Below, piece after piece: positions 1 to 64,000 of a stretch of 64,000 nucleotides of DNA (positions within the stretch are counted from its first letter, which is position 1; every line of letters begins with the position of its first letter). The DNA comes from Candidatus Latescibacterota bacterium. GTDB taxonomy: Bacteria; Latescibacterota; CBDEFO01. A program made the translations under genes and the position numbers. The stretch covers positions 3,991,540 through 4,055,539 of the forward strand of contig OZ252149.1 of NCBI GenBank assembly GCA_965248755.1, written 5' to 3'. The notes below the pieces were generated by a model. The model did no database searches and was not told the DNA's origin. It was given only the letters and a program-made list of their open reading frames with translations.

Positions 1-1268
1 ACCAAGGGCATAAGGACAACGTGTGCCTCGAAGATCTTGGAGGACTTTGTGCCCCCCTATGACGCGACGGTCATAAAAAGGCTCAAATCTTTGGGAGCAG
101 TGTTGCTGGGAAAGACAAATCTGGATGAGTTTGCTATGGGGTCATCAACGGAAACGTCTTTTTACGGTACGACCCATAATCCATGGGATATGTCTTTCAG
201 TCCAGGAGGGTCGAGCGGGGGGTCTGCTGCTGCGGTGGCTTCGAATGAGTGTGTCTTTTCGCTGGGCACGGATACTGGAGGATCGATTCGGCTTCCGGCG
301 AGCTTGTGCGGTGTGGTGGGATTGAGACCTACCTACGGGAGGGTTTCTCGCTACGGACTGGTTCATTTTTCTTCTTCGATGGACGCTATCGGGCCAATAA
401 CCAAGGATGTAGAGGACTGCGCCCTTGTTATGAATGCTATATCTGGATGGGATCGCTTAGACGTGACATGCGCAAGATTAGATGTACCCAATTATATACA
501 GCTTATTAAAGCTCCAAGGAAGAAACTGACCGTCGGGATCTCGGACGATTTCCTCGATTTCCAGATAGGAAACAGGATAGTAGAGGTAGATGTTAATATA
601 AGAGAAACTTTTCTTTCTCTCGTGTAAAGACTTAGAGATTATGCTCAGTTTGAAAGTGTGAATGTGGAGAAACATAAGCTCGAGTATCTGGGCTATACTA
701 TTCCTACATATCAGCTATTGTGTAGCTCGGAGGCAAGCTCGAATCTGGCAAGGTACGACGGGACGATTTACGGTCACAGATCATACGGAAGTTACACGGA
801 TCCTGTGGAGATGATGATTAAAACCAGAGGCGAGGGATTCGGCAAAGAGGTAAAAGGAGGATAATGATAGGGACGTACTACTTGAGTGCAGGATTTCAGG
901 ATGAGTATTTCACCAGGGCTCAGAAGGTCAGGACTCTCATAAGGCGGGATCTGGAAAAAGTCCTGTCCCGATGTGATGTTTTAGTGGCTCCGACAACAGC
1001 ACAGGAGGCGTTTAAGATAGGTTCTCTTGCTGATGACCCTGTCAAGATGCATCTTACGGATATATGTGTGGCTCCAGCGGGATTAGCGGGGATCCCAGCT
1101 ATAACTGTGCCTTGTGGATTTTCCAACGGCCTTCCTATAGGATTGCAGATAATGGGCAGGCAATTCGATGAGGGCACAGTTATGCAGGTGGCGTATGCGA
1201 TAGAGCAAGTCGTAAGGGAGAACGAAGACACAGAGAGCCACTTTGCAGAAAAGGTGGATGGTGTTTAG
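1..1268 (+). pseudogene. gatA: Asp/Glu-tRNA amidotransferase subunit A (amidase family), 5'-truncated by the window; in-frame TAA at 625-627 and a 1-nt deletion near 852-855
   Basis: Frame 1 reads [53 protein letters not shown]. It continues in the same frame past the TAA (EASSNLARYDG..RGEGFGKEVK). It then shifts frame into IMIGTYYLSAG..AQKVRTLI..GLPIGLQIMG. Confidence 0.85.
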
Positions 1269-1309
1269 ATTTTAGTTGTGGGAAAAGTCAAAATGACCTA
1301 TCTTTAAAC

Positions 1310-1338
1310 TTGACAAAGACCTAGTTTTGATTTATTAT
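1310..1338 (+). promoter_or_regulatory. sigma70-type promoter of the polysaccharide locus
   Basis: TTGACA (1310-1315), 17-bp spacer, TATTAT (1333-1338), in the AT-rich region upstream of wzc. Confidence 0.7.
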
Positions 1339-1439
1339 ACGCCACGTACAGGAGCAATCTTTGCTGTATGTCTTTACTGATAAAAAGTGCGGTGAAAGTA
1401 GAGATAATTAAGATTAGCAGAAATCTATTTTAATCACAA

Positions 1440-1455
1440 TGTGACCAAGGTCACT
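1440..1455. promoter_or_regulatory. CRP/FNR-family-like operator
   Basis: TGTGA-ccaagg-TCACT versus the CRP consensus TGTGA-N6-TCACA; contains the perfect inverted repeat GTGACC-aa-GGTCAC. Confidence 0.5.
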
Positions 1456-1554
1456 GAACAAAAGTTTAAATAATATGATCTTTAGCCATAATCGGGTATC
1501 ACTGTAAAATTCTCAGTTTGCACACGCAACTCTGAGTGCATCAGGTTAGGAACT

Positions 1555-4098
1555 ATGAATACAAAAGAGACTGAAAGACCTCGTACACACTCGATTCGAT
1601 ATTTGATAGATATATTGTTCAGAAGAAAATGGGTGATCTTGCTGTGCCTTTGCGGAGTGTTGGCTCCTATAGTTTATCACAATGAGATGTCCTCGCCCGT
1701 CTATCAAGCCAAGACGACTATTGTAGTTCAAGAGTCAAGGAGTCCTATACCCAGTACGGCGGACTTATCCGAATCGATCTTTGGAAAAAAAACGTTCATA
1801 AGCAATCAGATTCAGGAGATCGAAAGCAGAACGCTTGCTGAAGAAGTCGTAAGGAATCTTCCTGAGGAAGTTAAGGAGAGCTTTCCTGTGCCCGATCCAC
1901 TCCCACGTTCGTTTAACTTCGACAGGCTCTTAGCGTCACAGATCCGCAACAGCATCTCGGCTAATCAGATCAGGGAGGCGGATGTTATAATTATACAGGT
2001 GGAATCCTACGATGCCGAAGCCGGAGCTGTAATCGCCAATACAGTGACAAAGGTGCTGCAAGACAGGAGCCTGGATGTAAATCGCGAAGCAGTTACCGAG
2101 GTTAGAAAGTTAATTGGGAAACAGTTGAAAGACTATAAAGAGCTCTTAGAGGCCGCTGAGGAGGATTTAAAGTCTTTTAAAGAGGAAAACAAAGTAGTCC
2201 TTCTGGACGATGAGGCACGTGAGATCTTAAGGAGAATAACCGAGGCTGAAAGGTTGTATAATTCTATTATATCCGAAAAGGATGGGGTTTCAGCCGGTTT
2301 AGAGATTGTGGAGAAGAGGCTATTACAGGAGAAGGATAAGATCATACCGTCGGCTACACAGGCGACGATCTTCTGGTCAAACGAACTGCAGGGGATGACT
2401 TCCTCATTGAACGAACTCAAGGAGAAACTATTCAAACTTCAGAGTTCGCGGGACAAATTGGAAATTGAGGGCTATTCTGAAGATCATCAGAAGATAAAAG
2501 AATTAGATGAAGATATAGAAAGGGCTAAAACAAAGTTGGCTCAGGAGGCGTTAAAGATAATAGATCAGGAAAATGTTCTGGATCCACTATCCCAGATGCA
2601 AGATCTAGCTGAGAGATCTATCCAGATGAGCATAGATCTGGAGGTGTTGAAGTCGCGGGAGAAGGCGCTCAGGACGATAATTGAGGCTTACGAGATCAGT
2701 CTAAAGCTCCTGCCCGATAAGGAATTACAACTGACGCAATTGACAAGAAGTAAAGAGGTAAATAATAGTATATACATGATGCTACGTCGTAAGTACGAGG
2801 AAGCGCGAATAAACGAAGCCGGTAAACTGGCAAATATAAGAGTGATCGATCCGGCGGAAGTCCCTTCTGGTCCTATAAGACCGAGGAAGGGACTGAATCT
2901 ATTGATAGGTCTTATAGTCGGATCGATATTAGGACTTGGCCTGGCTCTATTCTTGGAGTCTTTGGATACCTCGCTCAAGACTATAGAGGATGTGGAAAAC
3001 TACGTCGATCTTCCTATGATGGGATCTATTATGCTGATGAAGAATGTGGCCAACGGTAAGTCAAGAAGAAGACGCAAGGATGAACAGGATGCAGAAGTCA
3101 CTAACATCGCTGAGGAGAATCTGATCACAGCTTACAATCCCAATTCGCCCTATTCAGAAGGATATAGGACCATCAGGACGAATTTACAATTTTCGGGAGT
3201 GGACCGGCAATTAAGAACGGTTTTACTCACCAGCCCTGAGCCTCAAGATGGCAAGTCTATCACAACGGCGAATTTGGCTATAGCGGCTGCTCAGGTAGGT
3301 CTCATGACGCTTGTTGTGGATACTGACTTGAGGCGAACCGTACTTCACCATCTCTTCAACGTGGACAGGGAGCCAGGCATCACTAATATCTTGACCAAAA
3401 GCGCCGAGATGGATGAGTCTATAAGACACACCGAAATCGAGAACTTAGATCTTCTGCCCTGCGGTGCTCTGCCGCCTAATCCTTCGGAGATATTGGCTTC
3501 GCAGAGTATGAGAGACTTTTTGGAAGAACTTAAAAGGCGCTACGACGTTGTGTTTTTTGACTCCCCTCCAGCTATAGCTGTTACAGACGCTTCGGTTTTA
3601 GGGGCCCAGACGGATGGTGTGTCCTTAGTTCTACGGTCTGGTAAGACAAGCGCGGAAGCAGCGCTACGAGCAAAGACGCTTCTGGAGAACGGCCAGGCCA
3701 AGGTCATCGGAACGATTCTCAACGGTATAGACATAGAGCGTACTTATGGAAAATATGGCTACTATTATTACCATTACTACTATTATTATTCGTCAGATGA
3801 GGATGGCGACGGCGAGGTCAGGAAAGGTAAAAAGAGGAGGACGCATCGCCGCCAGAGTCGTTCGATCTCGAAATTGATAGTTCCGGTCTTGGTTCTCCTC
3901 ATAGCAGGCGCCATCTTGGCGAGAGAGAGCATACTGGAATTTATAGGATCCGATGTCCCTTATCTTAATTCCCTCTTGAGGGATAAAAAGGATGATTCTG
4001 ATGATGAGACAATGTCATCTGATAGAGTAGGAGGAGACCTTCCGGGTGAGTCAGAGAGCGCCCAGACTTCCGGTTTAGATCTCCCAGATGTGAAATGA
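1555..4098 (+). CDS. wzc: Polysaccharide co-polymerase / BY-kinase (Wzc/GumC-CpsD fusion)
   Basis: N-terminal TM, coiled coil, IRVIDPAEVPSGPIRP followed by a TM, Walker A TSPEPQDGKS, VDTDLRR, FDSPP, Tyr cluster YGKYGYYYYHYYYYY. Confidence 0.93.
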   Translation: MNTKETERPRTHSIRYLIDILFRRKWVILLCLCGVLAPIVYHNEMSSPVYQAKTTIVVQESRSPIPSTADLSESIFGKKTFISNQIQEIESRTLAEEVVRNLPEEVKESFPVPDPLPRSFNFDRLLASQIRNSISANQIREADVIIIQVESYDAEAGAVIANTVTKVLQDRSLDVNREAVTEVRKLIGKQLKDYKELLEAAEEDLKSFKEENKVVLLDDEAREILRRITEAERLYNSIISEKDGVSAGLEIVEKRLLQEKDKIIPSATQATIFWSNELQGMTSSLNELKEKLFKLQSSRDKLEIEGYSEDHQKIKELDEDIERAKTKLAQEALKIIDQENVLDPLSQMQDLAERSIQMSIDLEVLKSREKALRTIIEAYEISLKLLPDKELQLTQLTRSKEVNNSIYMMLRRKYEEARINEAGKLANIRVIDPAEVPSGPIRPRKGLNLLIGLIVGSILGLGLALFLESLDTSLKTIEDVENYVDLPMMGSIMLMKNVANGKSRRRRKDEQDAEVTNIAEENLITAYNPNSPYSEGYRTIRTNLQFSGVDRQLRTVLLTSPEPQDGKSITTANLAIAAAQVGLMTLVVDTDLRRTVLHHLFNVDREPGITNILTKSAEMDESIRHTEIENLDLLPCGALPPNPSEILASQSMRDFLEELKRRYDVVFFDSPPAIAVTDASVLGAQTDGVSLVLRSGKTSAEAALRAKTLLENGQAKVIGTILNGIDIERTYGKYGYYYYHYYYYYSSDEDGDGEVRKGKKRRTHRRQSRSISKLIVPVLVLLIAGAILARESILEFIGSDVPYLNSLLRDKKDDSDDETMSSDRVGGDLPGESESAQTSGLDLPDVK

Positions 4099-4227
4099 TC
4101 TCCTGTTATATCAGGCATAAACCAAAGCGCTTCGCAGGTGAAAACACTCTCTCGAAATGAACCCGATGGCTTGAATACTAAGTGACGAATGTTGGTGCTA
4201 GGTACTACGAACTTGAGTTTAAGATCT

Positions 4228-4253
4228 GGACGGTTAGGCGAACGTCTTTTTTT
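4228..4253 (+). terminator. Putative intrinsic terminator between wzc and wzy
   Basis: GGACG(G)TT-aggcg-AACGTCT hairpin running into a T7 tract. Confidence 0.45.
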
Positions 4254-4304
4254 ATTTGTAGGTAAGGAGTTGGCACCGATAGATTCAAGATACGTTTTGA
4301 AGGA

Positions 4305-6044
4305 ATGGTTATAGCAAAGATGAATAGTGCCCTCGTGTCTAAATATATAAAGATTACTATCTTACTACTCTTGGGCTTCCTCTTTACAAAAGCTACAGGT
4401 CAAGCTATAGTCAGTTTTTCAGAGAGTGGAGAATTAAGCTTAGGAATTATGGGGCGCGGGATGTTAGTTCCCCTGTTTTACCTTTCCTTGCTCATTTTCT
4501 TATTAAATGTTGACCCTGCGGAGTTGCTCTCCTCATTCAAGAGATTTGACATCACTTTAGGACATGTTCTTCTGGTGCTCCCGTTGTCCCTAGCTTTTGG
4601 GTATTTTTCCCTAGGAATAGCCACTTATGGAGCAACTTATTCCATATTGGGTATTATCGTGGTATCAGGGTTTTTGTGGTCGCTCTTTCTGCTAGTCACT
4701 CGAGATGATGTGTATGGTCTATCTCTTGCCTTTGTAACTCTCCCCTTTCTCAGCTTCTTAGAGTGGGATCTTATTCGGAATACTCCATTAGGAGGTGGAG
4801 TGTGGGGACCGATCTTTATTACACCTACTGTCGTCTATATCTGGCTTGTCTTTCTTGCTTGGGCGATGGGAAGGGCCATCCGCAGGCAGGGCATAGTTAG
4901 AACCCCCCTGGATAAGTATACAGCCCTTTGGGCCTTCTTTTTGCTCATATCTTCTCTGCTTTCGGGTAATATTTACAAGAATTTACAGGCTGTTTATTTA
5001 ACTTTCCTGGGACTTTTGTTCTTTTTTGTCGTGGTGGGCACAGTCCGCACTAAAAAGGATATAGTGTTTTTTCTTTCTGCTGTAACGGTCTGGGGGATTT
5101 TAAGAGTTCTTTTTTCCTATTATCAGTTTCTGCGTTTTACCGATTTCGATAAGGTTAAGGCCTTCAATCTTTACGACCCCAAAATGTATTATGCCATCGC
5201 GCACGTGGGTGAATTAGCTCTGATATGTCTTTTTATGATTCCCATATCTATTAGCGCGGCGCTTTTAGCTTCCAGCCGTCTTCAAAGATTGTCCTTTAGA
5301 CCTATACCGGTTATTTTGAGTTTTATTCTGATCTGTACGTATGTACGATCAGGTTTGGTCGTCTTTACTTTGACCTTGCCTATGCTCTTTTTGTACAGAA
5401 TTAGGAGTAGAAGATATTGGGCTGTTGGTTTGATAGCTGTGGTTCTGTCTGGGATCGGTTATGGTCTGGTCGGCAATTGGGAGCTCTTCTCACGTTTTAC
5501 GGCCTGGGACTCGATTTCAGGTTTTATCTATCAGGAAAGGATGCGTATAGACGCTTTTTCATCAGCCCTGAAGATAATGTGGGATTATCCTTTGGGAATA
5601 GGTCTCGATATGTGGAACGACTATTTTCCTTCCTATTCTACGTTGAGCCATGATTGGGAAATTATGTTTGTCAGTTCCGCGCATAACCTCTTCTTGCACT
5701 ACGGCACAGGAGGAGGGGTCGGTGCTTTGGCGACTTTGATAGCTTTTGTGGTATTTGTTTTCAGACAGATAATTTACGTTTACCGAAGGACAGAAGACAT
5801 GGTCGTACACACGGTCGCTACCGGGCTACTCTGGAGCTTTTCCTCGCTTGCTATATTAGGTTCCGTAGGGGGACTGGGCTATATCTATATTATAACACCG
5901 AGGCGCCAGATACTGATAGATATAGGACTCCTATTCTGGACGTTGATCGGTTCTATTATGGCTTTGAGAAATATACAAGCTCGCCAGGAGAGAGATGAGG
6001 GCATGAAAGATACTGATTATTATATGCGTTATGGTCGAGTGTAA
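4305..6044 (+). CDS. O-antigen ligase/polymerase family membrane protein (Wzy-like)
   Basis: More than 12 TM segments, YVRSG, R...YPLGIG and SAHNLFL motifs. Confidence 0.8.
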   Translation: MVIAKMNSALVSKYIKITILLLLGFLFTKATGQAIVSFSESGELSLGIMGRGMLVPLFYLSLLIFLLNVDPAELLSSFKRFDITLGHVLLVLPLSLAFGYFSLGIATYGATYSILGIIVVSGFLWSLFLLVTRDDVYGLSLAFVTLPFLSFLEWDLIRNTPLGGGVWGPIFITPTVVYIWLVFLAWAMGRAIRRQGIVRTPLDKYTALWAFFLLISSLLSGNIYKNLQAVYLTFLGLLFFFVVVGTVRTKKDIVFFLSAVTVWGILRVLFSYYQFLRFTDFDKVKAFNLYDPKMYYAIAHVGELALICLFMIPISISAALLASSRLQRLSFRPIPVILSFILICTYVRSGLVVFTLTLPMLFLYRIRSRRYWAVGLIAVVLSGIGYGLVGNWELFSRFTAWDSISGFIYQERMRIDAFSSALKIMWDYPLGIGLDMWNDYFPSYSTLSHDWEIMFVSSAHNLFLHYGTGGGVGALATLIAFVVFVFRQIIYVYRRTEDMVVHTVATGLLWSFSSLAILGSVGGLGYIYIITPRRQILIDIGLLFWTLIGSIMALRNIQARQERDEGMKDTDYYMRYGRV

Positions 6045-6045
6045 A

Positions 6046-7668
6046 ATGGAATCTCTCCGTCATAAGCTTATTAAAAACACTGCTCTTAATACAATTGGCC
6101 GCATGTGGGGTGTAGTGCTCAGCTTCCTTTTGATGCCGTATATTGTCTTAAAGCTGGGAAATGAAGCTTTCGGCGTTTGGGCTGTGGTCGGAGTTATCAT
6201 AAGCTATTTTATGTTGACGGACTTCGGCGTGGGATGGTCCTTCGTCAAGTATATATCTGAATACTACGCCAAGAAGGATTATAGATCTATAAATCAAGTC
6301 GTAAATACGGGATTTGTGTTCTATACAGGGGTTGCAGTCATTATCCTCCTTTTAGCTTTAGGGCTAAATCGTTTGCTCTTAAGCCTCTTTAAGGTCTCTC
6401 CTGATCTGATGAATGATGCGACGTTTGCTCTTATAGGGTCTGCCCTGATAGTAGCGTTAGGAAGACCCTTCGGCGGCTTCGGAGCGATAATTATAGGACT
6501 GCAAAGATATGACATAAGAAACGGCCTCGATATTTTTCAGTCGCTTATCAATGCAGCCGGGACTGTAGCAGTTTTGGAGTTAGGTTATGGGCTTAAGGGG
6601 CTTATTATCAACGGCCTTTGTCTTTCAGTTGCAAGTATAGTTTTAAGTGTGGTCTTCGCCTACCGGCTCCTCCCTGAGCTCAGGTTCAATCCCTTCTCGT
6701 TTTGGGACCGAACAATCTTTAAAAAGCTGTTCAGTTACGGCGCTACGCTTCAGGTAAATAACCTTTCCAATTTGATAAATATGCAGGTGGGTAAACTCCT
6801 TTTAGGATATTTTTTGAATGTATCTGTAGTCACGTTCTACGAGGTAGGTACGAGGATAGCTCATCTTGCAAGGTCGGGACCTATGTTACTTTTGGGGGCT
6901 ATAATACCTATGGCATCCGAGTTAGACGCCAAGGCGGATAGAGCGACCCTTGAAAGGCTCTATATGAGAGGGTCTAAATATATGGTAATTCCGAGCGTGC
7001 CGCTTGTCCTTTTTATCCTTATGACCGCTCCTGTGATCATATCCGCTTGGATGGGGCCGTTTGGCTATGACGGGTCAATCGACTACGGGGTCCTTGATAA
7101 TTTTGAATCCCTTGTCGTGTTAGTTCAACTGATGACTATTGGATATTTCATGCACGTGCTTACAGGGATGGGGACTAGTATATCAAGAGGCATGGGCCGG
7201 CTGAAATATGAATTGGTGGCATTGTCTCCAATTTTAATAGTGCATGTAGCTCTTAATTTAGTTTTGATCCCCAAGATGGGCTTAAAAGGAGCGGCTATCG
7301 GCGCTGCTTCGTCTTTTGCGATGTGTTCAATAGTAAATATAGTCTGGACATTTAAAAGGATTATAGGCGGCTCCTTCCTTCAATTTTTAGAGGCGATATA
7401 TCTCAAGCCCTTCTGCGCGGCGCTCTTAGCAGGGGTGTCTATTTACTGGATGGACGATCTGTTTTCCTTTTTTTCATTTCCTCCGGGAAGGGTAAAATAT
7501 CTTGCGATGTTGGGAACAGAAGGTCTGATCTTCTTCGGGGTCTATTTTGCTGTGATTCTCTGGATTGGGTACATAGATGAGTATGACAGGCATCTTGTGC
7601 TGGGATATTGGAATTCTGCAAAAGCTCTGCTCAGAAAAGATCGGAGACGTACAGTGGTTGAAGGGTAA
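6046..7668 (+). CDS. wzx: Oligosaccharide flippase (Wzx, MOP family)
   Basis: LIKNTALN, LGNEAFGVW, DFGVG and ~14 TM segments; ATG 6046 preferred over 6031. Confidence 0.88.
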   Translation: MESLRHKLIKNTALNTIGRMWGVVLSFLLMPYIVLKLGNEAFGVWAVVGVIISYFMLTDFGVGWSFVKYISEYYAKKDYRSINQVVNTGFVFYTGVAVIILLLALGLNRLLLSLFKVSPDLMNDATFALIGSALIVALGRPFGGFGAIIIGLQRYDIRNGLDIFQSLINAAGTVAVLELGYGLKGLIINGLCLSVASIVLSVVFAYRLLPELRFNPFSFWDRTIFKKLFSYGATLQVNNLSNLINMQVGKLLLGYFLNVSVVTFYEVGTRIAHLARSGPMLLLGAIIPMASELDAKADRATLERLYMRGSKYMVIPSVPLVLFILMTAPVIISAWMGPFGYDGSIDYGVLDNFESLVVLVQLMTIGYFMHVLTGMGTSISRGMGRLKYELVALSPILIVHVALNLVLIPKMGLKGAAIGAASSFAMCSIVNIVWTFKRIIGGSFLQFLEAIYLKPFCAALLAGVSIYWMDDLFSFFSFPPGRVKYLAMLGTEGLIFFGVYFAVILWIGYIDEYDRHLVLGYWNSAKALLRKDRRRTVVEG

Positions 7669-7746
7669 GGTATTAGATCGTGTGTTACGTGACTTCGATA
7701 TTGATCCGAAGCGATAAAAACAACCCGCATAAATAGGAAAGCGGGA

Positions 7747-8415
7747 ATGTCTTTGTACAAATCGTTAAAACGTGTGCTATTAAACCTGGAACGATGGATA
7801 TATGCCGGATCACCGCAATGGTTACAGGATACATTAACTAAGCTTTAGCGAAAGGTCGATATTAAGGCGCTGAAGCGCAGAGGTCCAGTAAAGTTACATA
7901 TAGGATGTGGTGCCTGGATTAAATACGATTATATCAATATTGATAAGTATCATCCCAAGGCAGATGAAAAGATAGATGCTTGCCGTTTGGAGGGTTATAA
8001 AGATAACTCGGTGGACGAAATCTTGGCAAGCCACCTGATAGAACATCTCCCAAGGCATGATGTTATAAGAGCCCTCAGGGAATGGTATAGGGTATTGAAG
8101 ATAGGTGGCAAGTTGATAGTAAGATGCCCGAATTTTGAGTTATACGTAAGGGAGTGGTTAGAGGAAAGTCCAGATTATAGAGAAGGGCAAGGAATGATGA
8201 ACATTTTTGGGCACGATTAGGAAGGCTGGTATCATACACAGGGATTCACGAAAGATATGTTAGAAAGGTGAGTCAAGGACGCGGGATTTTCAATAGTGAA
8301 AATAGAAATTACGAAGAATCCCTGGCATAAGTCCGGGCATCCCGAATATAGAGAAAATGGCGATATCTATTGTGAGGCGGTAAAAATCAGTACGTCAAGA
8401 AGCACTGAAGAATAA
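7747..8415 (+). pseudogene. Class I SAM methyltransferase with three in-frame stops (TAG 7846, TAG 8218, TGA 8269)
   Basis: One continuous frame gives KLHIGCG..YINID..VDEILASHLIEHL..EWYRVLKIGG..P..H.QGFT..AGF..IYCEAVK and ends at TAA 8413-8415. Confidence 0.85.
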
Positions 8416-8480
8416 GGCACCTGGTAAATAGTTTGGAGTATAGATTAGTCCATTAGCGTGAAAGGTTTTAATAGCGGGAT

Positions 8481-9437
8481 ATGATCAAGCTATCTATAAT
8501 TATCGTTGCGTGGAATACTAAGGAATATTCAGTGCAGTGTCTTGATTCGGTCTTTATATATCCTCCCACCTGCGAATTTGAGGTTATCTATGTTGATAAT
8601 TGCTCCCAAGATGGGAGTGTAGGTATCGTAAGAAGGTTGTTTTCTAGTGTAAGAATAATACAAAACGAGCGTAATATCGGCTTCCCCAAGGCTAATAACC
8701 AGGCTATAAGGATAGCTCAGGGAGAGTACATACTGCTTCTGAACTCTGATACAGTTGCTTTAGACGGATCCATTGATAAACTTTTGAACTTTATGGAAGA
8801 CACTCCCAAGGTCGGGGCGGCAAGCGGGAAGTGTCTCTATCCTGATGGACGCAAGCAATGGACAATCAGCACAGCGCCTTCAGTACGGGTTCTGTTCAAA
8901 TGGATGCTGGGTCGATATGGACCGTCGTACAGACTCATGTCAAGATTTATGGATATTGGAAAAGGGAATTCCCGAAGAGAGCCGAGTGAACCTGTAGAAC
9001 AGGACTATCCGTATGGTGCATTCTTGATAGCCAGAAGAGAGGCTGTCGAACAGGTAGGCCTAATAGATGAGAAAATGTTCACTTTTGGGGAAGATCTCGA
9101 TTGGGGTGTTCGAATGAGAAAGAAAGGTTGGAAGGTATTTTACGTCCCGGATGCTCAGGTAATACACTATCAAGGTCAGACAACGAAGAAAGATCCTAAG
9201 AGATTTCATATCGAATGGTTGAGGGCCCATAGATATTTCTTTAGTAAATACAAGAGCCTTCTATATTGTTCGGTTATAGACTCCATTTTGATCGCGGACA
9301 TAATGTTTATGTTTCTAAAGATCTCCTTGGGCAGTCTAATAAACAGAAGAAATAGTAACCCGGTCTTTAAATCAAGAGATGATTGTTTGGGAGTGCTAAA
9401 GGGGGCGTTCTCCAGCAGCCACAGAGCAAATAGATGA
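8481..9437 (+). CDS. GT2 glycosyltransferase (WbbL-like)
   Basis: LSIIIVAWN, VDNCSQDGS, NIGFPKANNQA, LLLNSD, EDLDW. Confidence 0.9.
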   Translation: MIKLSIIIVAWNTKEYSVQCLDSVFIYPPTCEFEVIYVDNCSQDGSVGIVRRLFSSVRIIQNERNIGFPKANNQAIRIAQGEYILLLNSDTVALDGSIDKLLNFMEDTPKVGAASGKCLYPDGRKQWTISTAPSVRVLFKWMLGRYGPSYRLMSRFMDIGKGNSRREPSEPVEQDYPYGAFLIARREAVEQVGLIDEKMFTFGEDLDWGVRMRKKGWKVFYVPDAQVIHYQGQTTKKDPKRFHIEWLRAHRYFFSKYKSLLYCSVIDSILIADIMFMFLKISLGSLINRRNSNPVFKSRDDCLGVLKGAFSSSHRANR

Positions 9438-9551
9438 AGAGAGGCGTAATCGTTTCTATCTCTAAATCCGGCCTTCTCATCAACGATATGTCCAGCAAGT
9501 TTATAATTGTTGTTTGTGTCGAAAAGAGCGTGGAGAACAAGGAGCTTTGCA

Positions 9552-10469
9552 TTGAAGAAGTATTTCCTGTCTGTGATAATACCTACTCATAACCGAGAAG
9601 ATATTCTGAAAAAGTGCCTGGAGGCTCTATTTGTGCAGTCTTATTCCAGGTCGTCGTATGAAATAATAGTGGTAGACGACGGCTCTACCGATGGGACTAA
9701 CAAGACAGTAGAAGTGCTGAAGGACTGTTCGCCCGTGCCTTTAAAGTTCTTTCAACAGATCAAAAAGAGTCCTGCGTCTGCCAGGAATATAGGCATTAAG
9801 AACGCTGAGGGTGAAATAGTCTTGATCATCGGCGACGATGTGATCGCCCTCCCGACTCTGTTAGAGGAACATATTTTGTGGCATAAAAAGTATCCTTCGG
9901 ATAATAGCGCTGTGTTGGGATTTACGACGTGGTCGCCCCAGATAGAAATTACGCCTTTTATGAGATGGTTAGAGAACGGAGGGCCGCAGTTTAAGTATTG
10001 GTCGATCAAGGATAAGGAGAACGTCGGGTATGGTCACTTCTACACCTCGAATATCTCCTTGAAACGAGACTTTCTATTGAAAAACGGTCTCTTTGACGAG
10101 GACTTTCCGTACGCTTCTTATGAGGATACTGAATTAGCATTCAGGTTGGAGAAGAAAGGGCTGAGGATTGTCCACAACGACAGGGCTATCGGCTATCATT
10201 ATCACAGTACGAGTCTAAACGACGCGTTGAAGCGGATGGAAAGGGTAGGTTTATCTCGTCAGATATACCTGTCCAAGGTGGGCAGGGATATCCAGAACGC
10301 GGATATAAACGGTCGAAGTCCTTTAAGAGAGTTTCTATCGGATGTAAAATTAAAGCTATTTAAGCTCGCAGGACATGTGGCTGAGAGGCGCTTCGTAGCA
10401 CCGAAGGTATACAGCTACTTGATGGACATGGCTATGTCTGAAGGGTTTAACAAGAAATTGCAAATTTGA
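9552..10469 (+). CDS. GT2 glycosyltransferase
   Basis: SVIIPTHNR, VVDDGSTDGT, ARNIG, IGDD, FDEDF..YEDTELA; TTG start after AGGAG. Confidence 0.88.
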   Translation: MKKYFLSVIIPTHNREDILKKCLEALFVQSYSRSSYEIIVVDDGSTDGTNKTVEVLKDCSPVPLKFFQQIKKSPASARNIGIKNAEGEIVLIIGDDVIALPTLLEEHILWHKKYPSDNSAVLGFTTWSPQIEITPFMRWLENGGPQFKYWSIKDKENVGYGHFYTSNISLKRDFLLKNGLFDEDFPYASYEDTELAFRLEKKGLRIVHNDRAIGYHYHSTSLNDALKRMERVGLSRQIYLSKVGRDIQNADINGRSPLREFLSDVKLKLFKLAGHVAERRFVAPKVYSYLMDMAMSEGFNKKLQI

Positions 10470-10499
10470 GGAAATCACAATAATCAAAGGTGTGAAGAC

Positions 10500-10874
10500 G
10501 TGGCTCGTTTAGCGTGTCTGGATCCAGATGAGAGCACGGTAAAAGGACAAATGTTCAACGTTTCATACGATAACTATAAGATTTTGGACCTGGCTTATGA
10601 GGTGAGGGACGCTCTGGGCGGGATAGATGTAAAAATTGAGGTGGATCAGAGTAAAAGAAAAGACAGGAGCTACAGGATTTCCGTGGACAAGATCCAAAAT
10701 GTCTTGGGATTTAAGTATTCTGTCTCTGTCGCTGAGTTCGTGGCTACGATGGTAGAGAGGATTCGGGAGTGGGGTTATACGGACTTTTCCCATCCGAGGT
10801 ATTACAACATAAATTGGATGATGCTTTTGACTGAGGTTGAGAGCAATCTCAAGAAGATGGGCGGGTTGTTTTAA
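10500..10874 (+). pseudogene. C-terminal remnant of an NAD-dependent epimerase/dehydratase
   Basis: GQMFNVSYDNYKILDLA..DRSYRISVDKIQNVLGF; the Rossmann GxxGxxG and YxxxK parts are absent. Confidence 0.7.
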
Positions 10875-10897
10875 GTTTAAGATAGGAAGGCGTTTTT

Positions 10898-12688
10898 TTG
10901 TTCATACTCGGTATCTCCTGTTTCTACCACGATGCTGCCGCTGCTATCTTAAGGGACGGGCAGCTAATAGCGGCGGCTGAGGAGGAGAGATTCTCAAGAA
11001 AGAAGCACGACTTCGGGTTTCCGATCAACGCTATAGAGTTTTGTCTGAGAACAGCGGGAATTACGGCGGAAGAGTTGGACTACGTTGTCTTCTATGAGAA
11101 ACCCTTTGTCAAGTTCGAACGCATATTGATGACTGCGTTCGGGACCTTTCCCAAGTCGTGGAAGGTATTCCGCGAGGCGATGGTGACATGGCTCTTGGAC
11201 AAGCTATGGATAAGGGGAATCCTGAAGGACAAGTTGAGCGCAGCCTCGGAGAAGGTGCTCTTTGCCGAGCATCATCTGTCGCACGCTGCGAGTGCATTTT
11301 TATGTTCTCCTTTCGACAAGGCTGCTATCTTGACGATCGATGGCGTTGGGGAGTGGACAACCACGACCATGGGCAAGGGTAGGGGGACGGATATTACGCT
11401 CACAAGGGAGATGCGTTTCCCTCATTCGCTGGGGCTTTTGTACAGTGCCTTTACGGCCTTTTTGGGGTTTGAGGTGAACGAGGGGGAATACAAGGTTATG
11501 GGCATGGCGCCTTACGGCCAGCCCAAATATGTGGATAAGATTCATAAACTCATAGAGCTGTATTGCGACGGAAGTTTCCATCTGAATATGGACTACTTTT
11601 GTTATCACTATTCCCCCGAAAGGACGTATAACTCGAAGTTCACCGATCTTTTTGGAACTCCCAGAGACCCCAAGTCCAAGTTCTTTACGCCCTCTACTGG
11701 TTATCCCTCCTATTTTGGAGAGAAGCCGCAAAATTGCGACCAGGCGGGCAGGGCGAATGAGTACTACGCCGATATAGCCGCAAGCGTTCAGGCCCTGACC
11801 GAAGAGGCTATCTTAAAGATGGCGAACTGTCTGTACGAGGAGACAAAAAGCAAAAGGCTCTGTATGGCGGGAGGCGTGGCTTTAAACAGCGTAGCCAACG
11901 GGAAAATATTGAAAGAGACTCCGTTTGAGGAGCTATACATACATCCCGCCGCGGGGGACGGAGGAGGCGCTGTGGGTGCTGCTCTTTACGCCTATCACTG
12001 TCTTTTGGGAAAGCCAAGGGAGTTTATAATGGAGCATGCTTATTGGGGACAGGATTACGGCGAGGACAAGATCAAGAGCTTTCTTGAAGGGAACGGCATA
12101 AGTTATGAGTATGTAGAAGACGATGAGATCCTGTTCGACAGGATAGTGGATCATCTCCAGGATGGGAAGGTTATAGGATGGTTTCAGGACAGATTCGAGT
12201 GGGGACCGAGGGCCCTGGGCAACAGGAGCATCTTAGCAGACCCAAGAAAGGCCGAGATGAAGGATATTGTGAACACCAAGATCAAGTTTCGGGAGCCCTT
12301 CAGACCGTTTGCACCTTCTGTTTTAGTGGAGAGGACCGAGGAGTTTTTCGATCTTCCACAAGCTGATAAGCACTACCCTGCAAGGTTTATGTTGTATGTA
12401 GTGGATGTGAAGGAGGATAAACAGGATGTGATTCCGGCTATAACCCACGTTGACGGGTCGGGCAGGCTCCAGACCGTGGTAAAGGAGACAAACCCGAGGT
12501 ACTACAGACTGATAGAGAAATTCGGCCAGGCTACAGGAGTGCCTTTGGTGCTGAATACCTCTTTTAACCTTAAGGGCGAGCCCATAGTCAACACTCCCCA
12601 GGATGCGTTTAATACGTTTATGGCAAGCGGAATGGATCTATTGATTCTGGATAGATTTGTGATAGAAAAAGAAAGCGAGGAGACATGA
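10898..12688 (+). CDS. O-carbamoyltransferase (NodU/CmcH/TobZ/SxtI family)
   Basis: ILGISCFYHDAAAA, EEERFSRKKH, EHHLSHAASAF, GEYKVMGMAPYG, GGVALN, GPRALGNRSILADP, KFREPFRPFAP, NTSFN. Confidence 0.95.
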   Translation: MFILGISCFYHDAAAAILRDGQLIAAAEEERFSRKKHDFGFPINAIEFCLRTAGITAEELDYVVFYEKPFVKFERILMTAFGTFPKSWKVFREAMVTWLLDKLWIRGILKDKLSAASEKVLFAEHHLSHAASAFLCSPFDKAAILTIDGVGEWTTTTMGKGRGTDITLTREMRFPHSLGLLYSAFTAFLGFEVNEGEYKVMGMAPYGQPKYVDKIHKLIELYCDGSFHLNMDYFCYHYSPERTYNSKFTDLFGTPRDPKSKFFTPSTGYPSYFGEKPQNCDQAGRANEYYADIAASVQALTEEAILKMANCLYEETKSKRLCMAGGVALNSVANGKILKETPFEELYIHPAAGDGGGAVGAALYAYHCLLGKPREFIMEHAYWGQDYGEDKIKSFLEGNGISYEYVEDDEILFDRIVDHLQDGKVIGWFQDRFEWGPRALGNRSILADPRKAEMKDIVNTKIKFREPFRPFAPSVLVERTEEFFDLPQADKHYPARFMLYVVDVKEDKQDVIPAITHVDGSGRLQTVVKETNPRYYRLIEKFGQATGVPLVLNTSFNLKGEPIVNTPQDAFNTFMASGMDLLILDRFVIEKESEET

Positions 12689-12864
12689 GGGCTGTTAAGA
12701 ATTTCCTGGGCAAGTTTTCGATAGCCGGGGAACTTCTGGTCTTTTTCTGGAAGCGGAAGCTCTGGTGGTTGATTCCAATGATGGTTGTACTCCTGGCGTT
12801 TGGGCTTGTGATGGTGTTAGCTCAGGGGACAGCTATTGCTCCTTTCGTATATACGCTCTTTTAG
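12685..12864 (+). CDS. Small membrane protein, DUF5989/SxtK-like (59 aa, absent from the ORF track)
   Basis: MRAVKNFLGKFSIAGELLVFFWKRKLWWLIPMMVVLLAFGLVMVLAQGTAIAPFVYTLF; ATGA overlap with the carbamoyltransferase stop. Confidence 0.85.
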   Translation: MRAVKNFLGKFSIAGELLVFFWKRKLWWLIPMMVVLLAFGLVMVLAQGTAIAPFVYTLF

Positions 12865-12882
12865 TCGAGACGGCGAATAGAA

Positions 12883-13779
12883 ATGCGTGTAGCGCTTATT
12901 GGAGCCAACGGACAGTTGGGCTGTGATATTGCAAGGGCCTTGTCCGCGATTGATTCTATCGGGGACTTGAATGACAGGGTTCTGATCCCCCTGACCCATA
13001 CGGATATCGAGATTACAGACTTCAAGCTTATGACCGATGTGCTGTCCGAGCATAAGCCGGATATAGTTATCAACACCGCGGCTTATCACAGGGTAGATGA
13101 CTGTGAAACAAATCTGGAGAAGGCTTTCTCTGTGAACGCCCTCGGGGCAAGAAATCTTGCCCTCCACTGTAAAGAGAATAAAATTTGTCTGCTGCACATC
13201 AGCACAGATTACGTGTTTGATGGAAAGAGGACTTCACCCTATGTAGAGTCGGACCTTCCCAATCCGCTGAACGCTTACGGCGTGTCCAAACTTGCGGGGG
13301 AGCATTTCGTAAGGAGCATTACGGATGAGCATTTCATAGTCAGGACGTCTGGACTTTATGGAATTCATAAGTGCAGGGCAAAGGGCGGGAACTTCATAGA
13401 TACTATGCTGAGGCTATCCCAAGAGCAGGACGTGATAAGGGTGGTAGACGATGAGGTTTTGACCCCGACTTACACTTTAGATGTGGCTTATCAGATAAGG
13501 GAATTGTTAGAAACAGGCACTTATGGGACGTATCACATAACCAATCAGGGTGAATGCTCCTGGTACGAGTTTGCAAGTAAGATATTTGAGTTTATGGATA
13601 TCCAGGTGAATCTTGAAAGAATCACAGCAGATGAGTTCAGGAGTCCTGCCAGGCGTCCCTCCTATTCTGTGCTTGAGAATAAGGCGTTGAAGGACATAGG
13701 GATAGATAGAATGAGAAGTTGGGATGAGGCGTTGAATGCGTATTTGCAGGAAAGAAAAGAGCAACATCACGATGGATAA
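12883..13779 (+). CDS. rfbD: dTDP-4-dehydrorhamnose reductase
   Basis: GANGQLG, HISTDYVFDG, YGVSKLAGE, RRPSYSVL. Confidence 0.93.
   Translation: MRVALIGANGQLGCDIARALSAIDSIGDLNDRVLIPLTHTDIEITDFKLMTDVLSEHKPDIVINTAAYHRVDDCETNLEKAFSVNALGARNLALHCKENKICLLHISTDYVFDGKRTSPYVESDLPNPLNAYGVSKLAGEHFVRSITDEHFIVRTSGLYGIHKCRAKGGNFIDTMLRLSQEQDVIRVVDDEVLTPTYTLDVAYQIRELLETGTYGTYHITNQGECSWYEFASKIFEFMDIQVNLERITADEFRSPARRPSYSVLENKALKDIGIDRMRSWDEALNAYLQERKEQHHDG
12944..12964. repeat. 21-bp palindromic element, copy A (in frame in rfbD)
   Basis: CCGCGATTGATTCTATCGGGG. Confidence 0.8.
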
Positions 13780-14743
13780 GAAAGTTAGTATCTATATTCT
13801 CAACTACAACGGTAAAGATCTCTTAGCGGAATATCTTCCCTCTGTAGTAGAAGCTGTGAAGTACGATGGCAACGGGCACGAGATAGTGGTTGTAGATAAT
13901 CTCAGCACCGACGACAGTGTGGAATTCGTGGAGAGGAACTTCCCCCAGGTTAAAGTTAGAAAGATGGAGACGAATAGACTCCTCTTTTCTTATAATCAGG
14001 TTGTAAAAGAGTGCAAGAACGATTATGTAATCCTTCTAAACACAGACATAAAGATCGTAGAACCTGACTTTGTGCGCCCTCTTTTAAGACATTTCTCAGA
14101 TCCCGATGTCTTTGCAGTTGTGCCCAAGGTCTTGTCCGATAATCCTTCAGAGGAATACCTTTACAGGTGTCCTGGAGTCTTTTCACGGGGTCTTCTATGG
14201 ACAGGGAGATGGGAGAAGTTTCCGGGGAAGGGATTTACGCTCTTTGCACACGGAGGAGCAGCCGCCTACAACAGAAATAAGTTTCTGGAACTTGGTGGAT
14301 TCGATGATATCTACTGCCCTGGGTATGATGAAGACCAGGATATTTCCTATTTAGCGTGGATGAGAGGATGGAAGATTATCTTTGAACCTGAAAGCGTAGT
14401 ATTTCACAGGGGAGGCGCTACATTCAAAAGGACTTATAAAGATAATATGATGCAGCAGCATAAGGAGAAGGTGGCGATGGTCTTTGCTCTTAAGAATATA
14501 TCTGATCGTAGAATGCTCGCTGAATTCTTCTTTTGGTCTTTACTTAGATTTTTCAAATATCTTTCAAATTCTGATATGAGCAGGGTGAAAGCGTACAAAG
14601 ACGTTATAGCGATGACTTCTCGTATTTTAAGGTCCAGGAGAAAGATGAAAATGTCCAGGAGGATTTCGGACAGAAGCATACTTGAAATTATAAAACGAAA
14701 TCGTACACAATCTTCTAAGAGTACAAGAATAAGTAAAAGATGA
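13772..14743 (+). CDS. GT2 glycosyltransferase
   Basis: VSIYILNYNG, VVDNLSTDDS, LLNTD, LGGFD..EDQD; ATG 13772 overlaps the end of rfbD. Confidence 0.88.
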   Translation: MDKKVSIYILNYNGKDLLAEYLPSVVEAVKYDGNGHEIVVVDNLSTDDSVEFVERNFPQVKVRKMETNRLLFSYNQVVKECKNDYVILLNTDIKIVEPDFVRPLLRHFSDPDVFAVVPKVLSDNPSEEYLYRCPGVFSRGLLWTGRWEKFPGKGFTLFAHGGAAAYNRNKFLELGGFDDIYCPGYDEDQDISYLAWMRGWKIIFEPESVVFHRGGATFKRTYKDNMMQQHKEKVAMVFALKNISDRRMLAEFFFWSLLRFFKYLSNSDMSRVKAYKDVIAMTSRILRSRRKMKMSRRISDRSILEIIKRNRTQSSKSTRISKR

Positions 14744-15981
14744 AAATTCCTAATGATATTTCGATAGTCATATACCTCACAGGCGATTGGGAGACGTATC
14801 ATCGGCGTTCGATGATAGAGGCTTTTTCGCGCAATCTTTTGGGGATAGGCAGGATATTGAGCGTAAATCCCGTCATAAACCCGGCTACTGCTTTTTTGCG
14901 CGGCAACAGGAGGAGGGCTATACAGAGCATAACCAATGAAGGTATTCAGAAGATCAGTGAAAATCTATACGTATTGCATCCACATGCTCCCTTCTACACT
15001 CCATTGGACAGATTCTTGGATCTTTCGGCGAACGTCCGGACTATGCTAGCTAAGCAGATAAAGAAGGCGTTGGATGTCATAGGAGCATCACCGTCGGATA
15101 AGAGAATATCTTGGCTTTATAAGCCGCAGCAGGTTGATCATATCGGTTTGATAGATGAAACGCACGTCCTTTATGAGTGCTACGATGAATACTGTTATAC
15201 GAGTTTAGATTACAAGCCTAGACCATCTGTGATAGAACAAGAAAAACTTCTGCTCCGACAGGCGGATATTGTGTTCACCACATCGAGGGCACTACACGAT
15301 TCAAGGAGCAGATTGCATTCGAACGTGTATCTTGTTCCAAATGGTGTGGATTTTGAGCATTTCGCGTCAGCTCTGGATGTTGGTGATTCCCCTCCGCAGG
15401 ATATTCTAGACATCAAAAAACCGATTATCGGTTACATCGGAAGCTTAGGACACAGCATAGATGTTAATCTTTTGTTGGATATTATTGATAATGCGGACTG
15501 GTCATTTGTGCTTATCGGAGGCATAGTAGATTGTGTCCAAAAGGAATATTTGGACTGGATAGTACCCAGGCTCAGCCGTCTCAAAGAACATAGCAATTTC
15601 TATCATTTAGGATGGCAAGAGCGCAGTCAACTTCCCGCTTATCTTAAAGCTATAGATGTGGCTGTGATGCCCTACATCGTAAACGAGCACACCAAAAATT
15701 CCAATCATCTCAAACTGTGGGAATACCTTGCGACCGGAAGACCTGTGGTAGCGATGAACACCAGCAGTGAGGTCTGGGAGTCGAGAGAGGCTGTCCTTGT
15801 GGCTCAAAATAGGGATGAGTTTATCTCCCTTATAGATTATGCTCTCAAGAACGATATGAAGGAACGGATCGCCAAGGGTATTGAAATGGCAAGACAGAAT
15901 AGCTGGGATAGAATTACCAAGAATGCTGTTGATATAATACTGCAGTCTGTAAATTCAGTCGAAACTGTTCTAACAGCTTAA
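14740..15981 (+). CDS. GT4-like glycosyltransferase (TuaH-like)
   Basis: YECYDEY, ADIVFTTS, VPNGVDFEHF, IIGYIG, KLWEYLATGRPVV, NSW. Confidence 0.88.
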   Translation: MKIPNDISIVIYLTGDWETYHRRSMIEAFSRNLLGIGRILSVNPVINPATAFLRGNRRRAIQSITNEGIQKISENLYVLHPHAPFYTPLDRFLDLSANVRTMLAKQIKKALDVIGASPSDKRISWLYKPQQVDHIGLIDETHVLYECYDEYCYTSLDYKPRPSVIEQEKLLLRQADIVFTTSRALHDSRSRLHSNVYLVPNGVDFEHFASALDVGDSPPQDILDIKKPIIGYIGSLGHSIDVNLLLDIIDNADWSFVLIGGIVDCVQKEYLDWIVPRLSRLKEHSNFYHLGWQERSQLPAYLKAIDVAVMPYIVNEHTKNSNHLKLWEYLATGRPVVAMNTSSEVWESREAVLVAQNRDEFISLIDYALKNDMKERIAKGIEMARQNSWDRITKNAVDIILQSVNSVETVLTA

Positions 15982-16000
15982 AAAGTAGAGGTGTTAGCAG

Positions 16001-16816
16001 ATGGTTCTTGAGGTGGATAAGAGCAAACTTATAGATATGAGGGACTCCCAATCTAAATCTTTCAAAGATATACGCGAGGAAATGGTACAAATTAATTGGC
16101 AGTCGCAGTCTGCTTGGTTTAGGCTGATGCTCAAAACAAATGCAACTTTGCGGGAAAGGTTCTCCGATCTGCTTTATGGAATCGAACTCAAAGGAGCTCG
16201 AAGATGGGAATATCCTTGGGCAATACTGAGCACTGATCTTGAGCCCGGCCTGTGTGTTTTGGATGCTGGATGCGGTGGATCTCCATTGCCGATATACCTT
16301 GCAAAAAGAGGATATGACTGTTTCGCAACGGATCCCGACATAATGAATCCGTTAGATCCCAGCAAGTACAAGGGCATACACAAGAAATGTATCAACGTCC
16401 GCAGATTTATAAAGCACCGTATGTTTAGATATTTTGGAGGTAGCTTAGGTGATGGATACTATAACCTGGCCACAAGACATAACGTATCAATAACCTACAA
16501 AAAGGAAAGCATACAAGAAATGAGCTTTGAAGATAACTTTTTTGATCGGGTCTTCTGCATCAGTGTGATAGAGCACGTTCCCAAAGAAGAATGGTCTATC
16601 TGCATAGAACAACTAATGAGAGTTGTGCGTCCAGGTGGAAAGCTCATAATCACTCTTGATATATTCTACGATGATCTTCATGTATACAAAGACATTATTC
16701 CCTACAGCAGTTTGAAATTTCTGATCGATAGAGATCATTCCAATGTCAAATATTCCGATTGGCCGCCTGAGCTGCTTGAGACTATTGGTTTGGTTATGAC
16801 AAAAGAAAAAGAGTAG
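16001..16816 (+). CDS. Class I SAM-dependent methyltransferase
   Basis: RRWEYPW, VLDAGCG, FDRVFCISVIEH, RVVRPGG. Confidence 0.88.
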   Translation: MVLEVDKSKLIDMRDSQSKSFKDIREEMVQINWQSQSAWFRLMLKTNATLRERFSDLLYGIELKGARRWEYPWAILSTDLEPGLCVLDAGCGGSPLPIYLAKRGYDCFATDPDIMNPLDPSKYKGIHKKCINVRRFIKHRMFRYFGGSLGDGYYNLATRHNVSITYKKESIQEMSFEDNFFDRVFCISVIEHVPKEEWSICIEQLMRVVRPGGKLIITLDIFYDDLHVYKDIIPYSSLKFLIDRDHSNVKYSDWPPELLETIGLVMTKEKE

Positions 16817-16850
16817 TCTGTACTGTGATATAATTGATAAAGGGATTTTT

Positions 16851-17696
16851 ATGCAGGGCATATCGGTACTTATTCTGACCAAGAACAACGAAGATACTAT
16901 AGAGAAGAGCTTGCAGAGTGTCAGGGGAGCCGATGAGATCGTTATAATAGATTCTCTGAGCACTGATAGGACGCTTGAGATATGCCAGAAATATACTACG
17001 AAGATATATCAACAGGAATGGCTCGGGTTCTCCAGACAGCGGAATGTTGCTATCGCCAAGGCTAGCTATGACTGGATATTTTTCCTCGATTCCGACGAAG
17101 TGGTTGAGGCCGGCGTGTGGGAGGAGGTGCTCGAGATAGTTTCCAGCAGTAGTCGACAATACGACGTTTATTCTGTTCCTCAGCTGACCTATTTCCTCGG
17201 CTGCCCTTTGAGGCACGGAGGATGGATGACAGCTTGGCCTCATCTCTATCGCACAGCAAAGGCTCATTTTGATGAGAATAAAACCAACCACGAAGGGTCA
17301 GCCGTACCGGGTGAATCTGGAATACTTGAAGGGATGATACATCACTATTCGTTTCCTGATATGAAGGCGTATTTCGAGAAGTTCGACCGCTACACAACGC
17401 TCGATGCAAAACAGATGCAAGTGTCCGGGCTGACAAAGAGGAATCGCCTTGTAGAGTTGAAATTGGATAGCACATTTTCCGTTTTGAAGTTCCTGTTTTG
17501 GGATCCTGTTCTGTGGTTCGGTAGGAGATTTCTACTCTTAAAGGCATATAAAGACGGCGTCCCCGGACTTATTTACGCTATCTTTGGTGCTTTCAACGAA
17601 TTTGTTGGAAGGGTCAAATATCTGGAAATGAAGATGAAAGAGCGCAGGTATGAGGGGTATTGGCAGCACGGAGAGGTAAATAAAGTTCCACTATAA
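16851..17696 (+). CDS. GT2 glycosyltransferase (WaaE/KdtX-like)
   Basis: ISVLILTKN, IDSLSTDRT, GFSRQRN, FLDSDE, HE, HYS, KAYKDG. Confidence 0.88.
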   Translation: MQGISVLILTKNNEDTIEKSLQSVRGADEIVIIDSLSTDRTLEICQKYTTKIYQQEWLGFSRQRNVAIAKASYDWIFFLDSDEVVEAGVWEEVLEIVSSSSRQYDVYSVPQLTYFLGCPLRHGGWMTAWPHLYRTAKAHFDENKTNHEGSAVPGESGILEGMIHHYSFPDMKAYFEKFDRYTTLDAKQMQVSGLTKRNRLVELKLDSTFSVLKFLFWDPVLWFGRRFLLLKAYKDGVPGLIYAIFGAFNEFVGRVKYLEMKMKERRYEGYWQHGEVNKVPL

Positions 17697-18256
17697 ACAT
17701 CGTATTGATCTTACCGGAGGCGCCTTTTAGTCCTTCGACTCAAAATGGCGGACAATATAAATGACCATTCCTGCCCTGTGCGTTCCTGATGTGGAGGAGT
17801 ATTTTGAGAAGTTTAACCGCGGCACAACACTCGATGCGGAACATATGCGGCTGTTCGGGACGACAAAGAGGAATCGCCCTGTACAGTTGAATTTGGATAG
17901 TACATTTTCCGTTTTGAAGTTTCTGTTTTGGGATCCTATTCTGCGGTTCGGCAGAATATTTCTATTTTTAAAGGCATATAAAGACGGCATCCCTGGACTG
18001 ATTTACGCTATCTTTGGCGCTTTCTACGAGTTTGTTGGGAGAGTTAAATATCTGGAAATGAGGATCAAAGAGAGCAAATGCCCAACAGATGAGAGTAGAC
18101 CATGTGAGGATCGGGTAGAGGATAAAAAGACATCGGCTTTTCCCCAAAATAGTTCTTCGATACACCCCGGTGTAAGTGTTCGCTCCCCCAAGAGGCGTCT
18201 TTTAGTCTTCTGGCACGGGATCGGGGATAATATAATGGCAATTCCTGCCCTGCGAG
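17353..18256 (+). repeat. Diverged tandem duplication (units ~17353-17782 and ~17783-18256)
   Basis: TTCCTGAT..GAGAAGTT..TGGGATCCT..TATCTGGAAATG recurs at offset 430; GAGGCGyCTTTTAGTC..ATTCCTGCCCTG recurs at offset ~475. Confidence 0.85.
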
Positions 18257-19212
18257 CGCTCAAGGAAAAATATCCTGACGATTCCCTAGGCCTTATGTAT
18301 CTCAAAAGGATAGACAAAGATGGCCTCTTCGGCGACAGTCCCTACATAGACGCCACATACACGTGCAGCGACGCCTGGAACGATTATCTCGACTACGATA
18401 CCGGAGTTACGGCTATTCTGGAGGAGGCGAATCGAGTCGCAGAAAAAGAGGGCTACGACGAGATTGTCCCTGTGACCCTTCGCAGTTGCTCTTTGGAAAA
18501 CCACAGGATATATCGCATAGCCCACGAACTCGGCGTCGAGCTTTCCACCCCCGATAGAAGCAATCGGGGGTGGGACACGGAACTCCCGATCCCCCAAGAG
18601 GAGGAAGAAAGAGCTGATGCCATCTTCAAGAGCTGGGGCATAAAAGAGGACGACTTCGTGGTCGCCATCCACAGAAGGGGAGCAAACGTCCATAAATACT
18701 GGGATGTGGAGGAGGCTTTAAGGTTCATAGACTTCATGAAGAAAAGGTATAACGCCAAGTTCATCGCCTTCGAGACTCACACCGATTTGGACAGAGAAGA
18801 AGCGCAGCGGTTGAAAGGGGAAAGTATCTTCAGCACGTATCATCTCTCCGACGTGAGTCTTAAGCTTTCAGCTGCTCTCATAGACAAATGCGACCTGTTT
18901 GTGGGCATAGACTCGGGTCCTATGTGGATAGCCACTACCACAAAGACACCTATAATTGCCCTTTTCACTATGACGTGGATGCAACAGACTGCGCCTATGA
19001 GAAAGGACAGCTACATAGTCTGCTCCGAAAAATCCAAAACAATATTGACAAAGAAGTTCGGAGAGGAACATAAAGACAGGATCGTCTATTCCGCAAAAGG
19101 CAGCACAAATATAGGTGCAGAGGACGTCATCAGATGCCTGGAGAAGCTTGAGATCTTCAATAATGTCCTTGAAGGATTCGACTACAACCGGGGGTTATCC
19201 CCGAGTTTGTAG
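17761..19212 (+). CDS. GT9 (heptosyltransferase-like) protein with a duplicated GT2 C-terminal segment at its N-terminus
   Basis: GIGDNIMAIPALRALK, KYW, CDLFVGIDSGPMWIA..PIIALF; the first ~100 aa match the C-terminus of 16851-17696. Confidence 0.8.
   Translation: MTIPALCVPDVEEYFEKFNRGTTLDAEHMRLFGTTKRNRPVQLNLDSTFSVLKFLFWDPILRFGRIFLFLKAYKDGIPGLIYAIFGAFYEFVGRVKYLEMRIKESKCPTDESRPCEDRVEDKKTSAFPQNSSSIHPGVSVRSPKRRLLVFWHGIGDNIMAIPALRALKEKYPDDSLGLMYLKRIDKDGLFGDSPYIDATYTCSDAWNDYLDYDTGVTAILEEANRVAEKEGYDEIVPVTLRSCSLENHRIYRIAHELGVELSTPDRSNRGWDTELPIPQEEEERADAIFKSWGIKEDDFVVAIHRRGANVHKYWDVEEALRFIDFMKKRYNAKFIAFETHTDLDREEAQRLKGESIFSTYHLSDVSLKLSAALIDKCDLFVGIDSGPMWIATTTKTPIIALFTMTWMQQTAPMRKDSYIVCSEKSKTILTKKFGEEHKDRIVYSAKGSTNIGAEDVIRCLEKLEIFNNVLEGFDYNRGLSPSL
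18549..18569. repeat. 21-bp palindromic element, copy B (in frame in GT9)
   Basis: CCCCGATAGAAGCAATCGGGG, with the stem extended by the flanks CCAC/GTGG. Confidence 0.85.
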
Positions 19213-19424
19213 ATAACGGTAAGACGGGAATACTTGTAGAGCCGAGGAATTCGCTTGAGTTTGCCAAAGCTGTGAAGGATTTGATAGAGAAGCCGGAGTT
19301 TGCCCAAAGACTCGGAGAAAATGGCAGACAGAGGGCAAGGCTCTTTACGTGGGATAAATCTGGAGAGAGGTTGGAAGAAGTGTATAAGGGTCTTTTGTTC
19401 TGTTTAGGAGAGAGTATAAAGTAA
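19177..19424 (+). pseudogene. C-terminal remnant of a GT4 glycosyltransferase
   Basis: A frame without a start codon reads IPEFVDNGKTGILVEPRNSLEFAKAVKDLIEKPEFAQRLGENGRQRARLFTWDK to TAA 19422. Confidence 0.8.
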
Positions 19425-19425
19425 T

Positions 19426-20364
19426 ATGGAAGTTAAAACGAAAAGAAATTGCCAAGTGAACGTTGAAGAATGCAATATCTGTGGCGGCAACGGATTCAAG
19501 CGAGTAGCTAAAAAGGCAGAATATGTCCTTTTGAAGTGCATAAACTGTGGGCTTATATTTGTGGACTACGATGAATTAGATCTGAACGAGTTCTATAACA
19601 AGACTCGCAAGGAGTGGGTAAAGACAAAGACACTTACGGACTGGGTTATAAAGGAGTACACACGCGGGAACGAACGCAAATACAAATCGCTTGAAAGTTA
19701 TATGGGCAGTAAAGGCAGAATGTTGGACGTTGGATGTTCTATCGGTGTCTTTTTGAGCATAGCTAAAAGATATGGCTGGAATGTAACGGGGGTGGAGATA
19801 GACGAAGAGAGAGCTAAAGCAGCAAACGAGGCATACGGTGTTGATGTACTATGCGGCAGAGTTGAGGATGTGGAATTCGAGGACAGCTTCGATTGCGTTA
19901 TCATCTTTGACTGTATAGAGCACGTTGAAGATCCTGCTTCCGTTTTGCAAAAAGTCTATGATGTTCTATGTCCGGGAGGCAAAGTTATCTTGACTCTTCC
20001 CAACATTGAGGGCCTTGAGCCGAAGACGACTTATTATTTGTTCTACAGGACCTTAGGACTATGGCATCATCCAGATCCTCCCGCTCATCTATATGAATTT
20101 TCACCTGTTACTATAGAGCAACTGTTGAGCAAAATCGGTTTTGAAAATGTCCAGATTCAACTCAGTCAGGTATCGCTCGGATATAAGACCGGATTGAAAT
20201 TAAACCAAATAACCGATCTTTTTGCAAACTACGGATCCACAATAGCAACCAAGTCTATGATCAAAAGGCTCTGCTACGCGGCGGTTGCCACTCCCTTGTT
20301 TATAGCTGCAAAACTGCTTGGGATGGGAGATAGTATGACAGTTGTCGCTCAAAGGTCTAAATGA
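19426..20364 (+). CDS. Class I SAM methyltransferase with N-terminal CxxC..CxxC
   Basis: CNICG..CINCG, MLDVGCSIG, DCIEHV, PGG, PNI, HLYEFS. Confidence 0.88.
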   Translation: MEVKTKRNCQVNVEECNICGGNGFKRVAKKAEYVLLKCINCGLIFVDYDELDLNEFYNKTRKEWVKTKTLTDWVIKEYTRGNERKYKSLESYMGSKGRMLDVGCSIGVFLSIAKRYGWNVTGVEIDEERAKAANEAYGVDVLCGRVEDVEFEDSFDCVIIFDCIEHVEDPASVLQKVYDVLCPGGKVILTLPNIEGLEPKTTYYLFYRTLGLWHHPDPPAHLYEFSPVTIEQLLSKIGFENVQIQLSQVSLGYKTGLKLNQITDLFANYGSTIATKSMIKRLCYAAVATPLFIAAKLLGMGDSMTVVAQRSK

Positions 20365-20390
20365 TAAAAGCAGTTTTAGGAGAGATATAA

Positions 20391-20699
20391 ATGACAGTGA
20401 ATGAAAAAGTAATACAGGCGATATTGGGTGCAATTGATGAAGTCAATCAGCAACTGCCAAAAGAACAGCGATTGGAAAAATCTATCGATACGGTTTTGTT
20501 TGGTGAATCGGGAAAATTGGATTCACTGGGACTTGTAACTCTAATTGTGGCTACAGAGCAGAAGATTGAAGAAGAACATGGGGCCACAATAACACTGGCA
20601 GATGAAAACGCGATGTCTCAGGAAAATAGCCCATTTAAAACCATTGGAACGCTTGCCGATTATGTTACCTTCCTTTTGAAGGAAAAATCAAATGGATAA
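20391..20699 (+). CDS. Acyl carrier protein
   Basis: LFGESGKLDSLGLVTLI (phosphopantetheine Ser), SPFKTIGTLADY; adjacent to FkbH. Confidence 0.85.
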   Translation: MTVNEKVIQAILGAIDEVNQQLPKEQRLEKSIDTVLFGESGKLDSLGLVTLIVATEQKIEEEHGATITLADENAMSQENSPFKTIGTLADYVTFLLKEKSNG

Positions 20700-22377
20700 G
20701 CAGAAATATAGATGTACACTCGTCTCGGATTTTAATATAAATAACTTTTCCGGTTATCTGAGTAATGATGACGACTTTCCTATAGTCGAGGCAACCGTTG
20801 CACCATTTGGACAGGTGATACCGGTTTTGATACAAAGAGATTTAGAATGTTGGCGGAGTGATCCTGATTTGGCTGTGATTTGGACTCAACCTGAGGGTGT
20901 TATTAAGTCTTTTGATCACATTCTTATGTATGAAAATGTCTCGATAGAGCGTGTTTTTAAAGAGGTGGATGGATATTCTTCATTATTATTGAATATTCGT
21001 GATAGAGTGAAATTTGTATTTGTCCCGACGTGGGTCTTCCCTTCGTACCACAGAGGTTTTGGTATGCTCGATATGAAAACTGGTGTTGGGATAGCAAATA
21101 CCTTGATGCATATGAACTTAAGGCTTTCTGAAAATTTAGACAAAGCATCGAATATTTATTTATTAAATACTCAAAAATGGATTGAAATCGCGGGTAAAAA
21201 CGCCTTTAATCCAAAGCTGTGGTATATGGGAAAGATTGCCTTTGGAAATGAAGTTTTTATAGAAACAGTAAAGGATATAAAGTCTGCCTTGAGGGCAATA
21301 GAAGGCAATTCAAAGAAATTAATTATTCTTGATTTGGATGAAACTTTATGGGGTGAAATTATCGGAGATGTCGGATGGGAAAATATCAGATTAGGTGGAC
21401 ATGACCATATTGGTGAGGCGTATGTTGATTTTCAACGTGCATTGAAATCGTTGACAAATCGTGGTATCCTATTGGGTATAGTCAGCAAAAACGAAGAGGA
21501 GATTGCGTTAGAAGCGATAAATAACCATCCAGAAATGGTTCTTAAATTGGAGGATTTTGCCGGTTGGAAAATTAATTGGCAGGACAAAGCTCAAAATGCA
21601 ATTGATTTGGTTTCAGATTTGAATCTTGGTCTTCAATCGGTGGTCTTCATTGATGATAGTCCTGTTGAACGAGCACGAGTTAGGGAAGTATTGCCTGAGG
21701 TTTTTGTTCCTGAATGGCCAGAGGACAAAATGTTATATAAAAGTGCATTACTCAGTCTCCGTTGTTTTGATACTCCTTCAATTAGTAAAGAAGATCTTGA
21801 AAGGACAAGGATGTATGTATCAGAGCGACAACGTAAGGATTTGAAAAGAAATGTCGGTTCATTAGATGGATGGTTGAAGAGTTTAAAGATAAAGGTAAAA
21901 GTAGAAAAGTTAAATGAGACTAATCTTCAAAGAACAGCTCAATTGTTGAACAAAACTAATCAAATGAATCTTACTACAAGGCGAGTGACAGAATCAGAAC
22001 TAGTAGATTGGGTGAGGCAGGGGAATCATAAACTTTGGACTTTTCGTGTTTCGGATAAGTTTGGAGATTCAGGACTAACAGGTATAATAAGTCTTGAAGT
22101 AAAAAACAAAACAGGGAACATTGTGGATTTTGTTCTAAGCTGTAGAGTTATGGGTCGAAAGGTAGAGGAAACTATGCTATCAACAGCTATTGATTATGCA
22201 CGGTCCATAGGACTGGATGAAATATATGCAAAATATATTTCAACTCCTAAGAATAAACCTTGTTTAAGATTTTTTGAACATTCGGGATTTGAATATAACA
22301 GCGACCATATTTTTAAATGGAATCTTAATAAAACATATAAGGTACTTCAGTATATTGAGACAGATCGTTCTACATAG
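20692..22377 (+). CDS. FkbH-like HAD-IIIC glyceryl-ACP loading phosphatase
   Basis: ILDLDETLWG, SKN, INWQDK, FIDDSPVER, KTNQMNLTT, DKFGDSG, LSCRVMGR. Confidence 0.93.
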   Translation: MDKQKYRCTLVSDFNINNFSGYLSNDDDFPIVEATVAPFGQVIPVLIQRDLECWRSDPDLAVIWTQPEGVIKSFDHILMYENVSIERVFKEVDGYSSLLLNIRDRVKFVFVPTWVFPSYHRGFGMLDMKTGVGIANTLMHMNLRLSENLDKASNIYLLNTQKWIEIAGKNAFNPKLWYMGKIAFGNEVFIETVKDIKSALRAIEGNSKKLIILDLDETLWGEIIGDVGWENIRLGGHDHIGEAYVDFQRALKSLTNRGILLGIVSKNEEEIALEAINNHPEMVLKLEDFAGWKINWQDKAQNAIDLVSDLNLGLQSVVFIDDSPVERARVREVLPEVFVPEWPEDKMLYKSALLSLRCFDTPSISKEDLERTRMYVSERQRKDLKRNVGSLDGWLKSLKIKVKVEKLNETNLQRTAQLLNKTNQMNLTTRRVTESELVDWVRQGNHKLWTFRVSDKFGDSGLTGIISLEVKNKTGNIVDFVLSCRVMGRKVEETMLSTAIDYARSIGLDEIYAKYISTPKNKPCLRFFEHSGFEYNSDHIFKWNLNKTYKVLQYIETDRST

Positions 22378-22447
22378 ATAGATATTCTAGCGTATTGTAA
22401 TAATTCAGAAAGGAATACAATTTTTAAAAAAACTTATAGGAGAGAAA

Positions 22448-23341
22448 ATGGATGATAATCACAATGCTGAAAATAGTCAATTATTTGAACAAAAACTTGC
22501 AGACAAAAATTATTACAAGCTACCTAATGGGCTTTTAATTCTTCATGAAAATAACTATGAAACAGATTATCTCTACAAAGAAATATTTGAAGATCAGGTT
22601 TATTTGAAACACGGAATAACTATAAATAATGGAGATTATATTTTTGATGTAGGTGCAAATATAGGTCTTTTTACACTATTTGTTCAGAAAATATGCAAAG
22701 ACGCCAACATTTACGCATTTGAACCATCTCCTGATGTTTGTGAAAGTTTGCGTGTCAATGCATCTCTGTATGGTTCAAATGTGAAAGTCTATGAGTGTGG
22801 ATTGTCAAATGAAAACAAAAAGGCTGTTTTTAGTTTTTATCCTGGGTATTCTATTTTATCTGGATTCTATGCTAATTTGGAACAAGATGAAGTTACACTT
22901 AGATCTGGCATTTGTAATCAGTTGCGCAGGACTAATCCAAAGCAGGGTGCTTTAGCAGCGGATAAGTATATTGATTTATTAGTAAAGGGGAAGCTCAAGA
23001 AAAAAATATATACGTGTCAGTTAAGAACAATTTCTAGCATTATAAGAGAAAATAACATTAAACAAATAGACTTATTAAAAGTTGATGTTGAGAAGAGTGA
23101 ACTGGATATCCTAAATGGTATCAATGAAAGAGACTGGAAAAAGATTAAGCAAATTGTTGTGGAAGTACATGAGATACAAGGAATAAGTTTAAGCCAAATT
23201 AGATCTTTACTCAATGCTAGAGATTTTAAACTTAAGATTGAACAAGAAGAACAATTCAAAAACTCGGGCATCTTTAATGTTTATGCTATTAGGGGAGGGA
23301 GGATGAAATATACTCAAAATATATTCCAACCCCAAAAATAA
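22448..23341 (+). CDS. FkbM-family methyltransferase
   Basis: YLYKEIF, FDVGANIGLF, AFEP, IDLLKVDVEKSE, QIVVEVH. Confidence 0.9.
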   Translation: MDDNHNAENSQLFEQKLADKNYYKLPNGLLILHENNYETDYLYKEIFEDQVYLKHGITINNGDYIFDVGANIGLFTLFVQKICKDANIYAFEPSPDVCESLRVNASLYGSNVKVYECGLSNENKKAVFSFYPGYSILSGFYANLEQDEVTLRSGICNQLRRTNPKQGALAADKYIDLLVKGKLKKKIYTCQLRTISSIIRENNIKQIDLLKVDVEKSELDILNGINERDWKKIKQIVVEVHEIQGISLSQIRSLLNARDFKLKIEQEEQFKNSGIFNVYAIRGGRMKYTQNIFQPQK

Positions 23342-23377
23342 ACCTTGTTTAGGATTTTGGAAGAATTCGGGATTTAA

Positions 23378-24902
23378 AAGGCTTGTGAAATAGTTACCAT
23401 GTAGAGAGCGTCTTAAGACGCCAATTACCCGTTAAGCAGAAGCATATAGTATCGTTTTGCTATAGAATAAGCAAAATATTCTCATCAAAGGTCTTGTCAG
23501 CAAGGAATAGGAACTATTTGAAGAACGGGATGCACTCTCTTGGACAGACAGAGCACATATAGACGCTTTTCCCCTTCTGATGAAGGATACGAGCCTCTTG
23601 AGATTCTGCACTGTTGCAACAAGATTTAACTGTTCATTCAGTGAGGCCAATCCCCTGTAACGGGCTCGGCCCATACCGTGCTGTTGTTTGGCTTCAGCAA
23701 AGATATGTTCACTGCGTTTACGGAATTTCTGAGAGACTTTGTAGTCAGATGTCGATAAAATAGATCGTGCATGATTTCTGGCTTTTGCCTCTCGCACTTT
23801 TCTATCTCGTTTAGCCTGAATATGTGCGAAATTTGTCTTGTTCTTCCATGTAGGAATTGGCTCAATCTCTTCACCTGATCGCAGAGGAATGTGGGGTGTG
23901 ATCCCCCGGTCAAGTATATCGGCGATAAAACCACCAGAACCATAGCCCTTATCGGCAGTAAGCGTCTGAATGCCTTCGGGAATCGTGTATACTTCAAGAT
24001 CATCAACCATCTTAAGGGCACTTTCTCGCTCTGCTGTCCCTGTCGCCTGTGTACCCTCTGTATCGAGGATTACTCTGCTTTTTGTGTCGATGAGATCATG
24101 ACCTGTAAACGAAAGAGAAGCCTCCTTGCCCTTTGATTTCCTGTATAAAAGGGCATCGGGGTCTGTAATCGAACAATGCGTCTGGTTCGTCCACTTTTCA
24201 CCGCGAAAGTCTTTATCCTGAGGATGATCAGATCGATCTACGGTCTGTGCCTTATCACCTTCAAAGCCAATTCCCTTGAGATAATCATCAAGAGAAATGG
24301 GAGGCTCTATCGGCTCAATACTCTTTACTGAAGCATTAGCTCGTATCTGAGTGCCATCGACACTGAGGTGTTTACCGCTCACAAGACCGACATCTGTGCA
24401 ACACTGGACTACCTGACGCATTATCTGTTCAAACAACCCGCTCGATGTCCACCTGTGATTGCGAAGCTTGTTGATCGTGCTCCTGTCTGGAACCTCATCC
24501 TGAAATGTCATATGACAAAACAACCGATATGCAGCATGCATCCCCACTACCTGACAAAGCCGATTCTCACTCAAATTATACAGATAGCCGATAAGGATCA
24601 TCCGAACAACTAATTCAGGATCGATACCGGGTCTGCCATTGTCAGGACAATAACAATCTGACACAACGTCTCGTACAAATGAAAAATCAACGACCTTATC
24701 AATCTGACGGAGGATATGATCTTGGGGGACTACATCCTCCATCTGAAAATAGTGAAACAAGGGATTTGTTTGTTCCTTCTTTTGTGGGGTAATTATTTCC
24801 TCCATATATAATATTATCAATAACATAATATAATACATGGGAGCTGCTTTATCAATACCTGTTTTGTACTATTTTCTCGTCTAAGGGTTTTTCACAAGTC
24901 TT
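23378..24902 (-). mobile_element. IS1182-family insertion sequence with TTAA target duplication
   Basis: IRs AAGGCTTGTGAAA (left) and TTTCACAAGTCTT (right); TTAA at 23374-23377 and 24903-24906. Confidence 0.85.
23432..24805 (-). CDS. IS1182-family DDE transposase
   Basis: VPQDHILRQID, GRPGIDP, VPDRSTI, VDGTQIRANAS, TDPDA, ADKGY, RSEHIFAEAKQQHG, QNLKRL; start uncertain. Confidence 0.9.
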   Translation of the reverse strand: MEEIITPQKKEQTNPLFHYFQMEDVVPQDHILRQIDKVVDFSFVRDVVSDCYCPDNGRPGIDPELVVRMILIGYLYNLSENRLCQVVGMHAAYRLFCHMTFQDEVPDRSTINKLRNHRWTSSGLFEQIMRQVVQCCTDVGLVSGKHLSVDGTQIRANASVKSIEPIEPPISLDDYLKGIGFEGDKAQTVDRSDHPQDKDFRGEKWTNQTHCSITDPDALLYRKSKGKEASLSFTGHDLIDTKSRVILDTEGTQATGTAERESALKMVDDLEVYTIPEGIQTLTADKGYGSGGFIADILDRGITPHIPLRSGEEIEPIPTWKNKTNFAHIQAKRDRKVREAKARNHARSILSTSDYKVSQKFRKRSEHIFAEAKQQHGMGRARYRGLASLNEQLNLVATVQNLKRLVSFIRRGKASICALSVQESASRSSNSSYSLLTRPLMRIFCLFYSKTILYASA

Positions 24903-24952
24903 TTAAAGGTGCTTAAAGTTATCGTATTACCTAAGAAAGGAATCGTCCTAAA

Positions 24953-25514
24953 ATGTCTGATAAGAAAATAAGAATAGAAAGAATAAAGGTCAAAGATCTA
25001 CACGAATTCGCTTGTCGAACGGTTAGCAGAACCAAAGAGAATGATGTTATTCCAATAACAAAGCATCGCGCTCTTGCTCACACGAATAATCCCTACGCAG
25101 ATGAAAATGATATAGGCTTGTTGGTTGCTTATATAGGAAACCAGTGTATTGGGTATCTTGGATTAATGCCAGGATTGCTTAAAGAAGGCGATAAGTTTTC
25201 AAAGGTTCATTGGTTCTCCACTTGGTTTGTTCCCCCCGAATTTAGGAAGACATCGGTTGGTTTACTCCTCATGATGAACGCGTTGTCATTAAAGTATGAT
25301 CTTATTGCTACCGGAATAAGTAACGAAACAGAAAGAATATGCAGAGGCTTAGGTTTCCACGAACTTGGCCCTCTTGATTATTATGTAATAAACGTTGACA
25401 GAATGAACTTTTTGGCTTTGACATTTCGACTATTACGAAACATTTTAAGTAAAATAAGAATTAAATCTAAAATCACCGATGCGATAATCAGAGCATCCGA
25501 GCGCATATTTTACC
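24953..25514 (+). pseudogene. GNAT-like protein truncated by an IS3 copy
   Basis: LLVAY..CIGYLGLMP..WFSTWFVPPEFRKTSVGLLL..GF; the ORF runs into the IS end at 25515 and no continuation is seen. Confidence 0.6.
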
Positions 25515-26780
25515 TGTACTGCTTCCCAGGAAAGCGACACCAATTAAGCAACCTGGGGTAGTAGATAAAATTGTTTTCTCCACTCTTTTGGGGTCTTATA
25601 TCCCAGGGATGAATGAAGCCTGTTCTTGTTGTAATTATCGATCCACTGAGATATGATCTTCTCAGCCTGTTCAAAGGATTCAAACTTGTGAAGCCAAACA
25701 CACTCTTGCTTGAGGGTCCTGAAAAAACGCTCTACAACACCGTTCCAATCGGGTTTACCACTTGGTATGTATTCCTGACGAATTCCCCAATATTCGGTAC
25801 TGGCCAAATAGGCCCGAGCCAAAAAGATGGAACCATTGTCAGAGCGCAAAGTGAGACCCTGGGGGACAGCCTCCTTGGAAGTGTATCGAGAGATCACGGC
25901 CCGATCCAGGGCATCTGTGGCCTCCAGTGCCCTCCCTTTTCGACTAAAACGATACCCAGGAACCTCCCGGCTTCCGTTGTCCACCACCGCAATAAGAGGA
26001 CACCAACCATCTTTTCCACAGTAAATCTTTGTCAAGTCACTCGACCACAAACTGTCGGGACTATCCACCACAGAACGCTTCTGGGCAACCTGTGGCCCCT
26101 TTCTCCCGGGACGATTCCACAGCTTACACTGCCACCCCTTAAGCTTCATTATCCTATGAACCTTCTTGATGTTGACATATGCCCCTTCCTTGAAACGAAG
26201 ATGCGCCCAAACCCGCCTGTGACCAAATGCCTCTTCTTGGTCGAGTATCCCTCGAATACGAAAAGCAAGCTGTTCATCTATCACAGACTCTTCGACAGAA
26301 GAACTGACACCTCTATACCTAAGCCTACACAGAGTCGAACGATGCAAACCCAAAGCCAAAGCTACCACCTTCCGGGAATAGCCTCGACCCAAAAACCGCT
26401 CACTCAAGGCAACCGCTTCGTTTTTTTTAGACGGGCTACCTCCTCGAGTATCTCCAACTGGAGGGTTAAGTGCCCTACCTTACGCTCCAACCGGCTGACC
26501 TCCCGCTCCTTCGCATCCTTGCGACCACGCCGAGACTTCAGACTCTCCTGGCCTCCTTCCAAGAAACTATCACGCCAAGCATACGCCTGTGACTGGCTAA
26601 TTCCATTCTTCCAACACACCTCTGATACATTCGCTCCTTTCAAAACAGCCAACACCACCTCTACCTTACGGGTCGCCGTCCAGCGCTTACCATCTTTCAC
26701 TTCGGGGCTTGACACCTTGACCTCCTTTCTCAAACCCCAATTTGCAAAATATTTGTCGCCCTGTCAAGGGGAGCGGTATG
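25515..26780 (-). mobile_element. IS3-family element copy 1 (1266 bp, mosaic, no TSD); orfA 26733-26404, orfB 26407-25544
   Basis: Ends TGTACTGCTTCCC and GGGGAGCGGTATG; OrfB DDE motifs WSSDLT, RSDNGS, VERFFRTLKQE. Confidence 0.93.
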
Positions 26781-26928
26781 GCAAGACTCTCTTCTTCAAA
26801 GAAAAGTATCATTTATTTGTTATCAGGGATGACAATTTTGTATAGCATATATCCTATATTTTCTGGACAATTTTGGCCGTATCATTGGATGCCGTTTAAA
26901 TATTTTATTATCATACTCGCGTCGATGA
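26781..26928 (+). pseudogene. 148-bp internal fragment of a membrane-protein gene trapped between two IS copies
   Basis: Reads ARLSSSKKSIIYLLSGMTILYSIYPIFSGQFWPYHWMPFKYFIIILASM; matches neither neighbouring gene. Confidence 0.55.
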
Positions 26929-28194
26929 TGTACTGCTTCCCAGGAAAGCGACACCAATTAAGCAACCTGGGGTAGTAGATAAAATTGTTTTCTCCACTCT
27001 TTTGGGGTCTTATATCCCAGGGATGAATGAAGCCTGTTCTTGTTGTAATTATCGATCCACTGAGATATGATCTTCTCAGCCTGTTCAAAGGATTCAAACT
27101 TGTGAAGCCAAACACACTCTTGCTTGAGGGTCCTGAAAAAACGCTCTACAACACCGTTCCAATCGGGTTTACCACTTGGTATGTATTCCTGACGAATTCC
27201 CCAATATTCGGTACTGGCCAAATAGGCCCGAGCCAAAAAGATGGAACCATTGTCAGAGCGCAAAGTGAGACCCTGGGGGACAGCCTCCTTGGAAGTGTAT
27301 CGAGAGATCACGGCCCGATCCAGGGCATCTGTGGCCTCCAGTGCCCTCCCTTTTCGACTAAAACGATACCCAGGAACCTCCCGGCTTCCGTTGTCCACCA
27401 CCGCAATAAGAGGACACCAACCATCTTTTCCACAGTAAATCTTTGTCAAGTCACTCGACCACAAACTGTCGGGACTATCCACCACAGAACGCTTCTGGGC
27501 AACCTGTGGCCCCTTTCTCCCGGGACGATTCCACAGCTTACACTGCCACCCCTTAAGCTTCATTATCCTATGAACCTTCTTAACGTTGACACATTCCCCT
27601 TCCTTGAAACGAAGATGCGCCCAAACCCGCCTGTGACCAAATGCCTCTTCTTGGTCCAGTATCCCTCGAATACGAAAAGCAAGCTCCTCATCTATCACAG
27701 GCTCTTTAACAGAAGAACTGACACCTCTATCCCTAAACCTATACAGAGTCGAACGATGCAAACCCAAAGCCAAAGCTACCACCTTGCGGGAATAGCCTCG
27801 ACCCAAAAACCGCCCACTCAAGGCAACCGCTTCGTTTTTTTTAGACGGGCTACCTCTTCGAGTATCTCCAACTGGAGCGTCAACTGCCCTACCTTGCGCT
27901 CCAACCGGCTAACCTCTCGCTCCTTCGGATCCTTGCGACCACGCCGAGACTTCAGACTCTCCTGGCCCCCTTCTAAGAAACTATCACGCCAAGCATACGC
28001 CTGCGACTGGCTAATTCCATTCTTACGACACACCTCAGATAGATCTGCTCCTCTCAAAAGAGCCAACACAATCTCTCCCTTACGGGTCGCCGTCCAGCGC
28101 TTACCATCTTTCACTTCGGGGCTCGACACCTTGACCTCCCTTCTCAAACCCCAATTTGCGAAATATTTGTCGCTCTGTCAAGGGGAGCGGTATG
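26929..28194 (-). mobile_element. IS3-family element copy 2 (1266 bp, no TSD); orfA 28147-27818, orfB 27821-26958
   Basis: Same ends and ORFs as copies 3 and 5. Confidence 0.93.
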
Positions 28195-28225
28195 ATATAG
28201 CGTTCACTTGACAGCAGAAAGGTAG

Positions 28226-29242
28226 ATGATGAAGACACTAGCGAGGAAAGTTGTGAAGAAAATAGCTGAATCTATTCCTCTTTCTGCATATCAATTCTTG
28301 GTTAGGAGGGAAGTGATAGGGCTATATTATCATGTAGTTTCTGATGAACCTTTATATCACATAAAGCACACTTGTTCCTATAAATCATCTGAAATGTTCG
28401 AAGCTGATCTTATATATCTGAAGCAAACTTATAACTTGATATCGTATGAACAATTTATCGAGCATTATTCTTTGAAAACCAAAATCATACCCAACTCCAT
28501 AATTCTGACTTTTGATGATGGGTTTTCGGAATGCATTTCGATTGTAAGACCTCTCTTACTTAAGCACGAAGTTCCTTGCATTTTCTTTATAACAACAGAC
28601 TTTGTTGACAATAGAACTATGTTTTACAAGAATAAGGTCTCACTCTGCATCGAAAGAATTAGATCCTTTGAAAATCTCGATGTTTTTAGCAAGATTAATA
28701 GTACTTTTGAACAATGCGTAGAAAGTCCAGAATCATTTGTTCAGTGGATTAAATCTTTGAATTCCTCTGATGAAGATATTATAGATGAAATCTGTAACAT
28801 ATTAGGAATAGATATTGAACAATATCTTATAACTTATAAACCTTATTTAACATCTAACGAAATCAAACTTTTGGTATCTGACGGTTTTACAATCGGTGCA
28901 CACAGTAAAAAACATCTTAACCTTAATTTATTAAGTAATGAAGATATGGAAGAAGAAATCGTTGATTCTTGTAAAATAATTATGGACTTAACACAAAGTG
29001 ATCACATACCATTTGCCTTTCCGTTTTCTAGCGACGGCATTGATAGGCACTTTCTAGAAAGTTTAATTTCAAAATATAAATTCATCGGATTACTTTTTGA
29101 TACAAAAGGTTTAAGAAAAGATAAGGACTTCATAATAAATAGAATATTGGCCGACACACCTGGTGTAGGAAGTAAATTAAATATGCCACAAGTTTTGCGT
29201 GGTGCCTATCAAGATCACTTGATACGGTTGATTAGAAGATGA
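28226..29242 (+). CDS. Polysaccharide deacetylase (CE4/NodB)
   Basis: LYYHVV, LTFDDG, FFITT, IGAHSKKH, FAFPF. Confidence 0.88.
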   Translation: MMKTLARKVVKKIAESIPLSAYQFLVRREVIGLYYHVVSDEPLYHIKHTCSYKSSEMFEADLIYLKQTYNLISYEQFIEHYSLKTKIIPNSIILTFDDGFSECISIVRPLLLKHEVPCIFFITTDFVDNRTMFYKNKVSLCIERIRSFENLDVFSKINSTFEQCVESPESFVQWIKSLNSSDEDIIDEICNILGIDIEQYLITYKPYLTSNEIKLLVSDGFTIGAHSKKHLNLNLLSNEDMEEEIVDSCKIIMDLTQSDHIPFAFPFSSDGIDRHFLESLISKYKFIGLLFDTKGLRKDKDFIINRILADTPGVGSKLNMPQVLRGAYQDHLIRLIRR

Positions 29243-30372
29243 ACCTTCTTTTAGTGACCGAAGATTATCCTCCGGCGCCAGGGGGCATAGCTACGTTTTT
29301 GTACAATATTTGCCTCTTTACAAAGTTTGACATATCTGTCCTTACTGTGAAGTGGGAATCCTGCGACGAATTCGATAAAAAACAGAGTTATTTCACAAAA
29401 AGGATCGCTCCGCTAAGATACCTGGGGTTTTTATCTTTCTTTTTAAATGTCCTTTACTTGGTGATCCGAAGGAGGATAGATATAATCTTCTGGGGATATT
29501 GTGTCCCTCTGGCGATAACGGGTTGGCTTGTTAAGTCTATATTAAATGTGAGATTAGCTGTTTTAGTGCATGGAAATGACCTTAACTGTTCTCTTTCTCA
29601 GGGGAGAATGAGCAGGTGTATCTCCCTTTTTGTGTTAAGGCGATGCGATGTTGTCTTCACGAACTGCAGTTATAACAGGGACATATTACTAAAGCTTGGT
29701 CTTTTCCCCGAAAGGATAAAGATATTCCACCCTGGTGTGGACATCTCTGTGTTCTATCCCGAAAGTGTGGACGGAGAATTACAGAAAAGATACAATCTGT
29801 CGGGCAAGAAGGTTATACTGACTGTGGGGAGGCTCGTTCAGCGTAAGGGTCAAAGAGCGGTTGTGGAGGTGCTCGCGGATATTGTAAATAAGATTCCCGA
29901 TGTGATCTACGTCATTGCGGGAGACGGCCCTGATAAATATAATTTAGATGTTCTAGTCCGAAAACTGGGCTTAGGCCAAAACGTTGTGTTTATCCCAGAT
30001 CTTTCTTATGACCTTTTGCCTGCTATGTACAATCTATGTGACCTCTTCGTTATGGTCAGCAAAGAGATTCCGGAAGAGGGAGAGGTGGAGGGCTTCGGGA
30101 TCGTGTTTTCTGAGGCAGGGGCGTGCGGCAAACCTGTGGTTGGGGGTAGGTCTGGAGGGATACCGGATGCTGTAGTGGATGGTGTCACAGGAATCTTGGT
30201 CGATCCCGAGGATCGTGAGGAGCTGAGGGAGGCTATTTGTTCTTTGCTTTCGGATCCTGAGAAAGCGCAGGTAATGGGACGAAATGGGCGGCAGAGGATG
30301 CTGAACGAACTGACGTGGGAAAAGGTCGTGGGGGAATTTGACGATGAATTGGAGTCGCTGCTAAGTAAGTAG
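29239..30372 (+). CDS. GT4 glycosyltransferase (PimB-like)
   Basis: DYPPAPGGIA, TVGRLVQRKG, EGFGIVFSEAGACGKPVV..SGGIPDAV. Confidence 0.92.
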   Translation: MNLLLVTEDYPPAPGGIATFLYNICLFTKFDISVLTVKWESCDEFDKKQSYFTKRIAPLRYLGFLSFFLNVLYLVIRRRIDIIFWGYCVPLAITGWLVKSILNVRLAVLVHGNDLNCSLSQGRMSRCISLFVLRRCDVVFTNCSYNRDILLKLGLFPERIKIFHPGVDISVFYPESVDGELQKRYNLSGKKVILTVGRLVQRKGQRAVVEVLADIVNKIPDVIYVIAGDGPDKYNLDVLVRKLGLGQNVVFIPDLSYDLLPAMYNLCDLFVMVSKEIPEEGEVEGFGIVFSEAGACGKPVVGGRSGGIPDAVVDGVTGILVDPEDREELREAICSLLSDPEKAQVMGRNGRQRMLNELTWEKVVGEFDDELESLLSK

Positions 30373-30398
30373 ACAGGGCACGTCACTTAGAAAGAGTT

Positions 30399-30472
30399 GT
30401 CAGACAGGAATGTCTGACCCACCTTCCTATATATGTTGGTGGTTGGTAGAACAGACATTCTTGTCTGTTCTA
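30399..30472. repeat. Back-to-back REP-like palindrome pair (REPIN/BIME-like)
   Basis: GTCAGACA-ggaa-TGTCTGAC-CCACC, and GTAG-led TAGAACAGACA-ttct-TGTCTGTTCTA. Confidence 0.65.
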
Positions 30473-30492
30473 AGGATTCTTTAAATAGATCA

Positions 30493-31731
30493 ATGGACAA
30501 AAGGAAAATTACTCTTATCTACTTTAGCGACTACTGGGACGAGCGATGGCGCCGCCGACAGCAGTTAGCTTACAGATTCGCTCAGCGGGAGGATGTACGA
30601 AAAGTTGTCTGTGTAGAATTCCCCTTACCGTTGACGTCGTTTGCTAAATACTTGGTCTACAAAGCTGACATTGAAGCGAGCGATCGTTGGGAGAGGGTCA
30701 CAGAATCAGGAATGGGACGTTCCATGCTTGACGGCAAGCTGGAAATACTAAGCCCTGTCTGTGCTTTTCCCTTTTTCAGGAGGACTCTTCTTTCGAGACT
30801 GGATAAGGCCTTTTTGAGGATATTGACAGAGGTATTGATAAGACGAGCGATAAGCGACATTGAGGACAAATCTTCGATCCTCTTCTGGGCAAGTCATCCT
30901 TTTGCCGCCGATTACATAGGGAAATTCAACGAAGCGATGATTTGCTACGACTGCACCGAGAAGTTTAGTGAGTTCGATTTTTGGGTGACCCTCAGAAAAG
31001 AAGTCGAAGAAAAGGATAGCCTGCTTACTCAGAGGGCCGATCAGATCTTTACACAGACCCAACCTCATCTTGTTGAGAAGAGGTCCGTTAATCCTAATGT
31101 ATTTTTGATCCCCAACGCCGTTGACTTCGACCTTTTCCAAAACAGCTTGGAGGCTCCAGAGCCATCAGACTTGAAGGGCATCAAGAGACCTATCTTGGGC
31201 TATGTGGGTAGCATCAACTCCCGTTTCGACTTTGAGCTTATTAGAAGGACAGCAAAAGTCTATAAAGATTGGTCGCTCGTCTTCATAGGCGATGCCAGTG
31301 AGAGTTCCGCAATAAAATCAGTAGAGGACTTAAAAAATATTTACTTTTTGGGTGAAAAGTCTTATAATATAGTACCGAGCTATCTGAAGGAGTTTAGTGT
31401 CTGTATGATGCCCTATATTAACCTTACTTGTTTGGGGAGCCCGACAAAGCTTTTCGATTATCTTGCCTCCGGGAAGCCTGTCGTCTCGACGGATATACCG
31501 GGCGTTCGGGACTTTTCGGATGTCGTATCCGTATCTAAAACCAAAGATGAGTTTACAAAGAATATAGGGATAGCCGCAGATGATAATGATCCGTTATCAG
31601 TCCTCCAGCGAAAAGAGCGCGCAAGAGAAAATTCGTGGGTTGTCAGGGAAAAACAGATATGGGACATTATTAAAAAGGGGTTATCTTCAGCGCTTCACAA
31701 GGAGATGACAGGGTGTCAAGTTACAGCGTAG
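30493..31731 (+). CDS. GT4-like glycosyltransferase (TuaH-like)
   Basis: RRQQLA, YDCTE, IPNAVDF, LGYVG, PTKLFDYLASGKPVV, ENSW; ATG 30493 preferred because the upstream extension is REP sequence. Confidence 0.87.
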   Translation: MDKRKITLIYFSDYWDERWRRRQQLAYRFAQREDVRKVVCVEFPLPLTSFAKYLVYKADIEASDRWERVTESGMGRSMLDGKLEILSPVCAFPFFRRTLLSRLDKAFLRILTEVLIRRAISDIEDKSSILFWASHPFAADYIGKFNEAMICYDCTEKFSEFDFWVTLRKEVEEKDSLLTQRADQIFTQTQPHLVEKRSVNPNVFLIPNAVDFDLFQNSLEAPEPSDLKGIKRPILGYVGSINSRFDFELIRRTAKVYKDWSLVFIGDASESSAIKSVEDLKNIYFLGEKSYNIVPSYLKEFSVCMMPYINLTCLGSPTKLFDYLASGKPVVSTDIPGVRDFSDVVSVSKTKDEFTKNIGIAADDNDPLSVLQRKERARENSWVVREKQIWDIIKKGLSSALHKEMTGCQVTA

Positions 31732-34135
31732 TTACATACCGCTCCCCTTGACAGAGCGACAAATATTTCGCAAATTGGGGTTTGAGAAGGGAGGTCAAGG
31801 TGTCGAGCCCCGAAGTGAAAGATGGTAAGCGCTGGACGGCGACCCGTAAGGGAGAGATTGTGTTGGCTCTTTTGAGAGGAGCAGATCTATCTGAGGTGTG
31901 TCGTAAGAATGGAATTAGCCAGTCGCAGGCGTATGCTTGGCGTGATAGTTTCTTAGAAGGGGGCCAGGAGAGTCTGAAGTCTCGGCGTGGTCGCAAGGAT
32001 CCGAAGGAGCGAGAGGTTAGCCGGTTGGAGCGCAAGGTAGGGCAGTTGACGCTCCAGTTGGAGATACTCGAAGAGGTAGCCCGTCTAAAAAAAACGAAGC
32101 GGTTGCCTTGAGTGGGCGGTTTTTGGGTCGAGGCTATTCCCGCAAGGTGGTAGCTTTGGCTTTGGGTTTGCATCGTTCGACTCTGTATAGGTTTAGGGAT
32201 AGAGGTGTCAGTTCTTCTGTTAAAGAGCCTGTGATAGATGAGGAGCTTGCTTTTCGTATTCGAGGGATACTGGACCAAGAAGAGGCATTTGGTCACAGGC
32301 GGGTTTGGGCGCATCTTCGTTTCAAGGAAGGGGAATGTGTCAACGTTAAGAAGGTTCATAGGATAATGAAGCTTAAGGGGTGGCAGTGTAAGCTGTGGAA
32401 TCGTCCCGGGAGAAAGGGGCCACAGGTTGCCCAGAAGCGTTCTGTGGTGGATAGTCCCGACAGTTTGTGGTCGAGTGACTTGACAAAGATTTACTGTGGA
32501 AAAGATGGTTGGTGTCCTCTTATTGCGGTGGTGGACAACGGAAGCCGGGAGGTTCCTGGGTATCGTTTTAGTCGAAAAGGGAGGGCACTGGAGGCCACAG
32601 ATGCCCTGGATCGGGCCGTGATCTCTCGATACACTTCCAAGGAGGCTGTCCCCCAGGGTCTCACTTTGCGCTCTGACAATGGTTCCATCTTTTTGGCTCG
32701 GGCCTATTTGGCCAGTACCGAATATTGGGGAATTCGTCAGGAATACATACCAAGTGGTAAACCCGATTGGAACGGTGTTGTAGAGCGTTTTTTCAGGACC
32801 CTCAAGCAAGAGTGTGTTTGGCTTCACAAGTTTGAATCCTTTGAACAGGCTGAGAAGATCATATCTCAGTGGATCGATAATTACAACAAGAACAGGCTTC
32901 ATTCATCCCTGGGATATAAGACCCCAAAAGAGTGGAGAAAACAATTTTATCTACTACCCCAGGTTGCTTAATTGGTGTCGCTTTCCTGGGAAGCAGTACA
33001 GTTATGTTTGTCAGCAGTCTATTATCTCTGACGACAGGTGGCATGATATATCATGTTGAGGTGTATAAATTCCTGAAACGGAGTGGAGTATCGGTCAACG
33101 TAATCAATTTAGAGGAAATGCCGATCCTCATTAAAAGATGTCCTCTATTTTTGAACTTGATTCTTACCAATTACTGGTTTATCCAGAAACTCCTGTCGCT
33201 AAAACTGGATCGAAGAAGAAAGGTCATCCTATTTGAAGATTACCACTTTCATCCGAGATTATTTCTATTCAATCTGTTTGTAAAGGCTATTTTCAGAAGA
33301 GTAAGTGTCGTAACTATAGTGAATCTATCTTTATTCTATCATTCTGCTTTGCGATTCAGCGTGGCTAGGAAGATAGATGAATTTATTATCAAGGTATTCC
33401 TCAACCAGTTAAATAAGATATTAGTCGTCAGCGATAGCACGGAAACCGAAGTGCTGGTCACAGGGGATTAAACCGTCTAAGGTTGAGAGGATCTACAACC
33501 AGATCCACAACCATTACGACGATATGTCCTCAGGAAACATCAGTGAAAAGACAGAATGTGCACAGTACGGGAAGACGAACCTTCTCTTTGTGGGAAGATG
33601 CCATGTTGATAAGGGAATCGAGTATCTGTTGGAGGCAGTCGCTCTGCTCGGAGATAATGTTGTCTTGAATATTGTGGGTGCCACCGATCACGATCCGAAT
33701 TACTACAGGAAACTAACTGAAATCATACAAAAACGCAATATAAAGGAGAAGGTCTTTTTCCACGGATATGTAGATGATAAAAATAAGCTGAAGCAATTTC
33801 ACGAGAGAGCTGATATCTTTGTCTTACCGTCAATTATCGAAGGATTCGGTATTGTTCTTTTGGAAGCGATGTCCGCTGGTCTTCCCATAGTCGCTACAAA
33901 TGTGGGCGCTATTCCAGAGTTGGTAAAAGACGGGTACAACGGTATCCTTGTGCCTCCAAGGGATATGCCCTCTCTGGCGAAAGCTATAGATTCCCTGATA
34001 AGATCTCCTTCTATGAGAAGGAAATACAGTATCAATGGGTTCAAATACTACCAAAGCGTTCGGGATATTCATTCCTGGGATAACCACTTAAGGACAATAC
34101 GCGACATTTTCAACCGATTGGCTGATGCGGTTTAA
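31713..34135 (+). pseudogene. GT4 glycosyltransferase disrupted by IS3 copy 3 at codon 7-8 and a +1 frameshift in GGGG 33463-33466
   Basis: GTG after AGGAG; VSSYSVV|IS|MFVSSLLSLTTGG..; later LLFVGR..KG, EGFGIVLLEAMSAGLPIVAT. Confidence 0.8.
31735..33000 (+). mobile_element. IS3-family element copy 3 (1266 bp), 4-bp TSD GTTA; orfA 31782-32111, orfB 32108-32971
   Basis: GTTA|CATACCGCTCCCC...GGGAAGCAGTACA|GTTA; A8 run before the orfA stop, with orfB in the -1 frame. Confidence 0.95.
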
Positions 34136-34163
34136 GAGGAAGGTAGACATAGCAATTGCTGAT

Positions 34164-34197
34164 TGAACTGCCCCCGCTCACGAGCGAGGGTAATTCA
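34164..34197. repeat. Isolated intergenic GC-rich hairpin
   Basis: TGAACTGCCC-c-CGCTC-ac-GAGCG-a-GGGTAATTCA; no T-tract. Confidence 0.55.
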
Positions 34198-34227
34198 CTA
34201 GAATTTAATCTAAAGGAGGGAATCACG

Positions 34228-34443
34228 ATGAGATATTTTACACTCTCGATAAGGACACTTACTGTTCTTGCCTTGTTTTATTTAATTTTCCCTGATAAAG
34301 CGTATGCCTATATGGATATGGGGACCCTCAGCTATGTTCTTCAGGTGCTCGTAGCTGCTTTAATTGGGGCATTGGTGACAACTAGGGTGGTATGGTATAA
34401 GATTAGAAGCTTCTTCAAGAACTTATTATCCAGCCACAAATAA
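34228..34443 (+). CDS. Small membrane protein of the AYxDxGT type
   Basis: AAGGAGG RBS; signal-like N-terminus, KAYAYMDMGTLSYVLQVLVAALIG TM, basic amphipathic tail. Confidence 0.75.
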   Translation: MRYFTLSIRTLTVLALFYLIFPDKAYAYMDMGTLSYVLQVLVAALIGALVTTRVVWYKIRSFFKNLLSSHK

Positions 34444-34556
34444 ACTAAAGACTAGTGGAAATATCCTAAGCTAATTTCGAAATGTCTATGAGAGGTTTTA
34501 GTTTTTGCAATGTTTGATCTTGTCGCCAATCGGCACGACCTGTATGACAGCTAGAA

Positions 34557-35705
34557 ATGCCAGTGTTGTCACACTTTCGTAGGGAAATCGCGGACTTTTA
34601 CCGTTTCTTTCGGGAAATTCCTAAAGCAGAAAGGTCGATAGTTTTCTATGCCGAGCACAAAGGCTACTATCCCAGCTTCGAAGGACTCATAGAAGAGTTG
34701 GTTGGTAAGTACGAGCAGACTTTGTGCTACATCACCTCGGACCCAGATGATCCGATTCTGGAAACATCGGAGCCGAGAATAAGGACCTTTTATCTGAACA
34801 AGTTACTGCCTTTCTTTATGGTATTTGTCAATTGCAAGGTATTTGTCATGACATTGACCGACTTCAATCAATCCTACCTTAAGCGCTCGATCAATCCAGT
34901 GCACTATGTTTATGTATTCCACGCCCTGGTCAGCACTCATATGATGTATCGATATGGTGCTTTTGACCATTATGATTCCATTTTATGTGTGGGTCCACAT
35001 CATGTCAGGGAAATTCGCAAGCGCGAAGAACTCAATAATCTTCCTCCCAAAAGGCTTGTGGAGGCGGGCTATTATCGACTGGAGCGAATTTACAGGGAAT
35101 ATCAAAAGTATCCCGGAAAGAGACTTTCCTCAGGTGATAAACGAACTGTCCTGATTGCACCTTCCTGGGGAACTGATAACGTTCTGGAGTCTTGCGGTGA
35201 GCGTCTTGCCGATATTCTTTTGGAAGCAGGTTACGAGGTGATTGTCCGCCCTCACCCTGAGACTGTACGACGTTCTCCTGAACTCATGGCTTTGTTTGCT
35301 TCTAAATTCGGCCATAATCCGAATTTCACTTTGGAGAGGTCTGTTGCCACCGATGACTCATTGCTGCGGGCTGATGTCCTGATATGTGACTGTTCGGGGA
35401 TTGCCCTTGAATACGCTTTTGGCACCGAGAGGCCGGTCTTATTCTTGGATGTTCCCGTCAAGATCCAAAATCAAAGATTTGAAGAATTGGGAATTGAACC
35501 GTTGGAGATGCCTCTCCGACCAGAGATCGGCGTGATTGTTTCTCGGGAGAGGTTAGATACCGTTCCTGGAGTTATCTCGAACTTAGTGGCGAATAGTGGA
35601 GCGTACAAAAAACGTATAGTCGAGTTGAGAGATCAGAACGTCTATGCCTTTGGACGCTCCTCGCAGATTGGCGCTCAATACATCATCGATCTTGTCAATG
35701 AGTAA
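34557..35705 (+). CDS. CDP-glycerol:glycerophosphotransferase (TagB/TagF) family protein
   Basis: YVFHA, AGYYRLE, LIAPSWG, VRPHP, ADVLICDCSGIALEYAF..RPVLF. Confidence 0.8.
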   Translation: MPVLSHFRREIADFYRFFREIPKAERSIVFYAEHKGYYPSFEGLIEELVGKYEQTLCYITSDPDDPILETSEPRIRTFYLNKLLPFFMVFVNCKVFVMTLTDFNQSYLKRSINPVHYVYVFHALVSTHMMYRYGAFDHYDSILCVGPHHVREIRKREELNNLPPKRLVEAGYYRLERIYREYQKYPGKRLSSGDKRTVLIAPSWGTDNVLESCGERLADILLEAGYEVIVRPHPETVRRSPELMALFASKFGHNPNFTLERSVATDDSLLRADVLICDCSGIALEYAFGTERPVLFLDVPVKIQNQRFEELGIEPLEMPLRPEIGVIVSRERLDTVPGVISNLVANSGAYKKRIVELRDQNVYAFGRSSQIGAQYIIDLVNE

Positions 35706-35800
35706 GATGCTTATTGCAGAATAGGGCGTCGAAAGCCGCGTGATAAGAGTCTTGCTTCGGCTGTAGCTGGGACTGGCCTAATCATAAAGGAATTCGACAC

Positions 35801-37408
35801 ATGACTAAAGCCAAGAAGTTTCGCCAATTATTGCAGTCAAAGGACCTCGAGTTTATCTGCGAGGCCCACAACGGACTGAGCGCCAAGATTGTTGAGGAGG
35901 CGGGTTTTAAGGCCGTGTGGGGTAGTGGCCTGACGATGTCCGCAGCAATAGGTGTTCGTGATAGTAATGAAGCCAGTTGGACGCAGGTTCTGGAAATAGT
36001 TGAATTCATAAGTGATGCTACGTCGATACCCTTATTGCTGGATGCCGATACGGGTTACGGGAACTTCAACAACGTGCGCCGACTGGTAGGAAAGCTGGAA
36101 CAACGAGACGTTGCTGCTGTATGTATCGAAGATAAGCTATTCCCCAAGAAGAACAGTTATATTCAAGGTGAACGTCAACCTTTAGCCGATATTGAGGAGT
36201 TTTCCGGCAAGGTTAAGGCAGCAAAAGATACCCAGAACGATCCGGATTTCTCTGTTATTGCGCGTGTTGAAGCTTTCATTGCAGGTTGGGGACTCGGCGA
36301 TGCACTCAGACGTGCGGATGCTTACCATAAAGCAGGTGCGGATGCGATCTTGATCCACAGCAAACTTTCTAGGCCTGATGAGGTCATGGCCTTTAAGAAC
36401 GAATGGGGCGACCGTTGTCCCGTTGTCATCGTTCCCACCACATACTATAGGACGCATACCGATGTCTTTCGCGAGGCCGGTTTTAGCGTAGTAATTTGGG
36501 CAAATATGATCTTGCGAAGTGCAATTGAGGCTATGAAGGAAACCACGACACAGCTAAAGGAAGAAAAATCATTGGTCAATATTGAGGATGATATTGCTTC
36601 GGTGGCGGAGGTCTTTCGCTTGCAGGGCGCTGACGAACTCGAGATGGCCGAGAAGCTGTATCTTCCGGAAAGTAGTGGGGATACTCACGCCGTAATCTTA
36701 GCCGCATCTCAAGGTGTTGAACTCGGTGTCTTGACTAAGGATAAGCCGAAAACTTTGCTTGAAATTTCTGGGAAACCTCTCTTGTATAGACAGGTGGATA
36801 CGCTCAATGAGATCGGTATTAAGGATATTACGGTGGTGCGCGGATTTCATAAGGATAAGATCGATGCGTCCAATCTTCATTATGTCGATAACTATAACTA
36901 CGCCACGACTCAAGAGATTTTTTCGCTCTTTAAAGGTATTCAAGGTATTGAGGGGAAAACACTAATTTCATACGGAGATATTCTTTATAAAAAGTATATA
37001 CCAGCTCTACTTCTTGAAACGGAGGGAGATTTTGTGGCGGCTGTCGACTCTGATTGGAAGTCCAGCTACAACAAAGGTCGTTATGCAGATTTTGTTTCAT
37101 GCGATTGTTCAGATCGAAAAGAGCTATTTGATCAAAAGGTAATTTTGACTGGTTCGGGCAGTTCTATGCAGGAAGAGAATATCTGTGGTGAATGGATCGG
37201 TCTGCTCAAACTATCAGATCATGGTCTATCAGTTCTGCAGGAACTTTTGGGTAGTCTGTCTAAGGATAATAAACTCCATCAGATGCGAATGACTGAGTTA
37301 TTCAATGAACTCATTTCTAGAGATCACGAAATTCGGGTTGTGTATATTCATGGTCATTGGCTGGATGTGGATGACATTAAAGATATCAGTATCGCAAGCA
37401 TATTTTAA
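35801..37408 (+). CDS. pepM: Phosphoenolpyruvate mutase fused to a cytidylyltransferase domain
   Basis: [17 protein letters not shown], PepM signature [10 protein letters not shown]; C-terminal [25 protein letters not shown]. Confidence 0.95.
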
Positions 37409-37425
37409 TAAGGTTTGCCTGAATA

Positions 37426-38570
37426 ATGATCCAAGCGGAAGAATTTATAAAGCCAGCTTTGGGCAAAGGGTATAGTTTTTGGACGGGTGTCCCGTGCTCA
37501 TTTTTGACACCGTTTATTAACTATGTAATCCAAAGCCCAGATTTGACCTATGTTGGTGCCAGCAGTGAGGGTGAGGCGGTTGGAATTGCCATAGGTGCTC
37601 ACTTGACAGGCCAAAAAACAGTGGTAATTTGCCAAAACTCTGGGCTCGGCAATACGGTCAATCCGTTGACCAGTCTAAACTATCCGTTTTGCATTCCCAC
37701 TTTGCTAATCGTCACTCATCGTGGCGCGTCTGGACTAGAGGACGAACCCCAACACGCCCTTATGGGTCTGATCACAGAAGATATTCTAACCACCTTGCGA
37801 ATTCCGTGGAAGGTATTTCCCGATCGATCCGAAGATATCGAGGACGTAATCAGTGAGGCAGATGAGTACATGACTACGAAAGGCCTTCCATACGCTTTGA
37901 TCATGGAAAAGGGAACGGTTGCACCCTATCCGCTCAATGAAAAGACGACTTATAGACCATTTTTAGGAGTTGAACCCAAGGGAGAGTTTATTGTTGCAGA
38001 TGATAAAAGGATGCCACGACGCGATGCGATTAAGATCATCAAAAGTCTTCTTGTTAATGGTGAGTTAATGGTGGCTACGACAGGTAAGGTAGGGAGAGAG
38101 TTGTTTGCCCTGGGGCATTGTCCCAATCAGATTTATGTTGTTGGTGGTATGGGATGTGCCTCCGCAATTGGGTTGGGTCTCAGCTTGTGTCAAAAGGAAC
38201 GCAAGGTAGTTATCTTGATGGGGACGGTGCAGTTCTGATGAAGATGGGAGTGTTGGCCTCGATAGGGCACTATCATCCGGGAAACTTAATTCATATCATT
38301 TTGGATAATGAGGCTCACGAGTCTACAGGTGGGCAATCGACAGTTTCTGGAAGCATTGATTTTGCTCAAGTTGCATCGGCTTGTACTTACAATGCAATAT
38401 TTAGTTGTGACACTGAGGCTGCTTTGAAGGAAATGGTTAAGATTGCTCTTGATGTAGAAGGGCCAGTCACGATCCATATCAAAGTTGCAGTGGGGTCCGA
38501 TCCGAATTTGGGACGTCCGACTTTGACCCCGGTTCAAGTGAAAGAACAATTCATGAGGTTTATTGCCTAA
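37426..38570 (+). pseudogene. ppd: Phosphonopyruvate decarboxylase with a 1-nt deletion near 38214 (real lesion or sequence error)
   Basis: GVPCSFL, EGEAVGIA, QNSGLGN.VNPLTSL, DEPQH, GGMGCAS; the second frame carries DGDGAVLM..LDN..HESTGGQ. Confidence 0.88.
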
Positions 38571-39295
38571 TGAGTAAAATCAGCAAAGCCGTTATTGTGG
38601 CTGCAGGAATATCATCGCGACTTTACCCGTTAACCTTAAATCTACCTAAGGTCTTACTAGAAGTTGCAGGTGAGACGATAGTGGGACGGTCTGTGCGGTT
38701 ATTGGGTGAAAATGGTATTAAAGAGATCTTGATAGTCGTAGGGTGTCAAAAGGATTTGATTCAAAAGGCTTTGGAACCATTCGTAGCGGACGTTCCACAT
38801 ATTCACTACCAATTTAATCCGTTTTTCGCTGAAACCAACAATATGGGCTCATTATGGTTTGCTAAAGAATGGGTAAAAGATCATTCATTTCTATATCTAC
38901 ATGGTGACCTTGTTTACGATCCTGAATTGCTGCGTTCATTCATGAGTGGAACTTATGCAGACTCGGCATTGTTGGTAGATTGTGGGTCCACTGATGAGGA
39001 AGCGATGAAGGTTCGAGTTAAAGATGGACGTTTTATTGAATCGAGTAAGGATATCCCGCTCGATGAAGCATTCGGGGAATGGATTGGAATGATCATATTC
39101 ACTCGCCCACAGGTGTTATTTGATAAGATAGAGATCCTTTTGGAGCAAAAGAATTTCCAAGGTTACGATACATTGGCCTTTACCGAAATGGCTGGTGAAG
39201 GTACTTGCTTTTCCGTAGTCCCAACCTGTGGTCGTCCTTGGATCGAGATAGATTTTGAATCAGAGCTGGATCAAGGGAGACAATTGTTCCGATGA
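38570..39295 (+). CDS. LicC/PntC-like NTP (cytidylyl) transferase
   Basis: AVIVAAGISSRLYPLT..PK, NP..TNNMGSLW, HGD, GEWIG, WIEIDF. Confidence 0.87.
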   Translation: MSKISKAVIVAAGISSRLYPLTLNLPKVLLEVAGETIVGRSVRLLGENGIKEILIVVGCQKDLIQKALEPFVADVPHIHYQFNPFFAETNNMGSLWFAKEWVKDHSFLYLHGDLVYDPELLRSFMSGTYADSALLVDCGSTDEEAMKVRVKDGRFIESSKDIPLDEAFGEWIGMIIFTRPQVLFDKIEILLEQKNFQGYDTLAFTEMAGEGTCFSVVPTCGRPWIEIDFESELDQGRQLFR

Positions 39296-40440
39296 TCCAA
39301 GGCTACTCGAATCCTGTAAAGATAAGAATCGGGCGCGGTTCACTGAGAGAGCTTTCAGAACTCTTGGCGAATCGAACCGCCCTTTTGGTAACGACACCGG
39401 GCATGGTAAAAAGAGGTGTTGCTTCTAGGATACAGGAGTTATGCAAGGATAAGCTCTTGCACGTTACTGCCGAAGTTACACCTAATCCGACAATTGCGTC
39501 GATCAATAGATGCTTTCGTGAGGTGAAAAACTATAATTATGATGTAATAATTGGCTTGGGTGGAGGAAGCGTACTAGACACAGCAAAGGGAGTTTCCCTA
39601 CTCTCCAGCTGTTCAGTGGATCAGGATTGGCTTGATGCCCATTTACGTCATAATAAGGAGAAGTCTGAGGTTCACGTATCAAAGCCGATTATAGCTATAC
39701 CGACGACCTCCGGAACCGGTTCAGAAGTAACACAATGGGCAACTGTCTGGGATGATGTATCAGGAACTAAATATTCACTTTCTGATGAAGGATTATATCC
39801 GGAATGGGCCTTTCTTGATTCAGAGTTAACAGATTCATTGCCTTATGAAACTACACTCTTTACCGCTCTTGATGCATTATCTCAGGCTATGGAAGCAATT
39901 TGGAACAAAAATGCCAACCCGGTTTCTGATGTGTTGGCTGCAAAAGCAATTGCTATCTCAATATCTGTTTTGGTTGATGATTTTAAGGAGAAATATACTC
40001 AGCAAGAGATGCGCGAAAAGCTACAACAAGCAAGTCTGTTGACAGGATTAGCCTTTAGTAATACTAAGACTGCCTTGGCACATTCTATTTCTTATCCACT
40101 TACATCTAAGTTAAAAGTACCCCATGGCCTAGCGTGTAGCTTTACTCTACCTGAAATTATGCGAATTAATTACAAGCAAGACAAGCAAAGAGTGGGAATT
40201 GTCATTCAAGCCCTTGGGTGTTCTTTACTGGATGAAGCAGTAGAAGCACTATATAAAGCATTTGTGAATGTAGGCATACCGGAATATCTTCAGCAGTTTA
40301 TTGTGGATATATCTGATGTGACTACATTAGATGCTGAGTTTATAGCACCAGGCCGGGCAGAGAACAACATTACTCATGTCTCACAAAGTGATGCCATAGA
40401 GATTTTGCGATCAGCATTATCACTCTTAACGATCAATTGA
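39292..40440 (+). CDS. Iron-containing alcohol dehydrogenase, probable phosphonoacetaldehyde reductase (PhpC/FomC-like)
   Basis: NP..I..GRG, PNPT, GLGGGSVLDTAK, IPTTSGTGSEVT.WATVWD, AFSNTKTALAHSISY, PHG; follows pepM/ppd. Confidence 0.87.
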   Translation: MIQGYSNPVKIRIGRGSLRELSELLANRTALLVTTPGMVKRGVASRIQELCKDKLLHVTAEVTPNPTIASINRCFREVKNYNYDVIIGLGGGSVLDTAKGVSLLSSCSVDQDWLDAHLRHNKEKSEVHVSKPIIAIPTTSGTGSEVTQWATVWDDVSGTKYSLSDEGLYPEWAFLDSELTDSLPYETTLFTALDALSQAMEAIWNKNANPVSDVLAAKAIAISISVLVDDFKEKYTQQEMREKLQQASLLTGLAFSNTKTALAHSISYPLTSKLKVPHGLACSFTLPEIMRINYKQDKQRVGIVIQALGCSLLDEAVEALYKAFVNVGIPEYLQQFIVDISDVTTLDAEFIAPGRAENNITHVSQSDAIEILRSALSLLTIN

Positions 40441-40553
40441 AATATGCCTGATGAAACAGATTTCAACATAGGAATCCACAAAGCGTTTAAAAACAAAAGG
40501 GTGATTTACTCACGGACGCCTTGCAATTCCAGCTTTATAGAAATTAAAAACAG

Positions 40554-41996
40554 ATGAATAAAGATAAGAATCAAGTTCACAGTATGCTCAAAGACGTATA
40601 TTACTCATTGATAATTACGTGTCTTCTCTTTGGCCGCCATTTCTTAATAATTAGCACACCGCGTAATGCATTTTACTATGGCCAAACATTAGAGGATTTT
40701 ATTTCCGTTTGCGTCTACTTTTTCTTGGTTTTTTTAATTATCTCTTTCGTCTTTTTGTCAGTAAGAAAGTTTTTCCCAAAGCAATATAGGAAGATTGTAT
40801 TTGCTACTTTATATATATCAATACTTCCCCTGTTGGATTTTATATTTTTAAATGTTTCTTCTCCTAAACCTAGATCTGAATTTGGTTGGTTTATATATCC
40901 TTTTGTCATATTTGCTTATATTCCAGTAATTATTTTAATTTCTTTTAAATATCAAATAGAGAAATATGGGGATAGGATTATCAAGATACTTCCATTTATT
41001 TGCATATTAATTATATATCACGTGATACCACGATCATTTAGTAAGAACGTTGTAGAGAATGAGTTTATTCCTCCAAGCAAACCTTCTATACCTATACATT
41101 TGATTATTTTTGATGGAACATCTTATGACGTTCTTAATGACCAAGATCTAAAACATTTATTTCCAAACCTTAATAGACTTTTTGCTAATGATAGTTTTGT
41201 TTTTGAAGATGCACATTCACCAGGGAGACGAACAACACTGTCAGTGCCTGCGTTATTGACAGGGATAGAATATGATCGATATCGCGAAGAAAATTTACAA
41301 TTTCTTATTGCCCAATCCGAAGATCAAGATTACAAAAAGTTACCGATAGAAGGTTCATTATTTCAAATTTCGAAGTCAAATGGGTACAACAATGTTTTGA
41401 TCGGGTCTTATTTTCCGTATTGTAGTTTATTTGGAAAATATTTGACTTATGGAAGGTCATTCTCATCTTATTCAAGATTTTCTCAATTATTACCAGGGCC
41501 ATTTACCTATCTGCTTTATATAGGCCCTCTTTATCATAGAGATATCAATCTAAACACGTTTAACCAATATTTATCAAGGATCGATTCATCACCACAGAAT
41601 ACATTTTTCTTGATTCACTTTCCTATTCCCCATGAACCTTTCATTTTTGATTCTCAGGGATTCGTAGACCAATATGGGGAAGTGATTTTTAAAGGGTCAG
41701 CATATACACACAAAGAAAAATATGTGAAACAGCTAATGTTTGTTGATAAAAAAGCAGGAGAAATAGTTAAGAAACTAAAGGATAATAACATGTATGACAG
41801 GAGTATGATTATCATTACTTCGGACCATAACTTTAGAGGATATAACTATGATATGACAAAAATACCTTTGTTTATTAAAGCTCCATTTCAAAAACGTCAA
41901 CATCTTGTAAAAGAGAAAGTCAATACAATAAATCTTAAAAAGTTTCTATCTTCATTCTTTGAATCAAATATTGTCGATATAAGGAAATTAGAATAA
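40554..41996 (+). CDS. Membrane-anchored sulfatase/alkaline-phosphatase-fold protein (LtaS/EptA-like architecture)
   Basis: About 5 N-terminal TMs, LIIFDG, SPGRRTTLSVPALLTG, HFPIPHEPF, IITSDH. Confidence 0.75.
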   Translation: MNKDKNQVHSMLKDVYYSLIITCLLFGRHFLIISTPRNAFYYGQTLEDFISVCVYFFLVFLIISFVFLSVRKFFPKQYRKIVFATLYISILPLLDFIFLNVSSPKPRSEFGWFIYPFVIFAYIPVIILISFKYQIEKYGDRIIKILPFICILIIYHVIPRSFSKNVVENEFIPPSKPSIPIHLIIFDGTSYDVLNDQDLKHLFPNLNRLFANDSFVFEDAHSPGRRTTLSVPALLTGIEYDRYREENLQFLIAQSEDQDYKKLPIEGSLFQISKSNGYNNVLIGSYFPYCSLFGKYLTYGRSFSSYSRFSQLLPGPFTYLLYIGPLYHRDINLNTFNQYLSRIDSSPQNTFFLIHFPIPHEPFIFDSQGFVDQYGEVIFKGSAYTHKEKYVKQLMFVDKKAGEIVKKLKDNNMYDRSMIIITSDHNFRGYNYDMTKIPLFIKAPFQKRQHLVKEKVNTINLKKFLSSFFESNIVDIRKLE

Positions 41997-42584
41997 AAAG
42001 AGGGACTCTTCTCCAAATTTAGTAGTAGAGGTTTGATGCTTACCAGAGCTTTCGGGATCTTCATTCATGGGATAGCACCTGCAAGAGAATACGTGATATA
42101 CTGAACGGATTGGCTGGAGCGGCTTAAAAGGAGAATAGACATAATTAATGATGCTTGAGACGAATAAGAGCAAACTGATAGATATGAGGGACTTCCAGTC
42201 TAAATCGTTCAAAGGTATATACGAGGAAATGTTGCAGATTCACCAACGATTTCAACCCGCTTGGCTTAGGCTGATGCTTAAAACTGAAACTTTGCGGTCA
42301 AGGCTTCGGCACAGAATAGAACTTGTCGGGACTCGGAGATGGGAGTATGCGTGGGGAATACTGAGCGCTGATCTTGAGGATGGACTGCGTGTATTGGATG
42401 CTGGATGCGGGGGATCTCCATTCCTGATATACCTTGCAAAGAGGGAATATGAATGTTTCGGCATAGACCCCGGTAAGGAATGAAAGTATAAGCGAACTCG
42501 GAATCTACAGGTTTATGAGGCGAGAGATTGTATCTGAGATGAGGATTGTGGACGAGCAATCAGAAATGGAGCGTGTCCTATTTC

Positions 42585-43072
42585 TTATAGAAATTAAAAA
42601 CAGATGAATAAAGATAAGAATCAAGTTCACAGTATGCTCAAAGACGTATATTACTCATTGATAATTACGTGTCTTCTCTTTGGCCGCCATTTCTTAATAA
42701 TTAGCACACCGCATAATGCATTTTACTATGGCCAAACATTAGAGGATTTTATTTCCGTTTGCGTCTACTTTTTCTTGGTTTTTTTAATTATCTCTTTCGT
42801 CTTTTTGTCAGTAAGAAAGTTTTTCCCAAAGCAATATAGGAAGATTGTATTTGCTACTTTATATATATCAATACTTCCCCTGTTGGATTTTATATTTTTA
42901 AATGTTTCTTCTCCTAAACCTAGATCTGAATTTGGTTGGTTTATATATCCTTTTGTCATATTTGCTTATATTCCAGTAATTATTCTAATTTCTTTTAAAT
43001 ATCAAATAGAGAAATATGGGGAGAGGATTATCAATATACTTTCATTTATTTGCATATTAATTATATATCACG
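42585..43072 (+). repeat. 488-bp near-identical duplicate of 40535-41022 (5' end of the sulfatase-fold gene)
   Basis: Offset 2050; about five substitutions seen; ends exactly at the IS copy 4 left end. Confidence 0.92.
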
Positions 43073-44360
43073 CATACCGCTCCCCTTGACAGGGCGACAA
43101 ATATTTTGCAAATTGGGGTTTGAGAAAGGAGGTCAAGGTGTCAAGCCCCGAAGTGAAAGATGGTAAGCGCTGGACGGCGACCCGTAAGGTAGAGGTGGTG
43201 TTGGCTGTTTTGAAAGGAGCGAATGTATCAGAGGTGTGTTGGAAGAATGGAATTAGCCAGTCACAGGCGTATGCTTGGCGTGATAGTTTCTTGGAAGGAG
43301 GCCAGGAGAGTCTGAAGTCTCGGCGTGGTCGCAAGGATGCGAAGGAGCGGGAGGTCAGCCGGTTGGAGCGTAAGGTAGGGCACTTAACCCTCCAGTTGGA
43401 GATACTCGAGGAGGTAGCCCGTCTAAAAAAAACGAAGCGGTTGCCTTGAGTGGGCGGTTTTTGGGTCGAGGCTATTCCCGGAAGGTGGTAGCTTTGGCTT
43501 TGGGTTTGCATCGTTCGACTCTGTGTAGGCTTAGGTATAGAGGTGTCAGTTCTTCTGTCGAAGAGTCTGTGATAGATGAACAGCTTGCTTTTCGTATTCG
43601 AGGGATACTCGACCAAGAAGAGGCATTTGGTCACAGGCGGGTTTGGGCGCATCTTCGTTTCAAGGAAGGGGCATATGTCAACATCAAGAAGGTTCATAGG
43701 ATAATGAAGCTTAAGGGGTGGCAGTGTAAGCTGTGGAATCCCCGATAGAATCAATCGGGGACCCCGGGAGAAAGGGGCCACAGGTTGCCCAGAAGCGTTC
43801 TGTGATGGATCGTCCTGACAGTCTCTGGTCGGCTGACTTGACCAAGATCTATTGTGGGGAAGATGGTTGGTGTCCTCTTATTGCGGTGGTGGACAACGGG
43901 AGTCGGGAGGTTCCCCGGGTATCGTTTTAGTCGAAAAGGGAGGGCACTGGAGGCCACAGATGCCCTGGATCGGGCCGTGATCTCTCGATACACTTCCTAA
44001 GGAGGCTGTCCCCCAGGGTCTCACTTTGCGCTCTGACAACGGCTCCATCTTTTTGTCTCGGACCTATTTGGCAAGTACCGAATATTGGGACATTCGTCAA
44101 GAATATATTCCGAGCGGAAAGGCCGATTGGAACGGGGTCATAGAACGTTTTTTCAGGACCCTCAAGCAGGAGTGTGTGTGGCTTCACAATTTCAAGTCCT
44201 TTGAACAAGCTGAGAAGATCATATCTCAGTGGATCGATAATTACAACAAGAACTGGCTTCATTCATCTCTGGGATACAAGACCCCGGAAGAGTGGAGAAA
44301 ACAATTTTATCTGCTACCCCAAGTTGCTTAATTGATGTCGCTTTTCTGGGGGGCAGTACA
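43073..44360 (+). mobile_element. IS3-family element copy 4 (1288 bp, diverged variant, orfB inactivated, no TSD)
   Basis: Same termini; net +20 nt at the palindrome insertion (43740) and two +1 insertions near 43915 and 43998. Confidence 0.9.
43740..43760. repeat. 21-bp palindromic element, copy C (inside IS3 orfB)
   Basis: CCCCGATAGAATCAATCGGGG; absent at the same site in the other four IS copies. Confidence 0.9.
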
Positions 44361-44639
44361 CATATCCCAAAAGAAAAATGGTCTGCCTGCATAGAGCAAC
44401 TAATCAGAGTCGTGCGCCCAAGTGGAAAGCTCATAATCACTCTTGATATGTCCTCTGCTGATGTTAATGCATACAAAGACATCATTCGATACAGCAGATT
44501 AAAATTTCCGGTCGATATAGATCATTCAACGCCTGCTAATATCAGACATCCCGATTGGACGTATGAGACTGTCGGTCTGGTTATGACGAAAGAAAAAGAG
44601 TAATAACGTAGCATGATGTCCCCAATAACATAGAAAGGA

Positions 44640-45905
44640 TGTACTGCTTCCCAGGAAAGCGACACCAATTAAGCAACCTGGGGTAGTAGATAAAATTGTT
44701 TTCTCCACTCTTTTGGGGTCTTATATCCCAGGGATGAATGAAGCCTGTTCTTGTTGTAATTATCGATCCACTGAGATATGATCTTCTCAGCCTGTTCAAA
44801 GGATTCAAACTTGTGAAGCCAAACACACTCTTGCTTGAGGGTCCTGAAAAAACGCTCTACAACACCGTTCCAATCGGGTTTACCACTTGGTATGTATTCC
44901 TGACGAATTCCCCAATATTCGGTACTGGCCAAATAGGCCCGAGCCAAAAAGATGGAACCATTGTCAGAGCGCAAAGTGAGACCCTGGGGGACAGCCTCCT
45001 TGGAAGTGTATCGAGAGATCACGGCCCGATCCAGGGCATCTGTGGCCTCCAGTGCCCTCCCTTTTCGACTAAAACGATACCCAGGAACCTCCCGGCTTCC
45101 GTTGTCCACCACCGCAATAAGAGGACACCAACCATCTTTTCCACAGTAAATCTTTGTCAAGTCACTCGACCACAAACTGTCGGGACTATCCACCACAGAA
45201 CGCTTCTGGGCAACCTGTGGCCCCTTTCTCCCGGGACGATTCCACAGCTTACACTGCCACCCCTTAAGCTTCATTATCCTATGAACCTTCTTAACGTTGA
45301 CACATTCCCCTTCCTTGAAACGAAGATGCGCCCAAACCCGCCTGTGACCAAATGCCTCTTCTTGGTCCAGTATCCCTCGAATACGAAAAGCAAGCTCCTC
45401 ATCTATCACAGGCTCTTTAACAGAAGAACTGACACCTCTATCCCTAAACCTATACAGAGTCGAACGATGCAAACCCAAAGCCAAAGCTACCACCTTGCGG
45501 GAATAGCCTCGACCCAAAAACCGCCCACTCAAGGCAACCGCTTCGTTTTTTTTAGACGGGCTACCTCTTCGAGTATCTCCAACTGGAGCGTCAACTGCCC
45601 TACCTTGCGCTCCAACCGGCTAACCTCTCGCTCCTTCGGATCCTTGCGACCACGCCGAGACTTCAGACTCTCCTGGCCCCCTTCTAAGAAACTATCACGC
45701 CAAGCATACGCCTGCGACTGGCTAATTCCATTCTTACGACACACCTCAGATAGATCTGCTCCTCTCAAAAGAGCCAACACAATCTCTCCCTTACGGGTCG
45801 CCGTCCAGCGCTTACCATCTTTCACTTCGGGGCTCGACACCTTGACCTCCCTTCTCAAACCCCAATTTGCGAAATATTTGTCGCTCTGTCAAGGGGAGCG
45901 GTATG
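44640..45905 (-). mobile_element. IS3-family element copy 5 (1266 bp), 4-bp TSD AGGA; orfA 45858-45529, orfB 45532-44669
   Basis: AGGA|TGTACTGC...GAGCGGTATG|AGGA. Confidence 0.95.
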
Positions 45906-45917
45906 AGGACTACATAA

Positions 45918-46928
45918 ATGGACAAAAGCCGTGTGATCATAAGGTCTGTCAAAGATAGAAAGCTGGACGATGTCGTCGAGGAGATTTTGGAGTTTTGTAA
46001 TTGGAGGGATATTGTTTCAAAGGACTCCAAAGTAGTGGTCAAACCGAATTTATGCGCGGCCGACAAGAAAGTAATGCCCGCCGCGAACGTCTCTCCTGAG
46101 CTGGTAGCTTCAGTTTGTAAGATTATAAGTACTAAGACTAAACATATATTCATCGGGGAATCGGACGGAATGCGGCACAAGGCTGAGGAGGCTCTGGAAA
46201 ATTCTGGAATGTATAAGATAGCTGATGAATTGGGTATAAAGACTATAGACTTTTCCAAAGATGAGTTAGTTCCGGTCGACGTTGGGATTCTGGAAGGTTG
46301 GAAGATGTCCAAGACTCTCCTTGAGGCGGATGTGGTGGTGACTTTGCCCACTTTGAAGACCCATGCAAGTTTCGTGTTCACAGGGGCTATGAAGAATCAG
46401 TGGGGCTGTATACCCAGATACGACCGCTGTCTTTTGCACCACCATTTCCACAGGGTAGTCAACGATATAAACCGGCTGTTCAAGCCGCAAATAGCGGTGA
46501 TGGACGGGATTATGGCTATGGAAGGCAGGGGGCCTGCCATGGGGAATCCCGTGAGGATGGATCTGCTTTTGGGATCCAACGATGTTGTAGCCATAGATGC
46601 TACGGCTATGAGGCTGATAGGTTTGGATCCGTACAGCGCCCGTTATATCGCTTTGGCCCAAGAGGAAGGTCTCGGTCAAGTGGCTGACGATACGATAGTC
46701 GTAGATGGTGACTTTGAACGTTTCAAGACTGTATTTAAACCTGGGGAGTACGATTGGGCCTTGAAGACCATGACACTCGTAAATAGGTCATATTTTCTCA
46801 CGCACTATCTTGTTATGGTTGACACGATCTTTTATCCTATAAGGAAAGTAGTAATTATGATGCGCAAGATAGTAGCGGCGGTCAAGAACCTCCGGACGTT
46901 GAGACCGTCCTGGGGAAGCAGGACATAG
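45918..46928 (+). CDS. DUF362 family protein
   Basis: VVVKPNL, IGESDG, LPTLKTH, TGAMKNQWG, DGIMAMEGRGP, DVVAID. Confidence 0.85.
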   Translation: MDKSRVIIRSVKDRKLDDVVEEILEFCNWRDIVSKDSKVVVKPNLCAADKKVMPAANVSPELVASVCKIISTKTKHIFIGESDGMRHKAEEALENSGMYKIADELGIKTIDFSKDELVPVDVGILEGWKMSKTLLEADVVVTLPTLKTHASFVFTGAMKNQWGCIPRYDRCLLHHHFHRVVNDINRLFKPQIAVMDGIMAMEGRGPAMGNPVRMDLLLGSNDVVAIDATAMRLIGLDPYSARYIALAQEEGLGQVADDTIVVDGDFERFKTVFKPGEYDWALKTMTLVNRSYFLTHYLVMVDTIFYPIRKVVIMMRKIVAAVKNLRTLRPSWGSRT

Positions 46929-46958
46929 ATTCTTGCTACGACGGTGTAGGAGAGTGTC

Positions 46959-48164
46959 TTGAAGAAGATACGAATAGCTCAGATTGTCCACAGCCTTACT
47001 CTCGGCGGGGGAATACAACACGTGGTGTATTCCGTAGTCAAAAAGCTGGACAGAAAGAAATATGAGGTTATAGTCTGCTGTATAGCTGGACGAGGAGAAT
47101 TAGCCGATGAGTTAGAAAAGATAGGAATAGAAGTAATTGTGTTGAGCGGAAAGAGTTCTCTCAGTCCCCTTAACGCTCCCAAGAATCTTATGGCGATTTG
47201 GCAGCTGACTAAAACGTTGAGAGATAGAAGAATACAGGTAGTAGAGACGCACGATTTCTATTCGGGGGCTTTGGGCAGAATCGCAGCCCTCTTAGCAAAA
47301 GTTCCTGTTGTTCTCTGGATGATTCACAGCAGGGATAGTTGGAAGGGGAGTGGACACATTGTAGTAGATAGGGTTCTGTCCAGATATACTGACAGGATTA
47401 TTACTAACTCCAAGATGGTCAAGAAGTTTACGTCCAGTTTTGAAAATCTAGAAGCCTGTAGATTTACAGTCATCTATAATGGAGTAGATTTGAGTCTGTT
47501 CGGTAATGGGATTGATCTCGCTGCCGAAAGAAAGGACTTAGGGGTGGAGGGAGCTTCTCCCGTGATCTGTTCAGTTGGGCGTCTCATACCAGAGAAGGGA
47601 TATAGCTATCTGGTTGAGGCTATGTCAGAGGTCGTAAACACATTTCCGAAGGCAAAACTGCTCATTATCGGCGACGACAGCGAGTTTGAAGAGTCCTCAA
47701 AAGGGGTGTTGAAAGATCTCATTCTTGAGTTGAACCTCTCTGACAGCGTGAGTCTTTTAGGGTGGAGGAAGGATGTTCCTCAAATACTTAGCATATCAGA
47801 TATTTTTGTGCTCCCCTCGCTGAGAGAAGGATTCGGATTAGCTATAGCTGAGGCTATGGCAGCCGAAAAACCTGTTATAGCCTGTGACATAGATGCGATA
47901 CCAGAGATAGTAGAAGACGGGAAAGCAGGTATTCTGGTCCCGATTAAAGACTCAGATGCCCTTGCCGGGGCTATTTTATACCTGCTGCGCAATCCTCACA
48001 AGGCAACGCAAATGGGAAATTGGGGAAGAGAAAGAGTAGAGCGATATTTCTCTGATGAAGTTATGGTCAGCAATCGGATGAAACTCTACGATTCTTTGAT
48101 CTCCAAAAGAATAGATAAGTTGAAGAACACGCCCAGCTTTTCAAAGGATACCTACTTTAGATGA
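46959..48164 (+). CDS. GT4 glycosyltransferase
   Basis: GGIQ, IYNGVD, VGRLIPEKG, DIFVLPSLREGFGLAIAEAMA. Confidence 0.92.
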   Translation: MKKIRIAQIVHSLTLGGGIQHVVYSVVKKLDRKKYEVIVCCIAGRGELADELEKIGIEVIVLSGKSSLSPLNAPKNLMAIWQLTKTLRDRRIQVVETHDFYSGALGRIAALLAKVPVVLWMIHSRDSWKGSGHIVVDRVLSRYTDRIITNSKMVKKFTSSFENLEACRFTVIYNGVDLSLFGNGIDLAAERKDLGVEGASPVICSVGRLIPEKGYSYLVEAMSEVVNTFPKAKLLIIGDDSEFEESSKGVLKDLILELNLSDSVSLLGWRKDVPQILSISDIFVLPSLREGFGLAIAEAMAAEKPVIACDIDAIPEIVEDGKAGILVPIKDSDALAGAILYLLRNPHKATQMGNWGRERVERYFSDEVMVSNRMKLYDSLISKRIDKLKNTPSFSKDTYFR

Positions 48165-49150
48165 TAATAACTAGGGCGCCTTTTCGTATTCCGTTAGGAG
48201 GGGGAGGTACAGATCTCCCTTCGTATTACTCCCAATATGGCGGATTTATCCTGAGTGTGGCTATAGACAAGTACGTGTATATCAACCTGAATAGACTTAA
48301 AATAGAGGACTTTATCAGGGTGAAGTACTCCAAGACGGAGTTGGTGAATTCCGCCAGCCAAATAGAACATCCCCTTCTGAGGGAAGCTCTAAAATTAACA
48401 GGGATAGACGGCGGATTGGAGATAGCGTCTATGGCTGACATCCCTGCCGGTACGGGAATGGGATCGTCAGGGAGTTTTCTGGTCTCTATTTTGACTGCTC
48501 TTCACGCCTTCAAAAGGGATCATATCTCGATTCAGGATCTGGCCGAGGAGGCATGCACGATAGAAATAGATATTGTGGGACAGCCTGCAGGTAAGCAGGA
48601 TCAATATGTAGCTGCATTTGGAGGCATAGTCTGCATGGACATCCAGACAGATGGAAAGGTCGAGGTAGGGCAGCTCAGAATCTCTTCTCACGACTTAGAT
48701 GAATTGAAAAATGGCATCCTGTTGTTCTACACGGAAATACTGAGAGAGAGCTTCGATATATTAGGAGAACAAAAGAAGGATACTGACAAGGGCGACAAAA
48801 ACGTACTCGAGAGCCTGCACGTTACAAAGGAGATAGGACAGGAGATCAGAAGCGCTATCCAGAGCGGAGATTTTAAGAGATTCGGCGAACTCTTGGATCT
48901 GCACTGGCAGAACAAGAAGAAGCGTTCGGGGAAAATCTCTGATCCCAGGGTAGACCGGTGGTATCAAATTGCCAAAGACAACGGTGCCCTGGGCGGCAAG
49001 CTTATGGGAGCGGGTGGAGGTGGCTTTTTGATGTTCTACTGTCCCAACGACTGCAAGCGGGATGTGAGAGGGGCTATGGCAGATGAGGGTTTGAGGGAGA
49101 TGAACTTCAACTTCGACTTTGAAGGGGCCAAAGTGCTGGTTAATTTTTAA
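48161..49150 (+). CDS. GHMP sugar kinase (HddA/LmbP-like)
   Basis: TRAPFRIPLGGGGTD, DIPAGTGMGSSG, GKQDQY, GGKLMGAGGGG. Confidence 0.9.
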   Translation: MIITRAPFRIPLGGGGTDLPSYYSQYGGFILSVAIDKYVYINLNRLKIEDFIRVKYSKTELVNSASQIEHPLLREALKLTGIDGGLEIASMADIPAGTGMGSSGSFLVSILTALHAFKRDHISIQDLAEEACTIEIDIVGQPAGKQDQYVAAFGGIVCMDIQTDGKVEVGQLRISSHDLDELKNGILLFYTEILRESFDILGEQKKDTDKGDKNVLESLHVTKEIGQEIRSAIQSGDFKRFGELLDLHWQNKKKRSGKISDPRVDRWYQIAKDNGALGGKLMGAGGGGFLMFYCPNDCKRDVRGAMADEGLREMNFNFDFEGAKVLVNF

Positions 49151-49165
49151 AAGGAGATCAAATAG

Positions 49166-49190
49166 CAGTAGACAGTAGTCAGTAGACAGG
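49166..49190 (+). repeat. Short CAGTAGA heptamer tandem repeat
   Basis: CAGTAGA CAGTAGT CAGTAGA CAGG, intergenic. Confidence 0.65.
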
Positions 49191-49206
49191 GAAAGGCAAG
49201 GATAAG

Positions 49207-49842
49207 ATGATAAACGCCAAGTACATAGATCAGTACTTTGCCGAAATGGAAAGGATAATAGGCTTCCTCAAAATGGAGGACATAGACCGTGCGGTAGAGC
49301 TGTTGTTCCAGGCGTGGCAAGACGATAAGAGTGTCTTTATTATGGGCAATGGAGGCTCTGCCTCGACGGCTACTCATTTTGTGTGTGATCTTGCCAAGGT
49401 GACGGTTGTGGATGGCAAGAAACGATTCAAGGTTGTGGGACTGACGGATAATATCCCACTGGTGAGCGCGTGGACGAACGACAGCGGCTTCGGCAGCATC
49501 TTCGCTGAGCAGCTGGAGCCCTGGCTTGGAGAAGGGGACGTGCTAATCGGTTTGTCTGTGCACGGTGGGTCGGGTGAGGGGGATGCGGGACCATGGTCCC
49601 AGAATCTGGTCAAGGCCATGAGATTAGCCAAAGAACGCGATGCTAAGATCATAGGATTCAGCGGCTTCGGGGGGGGAGCTCTGAAAGAAATGGCGGATGT
49701 CTGCATCGTAGTGCCTATAGATACAGAGCCACTGGGAACACCGCTTGTGGAGTCGTTTCACGTTGCTCTGCATCACTTAGTCTGTACGGCTGTTGTAAGA
49801 AGGATAGAGAGGACACATGAAAAGAGCCGTGTTTCTGGATAG
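49207..49842 (+). CDS. SIS-domain phosphosugar isomerase (GmhA-like)
   Basis: GNGGSASTATHF..D, AWTND, IFAEQ, SQNLVKA, GFGGG, ESFH...H. Confidence 0.88.
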   Translation: MINAKYIDQYFAEMERIIGFLKMEDIDRAVELLFQAWQDDKSVFIMGNGGSASTATHFVCDLAKVTVVDGKKRFKVVGLTDNIPLVSAWTNDSGFGSIFAEQLEPWLGEGDVLIGLSVHGGSGEGDAGPWSQNLVKAMRLAKERDAKIIGFSGFGGGALKEMADVCIVVPIDTEPLGTPLVESFHVALHHLVCTAVVRRIERTHEKSRVSG

Positions 49843-50434
49843 AGACGGCGTTATCAACAGTGTTATCTACAACAGAGATGAGGGAATTAAAGATTCTCCC
49901 GTAAACCCCGATCAGTTTGAAGTACTACCGGGCGTGGGAGAGGCGGTAAGGCTTATAAATCAGATGGAATTTCTGGCCATACTGGTTTCAAACCAGCCGG
50001 GGGTCGCCAAAGGTAAGTTCACACACGAAATCCTAGATGCGATGACGGCTAAGATGGAAGTCGTGCTTGTAAAATCTGATGCTAAGTTAGATGGCATTTA
50101 CTACTGTCTGCATCATCCCAAAGCTCTTTTGGACGAATACCGTGTAGTTTGCGAGTGCCGCAAGCCGAAGCCGGGATTACTTATAAATGGAGCAAAGGAT
50201 TTCGGTGTAGATCTGGAAAGATCTTATATGATCGGGGATCGCATAGTGGATATTCAGGCGGGACAAGATGCTGGTTGTAAGACGCTGTGGATCGGTAAGT
50301 TAGATTCCCAAATGTCCAGATTGATGGAACAGGAGTGCCTAACTCCTGATTTTATAGTTCCCGAGCTGCTCGAAGGTGTAAGATTGATTCAACGAAAGGA
50401 GTTGGAGGATGGAAATATTCCTGGATACAGCTGA
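49817..50434 (+). CDS. Sugar bisphosphate phosphatase (GmhB-like HAD-IIIA)
   Basis: AVFLDRDGVIN, SNQPG, YYCLHHP, CECRKPKPG, MIGD..DI.AG. Confidence 0.9.
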   Translation: MKRAVFLDRDGVINSVIYNRDEGIKDSPVNPDQFEVLPGVGEAVRLINQMEFLAILVSNQPGVAKGKFTHEILDAMTAKMEVVLVKSDAKLDGIYYCLHHPKALLDEYRVVCECRKPKPGLLINGAKDFGVDLERSYMIGDRIVDIQAGQDAGCKTLWIGKLDSQMSRLMEQECLTPDFIVPELLEGVRLIQRKELEDGNIPGYS

Positions 50435-51101
50435 TCTTGATCAGATAAAGGCTTGGCTGGGATACAGAGCCATAGATGGGGTGACGACTAACCCTTCGAT
50501 TATGCTTAAGAAAGGCATCTTTGACCTTGAAGCCGGGGCAAAGGAGATAGCCCAGGTTATGGGTCAACTCCCTGTCTCAGTGGAGGTCACGAGTAATGAT
50601 CCTGAGGAGATGCTGGATCAGGCGAGGGAGATTTCCCAGTGGGCGCCAAATATCGTAGTGAAGATCCCGATCATAAACGAAAATGGGAGGCCCTGCCTGG
50701 ACGTTATCGGGACACTGGAGGATGAGGGGATAAGAGTCAATGTTACGGCCTGTTTGTCCTACGGTCAGGCTATATTGGCGGCAAAGGTCGGAGCTACATA
50801 TGTGAGTATCTTCGCAGGGCGGGTATCCGACGAGGGTCACGACGCCTCCAAGCTCATCAGGATGGTGAGAGACTGGATAGACGACTGGGGATATAAAGCA
50901 AAGATCATAGTCGGGAGCATAAGGGAGGTCATCAACATTCAGGACGCCGCTGCTTCTGGAACTCACGTGATAACTGTACCACCTGAGTTTATGCATAAGT
51001 TAGTAGATCATAAGTTCTCGAGGGCCACGGTGCAGGCCTTTGTCGAGGATGGTCAGAAGGCTCTTGCTATGATGATTGAGCAGATGGTCTCGAAACAGTA
51101 G
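50409..51101 (+). CDS. Small (TalC/FSA-type) transaldolase
   Basis: IFLDTA, GVTTNPS, SVEV, VVKIP (Schiff-base Lys), NVT, YVSIFAGR, GSIR. Confidence 0.9.
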   Translation: MEIFLDTADLDQIKAWLGYRAIDGVTTNPSIMLKKGIFDLEAGAKEIAQVMGQLPVSVEVTSNDPEEMLDQAREISQWAPNIVVKIPIINENGRPCLDVIGTLEDEGIRVNVTACLSYGQAILAAKVGATYVSIFAGRVSDEGHDASKLIRMVRDWIDDWGYKAKIIVGSIREVINIQDAAASGTHVITVPPEFMHKLVDHKFSRATVQAFVEDGQKALAMMIEQMVSKQ

Positions 51102-51172
51102 TAGACAGTAGACAGCAGGCAGTAGACAGGGCACCCCACCTATCCCTGTATGCTGTCTACTGTTTGCTGTCT
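51096..51172. repeat. CAGTAGA-type heptamer tract followed by an inverted tract (hairpin)
   Basis: GTAGACAGTAGACAGCAGGCAGTAGACAGGG ... TGCTGTCTACTGTTTGCTGTCT. Confidence 0.65.
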
Positions 51173-51197
51173 CCCTATTTAGTGGAGTGTCGAAGCG

Positions 51198-52364
51198 TTG
51201 GAATTGGTGTTCCTTCTTTCCCTTGCGACTGTCGTCTACGTATATCTTGGTTATCCTTTCGCACTGGTGGTTATAAGAGCCGTAAAGGGGAAGAAGCCCC
51301 CGATTGAATCTATCGGGGGTAAAAAGCGTGATGTTACTCCCTCGGTATCTTTAGTTATCTCTGCCCATAATGAACAAGAGGTTATTGGGAAGAAGATTGA
51401 AAATAGCCTCCTTTTAGACTATCCACGGGATAAATTGGAGATTGTGGTGGCTTCGGACTGTTCCTCTGATAGAACGAATGAGATCGTCCGAAGCTATTCG
51501 GATCAAGGGATAATTCTGAATATTATTCCTCAAAGAGGGGGCAAAACTGTAGCCCAAAACGAGACTGTTCCTCTGACCAAGGGCGAAATCGTTATCTTCT
51601 CAGACGCCGATTCGATCTTTGAGAGGGATGTCATCTTAAGGCTCGCAACAAATTTCAGCGATCCAGAGGTAGGTGCCGTCTCGGGTCGGCTCTTCTATAC
51701 CAATTCAAACGAATCGGCGATGAGTTCAGGAGAGAGCCTCTACTGGAAGTACGAAAATTTGCTGAGGCAGTTGGAAAGCGATATAGGATCGTGCATCATG
51801 GCAAATGCAGCGATCTTTGCTATACGGCGTGAGTTTTACAGGCATCTCGACCCGGGGTTTTCAGAGGATTTTGTGCTCCCTCTCTGGATATCTGCCGATG
51901 GTGCAAAGTCCCTGTTCGATCCGGAGGCCGTGTGTTTTGAAAGGACGGCTGTTACCCCAAAGGACGAGTCGTCCATGAGGATCAGGACCGCTCATGGGGA
52001 TTCCTACGGTCTTTTCAAGTTGAAGTGCATGTTGTCACCATTTCGACCCCTTTTGGCTTTTCAATCTATTTCCCATAAACTCCTGCGCTGGGCTGTGGGA
52101 TTCTTTCTGATCTTGGCTTTCATCTCGAACGCCTTACTTCTTCACTCTTCCCCTTTGCTTCTTTATAAAATTACCTTTCTTTTGCAGTCGGCATTCTACC
52201 TGGCGGCTCTTGCCGGACTGATTCTGAACAGAAAGGGCAAAAACATGCGCCTGTTCTACCTGCCCTATTATTTCTGCGTGGTCAATATAGCCGTGTTGAT
52301 AGGCTTGATGAAAAGCATTCTGGGAGTACCGTACGTGACTATATGGGAACAGAGATTAAGGTAG
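51198..52364 (+). CDS. Membrane-anchored GT2 glycosyltransferase
   Basis: YVYLGYP TM, SAHNE, SDCSSDRT, FSDAD, YWKYE, EDF, SHKLLRW. Confidence 0.9.
   Translation: MELVFLLSLATVVYVYLGYPFALVVIRAVKGKKPPIESIGGKKRDVTPSVSLVISAHNEQEVIGKKIENSLLLDYPRDKLEIVVASDCSSDRTNEIVRSYSDQGIILNIIPQRGGKTVAQNETVPLTKGEIVIFSDADSIFERDVILRLATNFSDPEVGAVSGRLFYTNSNESAMSSGESLYWKYENLLRQLESDIGSCIMANAAIFAIRREFYRHLDPGFSEDFVLPLWISADGAKSLFDPEAVCFERTAVTPKDESSMRIRTAHGDSYGLFKLKCMLSPFRPLLAFQSISHKLLRWAVGFFLILAFISNALLLHSSPLLLYKITFLLQSAFYLAALAGLILNRKGKNMRLFYLPYYFCVVNIAVLIGLMKSILGVPYVTIWEQRLR
51298..51318. repeat. 21-bp palindromic element, copy D (in frame in GT2)
   Basis: CCCCGATTGAATCTATCGGGG. Confidence 0.85.
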
Positions 52365-52373
52365 GAGCTACAA

Positions 52374-53198
52374 ATGCGTCTCAAGGATAAGGTAGCTATC
52401 GTAACAGGAGGAGGCAGAGGGATCGGCAGCAGCATCTGTCTTGCCTTTGCGAGGGAAGGGGCAGACATCGTTGTGGCCGCCCGCACAAGCGAGGAGATCC
52501 AGGGAATATCGGCTGAACTTGAGAGGCTGGGAGGACAAGCTCTTGCCCTGAAGACGGACGTATCTCAGAGGGAAGATGTGCGAAATATGGTGGATCGGAC
52601 GATCCGAGAATTCGGGAAAGTGGATATATTGGTCAACAACGCAGGAGTCCAAGGACCCATCGGGGCTACGGTAGACACAGATATAGACTGTTGGATTGAA
52701 ACTGTAAAGATCAATCTCATCGGATCGTATCTATGTTCCAAAGGTGTTCTACCATATATGATAAAGCAGAAAAGGGGAAAGATTATAAACCTTTCAGGAG
52801 GTGGGTCTGTATCTCCAAGACCCTTTTTTTCGGCATACGGCGTGTCCAAAGCTGCGCTTGTGCGATTTACTGAGACTTTGGCGGAAGAAGTTAAAGAGTT
52901 TAACATAGACGTAAACGCCATAGCGCCGGGAGCCATAAATACCCGGATGCTCGATGAGGTACTGGAAGCAGGAGAGTCTGCTGGAGAGAAAGCTCTTGCT
53001 CAGGCACGAAGGCAGAAGGAAAACGGGGGTGTTCCGCTGGAAAGACCGGCGGCCTTAGCCCTATTTTTAGCCTCAGATGAGTCAAACGGTCTGACTGGCA
53101 GGTTAATAAGCAGCGTCTATGACGATTGGGAGTCTATGAATATAGCCCAGGTTATGTCGTCCGAACTTTATACAGTGCGCAGGATCGATCGGATATGA
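52374..53198 (+). CDS. Short-chain dehydrogenase/reductase
   Basis: TGGGRGIG, NNAG, NLSGGG, YGVSK, VNAIAPG. Confidence 0.92.
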   Translation: MRLKDKVAIVTGGGRGIGSSICLAFAREGADIVVAARTSEEIQGISAELERLGGQALALKTDVSQREDVRNMVDRTIREFGKVDILVNNAGVQGPIGATVDTDIDCWIETVKINLIGSYLCSKGVLPYMIKQKRGKIINLSGGGSVSPRPFFSAYGVSKAALVRFTETLAEEVKEFNIDVNAIAPGAINTRMLDEVLEAGESAGEKALAQARRQKENGGVPLERPAALALFLASDESNGLTGRLISSVYDDWESMNIAQVMSSELYTVRRIDRI

Positions 53199-54199
53199 AA
53201 ATAGGTTTAGTAGGCGCGGGCGCTATAGGACAAAGAAGAGCCGAGGTGGTTGGGGAGGATGAATCTACAGAGATGGAAATCGTAGCTGATGTAGACGAGG
53301 AGAGGGCAAGGGAACTGGCCCAAAGGATACGATGCAGATGGACGACCGATCCCTCAGAGGTGGTAAACTGCGATGATGTGGATGCGGTGATTGTATCTGC
53401 CACGCCCAAATTTCTTTCTTTAATAAGTATAGCGGCTATGGAAAATGGTAAGCATGTCCTCTGTGAAAAGCCTCTGGGGAGGAACTCGAAGGAAGTCAAA
53501 GAGATGTGGGACGCAGCCTGTACAAACGGTGTGAGGCTCAAATCGGGCTTCAATCACCGCCATCATCCGGGGATACTTAAGGCCCGAGAATTGTTCGAGA
53601 TGGGCGTTATCGGGGAGTTGAATTTTGTCCGCTGTCGCTACGGACACGGAGGCAGACCGGGCTATGAGAGGGAATGGAGGGCAGACCCACAGATATCCGG
53701 AGGAGGCGAGTTGATAGATCAGGGGGTGCACGCTTTAGATCTCTTCCGCTGGTTCATGGGGGAATTCAGTCAGGTCGTGGGATTTGTAAGCACCAGATTC
53801 TGGGACATCAGTCCCTTAGAGGACAACGCCTTTGCCCTCCTCAAGACGGATAAAGATCAGATAGCTTCTCTTCATGCGAGTTGGACCCAGTGGAAGAATA
53901 TCTTTTCGTTTGAGATCTTTGGCCAGGACGGATACGTCATAGTAGACGGTTTAGGAGGTAACTACGGTGCAGAGAAAGTAACGTTGGGTATAAGGTCCAA
54001 GTCCTCCGATCCACCAAAAGAGGAGGTCTTGGAGTTTCCAGGGTCGGACAGATCGTTCAGCTTGGAGTGGGAGGAGTTTGTGACGGCCATAAGGGATGAT
54101 CGACGGATGTTAGCTGACGGATATGATGGTTGGCAGACTATGCGGCTGGTGGATGCTGTATATGAGTCTGCAGAAAAAGGATGTGTCGTGGAGTTGTAG
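53195..54199 (+). CDS. Gfo/Idh/MocA-family oxidoreductase
   Basis: IGLVGAGAIG, HVLCEKP, GFNHR, GGGELIDQGVH, EDNA; ATGA overlap with the SDR stop. Confidence 0.92.
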   Translation: MKIGLVGAGAIGQRRAEVVGEDESTEMEIVADVDEERARELAQRIRCRWTTDPSEVVNCDDVDAVIVSATPKFLSLISIAAMENGKHVLCEKPLGRNSKEVKEMWDAACTNGVRLKSGFNHRHHPGILKARELFEMGVIGELNFVRCRYGHGGRPGYEREWRADPQISGGGELIDQGVHALDLFRWFMGEFSQVVGFVSTRFWDISPLEDNAFALLKTDKDQIASLHASWTQWKNIFSFEIFGQDGYVIVDGLGGNYGAEKVTLGIRSKSSDPPKEEVLEFPGSDRSFSLEWEEFVTAIRDDRRMLADGYDGWQTMRLVDAVYESAEKGCVVEL

Positions 54200-54375
54200 A
54201 CAATATGTGTTGGTTGGCTCTTGCCTTGAGTTGTTGAGAGGCGGCGCGGCCGCTTTGCTGGGGATCCAGCAAAGCACGATGTGGGCAAAGCAATATCAAC
54301 TTTTGTCGTTGAGTTTGCTTGGGGGTTTGTGCCCGATTAGATCGGGGGTCACAATGGCCATGAAAATCGAAAGGT

Positions 54376-55386
54376 ATGTTGAAAATGGAGTGGGTAGTAT
54401 GTAATCTCTGCGGGAACGACGATGCGAGGGCGGTATTTCAGGAGTGGGGGTTGAATAACGTAAAGTGTCGCAAGTGTGGATTGGTCTATGTGAATCCCAG
54501 ACTCAGCCAGGAAGAACTCGACAACTTCTACCAGGGGGAGTTCTACAGCAAAGGCAAAGCAAGCCCGGAGGAAATGGAGGAAGTGTTCCCGGATTCGGAA
54601 AGGTTCGGCGTAGATAGAGAGGAATTAGCCTCTCAACTGGTGAGAATCTATACGACTTGTAAGCACGACCAAGAGAAGCGCACAGACGTTGATCTCCTTA
54701 AGATGCACGAGTTTGCGAAAATGCGAATGCTGTTAAACGAAATAAGTAGATACCGCCCGCGGGGCAGGTTCTTGGACATAGGGTGCGGCTATGGATACCT
54801 CTTGAAGTTCGCTAAAGAAGAATATGGATATGAAACTTACGGGATCGAGCCTAACAAACAGTTGGTAGAGACGTGCAGGGAGTCCAGGGGTTTGCCGAAT
54901 ATCTTCCACGGTACTCTGGATGAAGCCGATTACGGGAGCGGATACTTTGACGTTGTGACTATAACGGATGTGCTGGAACATCTTCCTGATCCCACAGAAG
55001 CGTTGAGTGAAATCAACAGACTATTGGTTCCGGGGGGAGTGCTCTTGATCAAAGTGCCCAACGCCGATTATCAGCTTCTAAAAGCGGATTTGATAACTAA
55101 GCTGAGACTGCGAAAGAAGATGGAATCGATTATAGCGTATTCAGGTCTTTTGATGCCGCAAGAGCATATCTACAATTACTCCCAGAGGACCTTGCGGAAA
55201 TATCTGAGAAAGGCCGGATTTGAGCAGTTAAAGCTGATTGTCCTTCCGAGCCGACTTACGGGTTTAAGTTGGATACGGGATTCTTTCCATAGACTCTACC
55301 ACATGTTTGCTAGGCTTCTTTACCGTCTCAGCTTCGGCAGGCTCAATCTCTGCGTCTGGCTGGTTATGCTGGCCCAGAAGAAGTAG
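54376..55386 (+). CDS. Class I SAM methyltransferase with N-terminal Zn-type Cys motifs
   Basis: CNLCG..CRKCGLVYVNP, FLDIGCGYG, DVLEHL, PGG..VPN, EHIY. Confidence 0.88.
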   Translation: MLKMEWVVCNLCGNDDARAVFQEWGLNNVKCRKCGLVYVNPRLSQEELDNFYQGEFYSKGKASPEEMEEVFPDSERFGVDREELASQLVRIYTTCKHDQEKRTDVDLLKMHEFAKMRMLLNEISRYRPRGRFLDIGCGYGYLLKFAKEEYGYETYGIEPNKQLVETCRESRGLPNIFHGTLDEADYGSGYFDVVTITDVLEHLPDPTEALSEINRLLVPGGVLLIKVPNADYQLLKADLITKLRLRKKMESIIAYSGLLMPQEHIYNYSQRTLRKYLRKAGFEQLKLIVLPSRLTGLSWIRDSFHRLYHMFARLLYRLSFGRLNLCVWLVMLAQKK

Positions 55387-55450
55387 AGCCCCTCTGAAAT
55401 ATCTCGCTTCACCAACACAATCTGTCTCGTCTGAAAGCTCACTGCTTACT

Positions 55451-57883
55451 ATGGTAAGATACGCCCTCTATTATGTTGTTGGCGTTTTGACTTTACCGCT
55501 TGGGATCTCCGAAGGAGTTGCCAAAAACGTTCCTGCAATGGAGTCAAAAGGTTCTGTGCCTAGCTTAGTCCAGAACGGGGACTGCGAGTTGGACAGTGAC
55601 GCCGATGGTGTCCCCGACGACTGGCATCATTCGGACCGAAAGTACAGTCCTAAAACGCCTGAGGGTCGGTTCTATCTGAACATGATCAATAATTCGGCGG
55701 ATTACAGGTGGGAGGAGAGAGGATATAGAAGCAATAGGTGTCTGTCGTTGGAGGTTAAATCAAAGATCTATTGGGGAGAATGGGACATAGAGGTGTCCGG
55801 CATTAAGCCTCATACCGACTATACACTTTCGTTCTGGTACTATCAGCCTGAGCGCTTCGGACTTCAGGTTTTGATCTTCGGACGGGACATCTACGTCAAG
55901 AGGGCGAGGGATTTTCGCCAGTGGATGTACTATAGTACTGTCGTAAATTCTGGGGATTATTCCGGCGATTCGGTGATCGGATTTTTAGTTGAATATCCCA
56001 GGCAAAAGACAAAGGTGTTCATAGATAATGTGGAACTTTACAAAGGGACGATAGAGCGTCCTGATGACAGGTGGAACTTTGGGAGCTTCATAGGTCGAAA
56101 TGAGGCGAGGCTCACCTATTTCACATATGACAGAGGTTATATCTCCCCCGATATAGTGGCCCCCCTTTCCTTCGGATTGAGCTTCCGCTTTCTGGATCGA
56201 ATGCCTCCCTCATTAACGGTAAATTTGCATCTGCCGTTGGAAGTGGAAGTTGTCGGATACGGAGCAAAATATTGGTCGAGCATCAAGGATTGGACCCGTC
56301 TGGAAAGGACTCCCATAGATCGGGACGGAAAGCCTTATACAAGATATTCCATAATCTATCCTGTAAACCGAAACGTCTTTACTCATCCGACGCATCCGGG
56401 CTTAAAGCCGATTGTATGGTATCTTGAGACGAACCTTGAGGAGGGAGAAATTGACGCCTACTTTTCTCTCGAGTGGGATGGGGGCAGGCAAAAGGAGCAG
56501 CGACTGCCTTTGAGGATAATCAGGATCCCGAAAGCACCTCCTTTAAAGAGGCTCAGGATCATGGAGGATATATCGCCGGAGAATCTTTCGGATTGGCCTA
56601 AACTGCTGACGTCTTTAAAGACTATAGGCGTGAATCTGGTGATGTATAATCCGCGCTGGACTCAAAGTTCTACCTCTTTCAATCGAATAAAAGGGGACGT
56701 GGAGAGGATTAAAGGAGCCGGATTTGGGGTCGGCACTTGGTTCAATCTTGGGAGTGCGTACAGTTCGGACAGAGATTCGTGGGCTGTCAGTTTAGATGGA
56801 GAGCCGATTTCTCCCGATAAGGCACCTACGTGTTTCACAGATAGAGGTCTGGCTTTCAAAGAGGCATTGAGAATAGGCGAAAAGATGGTCGATTCTGGGA
56901 TACGGTTTATCTTCATGGACGATGAGGGAACACCGTCGTGCTTCTGCAATGCGTGTGTGGCAAGCTTCAAAGAGTACATGACCGAAATGGACATTGAATA
57001 CGTAGAGCCCGTAAGTTTTGAAAGAAAGCCGAAGGATCATCCGGATCTGCACAGATTGTGGATGGATTTCGGAAGGTGGTCCTATGCCCGGGCTGTGAGA
57101 GATTTCCGTCTGGAGCTTTCGAATTACATGGACGCCAGAGGTATCCTGGACAAACATTTGGAGATTCTGGACGGCGGGATGGCTATCCTTCCGTACGGTA
57201 GCATCAAGGACGGGAATTTGTCGCATCCATCCAGCGATTCCAAGGTTGTAAACAGCTTTGGAGAGGCCTTTGATTTCTACGGCGAGCAGTTGTATATAAA
57301 TTGCTACGATGCGTGGCTTAACGGATCTCCGAAGATGGCCGGAGACAGGCAGTCCATCCTTACTTCGGTCTTTAGGGCCATCAGCCAGTTTCCCCTTGCG
57401 AGCGCGGGCCTTACGTATATGGATGCGATGAACGATTTTCAGCCGCATAAGTTGATGAAGTATCAGCTTATGGAGATCCTGTCCGCCGGCGTGCAGGGGA
57501 TCTATGTCTATCCGTTTATGGACGTAGACCCCATGGATATGATGTATATAGCCCAGGTTGTGAGTGGAATCGCCCCCGTGGAAGATATTGTATTCAACGG
57601 ACTTCCGGAAAATATAGCGGATGTTTCGGATAGGAGTGTAAGTGCGCGCTCTCTTTTGTGGGGCGATGAGGCGTTAGTTTTGGTTTCCGATTACAGCACT
57701 ATGGATGACACAGAAAAAGAAGTCACAGTCGTATGCCGCATGCACAGCAGGTCTAATATAATAGATCTGGAAAGTGGGGATAAGATTTTGCCACTTTCTA
57801 CCAGTCCTCTGACATTCAAGGTCTTCCTGGGCAAAGAACGAGCCAGGATGTTCTATGTGGGACCAAGAGAATTGCTGAGATAG
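55451..57883 (+). CDS. Large exported protein: CBM-like domain plus putative glycoside-hydrolase-like barrel
   Basis: Signal-like N-terminus, LVQNGDCE..DGVPDDW, KPHTDYTLSFW, FIDNVEL, MDDEG, CFCNAC; start uncertain. Confidence 0.55.
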   Translation: MVRYALYYVVGVLTLPLGISEGVAKNVPAMESKGSVPSLVQNGDCELDSDADGVPDDWHHSDRKYSPKTPEGRFYLNMINNSADYRWEERGYRSNRCLSLEVKSKIYWGEWDIEVSGIKPHTDYTLSFWYYQPERFGLQVLIFGRDIYVKRARDFRQWMYYSTVVNSGDYSGDSVIGFLVEYPRQKTKVFIDNVELYKGTIERPDDRWNFGSFIGRNEARLTYFTYDRGYISPDIVAPLSFGLSFRFLDRMPPSLTVNLHLPLEVEVVGYGAKYWSSIKDWTRLERTPIDRDGKPYTRYSIIYPVNRNVFTHPTHPGLKPIVWYLETNLEEGEIDAYFSLEWDGGRQKEQRLPLRIIRIPKAPPLKRLRIMEDISPENLSDWPKLLTSLKTIGVNLVMYNPRWTQSSTSFNRIKGDVERIKGAGFGVGTWFNLGSAYSSDRDSWAVSLDGEPISPDKAPTCFTDRGLAFKEALRIGEKMVDSGIRFIFMDDEGTPSCFCNACVASFKEYMTEMDIEYVEPVSFERKPKDHPDLHRLWMDFGRWSYARAVRDFRLELSNYMDARGILDKHLEILDGGMAILPYGSIKDGNLSHPSSDSKVVNSFGEAFDFYGEQLYINCYDAWLNGSPKMAGDRQSILTSVFRAISQFPLASAGLTYMDAMNDFQPHKLMKYQLMEILSAGVQGIYVYPFMDVDPMDMMYIAQVVSGIAPVEDIVFNGLPENIADVSDRSVSARSLLWGDEALVLVSDYSTMDDTEKEVTVVCRMHSRSNIIDLESGDKILPLSTSPLTFKVFLGKERARMFYVGPRELLR

Positions 57884-58166
57884 CAAACACTCTGATTTGG
57901 AAACGTAAAGTTCAAGTTCTGAGAAGAGATAACAATTTGCCCGAACGTACGTATTCGTAGTGATGACCACTTAGTCGCTCGTGCCTCCACTCTCTGATAA
58001 TACACGCTGTGCCGCGGTACCCTGCCCCAGGGGTGGCATAGCCCTGCCCTCTACGTTTAATTCAAGTTGCCTATTTCAAGGCCTCGTAGGTTGAACCCAT
58101 GTGGCAGTGGGGAGGGAGGTGTGGAGGAAGCCACGACGTTCCTGAAGAACTCTTTGGGGAAAACAG

Positions 58167-59462
58167 ATGTGGATACTATACGATCTCATCTTTCTTCTTG
58201 TTTTGATCTTAGCCCTGCCATATATCCTGCTGCTGGCGCTTTTAGGTCGAGAGAGGATGGCAGAAAGGTTGGGGCTAAAGTTGCCAACCGATATAGATGG
58301 GTTGTCCGATAAGAAGCTTATATGGGTACACGCGGCGTCTGTGGGCGAAATATCGGCGGCAGCCGCACTTGTAAGTGAGATAAAGAAGGTTCGCCCCGAA
58401 TTGTACGTCGTAGTCTCTACGACTACGACGACGGGTCTTTATAGGGCAAAAGAGATAGTGTATGGGGGAGACCTTTTCATGGTCGCCCCTTTTGACTTTT
58501 CCCCCATAGTCAAGCGTGTCATATACAGGTTAAGGCCAATGGCTCTGGTCATTATAGAGACTGAGATATGGCCCAATTTGATAAGGGCAGCTAAAAGGAG
58601 AGGATCCCAGGTCGCTATAGTTAGCGGAAGGTTGTCCCAGAAAGGGTTCTTGCGGTACAGGATAGCCAGAGGATGGTTTTCAAAGATACTGGTTTTGATA
58701 GACGTAGTCTGCGTTCAGTCGGAAGGGGACAAGGACAGATTCACCGCTCTGGGCGCGGATAAAAAGAGGATCAAGCTTACGGGCAATCTGAAGATAGATA
58801 GCCTGAAAGTAACATCAGATGCGAGAGGAAAAAAGTGTATCAGGAAGGATTTCGGGCTATTGGAAGATGGCAAAGTGTTGATAGCTGGCAGCACGAGACA
58901 GGGGGAGGAAGATATTATAGTGCGGGTCTTTGAGAAACTTTGCCGCCGATTCGGCGATCTGTCCTTGATAATTGCTCCTCGCCATCTGGATAGGTTGAAA
59001 GAAGTTGAAGAAATAGTTCAAACATACAACCTTCCCTACCTAAAATGGAGCGACGTGGTGCGGTCACTCCGTGTTGAGGGAAGTAACTCTCAGGTGAAAT
59101 ATAGCGTTATAATTCTAGATACAGTGGGAGAGCTTGCGTCCGTGTACCGGTTGGCGGATGTGGCATTTGTAGGAGGAAGTCTGATGCCACTTGGGGGGCA
59201 TAACCCGTTAGAGCCAGCGGCTGTGGGAGTTCCTACCATATTCGGGAAGTACATGGATCAGGAGGGAGCATATATGCTCCTTGAAAGCGGAGCAGCGCTT
59301 AAGGTGGAGGATGAAGATGAACTCCTGATAGCCTTGGAGCGTCTCTTCGAGGATGAGGAAGAGCGGGGAAGGATGGGAGGAGCCGGGATAGATGCTATTT
59401 CAAAAGCTCAGGGCGTCGCCCCAAGGACAGTGGAACTTTTAGTGGCAAGAGGGATAATATGA
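58167..59462 (+). CDS. waaA: 3-deoxy-D-manno-octulosonic acid (Kdo) transferase
   Basis: IWVHAASVGE, TTTTTG, PFD, ETEIWPN, GNLK.D, AGST, APRH, GGHNPLEPA. Confidence 0.95.
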   Translation: MWILYDLIFLLVLILALPYILLLALLGRERMAERLGLKLPTDIDGLSDKKLIWVHAASVGEISAAAALVSEIKKVRPELYVVVSTTTTTGLYRAKEIVYGGDLFMVAPFDFSPIVKRVIYRLRPMALVIIETEIWPNLIRAAKRRGSQVAIVSGRLSQKGFLRYRIARGWFSKILVLIDVVCVQSEGDKDRFTALGADKKRIKLTGNLKIDSLKVTSDARGKKCIRKDFGLLEDGKVLIAGSTRQGEEDIIVRVFEKLCRRFGDLSLIIAPRHLDRLKEVEEIVQTYNLPYLKWSDVVRSLRVEGSNSQVKYSVIILDTVGELASVYRLADVAFVGGSLMPLGGHNPLEPAAVGVPTIFGKYMDQEGAYMLLESGAALKVEDEDELLIALERLFEDEEERGRMGGAGIDAISKAQGVAPRTVELLVARGII

Positions 59463-59524
59463 CACGGATGCGTTATTTATCTTTTGGGGATCCCGCTGGG
59501 ATCGAAGTGATGTTAAAGTTTCAT

Positions 59525-59749
59525 TTAGAACTGCCTCTTAGCGTCTTCTAAAGTGGTCTTTTGTGGTTCTCTATGGATCCAGTTGGAATTAGAGTCTCGC
59601 TTCAGTTTCAAGGGATCGGAAAAGTATCTCATAACCAGTCCAATAGGGGTTGCGAAGATGAAGTAAATAAGGGTGAGTATAACTCTCGCCTGGAAATTTC
59701 CTATTTTCTCTGCGATTATCTTCCATCTTTGCCAGAGTTTCTTAAGCAT
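59525..59749 (-). CDS. SxtJ-like small membrane protein
   Basis: W..IAEKIGNFQARVILTLIYFIFATPIGLVMR..DPLKL..S.W..RQF. Confidence 0.75.
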   Translation of the reverse strand: MLKKLWQRWKIIAEKIGNFQARVILTLIYFIFATPIGLVMRYFSDPLKLKRDSNSNWIHREPQKTTLEDAKRQF

Positions 59750-59771
59750 CTTTAACCCTTCTTGTTTTAAG

Positions 59772-60830
59772 TCAATCTCCAAAGTCTAACTTCCCGTTCA
59801 GTCCGTCCGTATGTCTGTATTCCAATTTGCCATCTTGGATGAAGAATATGAGGGCTTCGGCATTTTCGGTACCCTCTATGATTTCGATGGCGCTTTGCGG
59901 ACCCATAACGAAGGCGGCTGTAGATAAGATGTCGGCCTCAAGAGCACTTTCCGCCCAGACAGTTGTACTTACGGACCTGTCGGAAGGATAGCCGGTTTTG
60001 GGATCCAGGATGTGGTGGTATCGCTTTCCGTCTTCTTCGAAGAACTTCTCGTAGTCGCCCGATGTGGCGACGCATTCCAGATTAAGTCCATCGACGCCTA
60101 CTAAGGTGTCTGGGATCCTGGGATGTTGCACGTAGACTCTCCACTTACTTCCATCGGGCTTGACGCCAAAGAAACCTATATCTCCTCCCGCCTCTATGAG
60201 GGCGCCTTGAACTCCGCTTTGTTCAAGGACAGATAGGGCCTTATCCACTGCATAGCCCTTAGCGACAGCAGAAAGGTCGATTTGTGCTCCTGCTGTGATG
60301 CTAATACTATTACCTTCTATATGAATATTTTCGTATCCGACCGATGTGAGCGCCTTGTCGATTTCGTGAGGAGCAGGGACTTTTGGAGGGACAACTTCTG
60401 CAGTACGTTCTGAGTGGTGCGACCACTGCGGAGAAAAACCCCATAGCCTTCCGAGAGAGCCGACAGTTATGTCGAAAGCTCCATTTGTAAGCTGCGCGGC
60501 TTTCTGGGATTCAGTTACGACGTATAACAGTTCTTCGGAGACTGGGACAGGTCCATCTTGGGCTTTCGAGTTGATGAGCCAGAGTTCGCTCTTGTCCGAG
60601 TGGAAGCTCATCTTCTCTTCGATCCTCTGGATCTCTCGAAAGGCGCTGTCAATGAGTTTTAACGCCTGCTTCTGGTCCTCTTCTGATACTGTGACCGCCA
60701 CGAGTGTCCCCATCAGCGGACGGAGGGCAGTTTCAGGGGAGGCTTGCCCCTTATCTTTTAATTTCCATTTTATCAGGCCCGCTACTAAGAGAACCGCGCA
60801 GATCCAGATAAGTATTTTGGCTTTAGGCAT
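59772..60830 (-). CDS. apbE: FAD:protein FMN transferase
   Basis: MGT, GAFDITVG, DLSAVAKGYAVD, GGDI, ATSGDYE, YHHILDPKTG, ADILST. Confidence 0.93.
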   Translation of the reverse strand: MPKAKILIWICAVLLVAGLIKWKLKDKGQASPETALRPLMGTLVAVTVSEEDQKQALKLIDSAFREIQRIEEKMSFHSDKSELWLINSKAQDGPVPVSEELLYVVTESQKAAQLTNGAFDITVGSLGRLWGFSPQWSHHSERTAEVVPPKVPAPHEIDKALTSVGYENIHIEGNSISITAGAQIDLSAVAKGYAVDKALSVLEQSGVQGALIEAGGDIGFFGVKPDGSKWRVYVQHPRIPDTLVGVDGLNLECVATSGDYEKFFEEDGKRYHHILDPKTGYPSDRSVSTTVWAESALEADILSTAAFVMGPQSAIEIIEGTENAEALIFFIQDGKLEYRHTDGLNGKLDFGD

Positions 60831-60908
60831 CCCTTTGTATTACCAAACAGTAGTTAGGGACTTCCTCTTGCCTCTGTCCTCTGTTTACTGGCGACTTGCA
60901 TTTGGGGA

Positions 60909-61880
60909 TCAACTGCGCCGTTGGGTCACGTATCTGACAGCTTCTTTAAGCGTATCCACAGCTTCCGATTCTTCAAAATATTCCAACCGGCTTACAGCCA
61001 TCTGGACAAGCCTGCCGGCTTTTTCCCTGGCGTAGTCTATCCCGCCCTTGGCATTGACAAAATCTATTAGGTCTTTCCAATCGTCAGATCCTTCAAGGCC
61101 GTTCTGGATCTTTTGCTTTATTTCATCAGCCTCTCCGTCCCTGCAATTGGACAACGCTCTGATAAGGGGAAGCGTAACTTTGCCGTCTTTAATGTCGTGA
61201 CCCACCGGTTTTCCCACGACGCTCGAATCTCCTGTAAAATCCAGAAGATCATCTGTTATCTGGTAGGCCAATCCCAGGTCCTCTCCGTACTTGGTCATAA
61301 CCTCGATATTGTCAGGCGAAGCTCCGCCTAGGATAGCCCCGGACGTGGTGGCTGCGGACAGGAGCGAAGCGGTCTTATCACTTATGATCTGGAAATAGGT
61401 CTGCTCGCTCATGTCCAGTTCGAGTTTCTGCTCAATCTCCAGGATTTCGCCTCTGGAGATGCGTTCAGTAGCTGTGGATATGGCCCTGTTGACCGTGTTG
61501 GAACCTATGTCCACAAGAAGACATAATGCTTTTGAAAAGAGAAAGTCGCCCATAAGGACGGAGACCTGATTTTCCCAAATGGAGTTGACCGAACGACTGC
61601 CCCTTCTCATCTGAGAAGAGTCTATCACATCGTCGTGAGTGAGGGTCGCTGTGTGTATAAGTTCGACTACTACAGCCGCATCTACGACAGAAGCATTTAT
61701 CTTTCCGGCGGCTTTGGCTGTCAGCAGGGTCAAAGCAGGACGGAACCTCTTGCCCCTGATCAATAGCAGGTATTGGGCTATCTGATGGACCAGATTGACT
61801 TCAGAACTGAGGGCGTCTTTGAGGCGCTCTTCAAAGAGTTCCATCTCAGCCCTTATGGGCTCAATTATTCTTTCCAGCAT
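60909..61880 (-). CDS. Polyprenyl (octaprenyl-like) diphosphate synthase
   Basis: GKRFRP, ELIHTATLTHDDVID..RRG, KTA, QITDDLLD, GKVTLP. Confidence 0.93.
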   Translation of the reverse strand: MLERIIEPIRAEMELFEERLKDALSSEVNLVHQIAQYLLLIRGKRFRPALTLLTAKAAGKINASVVDAAVVVELIHTATLTHDDVIDSSQMRRGSRSVNSIWENQVSVLMGDFLFSKALCLLVDIGSNTVNRAISTATERISRGEILEIEQKLELDMSEQTYFQIISDKTASLLSAATTSGAILGGASPDNIEVMTKYGEDLGLAYQITDDLLDFTGDSSVVGKPVGHDIKDGKVTLPLIRALSNCRDGEADEIKQKIQNGLEGSDDWKDLIDFVNAKGGIDYAREKAGRLVQMAVSRLEYFEESEAVDTLKEAVRYVTQRRS

Positions 61881-61932
61881 ATACGTATAGTGTACGCCTT
61901 TAAATTAAAAGGATGAACAACGCAGGAATCAT

Positions 61933-61961
61933 AACTTAACAAAACATTCTCATCTTGTCAA
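61933..61961 (-). promoter_or_regulatory. Putative sigma70 promoter for the polyprenyl synthase-apbE-sxtJ-like unit
   Basis: Minus strand TTGACA, 17-bp spacer ending in TGn, then TAAGTT. Confidence 0.45.
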
Positions 61962-62015
61962 ATGAAATTCCTCCTGCAAGGTAAAGAAAATTCGGACTAT
62001 CAATCGAAAACAGGA

Positions 62016-63998
62016 TTATCGAGTCTTGGGAGAGGTATCGAAAATTTCGTCGAATATCTCTCTGTTTAAGATCATGAACTCTTCGAGTCTCTTCAGGAAA
62101 TTCTTGGAGCCTCTGAATCCTAGAGATCGGGAGAGCCTCAAGAGCCCCTCCTCGTCTTTAGGGAGGGTATTTCTGGATGTCTCGTCCACAATTCTTAAGG
62201 CTTTGAGGACGGAGCATATAAGAGAGTGGGATCGGATGAGGCGGTCAGCTTTATCTTTTGATATGAGCCTGTGCTTTTGGAGGCTTCTAAGGATTTGAAG
62301 GGTCCTTGTGGATTTGAGATCGGGATAAGATCGGGCGTCTTTGATTTGAAGCACCTGGGCGATGAACTCTATATCTGTGATACCGCCGATCCCAGATTTG
62401 ATGTTTATGAGGTCTTTGTATTTGATGCGGGAGTTATCTTCCATTTTAAGGCGCATTTTTCGTGTGTTATCGAAGAAGTTTTGATCTGCACCGCCTTCAA
62501 AGAGGAAGGAGTCTATCTCTTTCTGGAGGACATCACAGAGTTTTGGATCTCCCGATACGCATCTTGCTCTTGTAAGGGCGAGTCTTTCCCAGTCTGATGC
62601 TCTGTTCCTCAGGTATTTTCTGTGCGCGTCAAAGGATATTGCCAGGTTGGCATTTCTGCCCTCAGGCCTTAATCTGGCGTCAACTCTGTATATGTGGTTG
62701 TTCTGGAGTGTCCCGATTATGGCTTGGGACAGTTCGATGAAGAACTGTATATTCCCTGTTTTTCCCTTCCAGCCACTGGATGTGTAGCCTTCGTGCGAGT
62801 AGATAAAGAATAAATCGAGGTCCGAACCGAAGTTAAGTTCGTACCCCCCGAGTTTACCGAGGGCTAAAATAGCGAATTTGGACTCTTCTTTGTCTTCGGA
62901 AAGAGGGAGTCCGTATCTTTCGGCGAGCTTACCGAGGGAGAACCGGTAAACCTCTTCAAGGATCGTCCCTGCAAGGAGGGACAGTTGCCCAAAAGTCTCC
63001 TCTGTGGAGGATAGTCCGAGTGTGTCTCTTGCTCCTATTCGGAGGATGTGGCGATCTTTGAATGTGCAAAGACGGAGCAGAATGAGGTCTCTATCCTGGG
63101 CCTGGGATAGGAAGTGCGACAGGGAGGATTTGAAGTCCTCAAGCTCGTAGTTTCTATTTATGACGTTGGGTAGAAGGAGCCAATCTAAGAGTCCGGGGTC
63201 TCTGGACAGGAGGTCACAAAGGAAGTTGCTCTTGGAGCAAAGGGATACAACGACGTCGAGGAATTTTTCGTCTTCAGAGAGAAGATGATATAGGGTGTTG
63301 GGCGCTCCGTAGGCTCTAATGATCTTTCCAAGACCTGTAAGAGTCGAATCTGGATCGGGGGACGCTGAGAGTCTAGAGACGAGTTTAGGGGCAAGCTGGA
63401 TAAAGCTCGTCTGAGCTTTAGAGTCCTGGAGTTTGGGGAAGTGCCCGAAGGCCAGGAGAATCAGGTCTCTGTGAGCAGACCTTGTGTCGCTAAAACCGAG
63501 ACTCCTGAGGAGTCTTAAGGATGTGGTGTCTCCTATCTGGGAGTTAAGGAGGTTCTGGATTCTTATATCTATATCCTCGTGGTTATCTTCGATGAATATC
63601 TCACCGTAGATAGCCTTCACGTTTTGAGTATGAATCTCCAGTTGACTATCTAACTGGTGGCTATCCTTCAAATCAAGACTGATGGCAAGGGCGCGCAATC
63701 GAAGGGGATCGTCGGGGAGTTCGTAGGAATCCACGTTGTGAAATAGTTGGAGCCTGTGCTCGACCCTTCTGAAGAAGATGTAGGCATCGTTCAACTTTTG
63801 GGCTTCGTCACTTTCCAGATAGCCGAAGCCAGAAAGGGATCCTATAGCTTTAAGCGTGTTGTTGCTGGAGAGTTGTGGTTTGTGAGAGCCCGTCAAAAGT
63901 TGGAGATATTGGACTATAAATTCGATATCCCTGATCCCACCGGAACGGAGCTTGAGATGGGAATCGGACTTTTCCCCTGTACCGATGGCAGCTTCAAT
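62016..63998 (-). CDS. glnE: Glutamine synthetase adenylyltransferase/adenylyl-removing enzyme (5' end outside the window)
   Basis: LKLRSGGIRDIEFIVQ, RRVEHRLQ, LGKLGGYELNFGSDLD, RVDARLRPEG, WERLAL.RAR, IKSG.GG.TDIEF. Confidence 0.92.
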   Translation of the reverse strand: MEAAIGTGEKSDSHLKLRSGGIRDIEFIVQYLQLLTGSHKPQLSSNNTLKAIGSLSGFGYLESDEAQKLNDAYIFFRRVEHRLQLFHNVDSYELPDDPLRLRALAISLDLKDSHQLDSQLEIHTQNVKAIYGEIFIEDNHEDIDIRIQNLLNSQIGDTTSLRLLRSLGFSDTRSAHRDLILLAFGHFPKLQDSKAQTSFIQLAPKLVSRLSASPDPDSTLTGLGKIIRAYGAPNTLYHLLSEDEKFLDVVVSLCSKSNFLCDLLSRDPGLLDWLLLPNVINRNYELEDFKSSLSHFLSQAQDRDLILLRLCTFKDRHILRIGARDTLGLSSTEETFGQLSLLAGTILEEVYRFSLGKLAERYGLPLSEDKEESKFAILALGKLGGYELNFGSDLDLFFIYSHEGYTSSGWKGKTGNIQFFIELSQAIIGTLQNNHIYRVDARLRPEGRNANLAISFDAHRKYLRNRASDWERLALTRARCVSGDPKLCDVLQKEIDSFLFEGGADQNFFDNTRKMRLKMEDNSRIKYKDLINIKSGIGGITDIEFIAQVLQIKDARSYPDLKSTRTLQILRSLQKHRLISKDKADRLIRSHSLICSVLKALRIVDETSRNTLPKDEEGLLRLSRSLGFRGSKNFLKRLEEFMILNREIFDEIFDTSPKTR

Positions 63999-64000
63999 TT

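Follow-up and report, generated by a model that had tools for sequence, protein, structure and literature searches.

The window analysed here, a stretch of 64,000 nucleotides from the genome of Candidatus Latescibacterota bacterium, contains four copies of a 21-base palindrome, all of them within open reading frames, where shuffled sequence gives an expectation of 0.01 (Table 1). The positions reported in an earlier note on this DNA, including the single stem mismatch of copy A, were confirmed. The host reading frames encode an RmlD_sub_bind protein (rfbD), a Glyco_transf_9 protein (GT9), the rve-type orfB of an IS3-family element and a Glycos_transf_2 protein (GT2).

Table 1. Palindrome copies and empty target sites in the window (positions are those of the window).
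Feature	Host	Positions	Strand	Detail
Copy A	rfbD (ORF 12883-13779)	12943..12969	+	core 12944-12964, CCGCGAT TGATTCT ATCGGGG, one stem mismatch
Copy B	GT9 heptosyltransferase-family gene (ORF 17761-19212)	18548..18570	-	core 18549-18569
Copy C	orfB of IS3-family element (IS about 43073-44360)	43739..43761	-	core 43740-43760
Copy D	GT2 gene (ORF 51198-52364)	51297..51319	+	core 51298-51318
Empty target site	sister IS3-family copy	26103..26120	-	GTGGAATCGTCCCGGGAG
Empty target site	sister IS3-family copy	27517..27534	-	GTGGAATCGTCCCGGGAG
Empty target site	sister IS3-family copy	32395..32412	+	GTGGAATCGTCCCGGGAG
Empty target site	sister IS3-family copy	45228..45245	-	GTGGAATCGTCCCGGGAG

Compared with its congeneric ortholog, rfbD carries nine extra codons, a block of 27 nt composed of T, the core, A and a second CTTG, which is equally absent from 39 of 39 homologs; in the predicted RmlD structure, disorder is confined to the insert, with residues 24-30 as the sole stretch with a pLDDT below 50. 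The peptide PDRSNRG encoded by copy B (loop AGAAGCA, C...G closing pair) falls on a clean 7-residue gap in the nearest homolog of the GT9 protein (55% identity), while the peptide PIESIGG of copy D (loop TGAATCT, C...G closing pair), a copy present at the same site in the congener, aligns with a gap of 6-7 residues in 13 of 13 homologs. An insert of seven codons, as initially proposed for the host genes, is thus seen in GT9 and GT2 as 7-residue gaps against the nearest homologs, but not in rfbD with its longer block. In copy C, CGT of the empty site has been swapped for the 21-nt core plus AC, a net gain of 20 nt that results in an in-frame TAG, and the four sister elements with an empty site indeed serve as the internal control that they had been taken for. 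The filled element is not a single dead copy, as 15 filled and 56 empty elements occur among the 71 IS copies genome-wide.

On the scale of the genome (98% complete, single contig), the palindrome is the core of a 23-bp hairpin repeat that has been copied about 440 times. In the whole-genome scan, exact copies number 237, rising to 437 when up to one stem mismatch is allowed, compared to 0 and 2, respectively, in the reversed genome. The unit is built from an 8-bp stem, Y-CCCCGAT / ATCGGGG-R, with T-A or C-G as a covarying closing pair, and a 7-nt loop, T-GANTC-T, whose T..T versus A..A asymmetry orients the element. Covariation is seen both in the closing pair, which is T-A in 188 and C-G in 118 copies versus 43 copies with one of the two most frequent mismatches (T-G 25, C-A 18), and at stem position 5, with G-C (343), A-T (20), G-T (12) or A-C (8); the flanks are complementary in 349 of 437 copies (TA 221, CG 128). 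The pyrimidine-purine junction rule deduced from the four window copies extends to the entire genome, with Y at position -1 and R at position +21 each in 94% of the oriented copies. Loop positions 1 and 7 are T..T or A..A in 410 of the 437 copies (other in 27), which argues for copying from a master rather than for convergence. The predicted DNA folding energy is -7.5 to -8 kcal/mol for the three window copies with a perfect stem and -4.9 kcal/mol for copy A, and about -14 kcal/mol is predicted for the RNA hairpin. Distinct flank contexts number 401 among the 437 copies, part of whose abundance is due to larger repeats that carry them along. Many copies are located within runs of CAGTAGA-type heptamers, and GTAGA is found in 28 of 874 flank instances, with nested copies and heptamer repeats as its source.

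The element is mobile, because its sites are polymorphic with respect to a congener, copies are nested in each other, and copies reside in the IS3-family element and in a repeat of ~260 bp. With 2.0 of the 4.6 Mb of the congener sampled, 42 of 245 comparable sites differ between the two genomes, about one in six; 28 of 131 usable copies of the congener are missing at the orthologous site of the genome studied here and 14 of 114 usable copies are missing in the reverse comparison. Nesting was observed in 34 cases, with the recurrent pattern that TAGA/TCTA of the outer copy is swapped for Y+21+R, and the ~260-bp family consists of 16 empty and 11 filled copies (27 in total). Whether such a difference is a gain or a loss is firm only for copies that are nested or that lie in the IS, in members of the ~260-bp family or in host genes for which distant homologs exist. 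The earlier designation as a minimal non-autonomous mobile element is thereby well founded.

The net gains at the 42 polymorphic sites are +19 (12 sites), +20 (9), +27 (9) and +21 (2), with singles at 15, 17, 18, 22, 24, 26 and 30, and 3 of the 42 unanchored; alignment of the two genomes at 85-95% identity adds noise to these junction calls. In the usual event, 3-4 target bases, often ACGA, TCGA, TAGA or ACC, are replaced by the 23-24-nt unit, leading to the net gain of 19 or 20. The rarer gains of 27 represent either a 27-nt subfamily or the unit plus a duplication of 3-4 nt, and such a duplication flanks Y+21+R at three of the 39 polymorphic sites that could be anchored, including the one in rfbD. 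Certain +27 events resemble a local tandem duplication of a 27-nt unit. The junction rule is consequently heterogeneous, with both loss and duplication of 3-4 nt; the absence of target duplication, claimed from the window copies, applies to most other polymorphic sites, which lose 3-4 target nucleotides, but not to the three sites that duplicate them.

Accumulation takes place mainly in non-coding DNA. In a genome that is 82% coding (18% non-coding), 326 of the 437 copies are intergenic, 18 partial and 93 inside reading frames, counts that are approximate as the gene calls stem from a crude ORF picker; 37 in-gene copies satisfy stricter criteria. Insertion into genes as seven codons, initially considered the characteristic behaviour, is therefore the fate of a minority. 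In-gene copies use only the four stop-free reading frames, and those examined sit in loops or interdomain linkers, such as the C-terminal linker of SecA, an AcrB-family protein, and hydantoinase-methyltransferase and ABC-transporter linkers, in line with the claim that in-frame copies occur in real genes at tolerant positions. The sized polymorphic sites in confident genes (n=5) show gains of +18, +21, +24, +27 and +27, always a multiple of three. As net gains vary while all these sites are 3n, it is probably selection acting on outcomes of different length, and not the length of the element, that preserves the reading frame, and the copies in genes are the 3n survivors. A length of 3n that enables persistence, as previously suggested, is not supported by a unit of 23 bp and by net gains of mostly +19, +20 or +27.

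Orthologous sites differ by indels of 15-30 nt and not by point substitutions. These indels do not fit a DNA uptake sequence or HIP-like over-represented word, whose copies would arise by substitution. They equally speak against a motif that is not mobile but has a function, be it to bind a protein, to terminate transcription or stabilise an mRNA as a hairpin, or to serve in uptake, and that has become frequent through point mutations favoured by selection or biased conversion. While the strict conservation of the sequence across distant genomes, the stable predicted hairpin and a mild bias towards gene 3'-ends (of the 252 copies between tandem genes, 153 are closer to the end of the upstream gene) would suit such a motif, nesting in copies and in IS elements and the interruption of conserved proteins where all homologs have gaps do not; no match to the element was found in Rfam, and a possible function of resident copies does not explain their origin. 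We consider this reading the least probable of those weighed.

No mobilising enzyme is encoded in the window, as had been noted, and additionally no RAYT anywhere in the genome: searches for Y1_Tnp (PF01797, RAYT/IS200-type) gave 0 matches in this genome and its congener, with control genomes positive. REPs are described as G+C-rich palindromes of 20-40 bp in hundreds of copies, mostly extragenic and a few in frame within ORFs (Di Nocera et al. 2013, PMC3733652; for REPINs PMC3116915), and the element, a short imperfect palindrome present in 437 mainly extragenic copies, behaves like them. An ordinary REP/REPIN family moved by a RAYT, an IS200/IS605-type Y1 HUH transposase, would account for the size, the G+C-rich stem, the copy number and the location, and in-gene REPs are on record (PMC3733652); equally, the low-copy genomes G031, G032, G033 and G035 from other lineages carry 3-13 Y1_Tnp genes each. 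However, the two element-rich genomes have no RAYT gene despite their lineage-specific copies, the GTAG or CGTC tag is absent from the foot of the hairpin, with a flank profile of only R-Y ... R-Y, and copies are singletons rather than the inverted doublets of REPINs or the clusters of BIMEs (of the 436 distances between neighbouring copies, 3 are <=60 nt and 23 <=200 nt). The RAYT/IS200-type gene flanked by the palindrome that had been envisaged was not encountered, as the element was absent beside the four sampled of 30 Y1_Tnp matches in other carriers. Together, these results make movement by a RAYT very unlikely. Clustering of the genes next to copies in other organisms yielded nothing beyond TPR families, histidine-kinase families and translated repeats, with no mobilising protein among them.

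Still more improbable is an origin from a DDE transposon as a solo-TIR MITE, in which two terminal inverted repeats of ~10 bp would stand head to head and be mobilised by a parent IS. The arms CCCCGATTGA and CCCCGATAGA do resemble a pair of slightly different ends, and the three polymorphic sites with a 3-4-nt duplication around Y+21+R are compatible with this origin. Yet most insertions lose rather than duplicate target bases, a duplication at 3 of 39 sites is not the fixed one expected of a MITE with the TIRs of its parent IS, and nearly all of the half-sites that stand alone (35 left, 55 right) belong to nested copies as their outer halves, with no pair bracketing a gene or a transposase-sized segment.

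The element also works like the small dispersed repeats (SDRs) of cyanobacteria. SDRs are reportedly 21-27 nt long with hairpin potential, missing at certain orthologous sites, found within each other or within further repeats, and associated with tandem heptamer repeats. Of these features, the heptamer runs recur here as the CAGTAGA type, and the element fits the functional class because its dispersed units, in the size range of 21-27 nt, vary in occurrence between related genomes and insert into each other and into further repeats, a classification by behaviour and not by sequence kinship. SDRs of Nostocaceae are characterized as very short dispersed repeats, too small to encode anything and proposed to be mobile (Elhai et al. 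2008, Genome Res 18:1484, as cited in PMC5861425, PMC2884548, PMC3116915), and both are thus very short, dispersed, non-coding and putatively mobile, whereas sequence and host phyla differ: no SDR was found outside Nostocaceae according to PMC5861425, while the present element spans phyla. The 23-bp unit, the covarying closing pair, the GANTC-centred loop and the target-base replacement are documented here and set beside SDRs by description only. Rickettsia palindromic elements (RPEs), portrayed as selfish palindromic DNA that keeps the frame of the functional protein genes in which it resides (Ogata et al. 2000, as cited in PMC3733652, PMC3184786), share the palindrome and the in-frame location in functional genes, but with about 105-146 bp (table in PMC3184786) they are longer than the 23-bp unit, of which intragenic copies are a minority. 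The GC clusters of yeast mitochondria, mobile G+C-rich short repeats, form a comparable class. Short mobile hairpin elements without an encoded enzyme, which spread within the genome and at times into coding sequence, are described from fungal and sponge mitochondria (PMC2800124); these are organellar, longer, unrelated in sequence and likened by description only.

The same element occurs in phyla other than Latescibacterota, with 3-19 exact copies each in five genomes of other lineages (G031-G035) and on metagenome contigs of 39-68% GC; viral contigs gave 0 matches. Taken together, we are confident that the palindrome is best explained as the core of a tiny mobile element that is non-autonomous and spreads by copy-and-paste. 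New copies arise at unrelated sites, among them existing copies, the IS3-family element and another repeat, usually with 3-4 target bases swapped for the 23-24-nt unit. A trans-acting factor might recognize the hairpin or the duplex palindrome and join it to the target where a short staggered break has formed. As the frame would be shifted in most cases, selection would remove such copies from genes. The factor is probably not a RAYT/IS200-type HUH transposase and could be an enzyme or the general replication and repair machinery of the host.

That copies are made by the general replication and repair machinery without a dedicated enzyme, for instance by template switching to another copy, by templated insertion at breaks through microhomology or by ectopic gene conversion that starts from short arm matches, is an unlikely reading. 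Many empty sites resemble part of the element (ACGAT/ATCGT the CCGAT/ATCGG arm, TAGA the loop edge), net lengths vary from 15 to 30, no candidate enzyme was found and presence in several phyla is easier if only universal machinery is needed. Against it, the inserted unit has sharp and constant ends (Y+21+R), net gains fall into the discrete modes +19/+20 and +27 without a smear, and the microhomologies measure merely 2-5 nt; the element is found in only 2 of the 168 genomes of its own phylum, leaving 166 without copies, and the loop GA.TC is strictly conserved across phyla, which suggests recognition by a specific protein. Going beyond the mobile element as such, we tentatively propose, as a possibility of somewhat doubtful standing, that this 23-bp hairpin is among the smallest mobile DNAs known, moved neither by HUH/RAYT nor by classical DDE chemistry, that it exchanges ~4 bp of target at a short staggered break, that it has crossed phylum boundaries with a compact enzyme or with universal repair and replication proteins, and that it generates loop insertions of 5-9 residues in genes.

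The system provides a handle on how the smallest palindromic repeats, among them REPs without RAYTs, CGTC-type REPs and cyanobacterial SDRs, move without a RAYT. Its advantages are a closed genome with about 440 copies, a congener in which about every sixth site differs, internal controls of known ancestral state (the 71 IS copies, the 27-copy repeat family and the nested copies) and a distinctive junction signature in which target bases are replaced with a net +19 or +20, while carriers in other phyla make phylogenetic profiling for the missing enzyme possible. Equally, annotation has to be aware that such repeats yield spurious peptide similarities of the SPI[DE]SIGD type. In the biology of the host, essential proteins such as SecA, AcrB-type pumps and RmlD acquire short loops from those insertions that survive because they are frame-neutral, although the process itself is frame-blind.

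If one mismatch is allowed, the motif CCCCGAT-N7-ATCGGGG has four copies in the window (A to D, at 12944, 18549, 43740 and 51298), compared with 0.01 expected in shuffled sequence. The source genome, of which the window forms bases 3991540-4055539, is closed (4,540,735 bp, 48.9% G+C); a genome-wide scan recovers 237 exact copies, rising to 437 when one stem mismatch is tolerated, compared with 0 and 2 in the reversed, non-complemented genome. These 437 copies occupy 401 distinct flank contexts, with the largest hitch-hiking groups being borne by an insertion sequence (IS; 15 copies) and a repeat of about 260 bp (13 copies), and are singletons, with a spacing of 60 nt or less in only 3 of 436 cases. 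The palindrome observed in the earlier note is thereby confirmed; its interpretation as an element entering genes as seven extra codons and moved in trans is partly supported.

Coordinates of host genes, repeats and reverse transcriptase loci in the window and in the source genome
Feature	Description	Reference	Position
Copy A host	RmlD-type dTDP-4-dehydrorhamnose reductase (rfbD)	window	12883-13779
Copy B host	family-9 glycosyltransferase (GT9)	window	17761-19212
Copy C host	integrase-core orfB of the IS3-family element	window	
Copy D host	family-2 glycosyltransferase (GT2)	window	51198-52364
IS3-family element	five copies	window	25544-26845, 26958-28211, 31721-32971, 43073-44360, 44669-45958
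Heptamer runs	CAGTAGA type (GTAGACAGTAGACAG...), flanking short intergenic hairpins	window	49165-49195, 51098-51178
~260-bp repeat		genome	about 103932, 633133, 824387, 1445285, 3243662, 3779505 and others
Right half-site	three copies of a sequence that ends in it (TCTATCGGGG), ~3.6 kb apart	genome	1897081, 1900621, 1904316
Retron (L198)	St85-family reverse transcriptase and STM3845-family effector; adjoins an IS3 copy	genome	3730098-3733640
DRT-like (L199)	reverse transcriptase, 507 aa; adjoins a proS fragment	genome	3677013-3680405

The consensus in the source genome reads CCCCGAT TGAATCT ATCGGGG, with loop positions 2-3 (GA) and 5-6 (TC) conserved at 90-96% and a free centre (A 0.59, T 0.21, G 0.12, C 0.09), giving a loop of the form T-GANTC-T. 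At loop positions 1 and 7, 410 of the 437 copies have T..T (A..A when read from the opposite strand), and the element is therefore oriented and not a perfect palindrome. That hundreds of copies keep this asymmetry points to a master sequence from which they were copied; a symmetric binding site selected independently each time would not give rise to it. A pyrimidine precedes and a purine follows the 21-nt core in 94% of the copies each; the two flanking bases are complementary in 349 of 437 (TA 221, CG 128), with TG (22) and CA (16) among the non-complementary pairs. In the 398 family members that have the loop, the stem is closed by T-A in 188 and by C-G in 118, and stem position 5 is G-C in 343, A-T in 20, G-T in 12 and A-C in 8. 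These pairing data indicate that the unit is a hairpin of 23 bp whose stem is 8 bp long (core plus closing pair, Y+21+R). Predicted DNA folding energies are -7.5 to -8 kcal/mol for the three perfect-stem window copies and -4.9 for copy A, and the RNA hairpin is predicted at about -14 kcal/mol. The source genome has subfamilies of the element, among them one with the compensatory stem change CCCCAAT...ATTGGGG (10 perfect-stem copies) and one of about 30 copies with the arms CCCCGAA / TTCGGGG and a GGCCTGY / RCAGGCC extension.

Mobility was assessed in the congeneric genome G001, which carries 268 exact copies, has about 85-98% identity to the source genome across orthologous DNA and was compared over a sample of 2.0 of 4.6 Mb. 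Of 193 G001 copies queried, 131 were uniquely placed, the corresponding source genome site being filled at 103 and not at 28; in the opposite direction, 114 of 437 copies queried were placeable in the G001 sample, with 100 common and 14 absent from G001. Copies in ambiguous repeats (26 and 71, respectively) and those that aligned only in part (33 and 46) had been excluded before counting. The ancestral state is known for three kinds of site, namely nested copies, the IS3-family element and the ~260-bp repeat. Nesting was found 34 times (24 in the source genome, 10 in the G001 sample), recurrently with Y+21+R placed between CCCCGA and TTCAATCGGGG of the outer copy, which has lost its TAGA (TCTA in the opposite orientation) in the exchange. 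The IS3-family element, whose five window copies lie in a polysaccharide/glycosyltransferase gene cluster, has the empty site AATCGTCCC in 56 and the filled site AAT+21+ACCCC in 15 copies of the source genome; with 15 palindrome-broken orfB genes against 56 intact sites, the broken form has itself multiplied. Only this broken form (5 copies) is seen in the G001 sample. The ~260-bp repeat is empty (GCTTCGTCGC) in 16 and filled (GCTT+21+ACCGC) in 11 copies of the source genome.

The ~260-bp repeat includes GAGATTGCTTCGTCGCTTTGCTCCTCGCAATGAC with an EIASSLRSSQ-like translation, and similar translated repeats dominate the 'ORFs' that neighbour the element on metagenome contigs from other organisms. 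The CAGTAGA-type heptamer is a dispersed repeat found in many places in both genomes, with 40-odd short matches in G001, and the palindrome is often inserted in its runs between GTAG and TAGA. Each of the three sequences that end in a right half-site (TCTATCGGGG) is preceded by another hairpin (GACGCCTACAGAGTAGGCGCTGA-like), and their spacing suggests a tandemly repeated gene block. Among words under-represented in the source genome are CTAG (strongly, 0.25 of Markov expectation), CGATCG (0.56) and CGCG (0.72).

The junctions were read at 42 polymorphic sites by anchoring on exact flanking matches, three of the 42 not being anchored. Net gains were +19 (12 sites), +20 (9), +27 (9) and +21 (2), with single cases of 15, 17, 18, 22, 24, 26 and 30. 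In the typical +19/+20 event the unit takes the place of 3-4 target bases: ACGA (twice), TCGA and ACC (twice) are exchanged for T+21+A, ACGC for C+21+G and CGT, in the IS and the 260-bp repeat, for 21+AC, while TAGA is replaced in nested copies. The former reading that no target is duplicated holds for such replacements and fails at three sites, where 3-4 nt are duplicated around Y+21+R (CTTG in rfbD, TCAA at 2601094 and TTG at 1180454 of the source genome). The +27 class is mixed: several sites represent a subfamily extended by six bases (core + ACAGGC, or equivalently GGCCTGY + CCCCGAA...), which entered by clean insertion or local 27-nt duplication, and others a unit with duplication. The gain classes thus have modes close to 23-4 and 23+4, which would be consistent with a 23-bp unit joined at a break staggered by about 4 nt, the overhangs being trimmed or filled. 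Many empty sites have 3-7 nt in common with the element arms, which fits either an enzyme seeking arm-like sequence or a templated process guided by microhomology.

With genes called by our own crude codon-usage ORF picker (3,465 calls, 82% of the source genome), 326 of the 437 copies are intergenic, 18 lie across a gene end and 93 within a call, many of the latter no more than 40 codons into the longest possible ORF, where they may precede the true start. Intergenic copies are roughly proportional to intergenic length (observed versus expected: tandem 252 versus 236, convergent 46 versus 42, divergent 38 versus 58). Under stricter limits (ORF score of 30 or more, and a distance of 40 or more codons to the first start and of 15 or more to the stop), 37 in-gene copies remain. 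Only the four stop-free reading frames are used by in-gene copies, and the commonest peptide, [S/P]-P-I-[D/E]-S-I-G-[D/G], is encoded by both orientations in the same phase. In a Pfam scan of eight long host proteins, seven had clear families; the SecA copy separates the scaffold domain from the SEC-C motif, and others lie in the interdomain linker of a hydantoinase-methyltransferase fusion, in the linker of an ABC transporter and in an AcrB-family pump.

The G001 ortholog of rfbD is shorter by 27 nt at the insertion, and the insert block is absent from 39 of 39 aligned homologs, of which 35 have no residue in the extended part of the loop and four have unrelated insertions of their own in that loop; the PDB homologs 3sc6 and 1vl0 have a 7-position gap (HMMER alignment). 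In the AlphaFold2 model of RmlD (mean pLDDT 92.6), residues 24-30, between helix 11-24 and strand 33-37, are the sole segment below 50. The clean seven-residue gap anticipated for orthologs is seen for GT9, at PDRSNRG in a single substantial homolog (55% identity, 253 residues), and as 6-7 residues for GT2 in all 13 homologs that were aligned (identity 41-59%), the same GT2 site being occupied in G001; it does not describe rfbD, with its 27-nt difference from G001. Five of the polymorphic sites fall in confident genes, and their gains (18, 21, 24, 27, 27) are all multiples of three, compared with 13 of the 37 other sites (window-based net lengths). Together with the homolog gaps, this shows that in-frame persistence, as proposed in the earlier note, is real, and that selection among variable outcomes accounts for it and not, as also proposed, a length of 21 nt. 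REPs and RPEs lying in frame within genes have been described before (PMC3733652, PMC3184786).

A mobilising gene of RAYT/IS200 type, sought as the predicted trans-acting enzyme and expected outside the window, gave no Y1_Tnp match in the source genome, window included, or in G001, with control genomes positive. A parent IS carrying the element as termini was rejected, as orphan half-sites proved to be almost all outer halves of nested copies and none bracketed a gene. The source genome encodes a retron St85-type reverse transcriptase with effector and a DRT-like one, and a link to these was rejected since the sole element in either locus rides on the neighbouring IS copy. Phage origin was rejected with 0 matches in viral contigs, and the footprint of a GANTC-specific restriction-modification system with GANTC words at 0.99-1.06 of expectation. 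The search for CRISPR arrays whose repeats are related to the element was negative, and Rfam returned nothing at gathering score for the window and nothing meaningful around one intergenic copy. Across 130 loci of other carriers, no nuclease or transposase recurred near the element, the recurrent neighbours being TPR and histidine-kinase proteins and translated repeats. High-identity candidates for gene transfer between these loci and the source genome were set aside: matches of at least 62% identity look like GroEL/GroES-, EF-Tu- and ATP-synthase-like housekeeping genes, as judged by length and position.

Within the phylum, only the source genome and G001 carry the element among 168 genomes (52 of high quality), and no close strain of the source genome was found in the metagenome sample. 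Five metagenome-assembled genomes (MAGs) labelled Deltaproteobacteria or Thermodesulfobacteriota (G031-G035) have 19, 5, 6, 3 and 6 exact copies, and copies outside the phylum are multi-copy with the same orientation and closing-pair rule. At least 120 metagenome contigs bear the element; the carriers listed have mostly 39-48% G+C, with 11 copies on contigs of 60-68%, and the closing pair among the 160 copies listed is C-G in 98, T-A in 55 and other in 7. An identical 21-nt sequence, asymmetry included, across phyla implies that the element has spread horizontally and is strongly constrained by whatever recognises it. G031-G035 (1.5-2.4 Mb, low G+C) have 3-13 Y1_Tnp genes each, whereas the element-rich source genome and G001 have none. 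A perfect-palindrome sister family with a TGAWTCA loop (CCCCGATTGA-W-TCAATCGGGG) has 28, 20 and 12 copies in three MAGs labelled PVC group or uncultured (G036-G038; loci L009, L068, L060 and others), where the complementary flanks are often longer.

The element behaves REP-like but fails the tag, RAYT and doublet tests of the REP-RAYT system, and it equally fails the defining tests of MITEs. It behaves like the small dispersed repeats (SDRs) of cyanobacteria, which show nesting and heptamer association as well. SDRs are described as confined to Nostocaceae (PMC5861425). The consensus 21-mer did not occur, in either orientation, in the literature searched. The system is unusually well suited to working out how the element moves.
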